Shown here one piece after another: positions 1 through 64,000 of a stretch of DNA of 64,000 nucleotides. The notes under the pieces were generated by a model that ran no database searches, had not been told where the DNA came from, and was given only the letters and a program-made list of their open reading frames with translations. This stretch comes from an uncultured Candidatus Rokubacteria bacterium (GTDB lineage Bacteria > Methylomirabilota > Methylomirabilia > Rokubacteriales > DASRDR01). The DNA lies in the NCBI GenBank assembly GCA_963708025.1, contig CAVPSB010000016.1, forward strand, positions 224,001-288,000, given 5' to 3'. The translations under genes and the position numbers were made by a program. Numbering within the stretch: the first letter of the stretch is position 1; each line of letters opens with the position of its first letter.

Positions 1-175
1 CCGGCGCCGGCGACAGCGGCCGCGTCCCGGTCCCGACCCGGGCCGCCCGCCCGCGTCCCGCCCCGCTCTCGGGCCCCATCGCACGCGCGCCTCCGCCGGC
101 CTGACGACCGCCGCGTCACCGGTGGCCACTCCGCGGTGGCTCGCAACGCACCCGTCCGGGAACAGGAGGCACGCC

Positions 176-355
176 ATGTTCGGTCTCGGCACCCAGGAGC
201 TCCTCGTCATCGCCCTGATCGCGATGATCTTCTTCGGCGGCAGCAAGCTGCCCGATCTGGCCCGGTCGCTCGGGCGCTCGATGAACGAGTTCAAGAAAGG
301 GGTGAGCTCGGCGACGGAGGACGACAAGGCCTCGGACACGAAGAAGCCGGCCTGA
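176..355 (+). CDS. tatA: Twin-arginine translocase TatA/TatE family subunit
   Basis: MFGLGTQELLVIALIAMIFFGGSKLPDLARSLGRSMNEFKKG is the TatA TM + FG hinge + amphipathic helix; AGGAGG RBS before ATG 176. Confidence 0.92.
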   Translation: MFGLGTQELLVIALIAMIFFGGSKLPDLARSLGRSMNEFKKGVSSATEDDKASDTKKPA

Positions 356-379
356 CGGCCGGGCTGCCGGGAGGGACAC

Positions 380-1165
380 ATGCCGCGGGCGCAGCCGGCC
401 TCGGTGCCCTGTCAAATCTGCAAGCAGCTCAAGCGGCCGAACGACGTGATGCCGGCCGAGCTGGTCCGCAACTCGGTCGCCGAGACGATCCGGCGAGCGC
501 ATCCCGACTTCGCGCCCCCGGGCTTCATCTGCCTGACCGACCTCAACCACTTCCGCACCGAGCACGTCCAGGACGTGCTGGAGACGGAGAAGGGCGAGCT
601 GTCGAGCCTGGAGGAGGAGGTCGTCCGGAGCCTGAAGGAGCACGAGACGCTGTCGCGCAACGTCAACGTGGAGTTCGAGCGGGAGCTGACGCTCGGGGAG
701 CGCCTGGCCGACCGGGTCGCCGAGTTCGGCGGGAGCTGGCGCTTTATCATCACCTTCGGCGTCATCCTCGCCGTCTGGATCGTCGTGAACTCGATCGCCC
801 TCCTCCGGGAGCCCTTCGACCCGTACCCCTACATCCTCCTGAACCTCGTGCTCTCGTGCCTGGCCGCCCTCCAGGCCCCGGTGATCATGATGAGCCAGAA
901 CCGCCAGGAGGCGAAGGACCGGCTCCGGGGCGAGCACGACTACCGGGTGAACCTCAAGGCCGAGCTGGAGGTCCGCCACCTGAACGCGAAGCTGGACCTC
1001 CTGCTCACCCACCAGTGGCAGCGGCTCCTGGAGATCCAGCAGATCCAGATGGAGATCATGGAGGAGTTCGTCCAGCGGGGCGGCCGCCGGCCCGCCCAAA
1101 AGTTGACACCGGGCGGGGCGGTTACGGAAGATAGCGCCAGTCAACCACCGGGAGGAGAGACGTGA
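380..1165 (+). CDS. DUF1003 family membrane protein
   Basis: LADRVAEFGGSWRFI...FDPYPYILLNLVLSCLAALQAPVIMMSQNRQ signature. Confidence 0.9.
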   Translation: MPRAQPASVPCQICKQLKRPNDVMPAELVRNSVAETIRRAHPDFAPPGFICLTDLNHFRTEHVQDVLETEKGELSSLEEEVVRSLKEHETLSRNVNVEFERELTLGERLADRVAEFGGSWRFIITFGVILAVWIVVNSIALLREPFDPYPYILLNLVLSCLAALQAPVIMMSQNRQEAKDRLRGEHDYRVNLKAELEVRHLNAKLDLLLTHQWQRLLEIQQIQMEIMEEFVQRGGRRPAQKLTPGGAVTEDSASQPPGGET

Positions 1166-1554
1166 TGCGAGGCATCGGGCGGCGCGTCTGGTCACCCTGT
1201 CGCGAGGCGCGGGGGTTCAGCCTCGTGGAGATCGCCATCGTACTGGTCGTGCTGGCGATCGTGGGCTCGGTCCTCTACGCCTACCTGGGCTCGACCAGCA
1301 AGACGCTGGAGGTGATCCAGCAGGAGAAGCCCCTCTCCCAGGCCCGGCTCACCGCCGATCGCGCCACGATCATGTCGATCCGGACATCGCTCGGCGTCTA
1401 CCACGCGTCCAACGGCCAGTGGCCGGCGAGCAAGGAGGCCGTGGCCGCCCTCCTCAGCCCCCCGCCGAACTTCCAGTGCGAGGGCAACGACTACAACTAC
1501 GACCCGGCCACCGGGCAGGTCACCCTGCTGATCGACGACGCCGCCCGGTGCTGA
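1162..1554 (+). CDS. Type IV pilin/pseudopilin-like protein
   Basis: Prepilin cleavage/methylation motif RG|FSLVEIAIVLVVLAI followed by a hydrophobic helix. Confidence 0.8.
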   Translation: MMRGIGRRVWSPCREARGFSLVEIAIVLVVLAIVGSVLYAYLGSTSKTLEVIQQEKPLSQARLTADRATIMSIRTSLGVYHASNGQWPASKEAVAALLSPPPNFQCEGNDYNYDPATGQVTLLIDDAARC

Positions 1555-1583
1555 GGAGCATCGGGTCCCTGACTCTCGAGAAC

Positions 1584-2051
1584 CTACTCGGTCTCGGGTG
1601 CGACGCCCATGAGACGTAACGTCCTGTCGTCACGCCGGCCCTGGAAGTACTTGTCGAGCAGACGATCGAATACGGAACCCGCAGGGGACACGCATGCGAA
1701 TAGTGTCGCGCACGACCTCAGCTTCATCTCGTCCGGAGAGCCGAATATCTCGAGCGCGGATCGCCCCTCGACGCCGAGAGCCGCCTCGCAGCACTCCAGC
1801 AGCCGCGGCCCGACGGTGGGATGCCTCAGGTACGCCTCGGCCTCTGCCGCGCTCTTGATCGAGTACCGCCTCGACGCCGAGCTGTACCCCAGACCGTCGA
1901 ACTGGGGAAAGACGTACCACATCCAGTGCGACCGCTTCCGGCCGCTCCTGATCTCGGCGAGTGCCTGCGCGTAGCAGTCCTCCTGCGCCTGCACGAAGCG
2001 GCCGAGGTCGTGCGGATCGTCGGCGCCGCTGGACAGGCTCTCACCAGCCAT
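1584..2051 (-). CDS. DUF1810 family protein (probable gene cassette)
   Basis: DLGRFVQAQ...ALAEIRSGRKRSHWMWYVFPQ...IFGSPDEMKLRSCATLF; begins just after the attC core site. Confidence 0.88.
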   Translation of the reverse strand: MAGESLSSGADDPHDLGRFVQAQEDCYAQALAEIRSGRKRSHWMWYVFPQFDGLGYSSASRRYSIKSAAEAEAYLRHPTVGPRLLECCEAALGVEGRSALEIFGSPDEMKLRSCATLFACVSPAGSVFDRLLDKYFQGRRDDRTLRLMGVAPETE

Positions 2052-2072
2052 AGCGCGGCCAACGCCTCCGCG

Positions 2073-2132
2073 GCCTAACGCTCGGCATCAGCGGCGGCGC
2101 GAAGCGCCGTCCGCTGCATGCCGTTGTCACGC
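2073..2132 (-). other. Integron attC site
   Basis: Minus strand GCGTGAC-AACGGCATGCAGCGGACGGCGC-TTC-GCGCCGCCGCTGATGCCGAGC-GTTAGGC: imperfect palindrome ending in GTTRRRY; the degenerate inverse core overlaps the upstream gene's TGA stop. Confidence 0.8.
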
Positions 2133-3194
2133 CGCCCCTGACTCAAAAGATGACCCGTTGAGCACGAGCACGATCTTGCCTGTCACGCCTCCCTTGCCCA
2201 GCAACTCGTGCGCGTGTCTTGCCTCGGCGAGAGGAAATCGCTGCGCGATGAGCGGCTTGATCTCCTTGTGTTGAAGGAGGTCGAACAGGGCGATCAAGTC
2301 CTGTCGAAACAACTCCGGCTTCAGCCGTTTAAGCGTCTGGATGCTGTAGGCGACCACCCGCTTCCGGCCGGGGAGAAGCCAGGCGGCGGCGATATATAAC
2401 CCGAAGATGGCGGTTCCACGAAAGCGTTGACGACGACCCGGACGGCCTGAAGCCAATCCCTCCCCACGTAGCGAGGAACGAAGGCCATAGCCAACCACCC
2501 TCCCGCCAGGACGGAGAGCCTTGCGGGAGTGCCAGAGGTGGGCACCACCGAGGGGGTCAAAGACGACGTCCACACCGTCGCTCGTGAGGCGGTGAATTTC
2601 TTTCACGAAGTCCTGATGCTGGTAGTCAATTGGGATACCGCCCAGGTCGGAAACGGCCGGCGCACTTCGCGATGAACAGGTTCCGTACATCTCCAGCCCG
2701 GCGAGGCGCCCAAGCTGCAAGAGTGCCGTGCCGACCCCGCCTGCCGCGCCGTGAATCAACACACGCTGGCCTGATCTGGCCTTAGCGGAACGATGCAGCA
2801 TCTGGTACGCGGTGATGTAGTTCAGCACGAGACTAACAGCCTCGGCGGCGTCCAATCCGGATGGCACCGGAACCAGTTCACGTTGCGGCAGGCAGACGAA
2901 CTCCGCGTAAGCACCGTGGATCGGCAGCGCGGCAACTATCTGGCCTGGTTCGATTCCAGAGATATCATCGCCGAGCCGATCCACCACGCCAACCAGATCC
3001 CACCCCGGCGTGAAGGGTACCGGGGGCGTTTCGGGATGAACGCCCTCGCGCGCCATCACGTCGGGCAAGGAAACGCCTGCGGCCAGCACTCTCACCCGCA
3101 CTTCACCATTCCTCGGCTCGGGGCACTCTTCTTCTACCACCCGAAGTACATCGGGTCCGCCGTAGTGAGTGACGATGATGCGCGTGTGTCTCAC
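2127..3194 (-). CDS. Medium-chain dehydrogenase/reductase (quinone oxidoreductase-like), gene cassette
   Basis: GGPDVL N-terminus, VLIHGAAGGVG NAD(P)-binding motif, C-terminal GKIVL; flanked by attC sites. Confidence 0.88.
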   Translation of the reverse strand: MRHTRIIVTHYGGPDVLRVVEEECPEPRNGEVRVRVLAAGVSLPDVMAREGVHPETPPVPFTPGWDLVGVVDRLGDDISGIEPGQIVAALPIHGAYAEFVCLPQRELVPVPSGLDAAEAVSLVLNYITAYQMLHRSAKARSGQRVLIHGAAGGVGTALLQLGRLAGLEMYGTCSSRSAPAVSDLGGIPIDYQHQDFVKEIHRLTSDGVDVVFDPLGGAHLWHSRKALRPGGRVVGYGLRSSLRGEGLASGRPGRRQRFRGTAIFGLYIAAAWLLPGRKRVVAYSIQTLKRLKPELFRQDLIALFDLLQHKEIKPLIAQRFPLAEARHAHELLGKGGVTGKIVLVLNGSSFESGAA

Positions 3195-3233
3195 GGACCT
3201 CTTCGTCCCTTGCCGGGCGCGCGAGCTTGTGCG

Positions 3234-3332
3234 GCGTAACGTCGTGCCGCTCAGCCGCGAGCGGCGACCCCCATGCTACCGCACTCGACTTTCGCGTGCC
3301 CGCCGCTCGTCGGCTGCAGCGGCCTGTTAGCC
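3234..3332 (-). other. Integron attC site
   Basis: Minus strand GGCTAAC-AGGCCGCTGCAGCCGACGAGCGGCG...CGCCGCTCGCGGCTGAGCGGCACGAC-GTTACGC; long inverted repeat 11 bp after the upstream gene's stop. Confidence 0.8.
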
Positions 3333-3481
3333 GGGGTCCGTGTCACACCACGTCCATCCACTCCCCGAAGTCGAGCTTGACGTTGGGGACCGGATCTTGT
3401 GCGGCGATAGCGGCGAAGTCAGCTGATCGACCCCACCAATCGTTGATCGGCAGCTTCTGGGTGCCGAACGTTAGGAAATAG

Positions 3482-4905
3482 GGCTCTCCACCAGAATCTG
3501 TACGGACCCGGCTGCTGGGGGGCGGGGGAAGTGAGAGGCGCGCATCGGTCCAGGAAGTGGTACGACCTCCTCACGTGACTGGCGTATCACGCAGAAGGAG
3601 GGAACCGATGCCCGAGGCGATGCGTCCTCGACGCATCCTGACGGCTGCCGTGGCAGTAATGGCGTCATGCCACCTCGGACGGCGGACGAGGCGCGCGAGC
3701 ATCGCTGACGCTGTGGGTGCTGGCAGACGGCCCGGACCCGCGTGACTAGCGCATGTGGGGGCTGCGGCCTCTCGGTCCGCGAGGTCGCACAGCTGGCGAC
3801 GAGCGGCGGCTCCGGGACCTCGCGGTGGCGGGACCTGGACGGTCTGGCTGGCGGTGGACGTCCACCGGGTGCGATGCCGCCGGCTGTGGGGTGCGCACCG
3901 AACGCCATGCCGTTTCTGGCGGGCAAAGCCCACTATACGAGCCCGGCTGGAGGCCGCGGTGGCCGAGGACTGGTGAGCAACGCCCCGGTGAGTCGGGTGG
4001 CCGCCAGCGTCGGGCGCTGCCCCCGGCGACCGTCTCGCCGCATGGACAAGCGGGTCTTGCGCCGGTGGGCGGCGGCCCGCCCGAAGACGCCGCGGCGCTA
4101 CCTGGGGGTGGACGAGATCTTCCTGGGGAAGATCAAGTTCCTCACCGTGGTCAGCGACCTCGAGACCCGCGAGCCCCTGTGGATGGGGCTGGAGCGCAAG
4201 CGGGAGACCCTGGATCGGTTACTTCGCTGAGGCGCTGCCGGCCCGCCGCCGGCGCGCCGTGCGGGCCAGTGTGCGTGGACATGTGGGAGCCGTTCGCGCA
4301 GAGCCTGCGGACGCACGTGCCCCGCTGCTCGGCTCGTCTACGGACAAGTTCCACGTCCTGCGCCACGCCAGCGAGGCCGTCGATGGCAGACCGCGGCGGC
4401 GCGGAGTTCTTCCGCCACGGCCGGGCCGCCCGCGACCGTGGTTCGGGGCAAGCGCTCGGCTGCTGCTGCGGAGCCTGGGCGCACCTCGACCGGACGGAGC
4501 GGCAGACCCTGCGGCACCTCTTCGCGCTCAACCGCCGCCTGGCCAAGGCCTATCTGCTCAAGGAGCAGCTCGCCCACCTGTGGACGTACACCTGCGAAGG
4601 CGCGGCGCGGCGGTTCCTCACCACCTGGCTCGGCAGCCCTGCGCTGGCAGCGGCTGCCGGCCTTCCAGAAGCTGGGGTCGGCTCCTCACTCGGCACCTCG
4701 ACGGCCTCCTGAACTACTGCCACGAGAAGGTCCCCCTCGGAACGGTCGAGGCCGTCGACGCCAACATCCGGGAAGCGCTTCGCCGGGGTCGGGCGCTGAC
4801 CGTGATCACGAGTACCTGCTGCTCAAGGTCCAACGCGCCACCGCCGACCCGTCACCGTCACGCCGCACTGCACACTGGGGTCCGTACAGATTCTGGTGGA
4901 GAGCC
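3482..4905 (+). mobile_element. ISL3-family insertion sequence (1424 bp)
   Basis: Perfect 28-bp terminal IRs GGCTCTCCACCAGAATCTGTACGGACCC (3482-3509, 4878-4905); 8-bp TSD GGAAATAG (3474-3481, 4906-4913). Confidence 0.93.
3608..4860 (+). pseudogene. ISL3 transposase, multiply frameshifted (3' end approximate)
   Basis: Pieces in different frames: RVRCRR zinc-finger part, YLGVDEIF, VCVDMWEPF, DKFHVLRH, LAKAYLLKEQL, VEAVDANIR. Confidence 0.85.
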
Positions 4906-5848
4906 GGAAATAGGAACCGGGGACACGCTGGTCAAGATTGGCCGTGGAAAGAACGGCAACGCCAAGTAGTCCGAAGATTACGCGGTCGCTGAGTCGGATT
5001 CGGCCACGCTCAACAGACATGCGGGTGCTCCGTACCGGGCCTGCGGCGTCGGAGATGAGCTCGAAACCCGCGGGAAGTTCGTCGCCGTGTCCGTGGGCGC
5101 ACCGATGGATACCGTAAATAACATCCGCGAGGTCCGGCTTCCCGCCTGGGGCCCTAGAGCGTTTGACGTGAACAGGAAATCGGGTGTCCTCGAGATTGAT
5201 CCCCGGCGCACCCATCGGCCCGAGTATCGCGTAGTTGTCTCGCAAGAGACCCGTAAAGCGGGCGTTGCTCCCGAGCGAGGGGTGAAGCTTCTTCGCGGTA
5301 CCATCGATCGCGTTGCAGGCGTGGAGCATCGCGGCATCTAGATCACCCAGACCCCAGTCGTCAATGGCTTTTCTCACGGAGTTGCCGACGTTCACTGCAG
5401 ATCCGTCCTAACTTTCGAGAGTGGTCAAAGGAGTGAGTCCTACCTCCGGCTAACGTGAATTCGGCGGAACTGTCGAGCAACGGTGACGCAGCGCTCGCTG
5501 CAGCATAGTTGCCCCGCAGGGCTCCGCATCGACTGGAGGGGTCGGCGTGAGATTTTCAGAGCTTGGCTCACGCCATGGTGCTGAAGCCCGCCGTGCTCTG
5601 CGGAACCGTCGAGTCCGGTCAAACGATGCGCGGCGCCAGCCGGGAGTCATGGGATCATGCGTCGAAGATCGGGGCCGCCCGGCTCCAGACCGCACCCGGG
5701 CCCCGGTTCAGACTGAACGGTGACCATTGCCTGCGCTCCCCGCCGGCCGGCAATGACGATACCCCATCCGTCCAGGCTGGGCAATCCGGCAACTTTGCGC
5801 CTAACCGGCTCACCCGGCGCCCTCGCGGGCAGCAGTCTCGCCGAACCG

Positions 5849-7126
5849 TCAGAGGACGCTGCGCGGCTCCGCCACGGCTCCCTCGGCAAAGCGGGAGAAG
5901 CGGAACCCGTGGAGGTCGAGCGAGGCCTTGCCGTCCACGACCAGCTCGGCCACGAGGCGTCCCGCGATGGGCCCCATCGCGAAGCCGTGGCCGCTGAAGC
6001 CGGTCGCGACGACGAGGCCCCGGGGCGCGACCACCTCCCCCAGCACGGGGATCGCATCGGGCGTGGCGTCGATGTAGCCCGCCCAGCTCCGCTCGATGGC
6101 GAGCCCGGGCACGGCGGGGAAGAGGCGCCGGAACTCCTCGAGGCTCCGCCGGACCTTGTCGGGATTGGGCGCGGGATCGAGATGGGGATCGAGCGCGTCC
6201 CGCCCCGACCCCGGCCACCGGCGCCGGAGGTCGCGCCAGAGCGGCGCGCCCACGTGGAACCGGAACAGCTTCCGGTTCTTCCAGTAGTTCGGCAGGAACA
6301 GGCGGAGGTGGCGAAGGGAGTCGAGCGTGACGTCGTAGTCCGTCGCCCCGCCGGCGGCGAGGTTGAGCCGCCCGTCCGGCCGCTGCCGGAACGCCACCGC
6401 CGGGCCCCAGACGCCGGCCCGCGTGATCGGCGGCGCGGGCGTGGTCCGCGCGACGGTCGCCCGCACCAGCCGCTGGGGAAGGCTCAGCCCGGCCGCCCGG
6501 AGGAGCGTCGCCGACCAGGCCCCCGCCGCGCAGACGACCCGGCTCGTCCGAACCTCCTCCCGATCGGTGAGGACACCGCTGACCGCGCCGCCCGTGACGA
6601 GGATGCGGCGGGCGGCGCACCCGGTGCGGAGCTCGGCGCCGCGCGCCGCCGCCGCGTGCCCGAAGGCCTCGGTGGCCTTCGCCGGCTCGGCGTGCCCGTC
6701 GCTCGGCGTGAACAGGCCGCCGGCCCACGCGCCCTGGATGCCGGGCACGACCGACTCCAGGTCGCGGCCGCGGAGGAGCCGCGTGTCGAGCCCGCACTGC
6801 CGCGCGACGGGCAGCCACTGCTCGAACAGCCCCATCCGCGCCTCGGTGGCGGCGAGGGCCAGGTTGCCGCCCTGCACCCAGTCGACGGGGGTGCCGAGCT
6901 CCGCCTCGAGCCCGCGCCAGATCCGGTTCGCCTCGACCATGAGGGGCACCTCCAGCGGATCGCGGCCCTGCTGGCGCACGAAGCCCCAGTTCCGGCCCGA
7001 CTGCTGGCCCGCCACCTCGCCGCGCTCGAGGAGGAGCGCCCGGACCCCCCGCCGGGCCAGGTAGTAGGCGGCGGCGCAGCCGACGATGCCCCCGCCGATG
7101 ACGACGACGTCGGCCTCGCGCGTCAT
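5849..7126 (-). CDS. FAD-dependent oxidoreductase (DAO/glycine oxidase family)
   Basis: VVVIGGGIVG, QSGRNWG, WAGYIDATPDAIP, ATGFSGHGFAMGP. Confidence 0.92.
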   Translation of the reverse strand: MTREADVVVIGGGIVGCAAAYYLARRGVRALLLERGEVAGQQSGRNWGFVRQQGRDPLEVPLMVEANRIWRGLEAELGTPVDWVQGGNLALAATEARMGLFEQWLPVARQCGLDTRLLRGRDLESVVPGIQGAWAGGLFTPSDGHAEPAKATEAFGHAAAARGAELRTGCAARRILVTGGAVSGVLTDREEVRTSRVVCAAGAWSATLLRAAGLSLPQRLVRATVARTTPAPPITRAGVWGPAVAFRQRPDGRLNLAAGGATDYDVTLDSLRHLRLFLPNYWKNRKLFRFHVGAPLWRDLRRRWPGSGRDALDPHLDPAPNPDKVRRSLEEFRRLFPAVPGLAIERSWAGYIDATPDAIPVLGEVVAPRGLVVATGFSGHGFAMGPIAGRLVAELVVDGKASLDLHGFRFSRFAEGAVAEPRSVL

Positions 7127-7130
7127 GCCC

Positions 7131-8303
7131 CTACCCGACGTGCCCAACGTGGAGGTCCACGTCGCCCGCCCCGGCGAGCAGCTCGAGCCCGCCCGGTGTC
7201 AGGGCGTAGGTCCCGCCCTGGATCACCCCGAGCCCCTCGTCCACCAGCTCCACGCAGGCGTGGAGGACGAACACCATCCCCGGCTCGAGGCGCCGCTCGA
7301 TCCCCCGGCTGATCTGCAGGGTCTCGAGCCAGATCGGCGGGTACGCCACCCCGACGCCGTAGCCGAACCGCATCATCGCGGCGCCCTCGAGCCCCGCCTT
7401 CCGGAGCGGCTCCAGGGAGGCCGCCTCCACGTCCTCGGCCGGGACCCCGGGCCGGACCGCCCGCACGCCGGCCCGCAGCGACTCCCGCGTGAGCCGGTAG
7501 AGCTCCCGGGCGCGCGGCCCGGGCTCGCCGACGGCCATCGTCTGGATGGCGACCGCGTGGTAGCGGCGCGCCACCCCGGCGAACTCCACGTGGACGAGGT
7601 CGCCCGGCTCCAGGACGCGGTCGCGCGGCGTCGCGTGGCCGCCGGGCGTCCGCGGCCCGCTGGCCAGCTCCGTGGGAATGGCCCAGTAGTCGCCGCCGGC
7701 CGCTCGCATCGCGGCCTCCATCTCTCCGGCCAGCGCGACCTCGGTGATCCCGGGCCGGAGTCCCCGCCGGGCCGCCTGGAGCCCCGCTTCCGCGTGCCGG
7801 GCGGCGTCCCGGAGGTACGCCATCTCGGCGGCGGACTTGACGAGGCGGAGATCGCCGAGGAGCGCGGTCGCGTCCTCGACGCGCGCCGGGGCGAGCTTCT
7901 CCTCGAGCCGGAGCCCCAGCGCGTGGGGCAGCGCGTACGACTCGAGCTCCACGGCCAGCCGCCCCTCCCGGAGCCCATGCTCGCGCGCGACCTCGGCGAT
8001 CAGCGCGGCGGGGTCGTCGGCCAGGAGCCGGTAGATCCGGAGGTCCCGCACCCACGACGTCTCCAGCGCCAGCAGCCGGTCCACGTCGCGCAGGACGATC
8101 GTCGGCTCGCCGCCGTCGGTCCGGAACACGAGCGCCTGGGGGCTGTTGACGCTGACCCAGGCGTCGTAGCCGCCGAGGTAGTAGAGGTGCTCCGGCGCGA
8201 CGCTGATGCAGCCGTCCAGCCCGGCGTCCCGCAGGCTCCGCCGGGCCCGGGCGAACCGATCGCGGTGCTCCGCCTCGGCGAAGGCTGCGAACGCGGGCCT
8301 CAT
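7131..8303 (-). CDS. M24 (Xaa-Pro peptidase/creatinase/ectoine hydrolase-like) protein
   Basis: Creatinase_N-like N-terminus, LRLVKSAAE, SGPRT..GH, FGYGVGVAYPP..LE, LEPGMVF. Confidence 0.85.
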   Translation of the reverse strand: MRPAFAAFAEAEHRDRFARARRSLRDAGLDGCISVAPEHLYYLGGYDAWVSVNSPQALVFRTDGGEPTIVLRDVDRLLALETSWVRDLRIYRLLADDPAALIAEVAREHGLREGRLAVELESYALPHALGLRLEEKLAPARVEDATALLGDLRLVKSAAEMAYLRDAARHAEAGLQAARRGLRPGITEVALAGEMEAAMRAAGGDYWAIPTELASGPRTPGGHATPRDRVLEPGDLVHVEFAGVARRYHAVAIQTMAVGEPGPRARELYRLTRESLRAGVRAVRPGVPAEDVEAASLEPLRKAGLEGAAMMRFGYGVGVAYPPIWLETLQISRGIERRLEPGMVFVLHACVELVDEGLGVIQGGTYALTPGGLELLAGAGDVDLHVGHVG

Positions 8304-8333
8304 GGACGTGCTGCCACGACGCGATGATATTCG

Positions 8334-8966
8334 TCAGGCCCAGGGAGGCGGCGCGCCCCACGCCTGGAAGTAGGTCGTCTCCGCCGTGGGCAGGCGGACG
8401 CTGCCCCCGAAGCGGCCCTCCGGGTAGCCGAGCGGGATGCAGAAGTGCAGGGTGGCGTCGGCCGGGATCCCGAAGAGCGCGCGGGCCCGCTCCATCACCT
8501 GGGGATGGAGCGTCGTCGGCACCGAGCCGATGCCGAGCGCCCGCGCCGCCAGCATCAGGTTCTGGGCCGCCGGGATGACCGAGTTCGCGGCCCCGGGCGG
8601 CACGGCCAAGGCGAGGACGACGCACGGCACGTCCACCATCCTCTCGGCCAGCCCCATGGCCGAGCGGTACGACCGGTCCTCCGGCGGGATGTCCTCCGGC
8701 CGGGTCCAGCCACGCTCCTCGCGGCGCTTCGCCCACCACGCCTCGTGGTAGAGGCGGCCGAACTCCCGGAGCCGCTCGCGGTCCGTGACGACCAGGAACC
8801 GGGCGATCTGACGGTTGGCGCCGTTCGGCGCCCGCACCGCCGCCTCCAGGATCAGCCGCAGGTCCTCGACCGGGATCGGGTCGGGCCGGAAGCGGCGGAT
8901 CGACCGCTGGGTGAACATCGCCTCGCCGATGGGCATCGAGAGTCGCGCGTGGTCCATGCCGGCCAT
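8334..8966 (-). CDS. Nitroreductase family protein
   Basis: QRSIRRFRPDP, AAVRAPNGANRQ, AAQNLMLAARALGIG, IPLGYP. Confidence 0.92.
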   Translation of the reverse strand: MAGMDHARLSMPIGEAMFTQRSIRRFRPDPIPVEDLRLILEAAVRAPNGANRQIARFLVVTDRERLREFGRLYHEAWWAKRREERGWTRPEDIPPEDRSYRSAMGLAERMVDVPCVVLALAVPPGAANSVIPAAQNLMLAARALGIGSVPTTLHPQVMERARALFGIPADATLHFCIPLGYPEGRFGGSVRLPTAETTYFQAWGAPPPWA

Positions 8967-9074
8967 CCTCCCAAGGTGGTGGTTCGGCCCGCATTGTAGT
9001 CCAGGCCCGCCCCTTCCGCAGCGACGGGCGGCCAGGCGCTCGGGAGGCCCGCCCCCCCCTTGTACGCTGTCACT

Positions 9075-9290
9075 TCACTCCACGGGTTTGCGGTACTCGA
9101 CCACGATGTCGCGATCGACGGTATAGCCGCTCTCGCGCAATCCAGCCTCGAAGGCCGCCTCTAGCTGGCGCTGGGCCTCCCGTGACGAGGTCTGGAGGTA
9201 GCCGACCCGATAGACCTTCCCCGTGGGCTGCGCGGAGGTCGGGTCAGGCGCGGAGAGGGTGCCAGGGGCAAGGGTTACGAGAAGGCATGG
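9075..9290 (-). pseudogene. Truncated ABC transporter substrate-binding protein (N-terminal remnant)
   Basis: AQPTGKVYRVGYL...AFEAGLRESGY...IVVEYR then an early stop. Confidence 0.65.
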
Positions 9291-9350
9291 CGCGACCCTC
9301 CGATTGAGCCGTCCAATCAGGCTCACCGCGCGCGGTCTCTCTCTGAGACG

Positions 9351-9411
9351 ACCCAACGCCGGCGTTCAGCGGGGGCCGGCGCAGCCGGTCCGCTGTATCG
9401 CCCTGTCACAC
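9351..9411 (-). other. Degenerate attC-like site
   Basis: Minus strand GTGTGAC-AGGGCGATACAGCGGACCGGC-TGC-GCCGGCCCCCGCTGAACGCCGGC-GTTGGGT; same layout as the attC at 2073. Confidence 0.6.
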
Positions 9412-9431
9412 GGACCAGCGCGGCATTCACC

Positions 9432-10256
9432 TCAACCGGCCTTCCGGGCGAGGGCCTCGACGTGAATGAAGGCCCAGAAGGCGTCGGGATGGACAGCCCA
9501 GGCCCGGAACGCCGCGGCCATCGACTCGAGATCCGCACGGGACGCGTATCCGTACTCGACCGCGCGCTCGCCCATTGGGGAGGTCAGCAGGCGTTCAGCG
9601 TAGGATTCTCCCCACTCCACGGTCTCGCTGCGCGTGGCATAGCACCACACCGCTGCCGTGACCCGGACGTCCATCACACCGGCGGCGTTGAAGAGGGCGC
9701 GGAGCTGCCGGCCCATCCGGGGCTCGCCGCCGTTTCGATACCACGTTTTCAGGTGGACCTCGACGAAGCGGTCGATCCAGGGGTCAACTGGCCAGTACGA
9801 CGCGGTGCCCCAGTCAACGTCCCGAATGGCGATGAAACCACCGGGCCGCACGACACGAAGCATCTCGCGTAGCGCAGCCCCGGACTCGCGAAGATGTTGG
9901 AACACCTGATGGGCGTAGGCGACGTCAAACGAGGCATCCGGGAAGGGAAGTTCGTAGACGCTTCCCTCTTCGTACTGTAGGTTCGCGAGACCCCGCGCCG
10001 CCGCGTCTTGCCGGGCCGCGGCCAGCGTCTCCCGGGAGAGGTCAAGGCCGACCACTCTCCCGGGGGTGAGCCGTTCGGCCAGACCCCGAGTGATGCTCCC
10101 GGGCCCACAGCCAACGTCGAGAAGCCGCATCCCGGGCCGGAGCTCGGGCAGGAGGAACGCCGCGGCCTCCTCGGCCGTCCGCTGGGCGTGCTGGCGCACC
10201 GTCGCAGGGGCATGCCCGTGCGTGTATGTTTCGTGCGTCACCGGCTCGCTAGCCAT
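9432..10256 (-). CDS. Class I SAM-dependent methyltransferase (UbiE-like)
   Basis: YTHGH N-terminus, LLDVGCGPG, LPFPDASFDVAYAHQVFQH, MLRVVRPGG. Confidence 0.9.
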   Translation of the reverse strand: MASEPVTHETYTHGHAPATVRQHAQRTAEEAAAFLLPELRPGMRLLDVGCGPGSITRGLAERLTPGRVVGLDLSRETLAAARQDAAARGLANLQYEEGSVYELPFPDASFDVAYAHQVFQHLRESGAALREMLRVVRPGGFIAIRDVDWGTASYWPVDPWIDRFVEVHLKTWYRNGGEPRMGRQLRALFNAAGVMDVRVTAAVWCYATRSETVEWGESYAERLLTSPMGERAVEYGYASRADLESMAAAFRAWAVHPDAFWAFIHVEALARKAG

Positions 10257-10479
10257 GCTCTGATGAGTCCGCGGGCAGTCAACATCGTGCCCTGTTCTCG
10301 GCCGGCGTCCCGGGGAGCTGCCCGGGGGCCCGTCGTCCTGCCCGGGGGGCTGGCGGACGAAGTCCCTGCGGCCCGATGGTGCGTGGCCGGCAAGGGCTGT
10401 GTCAAGGGCACGACCCCGAGCGAGGTGGCACCTGTCGGTGCCCGGCACCCTCCCGACGCAGGCGCCGCCAAGCAAGCGG

Positions 10480-10596
10480 GGTCCCGGCCGAGGGGCTCGA
10501 AGCGCCGCAGCAGCTCGACGCCGAACACCTCCCGGTAGAAGCGCTGCATGCCGTCGACATCGCACCCGCGCAGGACCACGTCGCCGAGGCGTCCAT
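10480..10596 (-). pseudogene. VOC/glyoxalase family N-terminal remnant
   Basis: LGDVVLRGCDVDGMQRFYREVFGVELLRRFE followed by unrelated sequence. Confidence 0.5.
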
Positions 10597-10598
10597 GC

Positions 10599-11929
10599 CT
10601 ACTCCGCCCACAGCTCGATCGGCGTGTCGCGCCCGCGCAGCGCGTGGGGCCCGCGGCTCGCCAGCCCTTGCAGCAAGCCCAGCTCCGCCGCTTCGCGCTC
10701 GATCGCCGCCACCAGCGCGCCACTGGCCACGATGCGGGCGTCGAGGTCGCGGGTCAGCGCCTGCAGCCGGCTGGTGACGTTGGTGGTGTCGCCGACCGTG
10801 GCGTAGGCCATGCTGCGGCGGCTGCCGATGTCGCCGGCCACCACCGGGCCGTAGTGCAGGCCGAGCCCCATCCGCAGGGGGGCAGCCCGGCCGCGTCCCG
10901 CTCGCGGTTCCATCCCGCCAGCGCGGCCAGCATGCCGCGGGCGCAGGCCAGCGTGTCGGTGGCGTCGCGGCGGCCGGTGTCGGGGACGCCGAACGTCGCC
11001 AGCAGCGCGTCGCCGATGAACTTCTCCAGGCAGCCGCCGTGGCGGAACACGACCTCCTCCATCCGGCCGTGGAAGTCGCGCAGCAGGGCCATGACCTCCT
11101 CCGGCGTCATCTCCTCCGCCATCGTGGTGAAACCCACCAGGTCGGCGAAGAGCACGCCGACCGCCTGCCGGCGCACGCGGCCCAGCGGCTCGTCGCGCTC
11201 GGCCAGCGTGTCCACCACCTTGGGCGAGAAGTAGCGGGCGAGGTTGCCGCGGGCGCGCTCGGCCTCGACCCGCTCGGCCACCAGCGCGCGCGATCGCCGG
11301 ACGAGGAGCGCCAGGCCGGCGCTCACCAGCAGGAAGACGATGATCTCGTTCTGGTACTTGAGGACCGAGGCGTAGTTCGGATCGAAGTACGCGGCCAGCA
11401 TGGCCGCACGGCTGCCGCTGCCGGGCGGGTCGGTGAGGGTGCCGGGCCGGGTCACGATCCACAGAAAGCCGACCGTCCAGGCGCCGACGCCGCACAGCCC
11501 CGTCCACAGCAAGAGCCGCGGCCGGAACGAGAACGCCGCCTGCATGAGGAGGACGAAGAAGTACATGAAGCTGGCGTAGCGCAGCGGCATCGCCAGCGGC
11601 AGGTCCAGCGTGGCGAAGGGATTCGGGAGCAGGAGGACGGCCGCGAGCGCCAGCGAGTCCACGAGAGTGAACAGGTAGGCGGCGAGCAGCGGGGCCAGGC
11701 CGCGGAGGTAGAGCCAGAACTGGGCGAGCCCGGTGACGAGGAAGAAGGCGGCGGTGCCGAGCACCCACGCGAAGGCCAGGCCCCGCTCCGGGTTCGACAG
11801 CGCGAGCCACCCGACGATGATCGCCACCGCCGCCGAGCGCGCGCCGGCCGCCAGCATCAGGCCCCGCCGCTCCTCGCGCGCGAAGGCCGTCTCCAGGCGC
11901 GCCCGGGCTCCGAGGTCGCCGTCGCTCAC
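10599..11929 (-). CDS. Membrane-bound class III adenylate/guanylate cyclase (frameshift near 10880)
   Basis: Several TM helices, then LARYFSP, VLFADLVGFT, EKFIGDALLA; continues in another frame as RMGLGLHYGPVVAGDIG...GDTTNVTSRLQ. Confidence 0.88.
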
Positions 11930-13105
11930 CGCTTCTTCGGCGGGTGCGCGCGGACGGCGGCCTCGTTCGACGTCGGTTCCCCACCCCGGCCGCGTGGGAA
12001 GCACCAGGTGGCCGTCCTCGATGTCGGGCGGGTGGGTCACGAGGTCGTCGTACCAGGGCACGACGTCGGGGTCGATCTCCATGATCCGCAGATTCGGGAC
12101 CACGGCGCAGAAGTGCGCGTTCATGAGCGTGGCCAGGTGGCCGTAGAAGTTGTGCGGCGCCACGTTGACCTCGTAGGCGTCGGCCATGGCCGCGATCTTC
12201 GCCGACTCGGCCACGCCGTTCCAGGGCGTGTTGACGATCGCCACGTCCACCGACTGCTCCTCGAAGTAGGGCCGGTAGTCCCGGCGGCCGAACAGACACT
12301 CGCAGGAGGCGACCGGGATCGTCGTGCGCGAGCGGATGTAGTGCAGGGCCTTCGGGTCGCGCGTGTCGATCTCGATCCAGAAGATGTCGAAGGGCTCGAT
12401 GGCGCGCGCCACCTTGAGGAAGCCCTCGGTCTTGAAGTTGAAGTTGAGGTCCACCAGGATGTCCACGTCCGGCCCGGTGCCCTCCCGGAACGCGGCCAGC
12501 TGCTCGCGGATGGCCCTGAGCACGTGGCGCTCGGCGTTCAGCGCGGGGTAGCCGGGCCCCCGGCGCGCGAAGCCGGGCGAGTGGAGATACGGGTCGGCGC
12601 CCAGCACGAACACGTTGGTCTTGAGCGCCGAGTAGCCGCGACTCACGACCTCCTTGCCGGCGTTCACGCAGTCTTGCAGTGTCCGCAGGGGCGGGATCTG
12701 CATCTCATTCGACCACTGGAGGCGATACGTCCCGCAGTGCGACCAGTAGAGCCGGATGCGGTCGCGCACGGGCCCCCCCAGCAGCTCGTAGACCGGCACC
12801 CCCAGCGCCTTGGCCTTGAGGTCGAGGAGCGCGTTCTCGATGGCGCCGATCGCCTGCTGGATCACGCCGCCGGCGGCCTGGCGGCGCACCGCGTAGAGGT
12901 GAGTGACGATCGCCTCGTAGGCGCGCGGGTCCTTGCCCACCACGAACGGGGCGAGGCCATCGATCACCGCCGACACGCCGAGGCCGCCGAACGACTCGTT
13001 GTACTCGCTCCAGCCCACGAGGCCGTCGTCGCTGGTGAGCTTCAGGAAGTCGAAGTTGCGCTGGCCGGCGTCGGCGTGCAGGTGCTCCATGGTCGCGATC
13101 TTCAT
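11926..13105 (-). CDS. Mandelate racemase/muconate lactonizing enzyme family protein (extra base near 11968)
   Basis: GWSE, ALLDLKAKALGVPVYELLGG, APHNFYG, PGWGTDV; corrected end NEAAVRAHPPKKR* overlaps the cyclase GTG (GTGA). Confidence 0.9.
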
Positions 13106-13139
13106 GAGCGGGCCTCCCGGCCGGAGCGTGGGGCCTGGG

Positions 13140-13954
13140 GACCCTGCCGGCCCTGGCCGCGGCGCTGGCCCGCGGCGAGCTGTCCTACGCCAAGGTCCGC
13201 GCCCTGACCCGCGTCGCCACGCCGGAGACCGAGGCGCGGCTGCTCGCGGTGGGCCGGGCCGGCACGGCCGCCCACGTGGAGCGCATCGTGCGGGGCTGGC
13301 GGCGGGTGGACCGGCTGGCCGAGGCCCGGGAAACGGCCCGGCAGCACGTGAGCCGGTCGCTCCAGGTCTCCCCGGACGAGGACGGCATGGTGGTGATTCG
13401 CGGCCGGCTCGAGCCGGAGGCGGGCGCCCTGCTGATGCGGGCGCTGGCCGCGGCCCGCGACACGCTGTACCAGCAAGCCCGGGGCGCGGTCCCGGTCGCG
13501 ACCGACCCGCCCGTGGAGCCCCCGACGGCAGCGCAGCAGCAGGCCGACGCGCTGGCCCTGCTCGCGGAGAGCGCCCTCCACCACCGCCTCGATCCCGGGG
13601 CCCCCGGCGAGCGCTACCAGGTCGTGGTCCACGTGACGCCCCGTGCGCGGGGGTGGGTCTAGGGCGAGTAGGGTAACGGCCAACCGCCTCACAAGCCCTT
13701 TTCCGATGGGCCGGATGCTACGCCCGCCGCCCCGGGCGGTCAACGGCGAGAGTCAGATTCGACCCGAGCGGCGCCACTTTTCGCTTGACAGGTCCCGACG
13801 GGGCGACCGGCCGGGTCTCGAGGAGCTTCGCCTCGGCCCGTGGACGGCCTGCCCGGAGTGGCACGGGGAGCGCCTCGACCTCGGCTGGGCGCTCGACGTC
13901 TTGCATCCCCTGGCCAACCCGCTCACCCCGGCGAGCCACGGCGCGGCGCCCTGA
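13140..13954 (+). pseudogene. DUF222/HNH-endonuclease family remnant with central part missing
   Basis: LARGELSYAKVRALTRVATPETE...DGMVVIRGRL...QQQADAL...YQVVVHV and terminal WHGERLDLGWALDVL; no HNH motif left. Confidence 0.75.
13715..13743 (-). promoter_or_regulatory. Putative sigma70 promoter
   Basis: TTGACC-N17-TAGCAT on the minus strand, facing the racemase/cyclase genes. Confidence 0.5.
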
Positions 13955-14117
13955 CACAGGGCGGCCGCGGAGACCGCGTGGAGGTCGTCTCCGGGGCCCG
14001 CCCGCCGCCGAGGCCCTGGGCCCGAGCAGACCCAGCGGCGCCCGGTCGCCGCCGCCTCCCGGACCTCGCTCGCGACGTCGTCGAGCTCATGCGGTCTCAC
14101 GCTGGCCGTCACGTCCA

Positions 14118-15365
14118 TCATCGGCTGCTCTCCATGGCCTTCGCCACCGCCACCAGCACGGCGTCGCTGCCGGGCGGGCCGAGAATCGACAGCCCGACCG
14201 GCAGCCCGTTGACGTGCGCGCCTGGAAGACTCACTTGCGGCACACCCGTGAGACCACCGTGTGAAGTCAGGCAGCTGATCCGCGCGCGCAGCGGATCGAG
14301 CGTCCCGAGCGAAAGTCCCTTCCGGGGCGCGGGGAATGGCGTGGTGGGCAGACATAGGATGGTTCCGGGTGGAAGCAGCCAGGTGAGACGCGCTCGCGCC
14401 TCCGCGCGCATCAACGCCGCCCATTGGCGATCGCCTTCGGGAATCGTGCTGGCCAGGGCCAGGCCGCGGGCCACATTGAACTGCAAGCGCGGGTTGTCGC
14501 GATCGATCCACTCCTTGAACGTGAGCCAGGCCTCGTGCGCCTGCAGCGTGCGCTGCGCCCGCGACCACGTTGACAAGCCGGGCGGCGCCAGGAGATCTTC
14601 GCGAGCGTTCCGCACCAGCGCGGAGAGCCTGTGTACGACCGGCCGGAGGGCCGCGGCGGTCTCGGCATCCGCGAGGCCGAAGGCGTTGACCGCCACCACA
14701 AGCCTGCTCGGCAGGGTACCCGGGATGGCCTCGCCGAGCAGCACCTCCGAGACGCGCGCGAAGGAGTCGGCGTCGCGCGCGAACCATCCCGCCGTGTCGG
14801 AGCTCGGCGCCTGCGGCATCATGCCGCCGAGATCGAGCCGGCCGTGGGTGGGTCGGATGCCATAGAGTCCGCAGAAGCTTGCCGGGACGCGAACGGATCC
14901 GCCGCTGTCGGTGCCCAGCGCCGTATCGCACAGCGCCTGGGCCACAGCCGAGGCCGAGCCCGACGAGGATCCGCCGGGCACGCGCTCGGGCGCCCTGGGA
15001 TTGAGTGGCGTGCCGTCGAACGGGTTCTCGCCGAGGATGCCGAGCGACACCTCATCGGTGATGGTCTTGCCGATCAAGGTCGCACCGGTATCGAGCAAGC
15101 GCTGCACCACCCAGGCGTGGCGCGTCGGGACCGGATTCTGCCGCGCCCAGTCCGGATTGCCCCCGCCCGTCGGATGGCCGGCGACGTCGAAGAGATCCTT
15201 GGCGGCGAAGGTCAAGCCGGCCAGCCGACCACCTGGTGCACCGGCGATGCGTATCGGCGGGCCCGCGACGAAAGGGCTGCTCAATGGCTGAGCGCCTGCG
15301 CGTCTGACGCGATCTCGACCAGCTCCAGTGCTTCGCGGCTCGGCCTTTCGATCATGACCGCGCAT
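14118..15365 (-). CDS. Amidase signature family protein (true start probably near 15285)
   Basis: FAAKDLFDV, IGKT, PGGSSSGSA, LGTDSGGSVRVPASFCGLYGIRPT. Confidence 0.92.
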   Translation of the reverse strand: MRGHDRKAEPRSTGAGRDRVRRAGAQPLSSPFVAGPPIRIAGAPGGRLAGLTFAAKDLFDVAGHPTGGGNPDWARQNPVPTRHAWVVQRLLDTGATLIGKTITDEVSLGILGENPFDGTPLNPRAPERVPGGSSSGSASAVAQALCDTALGTDSGGSVRVPASFCGLYGIRPTHGRLDLGGMMPQAPSSDTAGWFARDADSFARVSEVLLGEAIPGTLPSRLVVAVNAFGLADAETAAALRPVVHRLSALVRNAREDLLAPPGLSTWSRAQRTLQAHEAWLTFKEWIDRDNPRLQFNVARGLALASTIPEGDRQWAALMRAEARARLTWLLPPGTILCLPTTPFPAPRKGLSLGTLDPLRARISCLTSHGGLTGVPQVSLPGAHVNGLPVGLSILGPPGSDAVLVAVAKAMESSR

Positions 15366-15487
15366 GGGTGGCGGCGATGAGGTCGGGGCCGGCGGCGTGC
15401 TTGTCGATGAAGCCGTGCGCGCCCGCGGCGAAGCGCCCCGGCGGCCCCGGCGTGGTCGTCAGCGAGCAGTACGGTCGCGCGGCGCAT
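15362..15487 (-). pseudogene. Internally deleted NarL-type receiver domain remnant
   Basis: TVLLADDH joined out of frame to AFAAGAHGFIDKHAAGPDLIAA. Confidence 0.5.
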
Positions 15488-15691
15488 CCAGAGCCTCGGA
15501 CAGCGGCACCACGATCTGGTTCTCGGTGACTCGCTGGCGTTCGGTGTCGATGGTCAGGCGTTCCCTCGCCAGGCGGAGTCGGTCCCCGTGAGTCACGCGC
15601 CTCCGCCGGCCGCCATTATAGGTTGACTCAGAGGCTGTGAACCAATACCGGCGGTCCAATTCCCTCCGGTTGACTTCGCTACAATCACCGG

Positions 15692-15864
15692 GTCGTCGTG
15701 TACCTGAACGGCGAGCGGGAGATCTCCCCCGCCACCCGCAGTCGCGGGGCCGGCGGGAAGGGCGGGGCGACGGCCTCGATTTCGCCGACGTGCGGGGCCA
15801 CGCGCACGCCAAGCGTGGCCTCGAGATCGTCGCCGCGGGCGCGCAGAATGTGCCGATGGTCGGG
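15692..15864 (+). pseudogene. comM: comM/yifB (Mg-chelatase-like ATPase) fragment
   Basis: YLNGEREI...LDFADVRGHAHAKRGLEIVAAGAQNVPMVG, ending just before the Walker A GPPG. Confidence 0.7.
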
Positions 15865-15997
15865 ACAGTACCGACCGAAGCGGGAAGCCGGTTCGTTCTG
15901 ACCGTGAATCCGGAGAGATAGGCAGGCAGGGCCGTGTTTTCTTCCGGTCCGGGCCCCCGGTGGAGTAGCGTGGAAGGCGCAGGGGGCGAACGAGGCG

Positions 15998-16210
15998 ATG
16001 AACGGTCGGGACGTCATCACCACGCTGGTCGGTCTCATGGTGGCCGGCGTGCTCGTCTGGTCGGTGACGGCGTGGGTTTACACGTCGGCGACGACGCGCG
16101 TCTCCGGCACCCTCATCGGCCTCATGATGGGCGGGTTCCTGCTCTGGGGGCTCGCGTGGCGGCTGGAGCCTCGCGTCACACCGCCCCACGGGAGGCCGAG
16201 GCTCCCGTGA
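15998..16210 (+). CDS. Small two-TM hypothetical protein
   Basis: GAGG RBS; two hydrophobic segments in 70 aa. Confidence 0.55.
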   Translation: MNGRDVITTLVGLMVAGVLVWSVTAWVYTSATTRVSGTLIGLMMGGFLLWGLAWRLEPRVTPPHGRPRLP

Positions 16211-16395
16211 TGCGCGGGCGCCGAAGTGGGGGATCTGAACTCCTCGGTCCGTGAAAGAGACGCAGTACGAGTTTTGCCTCTGGAAGTTCTTAGGGAAAAC
16301 CCCCGTCAGCCACGCCCGCCGCTCGGGCGTTACAATTCTGTTCATAGAGACCATGAAGCAGATTCTGGCCGGGTCCCGAGCCAGGGGAGGCAGAC

Positions 16396-17766
16396 ATGAG
16401 AGCCGAAAACCCGCCCGCCCGGATCGATGCATGGGCGAGACTCTTCTCAACCGGCGCGGATCCCGGACGGTTGTGGCTGGGCCCGTCACAGCGGGAGGCC
16501 CTGGCAGAGCTGAAGGCCGCGGTCCTCCGGAGAGAGCCGCTTCTCGTGCTGACCGGGGACGTGGGGACAGGAAAGACGATACTGGCCGCCGCGCTGCTGG
16601 GTGACCTCGGCGATGCGGCGGGCGCCACCGTCCGGCCCTACCCGGGGCTCAAGCCGGCCGACTTCCGTGCCATGATCGCGGAGGCGTGGGGGCTCGAGGC
16701 TGGAGATGGGAGGCGGCCGCCTTTCATCGTGCAGCTCACTCGATTCCTGAGCCAAGCGTCCGGATCCCGGGCGGCACTGATTGTCATTGACGAGGCTCAA
16801 AGCCTGACCGCCGACCTCCTGGCCGAGATCGAGGCTGTGCTCACAATCGGCCGAGGGGACGGGCACGATCGGGCCAGCCCGCTGAGCGTGCTGCTGGTGG
16901 GACAGGATGACCTCGGCCCGCGGCTGTCGGAGCTCCAGGGTGGCAGGCTGCTCCGGAGAGTCCGCGTGAGCTTGCGCCTGCGCCCGCTCAGCGAGGACGA
17001 AGTCGCCGAGTACGTCCGGCATCAATTGAAGGTGACTGGTGCCGAGCGGCCCGTGTTCACGGCGGACGCGATTCGCGAGATCGCCGCGGTCTCGCGCGGG
17101 ATTCCGCGCCTCATCAACACGCGGTGCAATCTCGCGCTGTGGCAAGGGGCCCGCCAGGGCGTCGACGTGATCGACGCGCCGCTCGTCAGGGCGTCCTCCG
17201 AGGAAAGGCCTGGGCCACCCTGCGGGGCCGCCCGGAACTCCGTCGTCCGGGCGTCGGCTCACTCAGAAACCAAGAGGCCGTGGTCGCTGCCGCTCGACGA
17301 TTCGACTCGGCGATGGGTCGCGCTAGTGGCGGTGCTCGCGCTGCTCCTATTCGCCACCGGCGGATACCTGTATTCCGGAACCCGCGCGGGGGCTCGGCGA
17401 TCCGAGACCCCGCCGTCACGGCAGTCGAGCCCGGCGGTATCCTCGCAGACGCCCGGGCTGTCGTCCGATCCGAGCCCGACGGCGATCGACTCGGGCGTCG
17501 GCACGATCCCGGTTCAGGAGCGCTCGGACACTCCGCTGCCGGCGCCCCCCGCGTCGCCCCCCCTGGCGGCGAGCCCTCAGGCGAAGCCCCCGAAACCAGC
17601 CGGGCTGGCCACAGTTGAGCGAGCGGCCAGCCGCGCGACCGAGGCTCCCGAGGAAGCCGGTCGGCGCACGCCCGGCACCGCAGCCGCGGACGCGGACGCG
17701 GAAGGCGGCGACGATCCCGGCGCCATCATCGACTGGCTCCTGAGGGAGTCCCCGGCGCGGCGATAG
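16396..17766 (+). CDS. ExeA/GspA-like AAA ATPase with TM helix and Pro/Ser-rich C-terminus
   Basis: LTGDVGTGKT, IVIDEAQSL, LLVGQ, SRGIPRLIN. Confidence 0.85.
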   Translation: MRAENPPARIDAWARLFSTGADPGRLWLGPSQREALAELKAAVLRREPLLVLTGDVGTGKTILAAALLGDLGDAAGATVRPYPGLKPADFRAMIAEAWGLEAGDGRRPPFIVQLTRFLSQASGSRAALIVIDEAQSLTADLLAEIEAVLTIGRGDGHDRASPLSVLLVGQDDLGPRLSELQGGRLLRRVRVSLRLRPLSEDEVAEYVRHQLKVTGAERPVFTADAIREIAAVSRGIPRLINTRCNLALWQGARQGVDVIDAPLVRASSEERPGPPCGAARNSVVRASAHSETKRPWSLPLDDSTRRWVALVAVLALLLFATGGYLYSGTRAGARRSETPPSRQSSPAVSSQTPGLSSDPSPTAIDSGVGTIPVQERSDTPLPAPPASPPLAASPQAKPPKPAGLATVERAASRATEAPEEAGRRTPGTAAADADAEGGDDPGAIIDWLLRESPARR

Positions 17767-18481
17767 GCGCGCGGCCGCCGCGCTCAGGGCGGGGTGCGGG
17801 CGCCGTCAGGCCGAGACCCGCGGTTCGGACGAGCGCCCCGCCGGTCCCGCGCGCCGGGCCGACCGGTGGGATCGCCGCGAGCTACGCGATCCAGACGGGC
17901 GTGGGTGCAGACTCTTTCATCTTGACGACGTGTCGGCAGACGCAAGCGACTGTTCGAACCTCGTAGAACCTGGAAGAAATTCACCGTCGCGCAGCGCGGC
18001 TCAGCCGGAGCGCGTCCCTCGACCCGATCGCCGTCCCGCTGAAGGGGTCGAGGACGCGCTGGGGCTCCGGGTCGGCCGGCAAGCGCAACTGACCGGCCCG
18101 TTGACGCCCGGTCGTCGCCCTGGATAGATTCCCGTTGACCACTCGAACTAGCCCAAGAGGCTAGACTGGCACGAACCAAGAGTTCACGCCCGAGCGGCGC
18201 CGGTTGGCGTACGACCAAGGTCCAATGACCCCGGCAAGAGGATCTCGCTATACTTGTACGTGGCCCCGACACTGGCGTCGCTGTCTCCTTGGTTTTCGGG
18301 CCATCAGATGGGTGCCGTGGGGTTCAAGTGCAACGAGGAGGACACCCCACCAATGAAGCGGGTGGAGCGGGAACGCGGCGTCTTGGTGCGGGACAATGGC
18401 ATACCATGTCAGAGTCGGCCGGATCCCCGGTCGAGCTCGAGGGAGCCGAGAGCGCGCCGGGCGCGCACACGAGGAAGGAAT

Positions 18482-19192
18482 ATGCGCACGCTACTGCGAC
18501 GCGGGACGAGGACCGTCATCACGACGTTGGCAATCGGGGTCCTGGCGGTGGGGCCGCCCCTCGCCTCGGCGGACGACGCTGCCGAGGCTCGGGAGCTCGT
18601 GGAGAAGGCGCGGCTGACCATCGAGAAGTTTACCACCGACCCCGCCATGAGCGGCTTCCGCGATGCGGTCAAGCGCGCGCGGGGCGTGTACGTGGCGCCG
18701 CAGGTCCTCCGGGGCGCGTTCATCTTCGGGGCGTCGGGAGGCAGCGGGGTCCTGGTCGCCCGGGACGAGTCCGGCCGGTGGTCCGGCCCGGCCTTCTACA
18801 CCATCGGGGAAGCCAGCTTCGGGCTTCAGGCCGGCGGCGACGCCTCCGAGATGGTGCTCCTTGCTCTGACCGAACGGGGAGTGACCAAGCTCCTGGCGCC
18901 CAGCGGCAAGCTCGGGGCCGACGCGAGCGTGGCGGCCGGCCCGGTGGGTGCCGGCGTGACCGCCGAGACGGCCGGGCTGAGCGCCGACATCGTCAGCTTC
19001 TCCCTGGCCAAGGGCCTCTACGGCGGCGTGTCGGTGGAGGGATCGGTGGTCGGCGTCCGCGAATCCCTGAACCAGGCCTTCTACGGCAAGCCGGTGTCGC
19101 CCACCGACATCCTGATCCGGCGGACGGTGCCGGCGCCCCCGGCGGCGGCCGGCCTGATCGAGGCCGTCGCCAAGGTCGCGGGCGGAAAGTAG
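18482..19192 (+). CDS. Secreted SYLF/Ysc84 lipid-binding domain protein
   Basis: Signal peptide; GAFIFGASGGSGVL, WSGPAFY, SFGLQAG, KGLYGGVSVEG, NQAFYG. Confidence 0.9.
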   Translation: MRTLLRRGTRTVITTLAIGVLAVGPPLASADDAAEARELVEKARLTIEKFTTDPAMSGFRDAVKRARGVYVAPQVLRGAFIFGASGGSGVLVARDESGRWSGPAFYTIGEASFGLQAGGDASEMVLLALTERGVTKLLAPSGKLGADASVAAGPVGAGVTAETAGLSADIVSFSLAKGLYGGVSVEGSVVGVRESLNQAFYGKPVSPTDILIRRTVPAPPAAAGLIEAVAKVAGGK

Positions 19193-19321
19193 AGCACTCC
19201 GGCGACTGAGAGTCAGCGGGACGAGCTAAGTCGGCTGGTCGCCCGCGTCTGCACAGTCCTGACGGGCGCCGAGTTCAGTGGCTCGCCGGAGATGATGGCG
19301 GTGCGCCCAAGGGGAGGTGTC

Positions 19322-19546
19322 TCAGCCGCGCTTGGTGATCCTCCCAACCACCTCTACGCGCACCGGAACGTCACCAATGCGCTCCGGCGCCGACACGCCC
19401 GCCGGCAGCGGTTCCCGCAGGTTCACCTTGAGTGCATAGTCCTCGCCCACCTTGGTGATCCCCACCCCCACCACGCCGGGCAGAGCGGCCAGCAGCGCCT
19501 TGGCGGAGTCCTTCGCGGCCCGTGCCTGTTCGAGGCTGATGGGCAT
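19322..19546 (-). CDS. 74-aa protein resembling the N-terminal prodomain of NAL1-like proteases
   Basis: MPISLEQARAAK...PGVVGVGITKVGEDYALKVNL...DVPVRVEVVGRITKRG; starts 9 bp after the protease stop. Confidence 0.7.
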   Translation of the reverse strand: MPISLEQARAAKDSAKALLAALPGVVGVGITKVGEDYALKVNLREPLPAGVSAPERIGDVPVRVEVVGRITKRG

Positions 19547-19554
19547 GCGCCGTC

Positions 19555-20559
19555 CTATGCGAGCTTCACCTTGAGGGCCTCGAGGACGGCGGCGATCGGA
19601 TTGGCGTACGTCAGCCCCTTGCCGTTGGACCCGCCGTGGTCGCCGCCCGCAAAGAGGAGCGCGGCCGCCAGCATCTGGTCGTCGACAATGAGCGAGCCGC
19701 TGTCCCCGGCGTCGCTGAACGACCTGCTCCCCGCGCCCTCGATCTCGATCTGGTTGTCGAAAGAGATCACGCCGATGTCGTACTCGACCGCCACCCCATC
19801 CAGCTCGAACGCGGTGACCCGCCCATGGCGCACGCCCGTCGTGCGCCCGACCTTGTGCACGACGTCGCCCACCTGCAGGTCGCTGCCGCGCTGGCCGGCG
19901 AGGGTGCCGATCCCCTTCAGCTTGTGCACGTCGGCCTGGATCGCCGCGTTCAGCTTCGCGATGGCGCAATCGACGAAGTTCGTCTGCCCGGGATCGAGCC
20001 GGACGAACCGGGTGAGCTTGGCCACGCGGTCCGCCGTCGGGCTGCCGCCATCCAGCGCGCCGGGCTGGACGATGGGCCTGCCCTTGGGATACCGGTTCTC
20101 GTCCGCCAGGACGTGGTTGTTCGAGAGGATGTACAGCGCGCTCGACGACCCGGACCGGACGAAGCACCCCAGCGTGCCGGCCATGATGAACCCGCTGGCC
20201 AGGAACCCCGTGGACGACCCGATGAGCAGCGGGCGCTGCTTCGATCGGTACCACGGCTTGGCGCGGGCGCGGATACGGCCCACGTACCGCACGTCCACCT
20301 CGCCCTTGGCCCTGGCCGCGATCCTGTCCACCAGCTCGCTCTTCTCCAGCGCACGGTCCTGCAGGCGGACCGCCAGCCGATAGTTCTTCTTCCCCCGCGC
20401 CGAGACCCCCAGGAAGTAGCTCGGGGTCTCGCGGCTCAGCGATGCCGCGCGAGCGACCGCGAGGCTGGCAGTCCTGCCGGCCGCGGCTCGGACCGCGAAC
20501 GTCCTGTTCAGCTCAGCCGGGAGCGACTGTTTGAGCTCACGAACCGAAGCGAGCCTCAT
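19555..20559 (-). CDS. Trypsin-like serine protease (NAL1-like), no signal peptide
   Basis: GTLGC, SNNHVL (His), VDCAIA (Asp), KVGRTTG, GDSGSLI (Ser); AGGAGG RBS. Confidence 0.88.
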   Translation of the reverse strand: MRLASVRELKQSLPAELNRTFAVRAAAGRTASLAVARAASLSRETPSYFLGVSARGKKNYRLAVRLQDRALEKSELVDRIAARAKGEVDVRYVGRIRARAKPWYRSKQRPLLIGSSTGFLASGFIMAGTLGCFVRSGSSSALYILSNNHVLADENRYPKGRPIVQPGALDGGSPTADRVAKLTRFVRLDPGQTNFVDCAIAKLNAAIQADVHKLKGIGTLAGQRGSDLQVGDVVHKVGRTTGVRHGRVTAFELDGVAVEYDIGVISFDNQIEIEGAGSRSFSDAGDSGSLIVDDQMLAAALLFAGGDHGGSNGKGLTYANPIAAVLEALKVKLA

Positions 20560-20722
20560 AGGACCTCCTCTTGCCCGCCACGTTCAGCGACCGCCACGCG
20601 CAGCGGGCGCCCACCGGGCTCTAGATGTTGAGAGGGAGGGTGCGAGATGCTCATCGTCGAACACTATCGTACTGCCATGTGAACTCACCTGAGGCCTTCG
20701 GGATCCTGGCCACCGGTCAGCC

Positions 20723-21886
20723 TCACTTTCCCTCGATCTTGAACTTCGGCATGACCTCGCGCGCGAACCAGCGAAACTGCTCGAGCATGACGGCCTGGGG
20801 CGTGCCCAGGCTGGTGCTCACGTTGACGTGCTGCAGCCCCGGGTACCGGGACTGGAGGTCCTGGAGGTAAGCGACCAGCTCCTCGGGCGGGCCCGCGAAC
20901 CACGCGCCCGTCTTCATGTAGTGCTCGACGGTGGGCACGCCGGCGGCGTCCCAGCCGCCGCGACGCGCGGCGGCCTCGACCTGAGCGGGCTGGATGCCCG
21001 GCACGAAGCCGAGCGGGGCGAACATCTTCACGTGCTCCTCGTAGAACGGCGTGATCTCGCGGACGGCCCGCTCGCGCGACTCGGCGAGGTGGAAGAAGAT
21101 GCCGAGGCACAGGTTCTCGCCGAGGGCGAGCGTACGCCCGGCGCGGGCGGCGGCCTCGCGGTAGCCGTGGATCGGGCCCTCTCTCATCGTCGCGGCGCCG
21201 CCGCCGATGACGCCCCTGATGTCGTGGCGCACCATGAAGTCGAGCCCGCGCGCGCTCGCGCTCACGATGGGCTGCCAGCACTCCACCGGCCGGTGGACCG
21301 GGCGCGGCACCAGCGTGAGCTCGCGCAGCTCGTAGCCCCGGTAGGGCACGGCCGGCGGCAGCGTGTAGTGCTTGCCGTGGTGGGAGAACGACTCCTGGTT
21401 GAACGCCTTGAAGATGATCTCGACCTGCTCCTCGAACAGCTCGCGGTTGGCCTCGGCGTCGAGCATGGGGGCGCCGAAGGTCTCCACCTCGCGGGTGTGG
21501 TAGCCGCGGCCCACGCCGAAGATCACCCGCCCGCCGGTGAGGATGTCGGCGGTGGCGAAGTCCTCGGCGAGGCGCAGCGGGTGCCACATGGGCGTGATGT
21601 TGAAGCCGCACCCGATCCGGATCTGGCGCGTGATGTGCGCCAGGTGCACCGCCGACATGAGGATGTTCGGCAGGCATTCGTACCCTTCGTGCTGGAAGTG
21701 GTGCTCGGCCAGCCAGATCGCGTGGTAGCCGAGCTCGTCCATGGTGGTGGCGACGGCGTCGGTCTTCGCGAACACCGACGCCAGGTGCTCGTTGGAATAG
21801 CGCCGCTCGTTGGCGGGCGTGGCCAGCTGCCCCATGTCGGGCAGATCCACGTGGCCGGGGTACACCGTGGCGAACTTGGTGATCAT
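20723..21886 (-). CDS. LLM-class (luciferase-like) flavin-dependent oxidoreductase
   Basis: WLAEHHF, WHPLRLAEDFATADILTGGRVIFGVGRGY, FAREVMP. Confidence 0.92.
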   Translation of the reverse strand: MITKFATVYPGHVDLPDMGQLATPANERRYSNEHLASVFAKTDAVATTMDELGYHAIWLAEHHFQHEGYECLPNILMSAVHLAHITRQIRIGCGFNITPMWHPLRLAEDFATADILTGGRVIFGVGRGYHTREVETFGAPMLDAEANRELFEEQVEIIFKAFNQESFSHHGKHYTLPPAVPYRGYELRELTLVPRPVHRPVECWQPIVSASARGLDFMVRHDIRGVIGGGAATMREGPIHGYREAAARAGRTLALGENLCLGIFFHLAESRERAVREITPFYEEHVKMFAPLGFVPGIQPAQVEAAARRGGWDAAGVPTVEHYMKTGAWFAGPPEELVAYLQDLQSRYPGLQHVNVSTSLGTPQAVMLEQFRWFAREVMPKFKIEGK

Positions 21887-22095
21887 CGCCGCTCCTCGAG
21901 AAGCCGGCCGCTGGCGCTCGCCACCGCGGTCTGCTCCCCATCCTGGTTCCCGCACCACACGTTGACCACGACGCGCGTCGCGCCGTCCTCGGATCGCATC
22001 TCCTTCACGACGCCGTGCACGGTGAGGCGGTCGCCGGCGTAGACGGGCTTGATGAAGGTCAGGAGTCGAAGGTCAGCCTCTTTGAACTCCGTCAT
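21883..22095 (-). pseudogene. MaoC/hotdog-fold C-terminal fragment
   Basis: TFIKPVYAGDRLTVHGVV...VWCGNQDG; N-terminal half absent. Confidence 0.55.
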
Positions 22096-22423
22096 CGATG
22101 ACCTCGTGTCGCCGCGATCTTCGGGCGTGGCTGGAGTCTAGCACGGTGGGACAATGGTAGCCTCCCGGGAGGAAGTGCGTGATGCCAGCCAAAGCCCGGA
22201 GGAGATTGATCCGCGGAGGCGTCGTTGACGCAGAGCCCAAGCCGACCTGGCCGGCCGCTCGCGTGAACGACACTCCCGGCCAGGGGCGGCGTTGATGCGG
22301 CGCGCGCTTCAGCTGGACGTTCTTGGGCGCCGACAAGGACAACGACGGTCCAGAGGTCATCGCCCACGACGGTGGGGGGCGGGTGCGGCGCAGGCACGCC
22401 GCGGGGCGGAAGCGCCGAAGGGT

Positions 22424-24263
22424 CTAGCCGGCGAGGTCGGCGAGGCCGAGGGCGCGGAGGCGCTCCGGGGTGGGGACGCCGTGCGCGTCCCAGCCCCGCA
22501 GCGCGTAGTAGGCGTCGAGCATCGCGTTCAGCTCGGCGGGCGGGCAGTACATCCCGGCCGAGGGGCCGTCGGGGATGGGCTCGTGCATCACCTTCCAGGG
22601 CAGCGCGTCGTGCTCGCGGCGGACGCCCTCCCGCACGTTGAAGCAGCGCTCCAGGTTGACGATCCGCTCCCCCACCCGCTCCAGCTCGGCGGCGTCCACG
22701 TCCCAGCCGGTGACGGCCGAGACGAGGCCGGCGTAGGCGTCGTTGACGAAGAGCCCGAAGCCCCGCTCCGAGGTGAAGCGGCACATGACGAGGCTGTCGT
22801 CCACGGCGGTGAAGTGTTGGCTCTTGATGGCGAAGGCCGGCTTGTCCTCGGTCGAGCGGCGGTCGAAGCCCGGGGCGTACTGGGGGGTCGGCCGGGTGTC
22901 GTGGTGGCTCCCGCCCCGGGTGGCGGTGGCGTAGCCGATCGACATGCCCTTGAGCGCCCGCGCCGAGTGGGCGGGGAGCTCCAGCCCCTTGACCTCGTAG
23001 GGAAGCCGCTCGGCCCCCTGCCCGATCTCGGCGGCCAGCCGCCGGGAGCCCTCGGCCAGGCGGTTGCCGAACCCCTCGCGGCGCGCCGTCTGCTCGATCA
23101 GCCGGATCATGCCCGTCGTGATCGCCCCAGCCGAACGGCAGGCCGACATCGGCCGGCTTCAGGAGGCCCCGCTCCAGGCACTCGGCGACGAAGGCCAGCG
23201 TGACCCCCATCGAGATCGAGTCGAGCCCGAGCAGGTCGCACAGGATGTTGGCCTGGATGAGGCTCGGCGCGTTGGCGTTGCCGAGCATCGAGCCGAAGGC
23301 GAAGAGGGTCTCGTACTCCGGCATCTTCCCGCGGACGCCGCCGTACACCGGGACGTCGGCCGGCACCGCGAACTGCTTCCCGCAGGCGACCGGGCACTTG
23401 AGGCAGGTGGTGTCCCGGTCGTGGTAGTGCTCCTTGAGCGAGTGGCCGTCGATCAGCTCGGCCTGGGCGAAGACCTCCTGCTTGAGGTTGTAGGCGCCGA
23501 GCCCGCCCAGCGCGTTGATGGGGCCGGTGAGGAACGGGGTGCCGTAGAGGGAGAGGTTGGCGGTCCCCTTCTTCATCGGCTCCCGGGTCTCCTCGATCAG
23601 CTTCTTCAGGCGGGCCGGGTCGGCCACGGCGGTCTTCCGGGTCCCGGCGACGGAGATCGCCTTCAGGTTCTTGGCGCCGAAGACCGCGCCGATCCCCCCG
23701 CGCCCCGCCACTCCCTCCCGGTTCTTCCAGTAGTGGGCGAGACAGGCGTAGCGCACCCGGTGCTCCCCGGCCGGGCCGATCGCCAGCGCGTCGGCGTCCG
23801 CGCCCTCCGCCGCCTGGACCGCCTCCACGGTCTCCCGCGTGGTCCGCCCCCACATGGCCCGGGCGTCGCGGAGCGTCGCGCCGGTCTCGTTGACGGCGAG
23901 GTAGACCGGGTGCGGCGCCCGGCCGGTGATCAGCACGGCGTCGAAGCCGGTGCGCTTGAAGGTCGCCGGGAAGCGGCCCCCGAAGGTCGAGTCGAAGAAG
24001 AGCCCGGTCAGCGGCGACTTGGTGGCGATGCAGGCGCGGCTGTTCCCCGGCACCAGGGTGTCGGTGATCGGGCCGACGCCGAGCGCGACCGCGTTCGCCG
24101 GGTCGTAAGGGTCGACGCCCGCCGGCACCGCGTCCCAGAGGAGGCGCGCGGCCAGGCCGTTCCCGCCGAGGACCGCGCGCGCGGTCGCCGCGTCGAGTGG
24201 CCGGATCTCGCTCGCGCCCGTGCCCAGGTCCACGTGAAGGATGCGCTCGCCGTAGCCGTGCAT
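22424..24263 (-). CDS. aor: Aldehyde:ferredoxin oxidoreductase family protein (frameshift near 23130)
   Basis: ILHVDL, KSPLTG, AGRGGIGAVFGAKNLKA, CLKCPVAC, PEYET, LGLDSIS, VKGLELPAH, YYALRGWD. Confidence 0.9.
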
Positions 24264-24270
24264 GGCCTCC

Positions 24271-24299
24271 ACTATCGGTGTCGTCCCCGGGGCTGTCAA
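24271..24299 (-). promoter_or_regulatory. Putative sigma70 promoter of aor
   Basis: TTGACA-N17-GATAGT on the minus strand just upstream of the GGAGG RBS. Confidence 0.45.
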
Positions 24300-24306
24300 G
24301 GCGCGG

Positions 24307-24334
24307 GTGCACAGTTTCCTGTGCACCCTGCACA
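24307..24334. promoter_or_regulatory. Putative enhancer (UAS) for a sigma54 activator
   Basis: GTGCAC-N8-GTGCAC overlapping palindrome TGTGCA-CCC-TGCACA; 15/16 identical to the copy at 56595-56610. Confidence 0.6.
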
Positions 24335-24410
24335 TTCTTCCTTTCACCATCGGATGACGAGTAGTCGCCGCAATCCCACGCCGATCCGCGGTGTCCCGCG
24401 ATCGCGGCCC

Positions 24411-24427
24411 CTGGCCGGATTTTTGCT
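24411..24427 (+). promoter_or_regulatory. Putative sigma54 (-24/-12) promoter
   Basis: CTGGCCGGATTTTTGCT: exact GG-N10-GC spacing with TTGCT; 74 bp before ATG 24501. Confidence 0.65.
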
Positions 24428-24500
24428 CGGGCCCTCGGTCGCACCTGGCCTCACGGCCGGGTGGTGACTCCAGGCCCGATTCACCGGGGAGGGTCCCGCG

Positions 24501-25727
24501 ATGACATCGGCCGCTCGGATCGCCTCTGCCGCTCTCTTCGTCCTCGCGCTCACGCCGCCGGCTCCGCTCCGGGCCGAGCCGCTCGCCCCTGTCTTCGGCC
24601 CGAAGCAGTTCGTGCGCGAGCGCGGCCGGCCCGATCGGGCCACGGAGCACTTTCCCGCCTGCCGCCCCGATCGGACCTTCCGACTGCAGCTCGAGAACGG
24701 TCCCGGGCCCCGCCACCGCGTTGACGAGGCGGAGATCCGCCTCAACGGCGTCACGGTGGTCCACTCGCGCGACTTTCACCACCGGGATCACCACCATCGG
24801 GATGCGGTGATCGAGCGGCGGGTGACCCTGCGGGCCGAGAACACGCTCAGCGTCAAGCTCGACGGGCGCCCGGGCAGCGCGGTGAGCGTGCGCATCGTCG
24901 CGAAGACGCCGTGCCTGGAGGTGTCGCTCACCTCCCCCGAGGCCGGCGCCACGCTGGACTCCCCGCTGGCCCTGGTCGAGGGCGTGGTTCGTGGCGCGGC
25001 GGACGCCACCGTCGCCGTCAACGGCGTCCCCGCCGCCGTCCAGGGCGAGCGGTTCACGGCGCTGATTCCCGTCGACCCCGCGATGACCGAGGTCGTGGCG
25101 GTCGCGACGGCCCCCGACGGCATCACGGCGGACGCTCGCCGGTCCGTGACCGTGGTGCAGGCGCCCGAGCCCCGCCTGGTGTTCCGAGCCGTGCCCGCCG
25201 CGGGACCGCCGCCGCTCAGCGTGCGCTTCGTCATGGCAACGGAGCTCCCGGTCACCCAGGTCGTCCTGGACCTCGGCGACGGCCGGAGCGTGACGAACCC
25301 GGTCCTGGATTCGGAGCTGTTCGAGTACGCGCAGCCCGGGCGCTATGCCCCGCGGCTCACCGTGACCGACTCCTCCGGCGCCACCAGCACCGCCACCGCC
25401 GTCGTGGAGGTCGTCGATCGGGCCGCCTTCGACGCGGCTTTGCAGGTCCAGTGGAGCGGGCTGAAGGACGCGCTGCGTCAAGGCGACCTCAACGGCGCCC
25501 TGGGCGCCATCGCCACCGGTGCCCGGGACCTCTACCGGGAGCTGCTCGGCGCCCTGACCGTCCCGCTGAGCCAGATCGATCAGGTTCTGACCGACATCGC
25601 CCTCGTGGATTTCGACGAAATTCAGGCCGAGTACGAGATGCTCCGGGTCGACAATGGCGTCGCGATGTCGTACCTCGTCCTGTTCACCCGGGACGCGGAC
25701 GGGGTCTGGCGGCTCAGGTTCTTCTGA
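24501..25727 (+). CDS. Secreted Ig-like/PKD-domain protein with conserved C-terminal domain
   Basis: Signal peptide; Ig-like segment (SLTSP...VAVNGV); PKD (LDLGDG...YAQPGRYAPRLTVTD); C-terminus W..LK.ALR.GD...FTRDADGVWRL. Confidence 0.8.
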   Translation: MTSAARIASAALFVLALTPPAPLRAEPLAPVFGPKQFVRERGRPDRATEHFPACRPDRTFRLQLENGPGPRHRVDEAEIRLNGVTVVHSRDFHHRDHHHRDAVIERRVTLRAENTLSVKLDGRPGSAVSVRIVAKTPCLEVSLTSPEAGATLDSPLALVEGVVRGAADATVAVNGVPAAVQGERFTALIPVDPAMTEVVAVATAPDGITADARRSVTVVQAPEPRLVFRAVPAAGPPPLSVRFVMATELPVTQVVLDLGDGRSVTNPVLDSELFEYAQPGRYAPRLTVTDSSGATSTATAVVEVVDRAAFDAALQVQWSGLKDALRQGDLNGALGAIATGARDLYRELLGALTVPLSQIDQVLTDIALVDFDEIQAEYEMLRVDNGVAMSYLVLFTRDADGVWRLRFF

Positions 25728-25764
25728 GGCCGGCCAGCCCGTTCGCCAAGGGGAGGGAGACGAG

Positions 25765-26600
25765 ATGCCGTCGGACAGCCTGAGGGTTGGCACCGGAGTC
25801 CCTGCGCGCCACGAGCGGCGCCAGGCCAGGGCACCAGGGCTTCTGCTCGCCGCCCTGGTGCTGCTGCTCCTCGGCCGGCCCGACGCGCTGGCCGCGGCGC
25901 CGGCCTGCCCGCCCTTCGCGCTCGAGAAGAGCTGGCTGGTCATCTTCGACGGGGGGAAGTCCAGCCCCGCGCAGCGCCGCGCGCTCGAGGACAGCGGCGT
26001 CGTCCGGGGCCTCCCGGTCGGCCTCTGGCCCCCGAGCGGCCCCGCCCCGCTCACGGTGGGCCTGGTCTGGATCGCGCGGGAGGAGCGCGCGCAGTCCGTG
26101 GAGATGGACGCCGACGGCGACGGGGTGCCGGAGGTGGTCGACACCCGCGACGAGGCCTTCGGTCACACCTACCAGAAGCCGGGGCACTACCCGGCGACCA
26201 TCCGCGTCCGCGACGCGCAGGGCGAGGTCCGGACCTTCAAGAGCCCGGTCACCGTGCTCACCCCCGCCGCCTTCGACGCCCAGCTCCAGGGCCTCTGGGC
26301 CGCGCTCAAGGAGGCCGTGCGCCGGGGCGACTTCGAAGCCGCGCTCGAGTGCGTGGCCAGCCCAGGACCGCCCGCGCACCGACGGGCTGCTGCGCTCGCT
26401 GCCGCGGGCCGACCTGGAGAAGGCGCTGCCCGCGATCCGCTTCGTCGAGTTCCGCGTCGTCCAGGCGGTCTACGCGAGCGTCCGCCCGCCGGACTGGGGC
26501 AAGGGCCCCCTGCCGGTGCCGCTCGAGGTCCGCTTCGCGCCCGACATGGATGCCGTCTGGCGGATCACCCGGATCCAGGCTCAAGGAGGCCGACCAATGA
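25765..26600 (+). CDS. Second secreted PKD-domain protein with paralogous C-terminal domain (frameshift near 26362)
   Basis: MDADGDG...HTYQKPGHYPATIRVRD; AFDAQLQGLWAALKEAVRRGD; second frame ends VRFAPDMDAVWRI. Confidence 0.7.
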
Positions 26601-27115
26601 CCCGGCGGCGTGGCGTCTTCCTGGCCGTCCTCCTCGCAGCGATGAGCCTCGCGGGCTGGATCGACCCGGCCGCGGCGGCCGGCCCCTGGCGCGGCCAGGT
26701 CGTCGACGCCGAGACCGGCAAGCCGCTGGAAGGCGTCGTCGTCCTGGCGCAGTGGGACAAGCTCTCCCCGGGGCGATCCACCGCGGCTCGCGACTTCTAC
26801 GACGTGGACGAAGTCGTGACGGACGCCGACGGCCGCTTCGTGATCCCGGCGCGCCGCGTGCTCACCGTCAATCCCTTCGTGAGCCTCGACGGCCCGATCC
26901 TCCACATGTTCAAGCCAGGCTACGGACCAGGGCTGGAGCAGGGTTTGCCACAATACTCAGACATCGACGACGTCCGTCGTTTGATGGAGACGCAAGGCGT
27001 GGTCTTCGCGATGACGCCCCTCAAGACTTGGGCGGAGCGCCGAAGGTCATTGCCGCCGCTTCCAGTCGATGGTTCCCGACGCACTGATGCCTCGGATTCA
27101 CCGCGCCATCGATGA
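26597..27115 (+). CDS. Secreted carboxypeptidase-regulatory-like (beta-sandwich) small protein
   Basis: AAGGAGG RBS, signal peptide MTRRRGVFLAVLLAAM, RGQVVDAETGKPLEGVVV...TDADGRFVIP...FKPGY; 3' end may be frameshifted. Confidence 0.7.
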   Translation: MTRRRGVFLAVLLAAMSLAGWIDPAAAAGPWRGQVVDAETGKPLEGVVVLAQWDKLSPGRSTAARDFYDVDEVVTDADGRFVIPARRVLTVNPFVSLDGPILHMFKPGYGPGLEQGLPQYSDIDDVRRLMETQGVVFAMTPLKTWAERRRSLPPLPVDGSRRTDASDSPRHR

Positions 27116-27172
27116 ATGAACGGAGATTCCTCCGGTCCTCGCCCTAAAGAGTCGCGCTGGAGGGCCAAGTCC

Positions 27173-29470
27173 ATGAAGACGGTCATGGGTCGGCATACTG
27201 TTAGCTACTTCGCCCTTGCTGAACGCCCCGGCTTGTTTTCGGCGTACGATCTTCAAGCTCACGCGGCCATCACCGCCGTCGCAATCCCAGTAGTTTGATT
27301 CTCGTCGTGGACCAAGTTCTACTCCAGTTGGGTTCTGCCGGATGGCGCCGGCACCAAGTTCGGCAACAGTGAGATGGGAGTCAGAACAGCCCGGAACTGG
27401 ATCCAGGATTCGGCGCTGCGAGCGAGGACATACCAGACATCCGGGTTGTGAATCACTTTCACAACCCGCTCGCCAACGACTTGGAGCGGTGGCCGGTCTT
27501 CGCGTCCTCGGCACTCAGCCGGGCCAGTCTTCCGTCATCTGGCAGCAGAATCCGCGCAGAGCACGGGGACGGGCGGCGATAGTGGAACGTGGTCGTGGCC
27601 GACGCCCGGCAATGCTACTTCGAAGCCCTCACCTCTCGGAGCGAGGCCGAGCGGAACAGCGCCTTCGCACGGCTCTTCCGCTCCCTCGGCCAGGTGATGC
27701 ATCTGCGTCCAGGACGCCTCGCTCCCCGCTCACACTCGGAACGACCCGCATCTCTACAAGGTGGTGTTCGGCCTGGACCTCGGCAACCCCGACCGCTACG
27801 AACGGTGGGTGGACAAGCTCAAGTCGAACCGAGCTCGCGGCCCGTCCTCGAGTCGGCCCCCCGTCCACCCGTCCGAGCGCGTGTTCTCCCGGATCGGCAC
27901 GACCGCGACGGATCGACCGGGCCGCCGCCCCGGCGCCGGTCTCCGCGCTCATCGACACCGGCCAGTACGATGGCACGAATCCAGATGTGACCGCCACCCC
28001 GTCCGATGGGCGACCGGTCATCGGGCTGGCCGAGTACTCGAACGCCAACTTCTTCTCCAACGACACCATCTTCGCCGACACCCCGGCGCTGTTCGGCGTC
28101 CGCCCCTTCCCTTCCAGCCAGAGCCTGGAGCTCGGGCCCCTCGAGCCGGCTCCGGGCGCACGGGGCTGGCAGCGGCGCTACATCCTGAAGGCGCGCCATG
28201 GCGACACGATGGTCAGCGATCCCTCGGGCGCGACGCGCCGTTATCGCCTCGCCCTCCCCGGCGCCCTCTACGACTACCTTCCCGACGCCGTCAAGGCGCG
28301 CGACTCCACGATCGACGAGAAGGTGCTCGAGGACTACGCCGCTCTGCTGCTCCCCCGTGCGGTTGGCTACTCGACCGCGCTGATCGACCACTTCTTCCGC
28401 GGCCAGCTCGAGGCCTACTTCGTTCCCGTCGCGGGAGCCTTGCGCCCGGCGCTGCGGATCGTCAATCGCGCGGACGGCGAGCGCCTCGCGGGCACCTTCA
28501 GCCTCCACTACGACGCCCCCGACGGTATCCGGGTCCGTCTCGGCGGCTGGGACAACATCGGCCTCGCCCCGGGCGCCGCCTCCGCCCCGCTCGCCGTCCC
28601 CGACTTCTCGCCCTCCGAGCCCCCGCCCGCCGAGCCGGGCCGCTACCTGCTCGTCTTCCGCGGCCACTTCGGCGACGAGCCCGACGCCGTCGTCGCCACC
28701 CCGCTCGACGCCCGGGTCTGGACCCTGGAGTCCTCCGTGTTCCAGCGGGAGCGCTCCGGTCTCGTCACCGGCTATCCCTACTTCACCTCCTGGCTGCTGG
28801 ACACGAAACCCCAGCTGAACACCTACGCTTCGCTCTACGATCCCATGGACTCTCTTCGACGGCACCGCCCTCCGTCTCTTCGCCGGCAATGGCGCTTCGG
28901 AGAAGCCTCGAATACCTCTTCCAGTGTGAAGGCGACAACTACGTCCCCTTCATCTCGAGCACGCTCCCCGGTCACGGCTTCAGCTACGCCGCGTGGTATC
29001 GGGGTCCCGCCGCCTTCCGCCCCACGACCGTGCGGCTGCTCGGCACCGGGAGGGTCGAGACGCTGGTTCCCGAGGGCCAGGGCTACACCAGCATCTACGG
29101 CCCGGCCGTCCTCGATGTCGTACGCTTCAGGCCGCCTGAGTCCCCGGGCGAGCTTCAGGGTTACTCCGCCCTCAATCCTCCGACGGTCGAGGCCGTCCTT
29201 GCCTCTTTCTCCGTCGAGAGCATCGACCCGATCGATCTCGGGACCATCGACTTGGGCGACGCCCCGTTCATCGGAATCCGCCTCCGTTCAGTCCCCCTCG
29301 GGGAGCCGGCGCGCCTGAGCACCTCCGGCGCGGGCGGTTTCCTCGACTCCATCTGCTTTCACCAGATCCTGCTCCGCTACGGGCCAATCTCCGGCATCCA
29401 CTACGGTGGCTTCTTCGCCAACAGCGCGGTCGGCTGGGTTGACATGCAGATCCTGCCCGGCGCCCAGTAG
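27173..29470 (+). CDS. Large protein with N-terminal Zn-phospholipase C/P1-nuclease-like domain (multiple frameshifts)
   Basis: Across frames: AYD..AH, NHFHNP, LGQVMHL-VQDASLPAHTRNDPH, RYERW, GLAEYSNANFFS, DYAALLLPRAVGYS..LIDHFFRG. Confidence 0.65.
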
Positions 29471-29524
29471 AGACTGTTTCACGCCAGGCGGCAGCACGCG
29501 ACGGCGGTCCCGCGCCGCCAGGCT

Positions 29525-30626
29525 TCAGGCCATCACCACGATGGCGCGGCCGGTGATCTCGCCGCGGTCGAGGGCGCGGTAGGCCTCCTCGGCCTGGTCG
29601 AGGCGGTAGCGGCGCGTGATGGGCTGGGTCACGCTGATGCGGCCGCTGGCCGCCAGGGCGATGAGCTGCGGCATGTCCCGGCGGACCCGGGCGCCGTAGG
29701 AGCCCTGGAGCCGGATCCCGCGCCGGACGAGGTGCGTGATCTCGATCGGCGCCGCCGTCTGGCCGGGCGCGATCCCGATGACGACGGCGCGGCCGCCGTC
29801 CCGCACCATGCGGAACGCCGCGGCCACCGTCTCGGCCCGGCCCAGCGCCTCGAAGGCGACATCGACGCCTTCCCCGCCGGTCAGCCGCCGCACCTCCGCC
29901 ACGGCGTCGCCGGCCGCGGCGTTCACCCCGTCGGTGGCCCCGAGCGCCCGGGCCGCCTCGAGCTTCTCGGCCCGGACGTCCACCGCGATGATGCGGGCGG
30001 CGCCGGCCACGGCGCGCGAGCTGGATCACGTTGGAGCCGACCCCGCCCGTCCCGACGACCGCCACCGTCTCCGCCGGGCGGAGCGCCGCCTGGTGGGTCA
30101 CGGCGCCGTAGGCCGTCATGATGGCGCAGCCGAGGATGCAGGCCGCCTCCAGCGGGAGCCCGGCCGGGACGCGGAAGACGTCGGTGGCCGGCACCACGCA
30201 GTACTCGGCCAGCCCGGCCATGCTGTACATGGCGAGCGGGCTCCCGTCGGCGCGCTGGAGCCGGCTCTCGCCGTCGTAGAGCACGCCCTTGAGCCGGTTC
30301 AGCGCGAAGAACGGCTCGCAGAGATCGTCCCGCCCTTCGACGCAGAACCGGCAGCGCCCGCACGGCATGATGAACGAGGCCACCACCGGGGCGCCGGCCT
30401 CGAGGCCGGTGACCCCGGGGCCCACCGCCTCGACGAGGCCGGAGACCTCGTGGCCGAGCACGGCGGGGACCGGGAAGCGGACTTCTCCCTTCATCACGTG
30501 GAGATCGGTGTGGCAGACGCCGCAGGCGCGGACCCGGAGCAGCACCTCGCCGATCCGCGGCTTGGGCGCGGGGATCTCCTCGATCGCGAGCGGAGCCCCG
30601 ACCGCGGGCAGGACGGCAGCCTTCAT
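29525..30626 (-). CDS. Zn-dependent alcohol dehydrogenase (frameshift near 30010)
   Basis: GVCHTD, LGHE, CGRCRFC...C, VVGTGGVG, GRAIV. Confidence 0.9.
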
Positions 30627-30777
30627 GAGAACCTCCTCATCTTTCCTGGCGGTTTGCCCCAGCCTAGATGACCCGAAGGCTCTTGACAATCCGTGGCAAG
30701 CGGGTCGTAATTGGTCCCACCGGCTGTACCCAGACTCCTCAACCCCGACCCCCGGTATCCATGGAGGAACACCAACG

Positions 30778-31690
30778 ATGGCGGAGCAACCCGGTCCGAG
30801 TCGCCGAGACTTCCTGAAGACCCTGGGCGTGACCGTGGGCGGCGCCGCGGCCGCCGGCGCGGCCGCGCCCCTGGCCGTTCCGGCCCTGGCCCAGGCGCAG
30901 ACCCCGGCCCAGCCCAAGGGCACCATCCCCGACAAGCCGTTCAAGGTCGGCCACATGACCTTCCATTCCGGGGCGGCGGCGGTCCTCGGGGAGCCCATGT
31001 ACAAGGGCCATATGCTGGCGGCCGACGAGATCAACGCCGCCGGCGGCCTGCTCGGCAAGCGGAAGATCGAGACGCTGAAGGCCGACGAGGCGGCCGGTCT
31101 CGACGCCAACGTGAAGGAGCTCCGGCGGATGAAGCTGTCGGAGAACATCGACTTCTTCACCGGCATCACCTCCAGCGCGCACACGCCGGCCCTCGGCCCG
31201 GTGGCCGAGGAGCTGAAGATCCTGACGATCTTCGTGGACGGCTGCACCGACAACCTGTTCGACAAGGCGGTGCCCAACCCCCACTACATCTTCCGGATCA
31301 CCAACATCCAGTCGGCCGACGGAGTCACCTGCGCCGTCGCCATCGCCCAGACCTGGGGAAGCGCCAAGAAGATCGCCCACATCCATCCCGACTACTCCTA
31401 CGGCCGCAACGCCTTCGACCACCTCAACATCGCGATGAAGAAGCTCATGGGGAACGTCGAGGTGGTGTCGGAGGGCTGGCCGAAGCTCGGAACGACAGAC
31501 TTCACCTCCCACATCACCAAGGCGATCTCGGCCAAGCCCGACCTGCTGGTCTCGTCGGTGTGGGGCGGCGACTACGTCGCCTTCTACAAGCAGGCCCTCC
31601 GCTATGACACGTTCAAGAAGATGAAGTTCGCGAGCACGATCGCCTTCGGGGTGGCGCCCCACGCGATCGGCAAGGACCACCCGGAAGGGG
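30778..31690 (+). CDS. Tat-exported branched-chain amino acid (LivK-like) binding protein, C-terminally truncated
   Basis: SRRDFLK Tat motif, ADEINAAGGLLG, DYSYG, DFTSHITK; similarity appears to stop after DHPEG. Confidence 0.8.
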
Positions 31691-31699
31691 CGCGGCTTC

Positions 31700-32990
31700 A
31701 CGGATGCCGCCGGCCGCCTCGTCTGGGCAGCGCTCGGCGATCCCGGGCTTCTTCCCGGCGCCCGGTAGCGCGAGCTGGATCGGGAACCGGGTGACGGTGG
31801 CGTCGGTGACCGCGGCCTCGAGGGCGGTCGCGTGCCCAAGGACGCGCTCCTGCCCGAGGCTGGCAGCGGGCAGTCTGCGCGCGATCGGGCGGACCGGCGC
31901 TCCCGCGGCGGTGAAGATCGTGTACCGGGTGGCGCGCCTCTCGCCTTTCACGACGGCACCCGGATGACCGTGGCCGACACGCTCTACGGGCTCTGGCGTC
32001 GCCTACCACTGGCAGGCGGCCGTGGCCCGCGCGGGCACGATCCCGCGGTCGAGGCCGCCACCGCGCGCATCCGCGACTGGCTTGCCGGCGCATCAAGATC
32101 GTCGGCGTCGAGACGCGGCGAGCGCGAGATCGCCGAGGTGAAGTTCACCTCGGTCGTCCAGACGATCGAGGTCTACGGCCGCTACACGCCTCGGCCGATG
32201 ACCTCACAGGCGGCGTCGATCGCCCCGCCCTGGAGCCCCGTGCCCTGGACCGTGCTCGGCCATCGCCGAGGAGGCGGTACGGAATCGCCTCGCCGCGCTC
32301 TCGGCCGAGGACGCGCGCCGGCTGGGGCGTTCCCTGGCTCGACCTGGCCCGGGACACGGCGACGTCCTCGAGCCGGCTGGTGCCCCTGATCGAGTTCATT
32401 CGCCGGCCCGGTCGGCTACCGATCCGGCCGATCTGCGGCGCTATGTCGGGCCCGAGGAGGCCGCCGAGCGCTGGAAGGCGCTCCTGGACTTCTACCGGGC
32501 GCACAGGCACCTACGCTGGTGACCAGCGGCCCGTACCGGCTCGACAGCTGGTCGGACGACGCCGTGGTCGCTCGACCGTCGTCCGCGACCTCGGCCTACC
32601 CGCTCGGGCGTCGGATCGTACGACCGGTACGCGCATCCCCCACCGCGCGTACCCGGCGACGATGCAGCGGGTCGCGGCGAGCGCGTGGAGATCGACGCCG
32701 ATGTTGACGTGGTGCGAGCAGTTCCAGCGCGAGTACCGCGATCGCGCGGCAGCCGCTGCGCACCCAGCCGATCGTGGACGCACGCGGACATGCCCGAGTG
32801 CCGCTACGTCGCGGTCGGCCCCGACGACCGGGCGGTCGCCGCCGGCACCGTGCCCTACTCCGGCCGCGGCATCTACGCGCTCGGCCTGGGCGGTCTGTCG
32901 GCGGCGACGCTCCGCTGACTCTGATGGCGGCCCTCACGGTCCGCGTACAACGCGCTGGAGCTCGACACGGCCACGCTGTTCGTGGACGGG
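31700..32990 (+). pseudogene. Heavily frameshifted, 5'-truncated gene, possibly solute-binding family 5-like
   Basis: Fragments AFHDGTRMTVADTLY, IAPPWSPVPWTVL, VTSGPYRLDSWS in changing frames. Confidence 0.45.
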
Positions 32991-33060
32991 CGACAGGCCG
33001 GGACGACCGGCCCGAGATCCTCGCTGCTCACACGCCATGGACGATCGGCCAGCACGATCG

Positions 33061-33972
33061 ATGGACACCCTGCTGATCCACGTGCTCAACTCGCTGCTCT
33101 GAGCGCCGTCCATCCTGTTCCTGATCGCGGGCGGGCCTCAGCCTGATCTACGGCGTGATGCGGATCGTGAACCTCGCTCACGGCAACCTGTACGCCTTGG
33201 CGGCGCTGTACATGATCGGCGTGGACGGTGGGGATCGGCCCTCGGCGAGAGCTACGCTGGCGAGCGCGACGCCGAGCCCGCTTGCTCTACCTGCTCCTGC
33301 CCGTCCGGAGCGATCGCCGCCGCCGCGCTCGGCGCCATGCCTCGAGCCGACGCTCCTGCGCCCGCTCTACGAGCGCGCCGAGGAGTACCAGCTCCTGATC
33401 ACCTTCGGGCTCCTCCTGATCCTCGACGACCTGATGCGCCTGCATCTGGGGCCCGACGCCGCTCTCGGCCAGCGCGCTCTACGAGGCGCCGGGCAGCATC
33501 GCGATCGGCGAGGCCATCTACCCGAGGTACAACCTCATCGTCATCGTCGTGGGCGGCGTGACGGCGGCGGCCCTGTGGGCGTTCGTCTACAAGACCAAGT
33601 TCGGCGTCATCCTGCGGGCGACGTCCCAGAACATGCGGATGGCCTCGGCCCTGGGGGTCAACGTCAACCAGGTGCTACGTGCCAGGCCTTCGACGCTGGG
33701 CTGCTTCATGGCCGGGCTGCGGGGGGGCCATCGTCATGCCCCAGCAGGGCGCGGTGCTGGGCATGGGCGTCGACGCGCTGATCCTGGCCTTCGTCGTGGT
33801 GGTCATCGGCGGGCTCGGCAGCCTGGAAGGGGCGCTGCTCGGAGCCCTGATGGTCGGGATCGTGCGGGAGCTGGGCATCGCCTTCTTCCCCGAGATCGAG
33901 CTGGCGGTGCTCTACCTGATGGCGGCCGTCGTCCTCCTGGTCCGGCCGGCCGGCCTCCTCGGGCGCGCCTGA
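33061..33972 (+). CDS. livH: Branched-chain amino acid ABC permease LivH (frameshifted)
   Basis: GLSLIYGVMRIVNLAHG, TKFGVILRATSQN..MASALGVN, AFVVVVIGGLGS, VRPAGLLG. Confidence 0.8.
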
Positions 33973-33983
33973 GACCTGCCGGC

Positions 33984-34975
33984 ATGAGCCGAGCGCCCTC
34001 GCCCGCCGGCCTGGTCCTCTGGGGGAGGCGCGATCCTCCTCGTCCTGCTCGGGCTCCCCTTCGTGATCCCCCCTACCAGACGGTGCTGCTCTCCTACGGG
34101 CTCGTCTTCGCGATCGCGGCGCTCGGCTTCAATCTCCTGCTCGGCTACACGGGGCTCCTCTCCTTCGGCCACTCGGCCTACTTCGGGATGGGCACCTACG
34201 CCGTCGCGTTCCTGGTCAAGTACCTGAAGGTGACGTCGATGGAGGCCTACGTGCTCGGCCGGCATGCTGGCCTCGGCCGGGCTGGCCGCGCTCTTCGGCT
34301 TCTTCTGTGTCCGCTACACCCGGATCTTCTTCGGCATCCTGACCCTCGCCCTCTCCCAGGTGCTCTGGAGCCTGATCTTCAAGTTCTACAACCTCACCGG
34401 CGGGCTCCGACGGCCTGCGGGTGCCGACCCCCGCGCTGCTCGGCGGCATGCTGTCCACCGCCTTCGGCAAGACCGAGGACAAGCTGAGCTTCCTGGCCTA
34501 CCGCTACTACTACTACGTCCTGGTCATCTTCGCCGTGTGCGTCGTGCTCATGTGGGTCATCGTCCACTCGCCGTTCGGCAAGGCGCTCCAGGCCATCCGC
34601 GACAACGAGACCCGGGCGGAGTTCGTGGGGGTTCAGGTGCGCCGCTACCGCTGGCTGGCGTTCCTGGTGTCGGGAGCCTACACCGGGCTGGCCGGCGTGC
34701 TGTGGGTGCCGCTCAACGGGCTGACCACCCCGGACATCCTGCACTGGACCTTCTCGGGCAAGATCGTCTTCTTCACCGTGCTCGGCGGCTTCCAGACCTT
34801 CGTGGGGCCGATCGTCGGCGCCATCGTCTACAACTACCTGGAGACCTACGCGGTCGGCCACACCGTGTACTGGCAGATGGTGCTCGGGGTGGTGCTGGTG
34901 GTCCTGGTGCTGGCGCTGCCGTCCGGCATCGTCGGCACCGCCAGCCGGCTACTCCTCAGGCGCCGCGCGACCTGA
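33984..34975 (+). CDS. livM: Branched-chain amino acid ABC permease LivM (frameshifted)
   Basis: NLLLGYTGLLSFGHSAYFGMG, SPFGKALQAIRDNE.RA, VLGG...GPIVGA. Confidence 0.82.
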
Positions 34976-34976
34976 C

Positions 34977-35734
34977 ATGCCGCTCCTCGAGACCCGGAAC
35001 CTGATGAAGTACTTCGGGGACACCCACGCGGTCGACCGGGTGAACTTCCGGGTGGAGCAGGGCGAGCTCCTCGCCCTCATCGGCTCCAACGGCGCCGGCA
35101 AGACGACGCTGGTCAACCTGATCAGCGGCCTGCTGCGGGCCGACGACGGCCAGATCGTCTTCCAGGGCCGGGACGTCACCCGGCAGTCCATCCACGAGCG
35201 GATCGCGGCGGGCGTCGCCCGGAGCTTCCAGCTCGTGAACCTATTCGACCAGCTCACCACGCTCGACAACGTGGCGCTGTCCATCTTCTCCCGGGAAGGC
35301 AAAACCCGGCGCCTGTTCGCCCTCGCCGACCGCGACGCCGCCGTGCGCCGGGAGGCGACGGAGGTGCTGCGGGAGTTCGGCCTGGAGGCCCGGGCCGGCA
35401 TGGTGGCGGGGGGCTCTCCCAGGGGGAGCGCAAGCTGCTCGACGTCGCCGTCGCCTACGCGCTGCGCCCGAAGCTCCTGTTCCTGGACGAGCCGACCAGC
35501 GGCGTGAGCACCCGGGAGAAGGCGCCGATCATGGACATCATCACCGCGATCGTGCGGTCCGGGCAGATCACCGCCGTGATCATCGAGCACGACATGGACG
35601 TCGTCTTCAAGTACTCGAACCGCATCGTGGTCATGCACGAGGGGACGATCCTGGCCGACGGGACGCCCGACGAGATCCGCCGGAACGAGCAGGTCAGCCT
35701 GACCCTGCTCGGCACCCCCCCGGCCAGCGCCTGA
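34977..35734 (+). CDS. livG: ABC ATP-binding protein LivG (frameshift near 35410)
   Basis: GSNGAGKTT, GVARSFQ, LDEPTSG, IEHDMDVVF. Confidence 0.88.
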
Positions 35735-36471
35735 TGGCGACCCCGGCCCGCCCGGCGGTCCTCCAGGTCGAGCGGATCGAGACCTTCCGCGGCCAGGCCC
35801 ACATCCTCCGCGCCGTCTCGCTGAGCGTCCAGGGCGACGAGGCCGTCTGCCTGGTCGGGCGCAACGGCGCCGGCAAGACCACCACGATCGAGAGCATCAT
35901 GGGCCTCCTGCCGCTGCGGGCGGGCCGCGTCGCCCTGGGCGACCGCGACATCACCCGGCTGCCCGCCCACACGCGCGCGCGCCTCGGGATCGGCTACGCG
36001 CCGGAGGATGCCGGCATCTTCCCCGACCTCAGCGTCGAGGAGAACTTCGAGATCAGCCACTGGCTGGCCGGCTCGTCCGGCGGGGCCGGCCGGGCCCCGA
36101 GCGACGCCTACGAGCGCGTCTACGCCCTGTTCCCGGAGATCCGGCAGTTCCTCGGCCGGCGGGGGCTGTACCTCTCCGGCGGGCAGAAGAAGATGGTGGC
36201 GATCGCCCGGGCCCTGATGCTCTCCCCGTCGATCCTGCTCCTCGACGAGCCGTTCGAGGGCCTGGCCCCGGTCGTGGTGAGCCGCTTCATCGACGCGGTC
36301 AAGAGCATCAAGGCAATGGGCGTCTCGCTCCTGATCGCGGAGTCCAACCTGGCGAACGCGGCGCGCGTCGCCGACCGGCTCTACGCGATCGATCGCGGCG
36401 AGATCATCTTCGAGGGCCCGCCCCGGAGCGCCCTCGACAACGCCGAGGTGATGAAGACCCTCCGAGGCTAG
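35734..36471 (+). CDS. livF: ABC ATP-binding protein LivF
   Basis: GRNGAGKTT, LSGGQ, LLDEPFEGLAP. Confidence 0.92.
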   Translation: MATPARPAVLQVERIETFRGQAHILRAVSLSVQGDEAVCLVGRNGAGKTTTIESIMGLLPLRAGRVALGDRDITRLPAHTRARLGIGYAPEDAGIFPDLSVEENFEISHWLAGSSGGAGRAPSDAYERVYALFPEIRQFLGRRGLYLSGGQKKMVAIARALMLSPSILLLDEPFEGLAPVVVSRFIDAVKSIKAMGVSLLIAESNLANAARVADRLYAIDRGEIIFEGPPRSALDNAEVMKTLRG

Positions 36472-36545
36472 GTCCATCGGGGGGGTCTCGGAAGACCCCC
36501 CCGATGCCCCCCCTTCGGTTGCGGCGGCAAAGCCGCCGCTCGGAG
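36468..36545. repeat. REP/MITE-like double-hairpin repeat, copy 1 (short)
   Basis: CATCGGGGGGGTCT-CGGA-AGACCCCCCCGATG then GCGGCGGC-AAA-GCCGCCGC-TCGGA; begins at the CTAG of the livF stop. Confidence 0.85.
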
Positions 36546-36583
36546 GGGACAGTGGTCGCGCGACGGAGCGGCAGATGGCCTGC

Positions 36584-37300
36584 TCACCCCGACGCGGCAG
36601 CCGCGACCGTCGAGCGTCTGGGGATGGCCGCGCGGACCGCATCCGCCATCGGGCTCCAGGCGAACCAGTGCGGGAAAGCGCGGGTGACGGCCGGCATCCC
36701 GTCGAGACGCACCAGGCCCTGGCGCAGCGCCTCGCCGAGCGTGATCCGACCCAGCCACACGCGGTAGAAGCCATCGATGTCCGCGGTCACCCGGAGATCG
36801 ACATCGAACCCCGGGTGCTGGAGACAGACCGACACGTCGGTCCGCTTCAGGACGAGCCAGTAGCTGCCGGTCCGCCCGCCGCGGAAGTCGAACTGGATCA
36901 CCATGCGCCCCGGGGGCAGCCGGTGCCGGTGGACCCGCCGTCTCATCCACCAGAGGAGCACGACCGGATCCAGCTCGGTGCGCCGCGGATCGCCGAACGC
37001 CCATCGCGCTCCCCACCCGCCGAGCACGTCGATGACCCGCTGAAGCTGTCGGCCCGCGCGCGTGAGGTGGTACTGGACCACCCGGCCGCCGGCGCCCGGC
37101 CGCCGCTCCACGATGCCCGTCCGCTCCAGCCGGCGCAGTCGCTCGACGAGGAGGGCGCGCGAGATTCCGGGGAGTCCGCGGTCCAGGTCGTTGAAATGGT
37201 GGATGCCGGCGAGAAGCTCGCGGACGATGAGCGGAGTCCAGCGGTCCGCGAAGATCTCCGACGCTCGGGCCACCGGACAGTACTGGCCGTACAAATACAT
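36584..37300 (-). CDS. HxlR-family transcriptional regulator with C-terminal SCP2-like domain
   Basis: YGQYCPVARASEIFADRWTPLIVREL...PGISRALLVERLRRL...YHLT.AG. Confidence 0.9.
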   Translation of the reverse strand: MYLYGQYCPVARASEIFADRWTPLIVRELLAGIHHFNDLDRGLPGISRALLVERLRRLERTGIVERRPGAGGRVVQYHLTRAGRQLQRVIDVLGGWGARWAFGDPRRTELDPVVLLWWMRRRVHRHRLPPGRMVIQFDFRGGRTGSYWLVLKRTDVSVCLQHPGFDVDLRVTADIDGFYRVWLGRITLGEALRQGLVRLDGMPAVTRAFPHWFAWSPMADAVRAAIPRRSTVAAAASG

Positions 37301-37433
37301 GGCAGGCACCTCCAGACCGGCAGGGACGGTCACGCTCCAGTTCGCTAATTGTACTGGTTTCGCCCCGACCCGTGCCTCAGGCTGCGCGGTGGGATGTCTC
37401 CCCATTGGACCCACCGGAAAAGGAGGCAGGATC

Positions 37434-37904
37434 ATGGCGAACGTGGAGACCACGCGGCGCGATCTCCTACAGGCTCTCGGGACACTGCCCTTGCTGGCGC
37501 TGCTCCCGCAAACCCGCGGGGCCGCGGCCCAGACACCCGGCGGCGTGAAGGTGGAGACCAAGGGCCTCACGGCCAGGATCAAGTTCGAGAGCGTCCTGTC
37601 CGGGTACCTGACCGAGCTCAACGGCAAGTACAAGCTGAGGGTCACGGAGCTGGTCCTGGAGCCCGGGGGCTACGTGGGCGAGCATCACCATGCGGGCCCT
37701 GGGATCCGCCAGGTGACCTCCGGGTACATGACCTACGTCCTCCCGGACAAGACGCTGGTCTACGGCCCGGGTGACTTCTTCTTCGAGTCGGGGGACGTCA
37801 ATCACACGGCGCAAAACAAGACCGAGGCCCCCATGGTCCACGTGCTCTTCGAGATTCTCCCGGCCGATCACCAGGGTCCGTCGATCATGCCGGCGAAGCA
37901 CTGA
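37434..37904 (+). CDS. Tat-exported cupin-domain protein
   Basis: TRRDLL Tat-like motif; GEHHHAGP...GDFFFESGDVNH; AGGAGG RBS. Confidence 0.85.
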   Translation: MANVETTRRDLLQALGTLPLLALLPQTRGAAAQTPGGVKVETKGLTARIKFESVLSGYLTELNGKYKLRVTELVLEPGGYVGEHHHAGPGIRQVTSGYMTYVLPDKTLVYGPGDFFFESGDVNHTAQNKTEAPMVHVLFEILPADHQGPSIMPAKH

Positions 37905-37936
37905 CGCTCGAGGGAGGAGCCTCTCTCCCGTTGATA

Positions 37937-38662
37937 TCAGGAGCGCGCGGTCACGCGGAGCGCGGCGACGTCTCTGGTCGCGCGGTCCCCGGTGTCGGGG
38001 GGACCGCCGACCAGCCACCCGAGCCAGGCGACGCCGACGGCCAGGGCCAGGAGCACGAGCGCGGTCGCGACCCGGGAGACCACGGCGAGCAGCGCGAGGG
38101 CGCCGCTCGAGAGCCCGACGAACGCCAGCCCGACCACCGGGATCACCGGCGCCCCACAGCCCATCACGCTGCAGGGCCCGGTGGAGAGTCCGAGGACGGT
38201 CGCCAGCGTCCCCGTCACCCCGCCCGATCGGCCGAGCCGGGATCCTCCGCCGGCGCCGGCCAGCCGGTCGCGCCGGTAGAGCCAGAGGGCGAAGTAGGCG
38301 CCGACCAGCCCGCCGCTCAGCGCGAACCGGGCGAGGTCGGTCACGTTGACCTCGAACCCCCACTCGGCCCCGTAGGGACTGGACGCGGCGAACGTGAGCA
38401 GGGTCAACCCCGGCAGGAACTCGAGCTTGCGGGCGAGCGGGACCTGGGTCGAGGCCAGGAACTCGGGCAGCCGCCTGAGCCAGGGGTTGACGGTGAAGAA
38501 ATCCATCGGCTTCCGCGTGAGCGAGAGGACCAGGAGCGGCAGGACGAGATCGAGGACGACGACGAGGGCCGCGACGCCCAGGAAGGTACCCGGGCGCGCG
38601 CGAATGGCCGCCCCGATGCCCGCGATGATTCGGCCCGGCACGCTGCGTCGCATCGAGAGCAT
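37937..38662 (-). CDS. Hypothetical membrane protein
   Basis: Several hydrophobic helices and a GPCSVMGCGAP Cys motif. Confidence 0.65.
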   Translation of the reverse strand: MLSMRRSVPGRIIAGIGAAIRARPGTFLGVAALVVVLDLVLPLLVLSLTRKPMDFFTVNPWLRRLPEFLASTQVPLARKLEFLPGLTLLTFAASSPYGAEWGFEVNVTDLARFALSGGLVGAYFALWLYRRDRLAGAGGGSRLGRSGGVTGTLATVLGLSTGPCSVMGCGAPVIPVVGLAFVGLSSGALALLAVVSRVATALVLLALAVGVAWLGWLVGGPPDTGDRATRDVAALRVTARS

Positions 38663-38663
38663 G

Positions 38664-38824
38664 CTAGCTTCTTCGGGGGGGTCTCGGAAGCCCCCCCGAT
38701 GCCCCCCCGTCGTGGCGGCGGCTGTTGGACGGCCTTCGGCCTTTGGGCCGCCGCTCGGAGGCTCTTCCTGGCTCACCTCACGCTGAACGCGACACGGTAT
38801 TACTCGGGCGGACTGCCAGGCTAG
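38664..38824. repeat. REP/MITE-like repeat, copy 2
   Basis: Same two hairpins (second with a longer loop) plus tail ...GAACGCGACACG; CTAG at both ends. Confidence 0.85.
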
Positions 38825-38925
38825 CCGCCGGCCCACCCCCTGTAAACCCCGCCGGCTTGCCTTGACGTCACTCCGGTCCTGGGCTACGGTGGCCCCCGCA
38901 GCGCGACCGGAATGGAGAGCCTCCC

Positions 38926-39060
38926 ATGACCGACCTTCGCCTCGTCGTCGAGCCCCACGCGCCGGAGAGCCTGAAGCAGCACGTCCGCGACCGCCTCGAC
39001 CTCTACGTGGGGCGGTCAGTCCGAGTACTTCAGAGGAAGAGGCTGGTCCGCGAGGCGTAG
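38926..39060 (+). pseudogene. Short ORF, possible GNAT N-terminal remnant
   Basis: MTDLRLVVEPHAGESLKQHVRDRLDLY then divergent; GGAG RBS. Confidence 0.3.
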
Positions 39061-39098
39061 CGCCCGCGGTATCCCCGCCGGCGAGCCAGGAGGATGCC

Positions 39099-39707
39099 AT
39101 GCCCGTCCGCATCACCCGCGTCTACACCCGCACCGGCGACCGCGGCGAGACGGCCCTCGTGGGGGGCAAGCGCGTGCCCAAGGACGCGCCGCGGATCGAG
39201 GCCTACGGCACGATCGACGAGCTGAACGCCGCGATCGGCCTGGCCCGGGTCTTCAACGAGGAGCGCCTCGCGGAGGGCGAGGGGCATCGCTGGCTGGACG
39301 GGCTGCTGCGCCGCCTCCAGAACCAGCTCTTCGACCTCGGCAGCGAGCTGGCCACGCCCGAGGAGTCGGTCTACGAGGGGATGTACCGGGTGGGTGAGGG
39401 CGACGTCCGGGAGCTGGAGCGGCTGATCGACGAGTGCCAGAAGGAGCTGGGTCCACTCAAGTCCTTCGTGCTGCCGGGCGGGGGCCGCGTCGGCGCGTTC
39501 CTCCACCAGGCCCGGACCGTGTGCCGGCGCGCCGAGCGGGAGGTCCTGCGCCTGTCGCGGATCGAGCCGCTCCCCGAGTGGCCGCTCCGCTACGTCAACC
39601 GGCTGAGCGACCTGCTCTTCGTCCTCTCGCGCTGGGTCGCGAAGCGACTCGGAGAACCGGAGTACTTGTGGGAGCGGGGCCTGGAGGCCCACCGCCGGAA
39701 AAAGTAG
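39099..39707 (+). CDS. pduO: PduO-type ATP:cob(I)alamin adenosyltransferase
   Basis: VYTRTGDRGET, YGTIDELN, FVLPGG, ARTVCRRAER, YVNRLSD. Confidence 0.95.
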   Translation: MPVRITRVYTRTGDRGETALVGGKRVPKDAPRIEAYGTIDELNAAIGLARVFNEERLAEGEGHRWLDGLLRRLQNQLFDLGSELATPEESVYEGMYRVGEGDVRELERLIDECQKELGPLKSFVLPGGGRVGAFLHQARTVCRRAEREVLRLSRIEPLPEWPLRYVNRLSDLLFVLSRWVAKRLGEPEYLWERGLEAHRRKK

Positions 39708-39713
39708 CCGCTC

Positions 39714-40235
39714 GTCAGTCCCTTTCTGGCACGCGGGCGAGCGCCTCCCCGAGCACGCTCCGGATCTCCTCGACCTCGAACGGCATGCCATCACGAAGTT
39801 AACACCGCGCCACGGCGCCTCGGCGGGATCGATCTGATCGCTTCACCCGGTCACCAGCTCCACCGGGGTCTCCCGTCGCCGCAGCTTGACGGCCCGTGCC
39901 ACGTCCCATCCCGACAGCCCCGGCATCCCGAGGTCGGTGAAGACGACGTCGAACGGCTCCTCGTCGAGCAGCCGGCCGAGCTCGCGCTACACCGTCTGGA
40001 GGAGCCGGTTGACGTCGAGCTGCCCGGTCACCGCGCGCGAGAGCGCGTAGCGCTCTCGGCCAGCCGGATCCGGTAGCGCCGGACGCGCTCGAGGACAGGC
40101 GAGGGGACGCGGTAGCCCGTGTGCGGCTCCAGGGCGCCGGTCGCCTCGTCCACCAGCCACACCCCGACCGAGTCGGCCCCGGTCGTGCGCGCCACCTGGC
40201 GGAGGAGGTGGCGGAGGAGCGCCACGAGCTCCCGA
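39714..40235 (-). pseudogene. Collapsed remnant of a GAF-containing hybrid kinase/response regulator gene
   Basis: GAF piece (RQVARTTGADSVGVWL) abuts receiver piece (FDVVFTDLGMPGLSGWDVA...VTG*, PFEVEEI). Confidence 0.65.
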
Positions 40236-40402
40236 TCCGGAGAATTCCGAGTAGTGGCGCGTGATTATCCCACGGGGGCCCCGTCCGGCCGGCAGAGAGA
40301 CCGGGGGGCCCGGCGGAGCCTGTCGGGTTGGTTTGGCCGGCCCGGCCGTCGCGCATATAATCGGCCCCATCCCATGCGAACCAGACCTGGGGAGCCCCTT
40401 CG

Positions 40403-43129
40403 GTGACGCCTGAGACGGACGGGCCCGGCGGCGGACGCGAGCAGCCCGAGCTGCGCGCGCTCCTCGACACGGTCAAGCGCATCGCCGCGCTCACCCCGCC
40501 GGCCCTCCTGCTCGAGCTGATCGCCGACGCCGCCGCCCGGCTGCTGGGCTTCGAGACGGGCGGCTTCAGGCTGGTGGAGGGCGACGAGCTGGTGGTGGCC
40601 GGCCAGTGGGGCGATCCGGTCATGGTCCGGCCGCGCCTGAAGATCGGCGAGAGCCTGTCCGGCCGGGTGGCGGCGACCGGCGAGGTCCTCATCGTCGAGG
40701 ACCTGCAGAACGACCCCCGGCTCGACACGCTACACCGGGACGCCGACCGGCGGCTCGGCTACCACACCTTCGTCGGGGTGCCGCTCCGGATCGGGAGCCG
40801 CGTCACCGGTGTCCTGATCCTCCGCTCCCGGGCCCGCCGCGTCATCAGCCCGGACGAGACCGCGGTCGTCCAGGCCTTCGCCGACCACGCGGCCATCGCG
40901 CTCGAGAACGCGCGGCTGTATGCCGCCGAGCAGCGCCAGCGCCACCAGGCCGAGGCGCTGACGGAGATCGCCCGGGACGTCTCGGCCGCGCTCGACCGGG
41001 ACACGGTGCTGCAGCGGGTGGTCGAGCACGCCCGGCGCCTCTGCCGGGCCGACGTCGTCAGCCTGGCACTCTGCCAGCCCGGCGGCGATGCGGCCGTCGT
41101 GGCCAGGACCGGGCATCGCACGGACGCGTTCGACCGGCTGGTGATCCGGCCGGGGCGCGGGCTGGCCGGCCAGGTCCTCGCCACCCGGGAGCCGGTGGCG
41201 AGCCCCGACCGCCTCGCCGACCCCCGCTGGCCGCCTGACGAGCCGGCCCGGATCGAGGAGCTGCGGGCCACGGCCTCGCTGCCGGTGCTGGCCGGCGACA
41301 CGCTGCTCGGCGTCCTCTCGGTGCACCGCCGGACCCCCGAGCCGTTCCATCCGCTCGACGTGAGCACCATCGAGGCGCTCGCCCGCCACGCCGCGGTCGC
41401 CATCCAGAACGCCGCCCTGTACGAGACCGCTCAATCACGCGCGGCCGAGCTCCAGCTGCTCCGGCGCATCGGACTGGATCTCTCACGCTCGCTCGATTTG
41501 CCGCGCGTGCTCCAGAACATCGTCGACGCCGCGCGCGAGGGAGCCGGCAGCGACGCGGCCTTCTGCGCCGTCGTGGATCCGGCCACCCTCGACGTGGAGA
41601 CGGTCGCCTCCACGGGAGCGCTGTCCACCGCGTTCGCCCGCTACCGCATCCGGCCCGGTCAGGGCGTCGGCGGGTGGTTCCTCCTGCACAAGCGGCCCTT
41701 CCGGACCGACGACTACCTGAGCGACCCCCGCTTCGCCCACACGTTCGACGAGGCGGCCCGGACCGAGCGCATCGTCACCAGCCTCGGCGTCCCGATCCTC
41801 CACCAGGACCAGCTCACCGGCGTCCTCTGGGTCTTCAACCGGACCCGGCGGCCGTTCACGGACAGGGACGAGGCGTTCCTGGCCGGCCTCGGCGACCACG
41901 CGGCGGTGGCGATCGCCAACGCGCGCGCGCACGCCGAGCGGCAGCGGGCCCTGGAAGAGCTACAGGCCTCGCAGGACCGGCTCGTCCAGACCGAGCGGCT
42001 CCGGGCGCTCGGCGAGATGGCGAGCGGGGTGGCGCACGACTTCAACAACCTGCTGGCGGTGATCCTGGGACGGGTCCAGCTCCTGCTGATGCGGGTCTCC
42101 GAGGTCGATCTCCGCCGGGGACTCCAGATCATCGAGCGCGCGGCGACCGACGCCGCCCACACCGTGCAGCGCATCCAGGAGTTCACGCGGACCCGTCAGA
42201 CCCGGGTCTTCGAGCCGATCGACCTCGGCCGGATCGTCCGGGAGGCGCTGGAGCTGACCCGAGGCCGCTGGAAGGACGAGGCGCAGATCCGGGGCGTCAC
42301 CTACGCCGTCACGACCGAGCTGGCGGAGGTGCCGCCGATCGCCGGGGAGGCCGCCGAGCTGCGCGAGGTGTTCACGAACCTGCTGCTCAACGCGGTCGAC
42401 GCCATGCCGGACGGCGGCCGCATTCACCTGGCGGTGCGGCCGGTGGACGGCGCGGTCCTGGCCACGGTCCGCGACACGGGCCCGGGCATGCCGCCCGAGG
42501 TCCGGGAGCGCGTCTTCGAGCCATTCTTCACCACCAAGGGGCCCCGCAGCACGGGGCTGGGTCTGAGCGTCGCCTACGGGATCGTCCAGCGGCACGGCGG
42601 CCGCATCGAGGTGGAGAGCGTCCCGGGCCACGGCGCCACGTTCACCCTGCGGCTCCCGGCCGTCGAGGGGATCCGGAGAGAGTCGGTCCCGGCCGAGCCG
42701 CCGGTGCCGGCGCTGGCCGGCGGCTTCCCGGCCCGGGTGCTCGTGATCGACGACGAACCCAGCGTGCGCGAGGTCATCGTGGACATCCTGCGCTCCGCCG
42801 GCCACATCCCCCTCGCCGCCGAGGACGGACCCAGCGGCCTGGCGCTCCTCGAGCGCGTGGGCACGCCGGATCTCGCGCTGATCGACCTCGGGCTCCCCGG
42901 GATGTCGGGCTGGGAGGTCGCCGCCCGGCTCCGCCAGAGCCGGCCCCACGTGCCGCTGGTCCTGGTGACGGGCTGGGGGGATCGGCTCGATCCGGCCGAG
43001 CTGGAACGAAGCGGCATCTGTCAGGTCATCGCCAAGCCGTTCCAGACCGCCCAGGTCTTGCGGGTCGTGGCGGAACGGACCGGCTGGCAGTCGTCGCCGG
43101 ACGACCGGTCAGGTCGGCAATCGAACTAG
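40403..43129 (+). CDS. Hybrid histidine kinase: 3 GAF + HisKA + HATPase + receiver
   Basis: Three GAF repeats ending A.HAA.A..NA; VAHDFNN; NAVDA; DTGPG; FFTTK; GLGL; VIDDE...IDLGLPG...KPF. Confidence 0.93.
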   Translation: MTPETDGPGGGREQPELRALLDTVKRIAALTPPALLLELIADAAARLLGFETGGFRLVEGDELVVAGQWGDPVMVRPRLKIGESLSGRVAATGEVLIVEDLQNDPRLDTLHRDADRRLGYHTFVGVPLRIGSRVTGVLILRSRARRVISPDETAVVQAFADHAAIALENARLYAAEQRQRHQAEALTEIARDVSAALDRDTVLQRVVEHARRLCRADVVSLALCQPGGDAAVVARTGHRTDAFDRLVIRPGRGLAGQVLATREPVASPDRLADPRWPPDEPARIEELRATASLPVLAGDTLLGVLSVHRRTPEPFHPLDVSTIEALARHAAVAIQNAALYETAQSRAAELQLLRRIGLDLSRSLDLPRVLQNIVDAAREGAGSDAAFCAVVDPATLDVETVASTGALSTAFARYRIRPGQGVGGWFLLHKRPFRTDDYLSDPRFAHTFDEAARTERIVTSLGVPILHQDQLTGVLWVFNRTRRPFTDRDEAFLAGLGDHAAVAIANARAHAERQRALEELQASQDRLVQTERLRALGEMASGVAHDFNNLLAVILGRVQLLLMRVSEVDLRRGLQIIERAATDAAHTVQRIQEFTRTRQTRVFEPIDLGRIVREALELTRGRWKDEAQIRGVTYAVTTELAEVPPIAGEAAELREVFTNLLLNAVDAMPDGGRIHLAVRPVDGAVLATVRDTGPGMPPEVRERVFEPFFTTKGPRSTGLGLSVAYGIVQRHGGRIEVESVPGHGATFTLRLPAVEGIRRESVPAEPPVPALAGGFPARVLVIDDEPSVREVIVDILRSAGHIPLAAEDGPSGLALLERVGTPDLALIDLGLPGMSGWEVAARLRQSRPHVPLVLVTGWGDRLDPAELERSGICQVIAKPFQTAQVLRVVAERTGWQSSPDDRSGRQSN

Positions 43130-43262
43130 GGGAGCGTCGCCGTATGCCCTGTCGCCTTCCGTGCGAGGCGAGCCGTCAAGGGCGTCCGAGTGGCGAAGAA
43201 ACCAAGGGCGGGGCCGAGGAACGTCGCAACCTCGGCCCCGCCCCGAGACCGGTGATCCTGGC

Positions 43263-43610
43263 CTACTCGAAGCGACGCGGCGTGGACTGGGGGGTGACGA
43301 CCTCCGGCAGGTGCTGGTTGTAGCGCTGCGCATCCTCGGCCGTCAGGCCGAACCACTCCGGCCCCAGACCACCCAGGAGATAGAAGGGCCGGACCAGCGC
43401 GACGTCGAGCACGACCCCGATCGGGTGGAGCGCGAACGCCAGCGCGCGGAACGGATGCCCGTAGCCGCCGGGGTTCGTGTCGTAGCCATCGGGCAATGCC
43501 CTCGGGAAGCCATTCCAGGAGGCGTCCCTGTTGTCCTTGAGCTGCGCCGCAGAGCAACCCGCCCCGATCAGGGCCGCCAGCAACAGCACCGCGAGAACTT
43601 TACCGCGCAT
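43263..43610 (-). CDS. Putative lipoprotein
   Basis: MRGKVLAVLLLAALIGAG-C lipobox; AGGAG RBS. Confidence 0.7.
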   Translation of the reverse strand: MRGKVLAVLLLAALIGAGCSAAQLKDNRDASWNGFPRALPDGYDTNPGGYGHPFRALAFALHPIGVVLDVALVRPFYLLGGLGPEWFGLTAEDAQRYNQHLPEVVTPQSTPRRFE

Positions 43611-43920
43611 CGCCGCTCCTCCCCGCCGCCGTGGTCAGCGTCAGAAAATTCGGAGGGGCCGCTCCCCTCCCATTTGGATCCCAGCACCCGGATCCCGCGC
43701 ATCGATCGACACGCCTGTCAATGCCCGGCCACCATAGCACGCTCGCCGAAGCGCTCCCAAGAGTTTTCGCCTGGGAGCGAATCCGCGGAGTGGCGCGCCC
43801 CTCGGCGCCCGAAATGTTGGCCGCCCCGCCCTTCCGGGGTAGACTGTGGCGTCGTTCACCTGCCACCCGGGAGGGCCTACCGGTGTCCGTGAGGCATTCG
43901 AGGCATTCGAGGACTCGGTG

Positions 43921-45843
43921 ATGAGCTGGCTGAAGCGGAAGCGGCCGACGTCCACCGACCCCACCTCCGAGTCCAAGGGCCCCCTCACCCCCGATCCCCC
44001 CCCGATGGTAGCGCTTCCCGAGGCCTCCACCCCCCCGACGGAGACCCCGGGCCCCGGCGACAGCGAGGGGGCGGCCGGTCGTGAGCCCGCCCTCCGGCTC
44101 GAAGACATCATGCGGGTCCAGGCGGTCACCGCCAGCCTCCTGACCAAGAAGGTCACCCCCCGTGAGCTGTTCCGCCACATCGTCAACGGCGCGGCGGACT
44201 GCCTGAACGCCGACGAGGCCTCCCTCATGCTCGTCGAGGGCGAGGAGCTGCGGGTGGTGTCGGCCCGGAAGGCGGGCGAGCACATCACGGTGCGGATCGG
44301 TCGGATCAAGATCGGCGAGGGGGTGGCGGGCTGGGTCGCCCGCGAAGGCCAGGCCCTCCTCCTCAACGAGGGCGACGACTTCTCTCGGTTCACCAACTTC
44401 ACGCCCAAGGGCGGGCGCATCACCTCCGCCGTCTCGGTGCCGCTCCACGTCGAGGGTCGCGTGGTCGGCGTCCTGAACGCGAACCGCCTGGCCGGGGCCG
44501 AGAGGTTCACCTCGGAAGACGTCGCCGTCCTCCGGCTCTTCGCCGACACCGCGGCGCTGGCCATCGACCAGACGAACCTCCTGCAGACGGTCCAGACGCG
44601 GGCCCGGTCGCTCCAGACGCTCTTGTCTGTCACCGACGCCTTCGCGTCGGCGAACGATCCCGACGCGGCGCTCGTCAGGCTGATGCCAGGGCTCGGCGAG
44701 ACCTTCCACCCGACGCTGGTGCTGGCGTTCCTCGGCTCCGCGGCGGCGGGCGGACTCCCCGCCGTGGCGGAATGGACCCCTCGGGGGGGCCCGGGGGCGG
44801 CCGACCGGCTCGCGGGAATCAGCCTGACGACGACCGGCGAGGTGACGGCGGCGTTCCAGGCCAGCGGGCCGGCCTACCTCACCGTCCCCCCGCTCCAGGG
44901 CAATGTCGCCCGCCACACCCTCCTCCCGGCCCGCCTGCTGCTGGTCCCGGTCGGGGCCCTCGACACGCCGTCCCGGTGCGCGCTGCTGCTGGGCTGGGAA
45001 GACCCGATGTTCGCCGTGCCGGCCGAGGACCTGAACGTGCTGGAAGGCCTGGCCCGCCAGCTCGACATGGCGCTCTCGCATCAGGATCGGACCGCGGCGG
45101 TGGATGCGCTCGAGGCCGAGATGGCGCAGGCCCGCGCGCACCTCATGGAGGCGGAGCGGCTGGCGACCGTGGGCCAGAGCATGGCCGGGGTCGTCCACGA
45201 CATCAACGCGCCCCTGACGGCCGTCACCGCCTTCGCGCAGCTCATCCAGAAGGAGTCGTCGGACGAGAAGAGCCGCGAGCGGGCCGGTCACATCATGGAG
45301 GCGGCGACGCGGGCGCAGCGGCTGGTCCGCGAGCTGCTGAAGATGGCTCGGCCGCAGCCGCCGACCTTCGAGCTGGTGCAGCTCCACCAGCTCCTGCAGG
45401 TCGCCATGGATCTCGAGCGCCCGCAGTGCGCCGTGTCCGGGATCAAGCTGGTGGCCGCCTTCGATCCCGCGCTGCCCCAGGTCAAGGCCGATCCCCACCG
45501 GCTGGGTCAGGTCTTCATCAACCTGCTCGTCAACGCGCGCCAGGCCATGGATTCGGCCGAGAAGGGCACCTCGATCACCGTCCAGACCCGGCGGCTCGAG
45601 CGCGTGGTGGAGATCCGCTTCACGGACGACGGCCCCGGGATCCCGCCGGCCATCAAGCAGAAGATCTTCGACTGGTTCTTCACGACCAAGCCGCCGGGCG
45701 AAGGCACCGGACTGGGCCTCGCGGTCTCCCGGGAGATCCTCCTCGCCCATGGAGGCAACCTCCGGGTCGAGGACACGGTCGACGGCGGCGCGACCTTCAT
45801 CCTCGATGTCCCGCTGCCGGAAGCCGGCAGCCCTACCCGCTAG
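43921..45843 (+). CDS. GAF-domain sensor histidine kinase
   Basis: GEGVAGWV GAF, second degenerate GAF, VVHDINAP, NARQA, DDGPG, FFTTK, GTGLGL. Confidence 0.92.
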   Translation: MSWLKRKRPTSTDPTSESKGPLTPDPPPMVALPEASTPPTETPGPGDSEGAAGREPALRLEDIMRVQAVTASLLTKKVTPRELFRHIVNGAADCLNADEASLMLVEGEELRVVSARKAGEHITVRIGRIKIGEGVAGWVAREGQALLLNEGDDFSRFTNFTPKGGRITSAVSVPLHVEGRVVGVLNANRLAGAERFTSEDVAVLRLFADTAALAIDQTNLLQTVQTRARSLQTLLSVTDAFASANDPDAALVRLMPGLGETFHPTLVLAFLGSAAAGGLPAVAEWTPRGGPGAADRLAGISLTTTGEVTAAFQASGPAYLTVPPLQGNVARHTLLPARLLLVPVGALDTPSRCALLLGWEDPMFAVPAEDLNVLEGLARQLDMALSHQDRTAAVDALEAEMAQARAHLMEAERLATVGQSMAGVVHDINAPLTAVTAFAQLIQKESSDEKSRERAGHIMEAATRAQRLVRELLKMARPQPPTFELVQLHQLLQVAMDLERPQCAVSGIKLVAAFDPALPQVKADPHRLGQVFINLLVNARQAMDSAEKGTSITVQTRRLERVVEIRFTDDGPGIPPAIKQKIFDWFFTTKPPGEGTGLGLAVSREILLAHGGNLRVEDTVDGGATFILDVPLPEAGSPTR

Positions 45844-45979
45844 ATCATTCGGGGGGGGGTCTCGGAAGACCCCCCCGATCCCCCCCGTCGTGGCGGCGGC
45901 GAAGCCGCCGCTCGGACGCTTTTCACGGCTGACCTTGCATTGGAACGCGACACGCGCATACTCCCACGGACTAGACTAG
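45840..45979. repeat. REP/MITE-like repeat, copy 3
   Basis: Same two hairpins and tail GAACGCGACACG; CTAG at 45840 and at 45971/45976; between convergent TAG stops. Confidence 0.85.
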
Positions 45980-46191
45980 CCGGCTCGGCCGCGGGAGCGC
46001 TCTAGCAGCCGCCGTAGATAGCTTTCCAGCTCGACCAGGACGGTGCGCTTGACGACGACCCCGACCGGCTCGACGGGCTCGCCGGTCCCCGGGCGGTGGA
46101 CGAGCAGCGTGCCCTCGAACGCCTCGGCCCGGTCGTCGGTCGCCGCGAGCTGCCGGATGCCCAGGATCTCCCACCGTTCGGCCACACTCAC
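45976..46191 (-). CDS. Small hypothetical protein
   Basis: GGAGGGAG RBS, GTG start, GC-rich third positions. Confidence 0.55.
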   Translation of the reverse strand: MSVAERWEILGIRQLAATDDRAEAFEGTLLVHRPGTGEPVEPVGVVVKRTVLVELESYLRRLLERSRGRAG

Positions 46192-46268
46192 CCTGGCTCC
46201 CTCCCGTCGCGCATTAGGCCGGGCTCGTCTCACGCACGCCGGGCTCGCCCGGGCGTGGCTCGTCCAGT

Positions 46269-47543
46269 CTACCGCGGAGCCGGCGCCGCCGGCATCGCGA
46301 CCCGCAGCACCTCCTCCAGCGTGGTCAGCCCGCGGACGACCTTCCCGAGGCCGTCGTCGAACAGCGTCGGGAGCCGGGCGCCTCGCACCGCCTCGTGAAA
46401 CTGGCGGCCGCCCGCCTCGCGCGCGAGGAGGTCCCGGGTCTTGTCGTCGAGCGGGAGCAGCTCGTAGATCCCGGTCCGGCCGAGGTACCCGGTGTGCCGG
46501 CAGCGCGCACAGCCTCGGCCGCGGACGAGCGTGTCGCCCGCCTCGCGCAGGAGCGGCAGCTCGGCCTGCAGCGCCGAGGGGACCTCGGCCGGGATCCGGC
46601 AGGCTGGGCAGACGAGACGGACCAGCCGCTGGGCGACGACGCCGATCGTCGAGGCGGCGAGCAGGTAGGGATCGACCCCGAGGTTCACGAGGCGCAGGAT
46701 CGCGCTGGCCGCGTCGTTGGTGTGCATGGTGCTCAGCAGGAGGTGCCCGGTCAGCGAGGCGCGGACGGCGACGTCGGCTGTCTCGGCGTCGCGGATCTCG
46801 CCCAGCATGACGATGTTCGGGTCCTGCCGGAGGATCGCGCGAAGCGACCCGGCGAAGGTGAGCCCGACCCGCTCGTTGATCTGGATCTGGTTGATCCCGG
46901 CGATCTCGTACTCGACCGGATCCTCGACGGAGATGATGTTGAGGTGCTCCGACCGAAGCCGGTGGATGCAGGCGCGAAGCGTCGTGGTCTTGCCGCAGCC
47001 GGTCGGCCCGGTCACGAGGATCATCCCGTGCGAGTGGCCGAGCATCGCGCCGACCAGCGCGAGCTGCGTCTCGTCGAAGCCCAGCTCCTCGAGCGCCAGG
47101 AGTCCGCGCCCGGACTCGAACAGCCGCAGCACGACCTTTTCCCCGTGCCGGCAGGGCAGCGTGGAGACGCGCAGGTGCGCCTCCCCGCCGGGCGCCCGCA
47201 GGCGGATGTGGCCGTCCTGCGGCACCCGGCGCTCGGCGATGTCGAGGTTGGCCATGACCTTGATCCGGGAGACAACCGCCGCGTGGAGGGCCAGCGGCAG
47301 CTCGCGGCTCGTGACGAGGAAGCCATCGACGCGCGTCCGGACCAGCATCCGATCCGCGTGCGGCTCGATGTGGACGTCGCTGGCGCCCTCGGCCAGGCCC
47401 TGGCGGATCAGGTCGTCCACGATGCGGATCACCGGCTCGGCGACGTCGAGGCGGACCGGCGGCGCGGCCGCGCGAGGCGGCCGGCCGTTGGCCGGCGGAG
47501 CGGCCGGGGGCGTCGGAGGCGCGACGTCCGAGGATTGGGCCAT
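46269..47543 (-). CDS. GspE/PilB-family secretion ATPase lacking the N-terminal domain
   Basis: ASDVHIEP, LDIAERRVPQDG, TGPTGCGKTT, EDPVEY, LRQDP..GEIRD, STMHTN, two CxxC pairs. Confidence 0.92.
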   Translation of the reverse strand: MAQSSDVAPPTPPAAPPANGRPPRAAAPPVRLDVAEPVIRIVDDLIRQGLAEGASDVHIEPHADRMLVRTRVDGFLVTSRELPLALHAAVVSRIKVMANLDIAERRVPQDGHIRLRAPGGEAHLRVSTLPCRHGEKVVLRLFESGRGLLALEELGFDETQLALVGAMLGHSHGMILVTGPTGCGKTTTLRACIHRLRSEHLNIISVEDPVEYEIAGINQIQINERVGLTFAGSLRAILRQDPNIVMLGEIRDAETADVAVRASLTGHLLLSTMHTNDAASAILRLVNLGVDPYLLAASTIGVVAQRLVRLVCPACRIPAEVPSALQAELPLLREAGDTLVRGRGCARCRHTGYLGRTGIYELLPLDDKTRDLLAREAGGRQFHEAVRGARLPTLFDDGLGKVVRGLTTLEEVLRVAMPAAPAPR

Positions 47544-47799
47544 GCCGGTTCCCGATGCACGCGAAGTGCCCGCCGCCGAGCGCGGGCTGGCGTGCATTCC
47601 GGCGCGGCGGCCGGTCCCGGCCGGTACACGCTGTCGACGAAGACTGACGGCGATCGGCGCGGGGACTACGCGAGAAAGGTCGGAAAGCCGATGGCCGGGA
47701 TGCTACAGCGGGGGGCCAGCCGGGTCACAGACGGGCTCCGTAGACAGAGGGGCTCGTAGCACCTGGCCCCCGCCGCCCAGCCCTCATGGGGCCGCCGGT

Positions 47800-47975
47800 G
47801 GGAGGGAGCTCGCGTACTCGAGCAGGCGCTGACGGCGCTCTCCCATCTCCCGAGACTCGTGAACGCTGGAGCAGGCACTACGAGGGCACCGTCAATCAGG
47901 TGATGGGCGACGGGATCACGGCGCTGTTCGGCGCGTCCGTCGCGCCCGAGGACCACGCGGTGCGGGCCTGTTTGG
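47800..47975 (+). pseudogene. Fragments of a class III cyclase-AAA-TPR type gene
   Basis: EQALTALSHLPETR joined to YEGTVNQVMGDGITALFGA.VA.EDHAVRAC. Confidence 0.6.
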
Positions 47976-48563
47976 CATGCGTGAGTCCCTGGGGGTCACG
48001 GAGGACCGGGCGCCGGAGCGGCCCGACCCGCGCCCTCGCGCGCTCACGCGGATGTCGGCACGGGTCCGGACGGAGTCCGCGTCCGTGTACGCCCCGTATC
48101 GGTCCCTGAACACGGCGCGTCGGCGCGTGCGGCCTCCGCGGACTGCAACCGCGCCACCGAACAGCGAACCCCGGTGCGGCGCCCGCCGGGCATGGTCCCG
48201 CGCTCGCGCCGCGGCCGATGCCTGCGTCGTGCGCCGCCCTGCCGAGTACGAGCTCCGCATGCCCGAAACGTCGATCCTCGGCATGATGGGAAAGCGCTTG
48301 CCGAGAAAGCGAACCGCGCTGCAGCATGGCGCGCTTGGCGGCGGAGTGCCGATACGGTCGTCTGAAACGGCGAGCCCGGCGCGCCCCGGCCCGCCCGCTG
48401 AGCGCGGCGAGCCGCAGCAGCCGGACGCGGACCCGTGCCCCATCGCCGACGTCAGGTGGCTCGATCCTTGCTGGTCCACCCCCCTTTGACTCAGTATCGG
48501 CGCGGATGCCGAGGGCGGGCCCCCCCTCGGCTGCTGGCGATCCCATACCCACGAGGAGGCGAC

Positions 48564-49883
48564 ATGGGAGCGACCGAGACCCGACGTCGTGAGGACGGCC
48601 CTCCCCGCAGGGCGATCGTCCTTGGGGTGAGCGGCCATCCCCGCGCCGTGGCCGCCGTCCGGTCCCTGGGACGGGCGGGCATTCCCATCATCGGGATCAG
48701 ACGCAGGGCATGCCTACAAGACTGCTACTCGCGCTACCTTCGAGAGAAGTTCGTGGTCGACCCCACCCCGGACGAACTGCTCCCCTTCCTCGAGTCCGTC
48801 GGGCAGCGCGGGGGCGGCGTGCTCTTCGCAGCCGACGACGACTACCTCATCCTCGTGGCCAAGCATGCTGACTCCCTGTCCCGGCATTTCGTCCTGACGA
48901 TACCGCCGTGGGAGATCCTGAGCCGGGTGATGGACCACGCTCGCCTCTACGAAATCGCACATCAGGTGGGATTGAGCACGCCGATTCTCTTCAAGCCTCG
49001 TGACGAGACGGACCTCAGGCGAGTCGTCACCAGTCTCGATCTCGCCAATCGTGAGTATCTGCTCAAGACGATTCCGGGTACGGCTCCCGCTGAGTCGAGC
49101 AACGGGCGGTTCACCAAGATCGCGGGAGCCGACCCGGCGACGGTAGAGGCCAACTGTCTCGAGATCTTCTCCCGGCTGGGCGACTATCCGATGATCGTGG
49201 AGGTCGTACCGGGAGAGGCGAACCAGTGCATCGGGGTGACGATGGTGGTCGACCGCAGCCACCGGCCTCTGCTGGCCTACTGCATGAAACGCCTGAAGCT
49301 TCAGACGTACTCTCGGGGAGGATTCGTTCATCCCTACGAGCTGGGCTCCAACGTGTACTGCGAGAGCGTTCACGACGAGGAGGCGGTGCAGGCCGCGACG
49401 CGGCTAATGAGCGCCGCGAGATACTACGGGCTGGTCACGGTCGAGTTTCGGCGCGACTCGAGGAGCCAGCAGCTCATCCTGATCAAGGCCGATCCCCGGT
49501 TCATCCGGTTGACGAGCCTCTCGACAGCTTTGGGAATGGACACGCCCACCGGCCTCTACCACCTTTTCCTGCGGGGAGATCTCGAGGCGGCGCAGACCTT
49601 TCCCGATGGGATCGCCTGGCTCTGGGAGACGATGTACCTGGAGTCGCTGTGGAACAACCGGGGGGACCGTCCCGTTCGCCAGGATCTGTTCGCCCTCTGC
49701 CGCCGCGCCCGTCGAATCAAGGCGTTCGGGCATCTCAGCCTCCTTGATCCGCTGCCGTTTCTCATGCACGCGCAGTGGCGCGGACGAGTGTGGGCCGGAG
49801 ATCGGGTCCGCGGCGTCGTGCGACGAGGCGCCGAGGCAGTCCGGCGGCGTGCTCCCCGTGTTGTGTCCCCCCTCGGCGACTGA
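48564..49883 (+). CDS. ATP-grasp carboxylate-amine ligase family protein
   Basis: AVRSLGRAGI, YSRY, EVVPG, YYGLVTVEFRRD, degenerate KADPRF for EINPR; GAGGAGG RBS. Confidence 0.75.
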   Translation: MGATETRRREDGPPRRAIVLGVSGHPRAVAAVRSLGRAGIPIIGIRRRACLQDCYSRYLREKFVVDPTPDELLPFLESVGQRGGGVLFAADDDYLILVAKHADSLSRHFVLTIPPWEILSRVMDHARLYEIAHQVGLSTPILFKPRDETDLRRVVTSLDLANREYLLKTIPGTAPAESSNGRFTKIAGADPATVEANCLEIFSRLGDYPMIVEVVPGEANQCIGVTMVVDRSHRPLLAYCMKRLKLQTYSRGGFVHPYELGSNVYCESVHDEEAVQAATRLMSAARYYGLVTVEFRRDSRSQQLILIKADPRFIRLTSLSTALGMDTPTGLYHLFLRGDLEAAQTFPDGIAWLWETMYLESLWNNRGDRPVRQDLFALCRRARRIKAFGHLSLLDPLPFLMHAQWRGRVWAGDRVRGVVRRGAEAVRRRAPRVVSPLGD

Positions 49884-50569
49884 AGCCGGCCAGACGGATT
49901 CCCTCGGACACGGCCTCAGCGGGTTGCCCGAGTCGGCGGGATGCTGGTCGCCCCCCGGGACGACGGCCGAGAGGAGGCTTCCGTTGAGTATCCCACGCAG
50001 CTTCACGAGCTTGGGCTGGCCGGATCGGGACGGTATCCGCATGGGACCGCCCAACAGGCCGCGCCGCGCCATCTCGCGCCGGCCGCGCCGGGCGGAGCCT
50101 GTCAACAAGAATGAGAGGGCGGCCCCACTGCGTCGCCACCAGAAGCGCCGATCAGTCTGACGGAACGACCAAGCAGAGGGCATTCGCAGTGTCACGCTAC
50201 TCTGTGACGGAGAGCGTCCTCCCATTTGGGAAGAACGTCGCCCGCCCTCCTTTCCCTCCGTATCGAATCGACTCAGCGTCGTAGCCCTGGCTCGTCATAT
50301 GGTGGCGACACGGCCGATCGCAAGCGGCCGAGCCCCACAAGAGATCTTGTCCTGCGTTCCGATCGACTACATGGTGCTCGTTCCGCGCTGTACGAAGGCG
50401 ATACATCCTTGCCTTGACTAGCCCGTCGTCCGAACGATCACCAAGGGTACCTAACCGGTATCTCGTTTGCTTGCCTGGAGCCATCTTTGGTGATCGCCAC
50501 GGAATGGGCCGTGCTCACCAGGACCGCGCGTAGTCCGGAGTCTCGTATGGGAGCAGAAGGAGGAGGCGC

Positions 50570-50824
50570 ATGAAAGCACTGGCGTTGCTCGTCGCGCTCC
50601 TGCTGAGCGTATCGATCGTCTCAGCGGCCGGGAACGAAGTGCAGGGCAAAGTCAAGCAGTGGGATGCTGCGACCCAGACGATCACGCTCGAAGACGGCAC
50701 GCAGCTGACCGTGCCTGCCACCGTCAAGGAGAGCGCTCAGATCAAGGAAGGGGCGATGGTCAAGGCTAGCTACGAGGAGAAGGACGGCAAGAAGGTCATC
50801 TCCAAGATAGAGGTCGCCCCTTAA
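50570..50824 (+). CDS. Small secreted OB-fold protein (DUF1344-like)
   Basis: Signal peptide; GKVKQWD...ITLEDG...IKEGAMVKASYEEKDGKKV. Confidence 0.8.
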   Translation: MKALALLVALLLSVSIVSAAGNEVQGKVKQWDAATQTITLEDGTQLTVPATVKESAQIKEGAMVKASYEEKDGKKVISKIEVAP

Positions 50825-51404
50825 CGCGCAGCCCATCATGGACCGGGCGGCTGACCTACCAGCCGCCCGGTCATCCACCCGAGCGGCCTAGGGGGGGCGT
50901 CTTGGACCGAAGGAGAGACCCGGGAGCGACCGGCGTGTCGGGCTTCTCGCCCCGGCAGCCGGTGCCTGTCAGCCTTCGGCCCCCAAAGCCGCCCTGCCCC
51001 TGCTGCCGGCCTTTCCCGCGATCAGAAACGGGACGCTCTCCGCGTGGCGCAGATTCCCCCGGGCGATTTCGAGCGCCGCCGTCAAGTAGGACACCCCGGG
51101 GGCTCGAGCAGGCCCGCCAGCCGGCCAGGCCGCAGTCACCGCGTAGCGAGCGTGGGCCTACCCCCCTCGCCCACTGGCACGGCGGTCGGTGACGCCCTGT
51201 TCCCCGCCCCCAAGGATGACCTACTCCATACTCGTGCACCCATTAGTGCGGGCAAGAGACCAGAGCGTAGCGCGGGCAAAGACCAGAGTGGCCAAAAGAC
51301 CGCCGGGGCGCGTAGACCGAAGCCCCGACATGGCGGAGTGGCAGTACGGGTTTAGGGGGTTGTGGCGCTCTCTGGCAACGGTCTGCTGCCGGGGGCAGCA
51401 TCAT

Positions 51405-51671
51405 ATGCATTACTACTGGCGGCGCGTCATCATCGTCCGTTGCGACGCCCTCGAGCTCTTTCACGCCCTCCACGCGCGCTACGCGGGCGACCCGGCCGCC
51501 CAGGTCATCTGGGATCGACGCGGCACGCCAGATCGCCGCCAGGCCGTCCGGGAGGTCCCACTCGAGCGGCGATGCAGACAGCGTCGCTTCGTTGACTCAA
51601 CCGCGATCCTGCGTGTGCGCGGGTCCTTCGCCACCCGGATGGTCGGGGCGCCAGCACAGCGCATGCACTAG
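51405..51671 (+). CDS. Small Arg-rich hypothetical protein with DRR/ERR repeats
   Basis: VIWDRRGTPDRR...ERRCRQRR; start uncertain. Confidence 0.5.
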   Translation: MHYYWRRVIIVRCDALELFHALHARYAGDPAAQVIWDRRGTPDRRQAVREVPLERRCRQRRFVDSTAILRVRGSFATRMVGAPAQRMH

Positions 51672-51787
51672 CCCAACTTCCCAGTAGGGCGCCGGACTGG
51701 GCAGTTTCGAGGTCGGGCTTTCGTCGGCGACCCAGGGCATATGCGGGGAAGTCGTGATGCTGGGTCCCTGGTTCCAAGGAGGAGATC

Positions 51788-53122
51788 GTGCTCATCGCTC
51801 GGTCACGACTTGTCCGCCAGGCGCCGTGGTTGGTGTTGCTCAGCCTGATCGGGCCCCCGAGCCTCACGATGGCTGCTCAACTCACGCTCACCTGGACCGA
51901 CAACGCTGGCAACGAGAGCGGCTATCGGGTGGAGCGTAAGATCGGCAGCGGCGGCAGCTACAGTGAGATCGCCGTCCTTGCCGCCAACACTACGGCCTAC
52001 ACCGATCCCAACGTTGCGGCGTCCACGACGTACTGCTACCGCGTGCGCGCCTTCAACGCGGCGGGCGTGTCCGGCTACTCCAACGAAGCGTGCTCGGCGA
52101 CGGCCCAGGGCACACTCAACCTCACCGTGACAAAGTCTGGGGCCGGCAGCGTCAGTAGCTCGCCCGGTGGCATCAACTGCGGAAGCGACTGTACCGAAGC
52201 CTTTCCGAGCGGGGCCGTCGTGACACTGACGGCGACACCAAGCGCCGGCTCCCGGTTCGATGGGTGGAGCAGTGGCGGGTGCGCGGGTACGGGATCGTGC
52301 ACGCTGAGCGGCAATGGGAGCCCGATGGTCACCGCCACCTTCACGGCGACCGGCGCCAGTTGCCCGACCGGACAGTTCCGGGCCGAATACTTCAACAACA
52401 CGACCCTGGCCGGCGCTCCCGTGCTGACGCGCTGCGAGGGGCCGATTCAGTACGAGTGGGGCGCTGGAGGCCCGGGAGGCGGGGTCGCTGTCAACCAGTT
52501 CTCGGTCCGTTGGACCGGACGATTCGACTTCGTCGCTGCGACATATGTGTTCGGCGCACGCGCCGACGATGGCGTCCGAGTGTGGGTAGACGGTACCCAG
52601 GTGATCGCGGCCTGGCGAGACCAGCTAGCGACGACGTATCAGGCCACTCGCGCCATGACCGCTGGTTCTCACGAGGTACGCATGGAGTACTATGACAATA
52701 ATGGTGTCGCGACGGCCTCGCTGGGGTGGCAAGCCCAGGCTGCCAGCAGTTGCCCGACCGGACAGTTCCGGGCCGAATATTTCGGCAACCTCACGCTGAG
52801 CGGACCACCGGCGTTCACACGCTGCGAGACGAGTGTCCAGCATAACTGGAGCTCCGGAGGGCCCGGTGTCGGGCTCGCGTCCGACTTCTTCTCAGTACGC
52901 TGGACGGGCCGATTCGCGTTCGCTGGCGGCAACACGACCTTCACAGTGCTCGCTGACGACGGGATCCGACTTTGGGTTGACGGCACCCCGGTCATCGATG
53001 CGTGGAATGATCAGGGGACGACGACGTACAAGGCGACACGCAGCCTGACCAGCGGTCAGCACGACATTCGCGTCGAGTACTATGAGCGGACCGGGCAGGC
53101 ACTGATACAGATCAACTGGTAG
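51788..53122 (+). CDS. Secreted FN3 + InlB-B-repeat-like + 2x PA14 protein
   Basis: LTWTDN..NE.GY...YCYRVRAFN (FN3); GINCGSDC...FDGWS; two CPTGQFRAEYF...FSVRWTG...ADDG.R.WVDG...EYY repeats. Confidence 0.88.
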   Translation: MLIARSRLVRQAPWLVLLSLIGPPSLTMAAQLTLTWTDNAGNESGYRVERKIGSGGSYSEIAVLAANTTAYTDPNVAASTTYCYRVRAFNAAGVSGYSNEACSATAQGTLNLTVTKSGAGSVSSSPGGINCGSDCTEAFPSGAVVTLTATPSAGSRFDGWSSGGCAGTGSCTLSGNGSPMVTATFTATGASCPTGQFRAEYFNNTTLAGAPVLTRCEGPIQYEWGAGGPGGGVAVNQFSVRWTGRFDFVAATYVFGARADDGVRVWVDGTQVIAAWRDQLATTYQATRAMTAGSHEVRMEYYDNNGVATASLGWQAQAASSCPTGQFRAEYFGNLTLSGPPAFTRCETSVQHNWSSGGPGVGLASDFFSVRWTGRFAFAGGNTTFTVLADDGIRLWVDGTPVIDAWNDQGTTTYKATRSLTSGQHDIRVEYYERTGQALIQINW

Positions 53123-53192
53123 CCCGGCCGCGGCTCCCAGCGGAGCGGCCCACACTGGGGGCTCGACCGATGACGGCCTCCAGGGCGGCCCG

Positions 53193-54038
53193 TCACGCCC
53201 TGATCCGGGCGACGACCTCGTCCCACACCCACCGCGTGCCCGCGGCGCTCGGGGGAATCGGGCAGTTGAAGATCAGGTGGGTGGCGCCGGCGCCGATGAA
53301 GCCGCGGGCCAGACCCACGATGTCACCCTGCATCGCCGCCGGCAGGAACTGGATCGAGCGCTCGATCTCCGCCGGATCGCGACCGATCTCGCGGCAGTAC
53401 TGGTCGAGCAGCACGGACTTCTTCGCGAAATCGTCGGGCGTGGCGCGGGCCATGTTCCAGGTCTGGGCGTGTCGGGCGGCGATGCGCAGGCCGACTCGCT
53501 CGCCGCTCGTGCCGATCACCAGCGGCGGATGCGGCTGCTGCACCGGCTTGGGCTCGTGGACGGCCTCGCGGATCTGATAGTAGGCGCCCTCGAAGCTCGC
53601 GCGCGGCTGCGTCCAGAGAGCCTTCAGGATCTGGCAGGCTTCCTCCAGTCGCCGCATGCGCTCGCCCAGCGCCGGCAGCGGGAGCCCGTACTGCCGGTGC
53701 TCCTCCTCGAACCACCCGGCGCCTAGCCCGACCTCCACCCGGCCGTTGGAGACCACGTCCACCGTCGTCGCGATCTTGGCGAGCAGGGCGGGGTGCCGGA
53801 AGGTGTTCGCGGTGACCATCAGCCCGCCGCGGATTCGCCGCGACTGGACGAGCAACGCGGTGAGCACCGTCCACCCCTCGTTCTGCGGTTTCGTGGGGTC
53901 GAGGTTGAGCAGGTGGTCGTGGGCCCAGGCCGTGTCGAATCCGACGCGATCGGCCTCGAGCCAGGCCTCTCGCATCTGGGGGTACGTCCCGTCCATCTGG
54001 GTGACCTTGAGGCCGAAGCGGAGCCGTCTCGAGGGCAC
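53193..54038 (-). CDS. LLM-class (F420-type) oxidoreductase
   Basis: RFGLK, WAHDHL, FRHPALLAKIATTVD..SNGR.EVGLGAGW, PKPVQQPHPP. Confidence 0.9.
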   Translation of the reverse strand: MPSRRLRFGLKVTQMDGTYPQMREAWLEADRVGFDTAWAHDHLLNLDPTKPQNEGWTVLTALLVQSRRIRGGLMVTANTFRHPALLAKIATTVDVVSNGRVEVGLGAGWFEEEHRQYGLPLPALGERMRRLEEACQILKALWTQPRASFEGAYYQIREAVHEPKPVQQPHPPLVIGTSGERVGLRIAARHAQTWNMARATPDDFAKKSVLLDQYCREIGRDPAEIERSIQFLPAAMQGDIVGLARGFIGAGATHLIFNCPIPPSAAGTRWVWDEVVARIRA

Positions 54039-54058
54039 GCCACCTCCCGATGGCCGGG

Positions 54059-54088
54059 ATGCTACGCCCGGCGAGCGCGAGCGGTCAA
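54059..54088 (-). promoter_or_regulatory. Putative sigma70 promoter of the LLM gene
   Basis: TTGACC-N18-TAGCAT about 20 bp upstream of GTG 54038. Confidence 0.45.
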
Positions 54089-54249
54089 CCGGTCGGCGGT
54101 GACCGGCGTGCCATCGGCCCGGCCTGACGGCCCGAATGTACCGGACCCGGCTGGGTCGAGCTCGCGCCGGATACCCCACGAGGCGGACCACCGGCTCGGC
54201 GACCTCGGGGCGGCCGGCCTGACGCCGCGCGGCGCGTATACTACGCGGG

Positions 54250-55518
54250 ATGAGCGCGCAGGCCGAGCCGATGGCGAGGGACCGGACGCGCTGGCTCTGG
54301 TCCCTGCTCGGCGCGGGCCGCGTGCCGCCCGCCGCCCGACCGAAGCTCGGGATGGTCGCCCTGCTCTACTTCATCCAGGGGAGTCCGGTCAGCGTGCTCT
54401 GGGAAGTGCTCCCCGTTTACTTCCGCCTCCAGGGGGTCTCGCTCCGCGCCATCGGCGGCCTCCGGCTCCTGGAGCTGCCGTTCTCCCTCAAGGTGCTGTG
54501 GTCGCCCCTCGTCCAGCGCTTCGGCGATCGCCGGCGCTGGATCTTCGGCTGCATGGTGGTCGTCGCCGCCGTGGCCGTCGTCCTCCCGTGGCCCGACGCC
54601 CGGCACCCGGGGCTCGGCCTCCTGGTGCTCGTCCTCCTCCTCACCACGGCCTCGGCGACCCAGGACATCGCGATCGACTCGTACACGGTGGCCCTGGTCG
54701 ATCCGCCCGAGCAGGGCGCGGCCAACGGGGTGCGCGCCTCGGCCTACCGGGTGGCGCTCGTCCTGCTCGGGGGCGGCATGGTCACGCTCGCCGCCTGGCT
54801 CTCCTGGTCCCTCCTGTTCGGCGCCGCCGGTCTCGTGTTCCTCGCCCTCGGGCTCGGCGCGCTGCGCCTCCCGCGCCTTCCGATCCCGCCCGAGGCCCGC
54901 ACGCGCTGGCTCTCGCCCTTCGTCGGCTGGATCGGGACCTGGCGGGCGCTGCCCCTGATTGGCTTCGTCCTCTGCTACAAGCTGGGCGAGTTCGCGCTGG
55001 GCCCGATGGCCAAGCCCTTCTGGGTGGACCGGGGCCGGTCGCTGGTCGAGATCGGCGTGGTGCCCACGACCCTGGGCATCGTCCTGTCGATCGCCGGCGC
55101 CCTCGCCGGCGGCGCCTTCATCAGCCGCTACGGCGTCCTCACCGGGGTGTGGGCCCTCGGCGCGCCGCAGGCGCTCTCGAACCTCGGCTACGCGGCGGTG
55201 GCCGCCTGGGATCTGCCCTGGCCCGCCCTCTACGCCGCCTCCATGATCGACTCGTTCGCGGGCGGGCTCGGCACCGCGGCCTTCCTGGCGCTGCTGATGA
55301 GCGTCTGCGACCGCGATCACGCGACGATTCAGTACGCCTTTCTCTCCTCGCTCTTCTCCCTCACCGGCCGGCTGGCCGGTGCGGTCAGCGGCATCGGCGT
55401 CGAGCGCTGGGGCTACGCCGGGTATTTTGCCTTCACGTTCTGGCTCGCGCTTCCGGCGTACGCCCTCCTGCCGTGGGTGGCGGGGTGGATCCGCGACCGC
55501 GCGGAGCGTCCCGAATGA
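54250..55518 (+). CDS. ampG: AmpG-family muropeptide MFS transporter
   Basis: LKVLWSPLV, ASATQDIAIDSY, YKLGE, ATIQYAFLSSL; overlaps nagZ (ATGA). Confidence 0.88.
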   Translation: MSAQAEPMARDRTRWLWSLLGAGRVPPAARPKLGMVALLYFIQGSPVSVLWEVLPVYFRLQGVSLRAIGGLRLLELPFSLKVLWSPLVQRFGDRRRWIFGCMVVVAAVAVVLPWPDARHPGLGLLVLVLLLTTASATQDIAIDSYTVALVDPPEQGAANGVRASAYRVALVLLGGGMVTLAAWLSWSLLFGAAGLVFLALGLGALRLPRLPIPPEARTRWLSPFVGWIGTWRALPLIGFVLCYKLGEFALGPMAKPFWVDRGRSLVEIGVVPTTLGIVLSIAGALAGGAFISRYGVLTGVWALGAPQALSNLGYAAVAAWDLPWPALYAASMIDSFAGGLGTAAFLALLMSVCDRDHATIQYAFLSSLFSLTGRLAGAVSGIGVERWGYAGYFAFTFWLALPAYALLPWVAGWIRDRAERPE

Positions 55519-56558
55519 CACCCCGGCCGGGGGAGGCGCTGGCCGTCGGGTTCGACGGCACCGCGCTCCCCGAGGACGTGGTCGCGCTCGCCGAGCGCGC
55601 GGGGCTCGGGGGTGTCGTCCTCTTCACGCGGAACTGCCCGACCCTCGAGGCCGTCCTCGCCCTGACCGCGGCCGCCCGGCGTCTCGGTCCCGACGTCCTC
55701 GTGCTGGTCGATCACGAGGGGGGGCGGGTCCATCGCCTGCCGCCCCCATTCACGCGCTTCCCAGCGGCCGCCGTCGTGGGACGGGCCGGCGACCCGGCCC
55801 TCGCCGCCGCCGTCGCCCGAGCGATGGCACGGGAGCTGAGAGCCGCCGGCTTCGACTCCGGGCTCACGCCCGTGGTCGACTGCCTGACCGAGGCCGCCAG
55901 CACCGCGATCGGCGACCGCGCCTTCGGGCGCGATCCGGAGCTGGTGGCCGCCTGCGGGGCGGCTTTCGTCGGCGCCGCGCTGGCCGAGGGCCTGATCCCG
56001 GTCGCCAAGCACTTCCCCGGGCACGGCCGGACCGCGGTGGATTCGCACCTCGAGCTCCCCGAGATCGACGCGACGGTGGACGGTCTCGAGGCCGTCGAGC
56101 TGGTCCCCTTCCGCCGCGTGCTCGCCGCCGGCTGCCCGGCCGTGCTGGTGGCTCACGCCCGCTACCCCGCGCTCGACCCCGCGTGGCCCGCCTCGCTCTC
56201 ACCCGTCGTGATCGAGGAGTGGCTGCGGCGCCGGCTCGACTTCGGGGGTCTGGTCGTGAGCGACGACCTCGAGATGCACGCGGTGGCCCTGCGATGGGGC
56301 GTGGCGGGGGCGGCCGTCCGGTTCCTGGAGGCGGGAGGCGACCTCGCCCTCGTCTGCCGGGAGCCCGAGGGACGGGAGGCCGCGGTCGCCGCGATCCAGA
56401 CCGCCGTCGAGGCCGGGCACCTGTCGCTGGTGGGGGCGGTGACGCGCCGCCGGACCCTCCGGGCCCTCCAGAGGAAGCCGGCTCCGGCGGTGGGGGTCAT
56501 CGGCTGCGCGGAGCACCGGGCGCTGGCCGAGGAGGTCGCCCGGCGGGGCGCCGCGTGA
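55515..56558 (+). CDS. nagZ: Beta-N-acetylhexosaminidase (GH3)
   Basis: LFTRN, DHEGGRVHRL, KHFPGHG...DSH, SDDLEM. Confidence 0.92.
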   Translation: MTPRPGEALAVGFDGTALPEDVVALAERAGLGGVVLFTRNCPTLEAVLALTAAARRLGPDVLVLVDHEGGRVHRLPPPFTRFPAAAVVGRAGDPALAAAVARAMARELRAAGFDSGLTPVVDCLTEAASTAIGDRAFGRDPELVAACGAAFVGAALAEGLIPVAKHFPGHGRTAVDSHLELPEIDATVDGLEAVELVPFRRVLAAGCPAVLVAHARYPALDPAWPASLSPVVIEEWLRRRLDFGGLVVSDDLEMHAVALRWGVAGAAVRFLEAGGDLALVCREPEGREAAVAAIQTAVEAGHLSLVGAVTRRRTLRALQRKPAPAVGVIGCAEHRALAEEVARRGAA

Positions 56559-56570
56559 GGCGGGACACCG

Positions 56571-56623
56571 GTGCACGGCCCGCTGTGCACCTCGCTGTGC
56601 ACCTTGCACAGTGCGCAGTGCAC
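56571..56623. promoter_or_regulatory. Putative enhancer (UAS) array
   Basis: Four GTGCAC (56571, 56585, 56597, 56618) including palindrome TGTGCA-CCT-TGCACA. Confidence 0.65.
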
Positions 56624-56695
56624 CCCATCGTCCGGGCTCAGGGTGCCCGGAAGCGAAGTACCCAACGGAATGGCCGTTCCCGCGCTGAATCGCGG

Positions 56696-56712
56696 TTGGC
56701 CCTGCTTTTGCT
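56696..56712 (+). promoter_or_regulatory. Putative sigma54 (-24/-12) promoter
   Basis: TTGGCCCTGCTTTTGCT: exact GG-N10-GC with TTGCT. Confidence 0.65.
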
Positions 56713-56825
56713 GTCTTGGTGAGCCACCCGGCCCCACCGCCGGGGCGCATCGGAGGGACGTCGGCCGGAGGGCGACGCGCCGCGGCGATCCGGATCGCCC
56801 GCTGTTAGCTACTCCAGAGGGTGCG

Positions 56826-57017
56826 ATGCGGCTCGACCCGGATGAAGAATCCGTGGAGCAGCTCGAGGAACGACCGGCGTTCCCAGGCGCCGTGTCGCTT
56901 CAGGATCGTCCCGATCGGTCGCTTCGAGCGACGATCGAGGTCCCTGCTCGCCTCCGCGTCGAGCACCGTCCCCACGTGTCGGTGATGATCGAGGCGCCCC
57001 GAGGTCGAGTCGCGTGA
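56826..57017 (+). CDS. Possible 63-aa ORF downstream of the sigma54 site
   Basis: GAGGG RBS then MRLDPDEESVEQLEERPAF...; no recognisable family. Confidence 0.3.
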   Translation: MRLDPDEESVEQLEERPAFPGAVSLQDRPDRSLRATIEVPARLRVEHRPHVSVMIEAPRGRVA

Positions 57018-57452
57018 GCCCGACCATGAGGACGACAAGAGGCAGGGCAGGCTGACCGCGATGAGCCAGTCGATGAGCGGATTCTGCGTACAGACTTGCG
57101 ATCGTCGCGGGGCCCAGCTCCCGGGCGATCGTCCGTCGGCGCCCCCGGATCGTGATCGCGGGGACGCCGCCAGCCTCCGCCGCGCTGGCAACCTCGGCCG
57201 GCCACTCCCCGCTCGTGGGCGACAGGGCGAGCGAGGGCGCCAACGCGGTCCATCCACGAAACCCGACCGTCTCACCCGGTCCCCCTTGGTGTGGGGGGTC
57301 GGCCGAGCCAAGCCCCACCATCTGGGGGCCCATTTTTCGTTGGCAGAAAGCGCTTCGTCTTTAGTAGGTTACAACTCACTCGTGTTTCCGGGCAGTTGCG
57401 GACCGACGACGCAGCATCCAGTATGGGTGCCTGAGGCCCAGGGGGGGGTCCG

Positions 57453-58706
<1,254 letters not shown>

Positions 58707-58716
58707 CAGGGCCTGC

Positions 58717-59004
58717 ATGGTAATCCCGGACCTCGAGCGCCGCGTCAAGCAGATCCTGACCCATCGCCTCGGCATTCCGCCCGAGGAGATCACGCTTGGC
58801 GCCAAGCTCGTCGACGATCTGGGCATGGATTCGCTCGATGCCGTCGAGCTGGCCATCTCCACCGAGCGACAGTTCAACGTCGCCCTGAGCGACGAGCAGG
58901 TGGCGAAGCTGACGACCGTCGCCGACATCCTCGCCCTCGTCCAGCGCTTGGCCGATGAGCGGCAAGAGCCCCCGCCCGAAAGCCCCGGCGGGAGGCCCCG
59001 CTAG
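58717..59004 (+). CDS. Acyl carrier protein
   Basis: LVDDLGMDSLDAVEL phosphopantetheine site. Confidence 0.92.
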   Translation: MVIPDLERRVKQILTHRLGIPPEEITLGAKLVDDLGMDSLDAVELAISTERQFNVALSDEQVAKLTTVADILALVQRLADERQEPPPESPGGRPR

Positions 59005-59029
59005 CAGACCGGGAATCCGGGAGGGCAGC

Positions 59030-60292
59030 GTGACGCGTCGCGTCGTCATCACGGGGCTCGGGGCTGTGACACCGGTCGGGACCGGTGTCAAGACGTTCTG
59101 GCACGCGCTCCGAAACGGCATCCCCGGAATCGGGACGGTCACGCAGTTCGACCCGACCCCGTATCCCTGTCAGGTCGCGGCGGAAGTCAACGGCTTCAAC
59201 GCCCGCGACTTCATGAGCGCCAAGAGCGCCGTCACCATGGGGCGCTTCGCGCAGTTCGGAGTCGCGGCGGCCCGAATGGCGCACGACGACGCGGCGTTGT
59301 CGTCGCTGTCTCGAGCCGCCCGCTTTTCGGTCTGCTTCGGCAGCTCGGCCAACGCCGCGGACTACATCCAGGGGGGCATCGAGCGGTTCGCCCATGAGGG
59401 CATGCGCGGCGTGTCGCCGTCGGCCATCCTCGAGAGCGCCGGCCACGCGGTGACCGGGCATATCTCGGTGGAACTCGGTCTGAAGGGCCAGACCATGACG
59501 CTCGCGTCTGGGTGCGCCACCGGGATCGATGTCGTCCAGTGGGCCTACCACCAGATCAAGGCCGGCCTGGTCACCGGGGTGCTGGCGGGAGCCGCGGAGG
59601 CCCCGATCACCAGCTACACGCAGGCGGCCTGGTGCTCGCTCGGGGTTCTGTCCCGCTGGCCGGGCCCCCCTTCGCAGGCCCTGCGGCCCTTCGACGTCGC
59701 GCACGACGGGTTCGTGATGGGTGAGGGTGCCGGGGCATTCGTTCTCGAGGACCTGGAGCACGCGCGGGCGCGTGGGGCGCACGTCTACGCGGAGGTGCTC
59801 GGCTTCGGGAGCGCGAGCGAAGCCGTCCACCTCGTCACCGTGGACCCCGCGGGCGGCGCCCTGCAGGCGGCCATGCGGGCGGCCCTCCGGATGGCCCGCC
59901 TCGAGCCCTCCGCGATCGACCACATCAATGCCCATGGGAACGGGCTCCCCGACTACGATCGCGCGGAGACGGCCGCCTACCGGGCGGTCTTCGGTCGGCA
60001 CGCCTACAGCATACCGGTCAGCTCGATCAAGCCGATTACCGGACAGTCACTGGCCGCGGCCGGAGCCCTCCAAGTCGTCGCCACATGCTTCTCGCTGGAG
60101 GAGCAGTTCGTGCCGCCCACGCTGAATCACGATGTGCCGGACGTCGGCTGCGACCTGGACTACGTGCCCTCCCGGGGCCGGGTGTCCCGGTTGAACCAGG
60201 TCCTCATCAGCGCGCACGGCTTCGGCGGAACCCATTCGGCGCTCATCCTGGGCCGCCCGCCGGGCACCGGCCGTCGAACCCCGGTCCCATGA
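59030..60292 (+). CDS. Second, divergent ketosynthase (Cys-His-Gln)
   Basis: SGCATG, INAHGNG, KPITGQSLAAAG (Gln at the second His position), GFGGTH. Confidence 0.9.
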   Translation: MTRRVVITGLGAVTPVGTGVKTFWHALRNGIPGIGTVTQFDPTPYPCQVAAEVNGFNARDFMSAKSAVTMGRFAQFGVAAARMAHDDAALSSLSRAARFSVCFGSSANAADYIQGGIERFAHEGMRGVSPSAILESAGHAVTGHISVELGLKGQTMTLASGCATGIDVVQWAYHQIKAGLVTGVLAGAAEAPITSYTQAAWCSLGVLSRWPGPPSQALRPFDVAHDGFVMGEGAGAFVLEDLEHARARGAHVYAEVLGFGSASEAVHLVTVDPAGGALQAAMRAALRMARLEPSAIDHINAHGNGLPDYDRAETAAYRAVFGRHAYSIPVSSIKPITGQSLAAAGALQVVATCFSLEEQFVPPTLNHDVPDVGCDLDYVPSRGRVSRLNQVLISAHGFGGTHSALILGRPPGTGRRTPVP

Positions 60293-62787
60293 TCCCCGTA
60301 TTCGGTCTCTTCGCGGTCGCCTTGATCGAGGCCTTCCTGGCAGTGCTGGTGCTCGTCCGGAGTCCGAACCGCGCGGTCAACCGCTGGTTCTCCGGCTATG
60401 CCGTGGCGCTGGCGGCCTGGGGCACAGTCAACGGTGTCTTTCTCGCCGTGGAGAACCCACCGGTCAACCTGATCCTCTCCCGGGCGGCTTTTGCCGCGGC
60501 GGCGCTCATCGCGGTCATGTTCTATCGATTCGCCACGGTGTTTCCGAATCCTGGGGTCTCTCGAGCCAGGTCCGAGCAGGCGGTGACGCTCGTCGGCCTG
60601 TTCATGTGCGGGCTGGCCTTCTCCCCGTGGATCGTCGCGGAGGTCCGGATCCACGGAGACGGCTTCCGCCTGATCTACGGTCGGCTTCACCCGTTCTTCG
60701 CCCTGTACTTCGTGACGTCGTACGGATGGGCCCTGGTCCACCTGGTGCGGAAGCTTCGGCGGGCGACCGGCTTCGCCCGGGCCCAGCTCCAGTACCTCTT
60801 CCTCGGGACGGGGCTCGGATGTGTCGGGGCAGTGACCACGAACCTCGCGGTACCGCTGCTCTTCGGAACGTCCCGATTCAGCCGGTACGGCCCCTACTTC
60901 ACGCTTCTGGTCGTCGCCTTTGCGGCGCACTCGATCGTGCGACACCGGCTCCTGGACATCCGGATCGTGATCAGCCGATCGGCCGCGTACATCGTCGGCT
61001 GGGTGGTCACCGCCGGCCTGCTGGTCACCGGCACCATCCTGCTGAGCGAGGTGCTCCTCGGCTACAACATTCCCCCGGCAATCGACGTGCTCGTCGGGCT
61101 CGTCGCCGCCGTGTGGTTCCTGGCCGTGGCGCCGTACACGCGGCAACTCGCCGACCGCTATCTGTACCGGCCGGCCTACGACGCTCGGCAGCTCGTCCGC
61201 GACGGGAGCCGTCTCATGGGAACGCTGGCCGATCCCGAGCGGGTCACCACGGCGATGGCGGAGCTACTGAACTCGGCCCTCCGGATGGAGAGCCTCGCCA
61301 TCCTGGTGCGCGACCGCGAGCGCGAGACGTTCCACCCCGGCTTCGCCCGTCACCTGGACCCGACCCTCGCCTGGCCGACCCAGCCCGTCCCGACCTCGTC
61401 GGCGCTCGTCCGCGAGCTGCGGGAGAGCGCCGGCTCGCTGCTCACCGACGACCTGGCTCACCGCGCCCCGTCACGGGCGGTCGCGGCCATCGCCGGCGAG
61501 CTACGGGCCTGGCGGGCGGAGGTGGCGGTGCCGGTGCGGCGCGAGGGCGAGCTGATCGCGATCATGCTGGCGGGGGCCAGGCTGTCCGGCGATCCCTACT
61601 TCGCCGACGACGTGGATCTGCTCGAGACGATGGCGAGCCAGCTCGCCATCGGGCTCAAGAACGGCCAGCTCTATCAGGAGATCGTGTCGATCAAGGAGTA
61701 CAACGAGCGCATCCTGGCCCGGATGGACTCGGGGGTCGTCGCCGTCCGTGACGACGGCGCGGTGACGACCTTCAACCCCGCCGCCGAGCAGATCACCGGC
61801 CTGGCGGCCGGCGTCGTGCTCGGGCGCGCCCTCCAGGCGCTGGACCCGGCCATCCAGGGCATTCTCAGGGCCAGCCTCACCGGGCAGCCCGACGCGGAGA
61901 CGGAGATCACGATCGGCCATCCGGATGGGCGGACCCTGCCGCTCCTGACCCACACCTCGGCGCTCCACGACGCGAACGGACAAATCCGCGGGGCCATCGT
62001 CGTCTTCAACGATCATTCGCGGCTGAAGGCCCTGGAGGAGGACAAGCGGCGGGCCGACCGGCTGGCCGCCATGGGCGCCCTGGCCACCGGCATCGCGCAC
62101 GAGATCCGCAACCCGCTGGTCGCCATCAAGACCTTCGCCGAGCTGCTCCCCGAGCGCGCCGACGACGTCGAGTTCAAGTCCACCTTCGCCAAGGTGGCCG
62201 CCAAGGAGATCCACCGGATCGAGGAGCTGCTGGGCCGGCTGCGGGCCCTGGCGGTGCCGGCGGTGGCGACGCTCCATCCCCTCGATCTCACCGGACCCAT
62301 CGCCGACACCCTCGACCTGCTCCGGGGGGAGGCCGATCGCCGTCACGTGCGCGTGATGAGCGAGATCGAGCCCGACTTGCCCCCGGTGCTCGGCGAGCCC
62401 GATCAGCTCAAGCAGCTCCTCCTGAACCTGCTCCTGAACGCCCTGGACGCCATGGACGCGCTGCCGGTGGGCGGGACACTCAGCGTGACGGCGCGGGTCG
62501 ATCGGCTCCGCCGCGGTCGGGGCGCCAAGCCCTCGGGCGGCTTCGTCACTGTCCGGGTGACGGACACCGGCCCCGGCATCCCCCGGGACGACCTGTCCCG
62601 GATCTTCGAGCCGTTCTTCACGACGAAGGCGCAGGGCACCGGCCTCGGCCTGGCCATTTGCCGGGGCATCGCCGACGCCCACCGCGCGCGGCTCTGGGCC
62701 GAGCCAGGGCCCGCCGGCGCCGGGACGGCGTTCGTGATCCAGTTCCCGGCGTTGGTGGGGGCGCCGGTCGTCGAGGCCCTCCGATGA
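60289..62787 (+). CDS. Multi-TM (HisKA_7TM-like) GAF-PAS sensor histidine kinase
   Basis: About 8 hydrophobic helices, GAF (LSGDPYFADDVDLL), PAS (FNPAAEQITG), IAHEIRNPL, NALDA, DTGPG, FFTTK, GLGL; ATG overlaps the KS stop (ATGA). Confidence 0.92.
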   Translation: MIPVFGLFAVALIEAFLAVLVLVRSPNRAVNRWFSGYAVALAAWGTVNGVFLAVENPPVNLILSRAAFAAAALIAVMFYRFATVFPNPGVSRARSEQAVTLVGLFMCGLAFSPWIVAEVRIHGDGFRLIYGRLHPFFALYFVTSYGWALVHLVRKLRRATGFARAQLQYLFLGTGLGCVGAVTTNLAVPLLFGTSRFSRYGPYFTLLVVAFAAHSIVRHRLLDIRIVISRSAAYIVGWVVTAGLLVTGTILLSEVLLGYNIPPAIDVLVGLVAAVWFLAVAPYTRQLADRYLYRPAYDARQLVRDGSRLMGTLADPERVTTAMAELLNSALRMESLAILVRDRERETFHPGFARHLDPTLAWPTQPVPTSSALVRELRESAGSLLTDDLAHRAPSRAVAAIAGELRAWRAEVAVPVRREGELIAIMLAGARLSGDPYFADDVDLLETMASQLAIGLKNGQLYQEIVSIKEYNERILARMDSGVVAVRDDGAVTTFNPAAEQITGLAAGVVLGRALQALDPAIQGILRASLTGQPDAETEITIGHPDGRTLPLLTHTSALHDANGQIRGAIVVFNDHSRLKALEEDKRRADRLAAMGALATGIAHEIRNPLVAIKTFAELLPERADDVEFKSTFAKVAAKEIHRIEELLGRLRALAVPAVATLHPLDLTGPIADTLDLLRGEADRRHVRVMSEIEPDLPPVLGEPDQLKQLLLNLLLNALDAMDALPVGGTLSVTARVDRLRRGRGAKPSGGFVTVRVTDTGPGIPRDDLSRIFEPFFTTKAQGTGLGLAICRGIADAHRARLWAEPGPAGAGTAFVIQFPALVGAPVVEALR

Positions 62788-62842
62788 GCGGCACCGGTCA
62801 GTGGTCAGAACCACTCATGCTGTCTTACCCTGAGGGGACTCG

Positions 62843-64000
62843 ATGAGAACCGCAGCCCTCCTCACCCGTGACGCGAAGCTGGCCGAGCGCTTCCGGCGCC
62901 TCCTCGACCGCACGCTCCACCTCGTCCAGGGGGTGTCACTCCCCGTCGCCAAGGACCAGGGCCCCGCGTTGCCGATCGACCTCGTGCTGGTGGACCTGGC
63001 GTCGGTGCCGCTGTTCGCAGTCGAGCTGGACGCGATCCGCGCCCGCCACCCCGACTCGCTGATCGTCGCCCTGCTCCCGCCGGCGGAGGCGGGCGAGCCG
63101 CTGGCCCTCGAGGTGGAGCCGTACGAGCTGGTCCTGCAGACCGACCTCTCGGACTCCGTGCTCCGCTCCGGCATCGAGCACGCCCTCCGCTTCCAGCGGC
63201 TGGGTCAGGAGACGGCGACGCTCCGCCGCGAGCGACAGCGGTCCGAGATCAGCCCGGCCCCGGAGCGCGAGCCCGCCAGCCCGGCCAGCAGCCTGGGCAC
63301 CGTGCTCAAGGAGATGGGCAAGCTGCTGGCCGCGCACTTCGACCTCGAGCGGATCGTGGACTTCTTCCTGGACGCGATCACCGAGCTGGTCCGGCCGGGA
63401 CGGGCGGCGTTGCTCCTGGCCGACGACGAGGAGCAGCGCTACCGGATCCGCGGCCATCGGGGTCTCGACCCGGCGCTGACGCGGGAGCTCTGGCTGCGGG
63501 GCGACGACGGGCTACCGGCCTGGTTCCGCCGCCATGCCCGGCCGGCGCTGCGGCGCGAGCTGGAGCGTGATCCCGAATGGCTCGACGCCGCCCGCGAGCT
63601 GACCGTGCTGGGCGGCGAGGTGGCGGTGCCGCTGTGGGTCCAGGCCAAGCTGGTGGGCATCCTGGCGCTCGGGCCGCGGGTCACCGGCCAGGCCTACGCG
63701 GGTGAGGACCTGGAGCGGCTCTTCACCCTGGCCAGCCAGGTCGCGGTGGCCCTCGAGGACATCTCGCTCTTCAACACGGTCCGGGCCCAGCACACGTTCA
63801 TCGAGCAGGTCCTGGCCCGTCTGCAGAGCGGGGCCATCACGATCGACGGCGGGAGCCGGGTGACGCTCTTCAACCAGCGCGCCGAGGAGCTGCTCGGTCA
63901 GCCGAAGAGCGACGTGCTGGGTGAGGATCTCCGGGCCCTGCCCTCCCCGCTGGGCGACCTCCTGTTCGAGACGGCCCGGGACGGGCGGGAGCTCAGGCTC
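62843..64000 (+). CDS. Receiver-like + GAF + PAS signalling protein (probable kinase), runs off the window
   Basis: Open frame MRTAALL...DLVLVD...GPRVTGQAYAGEDLERL...TLFNQRAEELLG with no stop; absent from the ORF track because incomplete. Confidence 0.82.
   Translation, partial: MRTAALLTRDAKLAERFRRLLDRTLHLVQGVSLPVAKDQGPALPIDLVLVDLASVPLFAVELDAIRARHPDSLIVALLPPAEAGEPLALEVEPYELVLQTDLSDSVLRSGIEHALRFQRLGQETATLRRERQRSEISPAPEREPASPASSLGTVLKEMGKLLAAHFDLERIVDFFLDAITELVRPGRAALLLADDEEQRYRIRGHRGLDPALTRELWLRGDDGLPAWFRRHARPALRRELERDPEWLDAARELTVLGGEVAVPLWVQAKLVGILALGPRVTGQAYAGEDLERLFTLASQVAVALEDISLFNTVRAQHTFIEQVLARLQSGAITIDGGSRVTLFNQRAEELLGQPKSDVLGEDLRALPSPLGDLLFETARDGRELRL

Follow-up and report, generated by a model that had tools for sequence, protein, structure and literature searches.

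Tandem 18-bp palindromes and sigma-54 promoters outline a probable NtrC-family regulon in an uncultured Rokubacteria genome

Two promoter sites and their neighbours

The window, by which we mean the whole 64,000-nucleotide stretch of DNA analysed here from an uncultured Candidatus Rokubacteria bacterium, contains two sites at which palindromic words precede a sigma-54 promoter (Table 1). Site 1 is intergenic and lies between divergent genes, on one side an aldehyde:ferredoxin oxidoreductase gene, for which a promoter scan found a sigma-70-like element (24299-24271, 10/12 matches) adjoining unit 1a, and on the other a cluster that opens with a 408-residue PKD protein. This protein has a signal-peptide-like N-terminus and homologues in 21 of 30 relatives; the coding stretch that follows includes a paralogous PKD segment (26026-26385) and gave only a weak PKD/CarboxypepD_reg signal with Pfam. 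The cluster had been described from the letters alone as PKD/PLC-like, and the PKD half of that label stands, but no PLC-like domain was found by Pfam, NCBIfam or PDB sequence searches (the cluster proteins had no NCBIfam match, and against PDB sequences one ORF had a single weak PKD-type match while the other two had none). Transcription from site 1 would be expected to start near 24437-24439.

Site 2 follows the stop codon of a GH3/NagZ-like gene, and among the relatives only G005 shares this post-nagZ position of the promoter. Facing the promoter is what remains of the 3' end of a fatty acid desaturase gene (83% identity over 41 residues to the C-terminus of P0003, PF00487). We rejected the idea that the minus-strand ORF 56805-57333 is a genuine gene; it has no Pfam match and only its last 41 residues correspond to the desaturase C-terminus, while the rest was not conserved in 20 family genomes and its other frame gave one weak match across 20 relatives. 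An Rfam scan of the whole window returned no family reaching its gathering score.

Table 1. Features at the two sites and loci of the predicted regulon (window positions, or the place elsewhere in the genome)
Feature	Coordinates	Strand	Remarks
Aldehyde:ferredoxin oxidoreductase gene, divergent, over two frames	22092..24263	-	Pfam AFOR_N/AFOR_C
Enhancer unit 1a, TGCACAGTTTCCTGTGCA	24308..24325		perfect 18-bp palindrome; one of 4 perfect genome copies
Enhancer unit 1b, degenerate	24329..24346		left half TGCACAT kept; 4 mismatches in total
Sigma-54 -24/-12 promoter, TGGCCGGATTTTTGCT	24412..24427	+	GG-N10-GC, TGGC-N7-TTGC context
First cluster gene, 408-aa protein	24501..25727	+	Pfam PKD_4, E 3.6e-06
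Further coding stretch of PKD cluster	25654..29470	+	frame plot: several frame changes
GH3/NagZ-like gene	55473..56558	+	Pfam Glyco_hydro_3; context only, not a target
Enhancer unit 2a, TGCACGGCCCGCTGTGCA	56572..56589		1 mismatch
Overlapping weaker unit	56584..56601		3 mismatches
Enhancer unit 2b, TGCACAGTGCGCAGTGCA	56605..56622		1 mismatch; centre 84.5 bp before GG
Sigma-54 -24/-12 promoter, TGGCCCTGCTTTTGCT	56697..56712	+	GG-N10-GC, TGGC-N7-TTGC context
Fatty acid desaturase 3' remnant	56808..56930	-	similarity to P0003; faces site-2 promoter
KS-ACP-KS'-histidine kinase operon	57453..62787	+	Pfam; begins 740 bp past site-2 promoter
Predicted regulon locus 1	C15		hybrid kinase gene directly after regulator gene
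Predicted regulon locus 2	C22		operon: 43-aa peptide, family-5 solute-binding protein, kinase
Predicted regulon locus 3	24501		PKD-protein cluster (site 1)
Predicted regulon locus 4	56697..56712 (promoter)		site 2
Regulon candidate	C11		ferredoxin gene

The binding unit and its distribution

Re-reading the DNA bore out what the sequence-only reading had reported: CTGTGCACCCTGCACA (24319-24334) and CTGTGCACCTTGCACA (56595-56610) are identical at 15 of 16 positions, each contains a perfect TGTGCA-N3-TGCACA (24320-24334 and 56596-56610) that ends 79 or 88 bp, respectively, before the GG of a plus-strand GG-N10-GC site, and extra GTGCAC words adjoin both. With at most one mismatch this palindrome has three matches in the window, the third at 46721 with one mismatch, against 0.01 expected from 100 shuffles, and it is rare across the whole 8.17 Mb genome, where there are only three perfect copies (both window sites and C15:226000). 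The proposal that the two sites share a binding word stands in that both carry the same type of enhancer; the real binding unit, however, as far as the letters can tell, is the 18-bp palindrome TGCACAG-N4-CTGTGCA, normally paired in tandem 21-22 bp apart, and the palindrome first noticed is the junction of two such units, not the unit itself. At site 2, for instance, its left arm is the right half, CTGTGCA, of the overlapping weaker unit. At site 1, unit 1b begins 21 bp after unit 1a, a tandem layout like that in relative L027, and the centre of unit 1a is 96.5 bp before the promoter GG.

A genome-wide search for the 18-bp unit found four perfect copies (about 0.02 expected, as estimated from base composition) and three with one mismatch, versus none for two control patterns. 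These copies fall at five genomic places, four of which have TGGC-N7-TTGCT downstream with unit centres 84-218 bp before its GG, a pairing with a chance of ~0.002 per site; the promoter element itself has three occurrences in the window, where 0.16 would be expected, and 90 genome-wide with both strands counted. We took the fifth place, C34:72307, as chance: it is a single one-mismatch unit inside a coding region and has no promoter, so stray copies of the unit do exist. Across C15, site 1, C22, C11 and site 2 the unit centres lie 72-218 bp before the GG, and the units are spaced by 21-22 bp at the first four and by 33 bp at site 2; this is the arrangement of an enhancer (UAS), with dyad sites, usually at least two, set whole helical turns apart and 70-250 bp before a promoter. 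All 18 other family genomes also show enrichment of the motif, with examples of 21, 17 and 16 matches per strand versus 1 for the control.

Among 13 homologous site-1 loci of relatives, 11 have a unit (up to three mismatches) as well as a promoter match, at a separation of 81-147 bp, and the other two, from another family, have by eye a palindrome and a CGGCACG-N4-TTGC element. Site 1 can accordingly be called, solidly for a claim drawn from comparison of genomes, a true and conserved regulon target. The predicted regulon in this genome comprises four clear loci and one candidate (Table 1). The sigma-54 promoter of the candidate C11 ferredoxin locus stands upstream of a sigma-70-like element and ~400 nt from the start codon, showing that long leaders are found in the regulon set; this arrangement is conserved in G013. 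We favour the reading, with a probability of roughly 0.7, that both window sites are UASs for one NtrC-family response regulator, each with a sigma-54 promoter, and the gene set would probably be switched on by one conserved, previously undescribed regulator.

The output of site 2

Site 2 appears to have full enhancer and promoter anatomy without a recognisable product. The sequence-only reading had it controlling the region that leads into the KS-ACP-KS'-kinase operon. On this reading the operon would be driven through a ~740-nt leader, and the regulator would couple lipid/polyketide-type synthesis to the PKD cluster. The promoter does point at the operon with no intact gene between, only the desaturase remnant, and a long leader is also seen at the candidate C11 locus. 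However, 17 of 18 relatives' KS loci have neither the unit nor the paired promoter, with nagZ upstream of KS in the same locus in 15 of the 18 (160 to 1000 bp off), and G005, which alone among them has the pair, carries between promoter and operon a convergent gene that seems intact and is VOC/glyoxalase-like as read from its sequence rather than from a domain scan. Here, moreover, the operon retains its own conserved AT-rich upstream region (57330-57452), and a terminator-like hairpin followed by a T run stands at 57312-57339 on the plus strand. We consider this control unlikely and the operon probably not a regulon target; of the co-control that had been proposed, the link between site 1 and the PKD proteins, kept in relatives and part of a set of four to five loci, survives, but the link to the KS operon is unsupported.

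Contigs from three public RNA runs (5-9% of sampled words) covered only pieces of KS, and in one run also the nagZ end, with zero coverage over 56635-57505. We tried and rejected a small RNA from site 2, as the folding of the 109 nt past the promoter is no better than that of shuffled sequences (z 0.54). Conservation of these 109 nt in 20 family genomes is limited to short GC-rich words, and the leader gave no alignment with its G005 counterpart past the promoter. Also rejected was a decayed peptide promoter with its leader, for which 100 of 200 shuffles also attained the top local alignment score of 23. By eye, site 2 resembled the leaders of genus g5.

Site 2 is probably an orphan. For its output we give even odds to a lineage-specific RNA, either non-coding or antisense; transcription running on into the KS operon has a clearly smaller chance, and a silent relic has the same smaller chance.

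A candidate regulator and its circuit

As expected of a sigma-54 regulon, the genome encodes rpoN (Sigma54_DBD match of 210 bits, C10:153313-153786). A sigma-54 regulator had been anticipated just beyond position 64000, but the 8 kb there hold histidine kinases only, and the nearest Sigma54_activat matches on this contig lie some 44 kb past the window's end and 85 kb ahead of its start. The regulator is likely to be on another contig, C15. The third perfect palindrome copy lies there just past the end of a gene for an NtrC-family response regulator (REC/Sigma54_activat/HTH_8), and the units begin 7 bp after its stop codon, which is an association. We infer that the encoded REC-AAA+-HTH_8 protein (C15:224431-225981) binds the motif. 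Its orthologues occur in all 30 relatives searched (59-83% identity), and in 17 of 20 fetched orthologue loci, half-site clusters, a -24/-12 site and a small ORF come after the gene.

This small ORF arrangement belongs to a module that we traced in 62 Rokubacteria loci, all with a sigma-54 promoter and 59 with the regulator at most 700 bp upstream; the order in those 59 is regulator orthologue, sigma-54 promoter, ~45-aa peptide gene, family-5 solute-binding protein and sCache kinase. TGCAC-N7/8-GTGCA stands upstream in 38 of the 62, versus none of 58 control stretches. In family f2, by contrast, the units are 17 bp at the peptide locus but 18 bp with a different core at the PKD locus, which counts against a firm link between the two there. 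The peptide has one hydrophobic N-terminal segment and no Pfam match, and its predicted complex with the solute-binding protein scored 0.02. In the present genome, unlike in 59 of the 62 loci of relatives, the peptide operon is not beside the regulator, which counts against the C15 protein; in addition the genome bin is rated 8% contaminated, so C15, C16 and C22 might stem from more than one cell.

The motif could be shared or owned by a 56%-identical paralogue on contig C13 (C13:476985) or by one of the roughly 30 other activator genes (40 domain matches, some split), or belong to a repressor. The adjacency of motif and C15 regulator is circumstantial, and enteric NtrC, according to the consensus quoted from PMC4987338, also uses TGCAC...GTGCA arms. 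Yet the motif lies directly past the orthologue's stop in many genera, recurs in its loose form in the 38 module loci, and has no copy with two or fewer mismatches on C13, and we hold a different binder to be quite improbable. That coincidence or a dispersed repeat without regulatory role accounts for the shared words, as the stray unit C34:72307 might suggest, is scarcely credible given the excess of perfect 18-mers over expectation and controls, the promoter pairing at four loci and the units kept upstream of homologous genes across genera.

If the C15 protein is the binder, its sCache-type kinase would phosphorylate it, and the phosphorylated regulator would assemble on the tandem 18-bp units, loop to the sigma-54 holoenzyme and open the promoter. 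In domain order (REC, AAA+ sigma-54 interaction domain, Fis-type HTH) it resembles NtrC (NR-I) of Escherichia coli and Salmonella, whose enhancers (glnAp2 etc.) are likewise tandem TGCAC...GTGCA palindromes about 80-220 bp before GG-N10-GC. The enteric consensus is given as TGCACC(A/T)4TGGTGCA in PMC4987338 and as the 17-bp TGCACCAnnnTGGTGCA in PMC8743547; set against these quoted forms (TGCACC-N5-GGTGCA), the Rokubacteria unit has a length of 18 bp, its TGCAC and GTGCA arms standing 8 bases apart instead of 7, and its inner bases are AG/CT, not C(A)/(T)GG. The regulator scores 437.4 bits, below the NtrC equivalog cut-off of 558.6 (TIGR01818), and the genes around its own are not glnA and ntrB but encode a peptide, a solute-binding protein and a kinase of the periplasmic-sensing type. 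The best NCBIfam matches are E. coli AtoC for the regulator (485.1 bits, cut-off 714 for NF008469) and AtoS for the kinase (318 bits, cut-off 646), both far below the cut-offs. As in AtoS-AtoC, a membrane-bound kinase with HAMP and PAS domains accompanies a sigma-54 dependent regulator, but no ato genes are near, and here the system would act on genes for a small peptide, for PKD proteins and perhaps for a ferredoxin.

MgrB, acting on PhoQ, and CpxP, acting on CpxA, are examples of small proteins that feed back on sensor kinases. The ~45-aa protein is similarly encoded in an operon apparently activated by its own two-component system; unlike those proteins, to which it has no sequence relation, it is wired through sigma-54 together with a family-5 solute-binding protein, and any action on the kinase would be by analogy. 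We speculate, as a doubtful extension, that a self-activating circuit found throughout the Rokubacteria phylum has the regulon as its output, and that in this circuit the conserved ~45-aa exported or membrane peptide would serve as signal or feedback element, be read by the family-5 solute-binding protein and sCache kinase, and be relayed by the sigma-54 activator to secreted PKD surface proteins and ferredoxin. If true, an uncultured phylum would possess a peptide-based system of cell-cell or envelope-state signalling that runs through sigma-54.

Rokubacteria are abundant in soil; to our knowledge none has been cultured and next to nothing is known of their gene regulation, and our literature search returned no paper joining Rokubacteria with sigma-54 or enhancer-binding proteins. 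Comparative genomics has here turned a first-pass reading of a palindrome plus a -24/-12 site into a predicted regulon, for which it defines a binding motif, names a candidate regulator and supplies a conserved core operon as well as conserved targets, all of which lend themselves to tests in a heterologous host, with no need to culture the bacterium.

An 18-bp palindrome paired with sigma-54 promoters

The sequence-only reading had proposed that one activator acts at two sites in the window, each with an enhancer palindrome and a sigma-54 promoter: site 1, before the PKD-protein cluster, and site 2, upstream of the KS-ACP-KS'-kinase genes (the KS operon). Site 2 follows a GH3/NagZ-like gene. 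Both 16-mers, with a perfect TGTGCA-N3-TGCACA inside each, and both plus-strand GG-N10-GC sites, which start 79 and 88 bp past the palindromes, were borne out (table), and rpoN is present in the genome. At ≤1 mismatch the palindrome has three matches in the window against 0.01 expected from shuffles, and perfect copies number only three genome-wide (8.17 Mb), two being those of sites 1 and 2 and the third lying at C15:226000, on another contig of this genome, amid dense TGCACA, TGTGCA and GTGCAC words. When this C15 copy was compared with relatives, the repeating unit emerged as an 18-bp palindrome, TGCACAG-N4-CTGTGCA, usually paired at a spacing of 21–22 bp; the TGTGCA-N3-TGCACA noticed originally spans the junction of two units, made up of the first one's right arm, three bases and the second one's left arm. 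Genome-wide there are four perfect 18-mers and three with one mismatch, a reversed and an arm-swapped control pattern each gave no match in the whole genome, and the motif was enriched in 18 of 18 other genomes of family f1, to which this genome belongs. The copy on contig C34 was rejected as a regulatory site and is taken, from its setting (table), as a chance occurrence.

At four of four loci (C15, site 1, contig C22 and site 2) TGGC-N7-TTGCT is found in the fitting orientation, its GG 84–218 bp after the unit centres; the genome has 90 occurrences of this strict word, and one would fall within 60–250 bp of any chosen position with a probability of about 0.002. Contig C11 adds a fifth and weaker locus (L135, C11:7031-7149): its tandem units, with two and three mismatches, stand 72 and 94 bp ahead of the near-consensus sigma-54 promoter TGGCACTCTCGTTGCA, which precedes a 7Fe-type ferredoxin gene by ~400 nt; the same layout was found in one relative (G013, L162). 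The ferredoxin gene also has a sigma-70-like element. Separately, the window holds a third strict TGGC-N7-TTGCT, with no TGCACAG-type unit near it, which may serve a different regulon as its sigma-54 promoter.

Coordinates of features (window positions unless a contig is named)
Feature	Position	Strand	Remarks
Aldehyde:ferredoxin oxidoreductase gene	ATG at 24263	-	flanks site 1
Sigma-70-like promoter of this gene	24299-24271	-	
18-mer copy, site 1	24308		
16-mer, site 1	24319-24334		
GG-N10-GC site, site 1	24412-24427	+	TGGCCGGATTTTTGCT
408-aa gene	~62 nt after sigma-54 promoter	+	signal-peptide-like start, PKD domain
Further coding sequence of PKD cluster	to about 29470	+	
GAF/PAS histidine and hybrid kinases	40403-43129, 43846-45843, 60085-62787, 62843-64000 and beyond (L001)		unusually dense
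T2SSE secretion ATPase	46269-47597	-	
Third strict TGGC-N7-TTGCT	48457-48472	+	93 bp before ATG at 48565, which carries a gaggagg ribosome-binding site
PA14-domain protein	51788-53122		
18-mer copies, site 2	56572 and 56605		
16-mer, site 2	56595-56610		
GG-N10-GC site, site 2	56697-56712	+	TGGCCCTGCTTTTGCT
Terminator-like hairpin and T run	57312-57339		
18-mer copies (0-1 mismatch), C15	C15:225988 and C15:226009		
18-mer copy, C22	C22:4019		
18-mer copy, C34	C34:72307		single, intragenic, without promoter

A candidate regulator and a conserved peptide module

A sigma-54 regulator had been expected just past position 64000, and none was found within 8 kb after the window. On C15 the units start 7 bp past the stop codon of a regulator gene (L002:5431-6981) whose product has Response_reg, Sigma54_activat, AAA_lid_14 and HTH_8 domains; downstream of them come TGGCGCGCTCGTTGCT and then a hybrid kinase of 1352 aa (sCache_3_2, HAMP, PAS, GAF, HisKA, HATPase and REC). 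Sigma54_activat has 40 matches genome-wide, split genes among them. A clear orthologue of the C15 regulator (59–83% identity) was identified in 30 of 30 relatives searched; most paralogues are only 43–50% identical, so the orthologue set stands apart, and a second group of matches (55–62%) includes this genome's own copy on contig C13 (56%). The C15 regulator scored below every NCBIfam equivalog cut-off (AtoC 485 vs 714, NtrC 437 vs 558.6) and is an unnamed member of the NtrC-type activator family. The mechanism predicted here is the textbook one for such activators. Enteric NtrC sites are given as TGCACC(A/T)4TGGTGCA, 17 bp (PMC4987338, Table 1; PMC8743547); they share the arms TGCAC...GTGCA with the Rokubacteria unit, whereas the latter is one base longer and has other inner bases. 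Our literature search found no paper joining Rokubacteria with sigma-54, two-component or enhancer-binding systems.

The best 20 orthologue loci were fetched (two are cut by contig ends), and 17 of the 20 have half-site clusters, a -24/-12 site and an ORF of 43–59 aa downstream of the regulator, with the core APVIESG invariant in these ORFs. In one relative (G029, L022) a YcaO-like ORF takes the peptide's place, and several genomes of genus g5 (L008, L011, L012, L014, L015, L017) have two peptide genes in tandem after the regulator. A scan with the peptide alignment, one genome per species, identified 66 loci, nearly all from Candidatus Rokubacteria / Methylomirabilota, of which we kept the 62 whose upstream stretch reached 400 bp or more, leaving out four where it was too short. 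All 62 have a -24/-12 match upstream of the peptide, mostly 77–133 bp before its start, and 59 have a regulator orthologue on the same strand within 700 bp upstream; the strict 18-mer (≤3 mismatches) precedes the peptide at 27 of the 62 and the looser TGCAC-N7/8-GTGCA (≤1 mismatch) at 38, the looser pattern being found in 0 of 58 equal-sized downstream control stretches. The peptide matched no Pfam family; the genes after it encode an SBP_bac_5 protein and a kinase of the type sCache-HAMP-PAS-HisKA-HATPase. This genome has the module in two parts, with the enhancer, promoter, peptide, solute-binding protein and kinase on C22 and the regulator, enhancer, promoter and hybrid kinase on C15; over residues 1–530 the hybrid kinase shares 65% identity with the kinase on C22. 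The genome bin is rated 99.7% complete and 8.2% contaminated, and C15, C22 and C16, the contig of the window (C16:224001-288000), may not all stem from one cell.

Putative targets and reach of the regulon

The site 1 enhancer lies within an intergenic region between divergent genes. Homologues of the PKD protein were identified in 21 of 30 relatives; loci were fetched from 19, and we examined the 13 in which the match reached the N-terminal part and upstream sequence was present, leaving out six with a match that was C-terminal only or at a contig start. In 11 of the 13, a unit (≤3 mismatches) lies 81–147 bp from a -24/-12 match of the TGG type, and some of these loci have a second tandem pair farther upstream; the remaining two, both of family f2, show on inspection of the sequence a palindrome and a CGGCACG-N4-TTGC element. 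Because units at this tolerance number only 130 in the 8.17 Mb of this genome (~1 per 63 kb), yet are paired with the promoter in relatives, there is strong footprinting evidence for site 1 as a true target. Many window genes are split between frames, including the aldehyde:ferredoxin oxidoreductase (22092-24263 vs 22424-23149), the site-1 cluster (24501-29470), and a Zn-dependent alcohol dehydrogenase and a branched-chain permease (29268-31277 vs 29525-30010; 33549-34487 vs 34421-34975), which points to an indel-prone assembly or many pseudogenes.

Site 2, with two one-mismatch units, an overlapping weaker unit and a strict promoter, equals site 1 in anatomy, and we conclude that it genuinely belongs to the motif set. 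That it drives the KS operon is the less likely reading. The link was not supported: in relatives the GH3/NagZ gene lies upstream in the KS-ACP-KS' locus at 15 of 18 loci, 160 to 1000 bp before KS, the unit and its paired promoter are absent from 17 of 18 KS loci, and an AT-rich region specific to the operon lies upstream of it, as it also does in G005. This relative alone has a tandem pair and TGGCCCGCTTCTTGCG at the equivalent place; the gene that its promoter points at is convergent and, by reading of its sequence, VOC/glyoxalase-like. The spacer before KS in this genome measures 894 bp and contains a minus-strand ORF, most relatives having no such spacer; the last 41 residues of the ORF (56808-56930, minus strand) are 83% identical to a fatty acid desaturase C-terminus, the rest gave no Pfam match and no conservation, and the ORF between nagZ and the KS operon is a 3' gene remnant of a fatty acid desaturase. 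Conservation of the transcribed leader of site 2 was not found, nor is its folding unusually structured; kinship with the peptide leader was rejected, the likeness being no greater than that of shuffled sequence. A GC-rich palindromic word at 56776-56802 (GGCGATCCGGATCGCC and flanks) has many short near-identical matches across relatives' genomes, perhaps as a small dispersed repeat.

In family f2 the peptide locus has a 17-bp unit and the PKD locus an 18-bp unit with a different core. The link between the loci of the regulon may hold in family f1 alone. Apart from its KS half, the proposal of a one-activator regulon is supported, and it now extends to a candidate regulator and to a putative core operon found phylum-wide.
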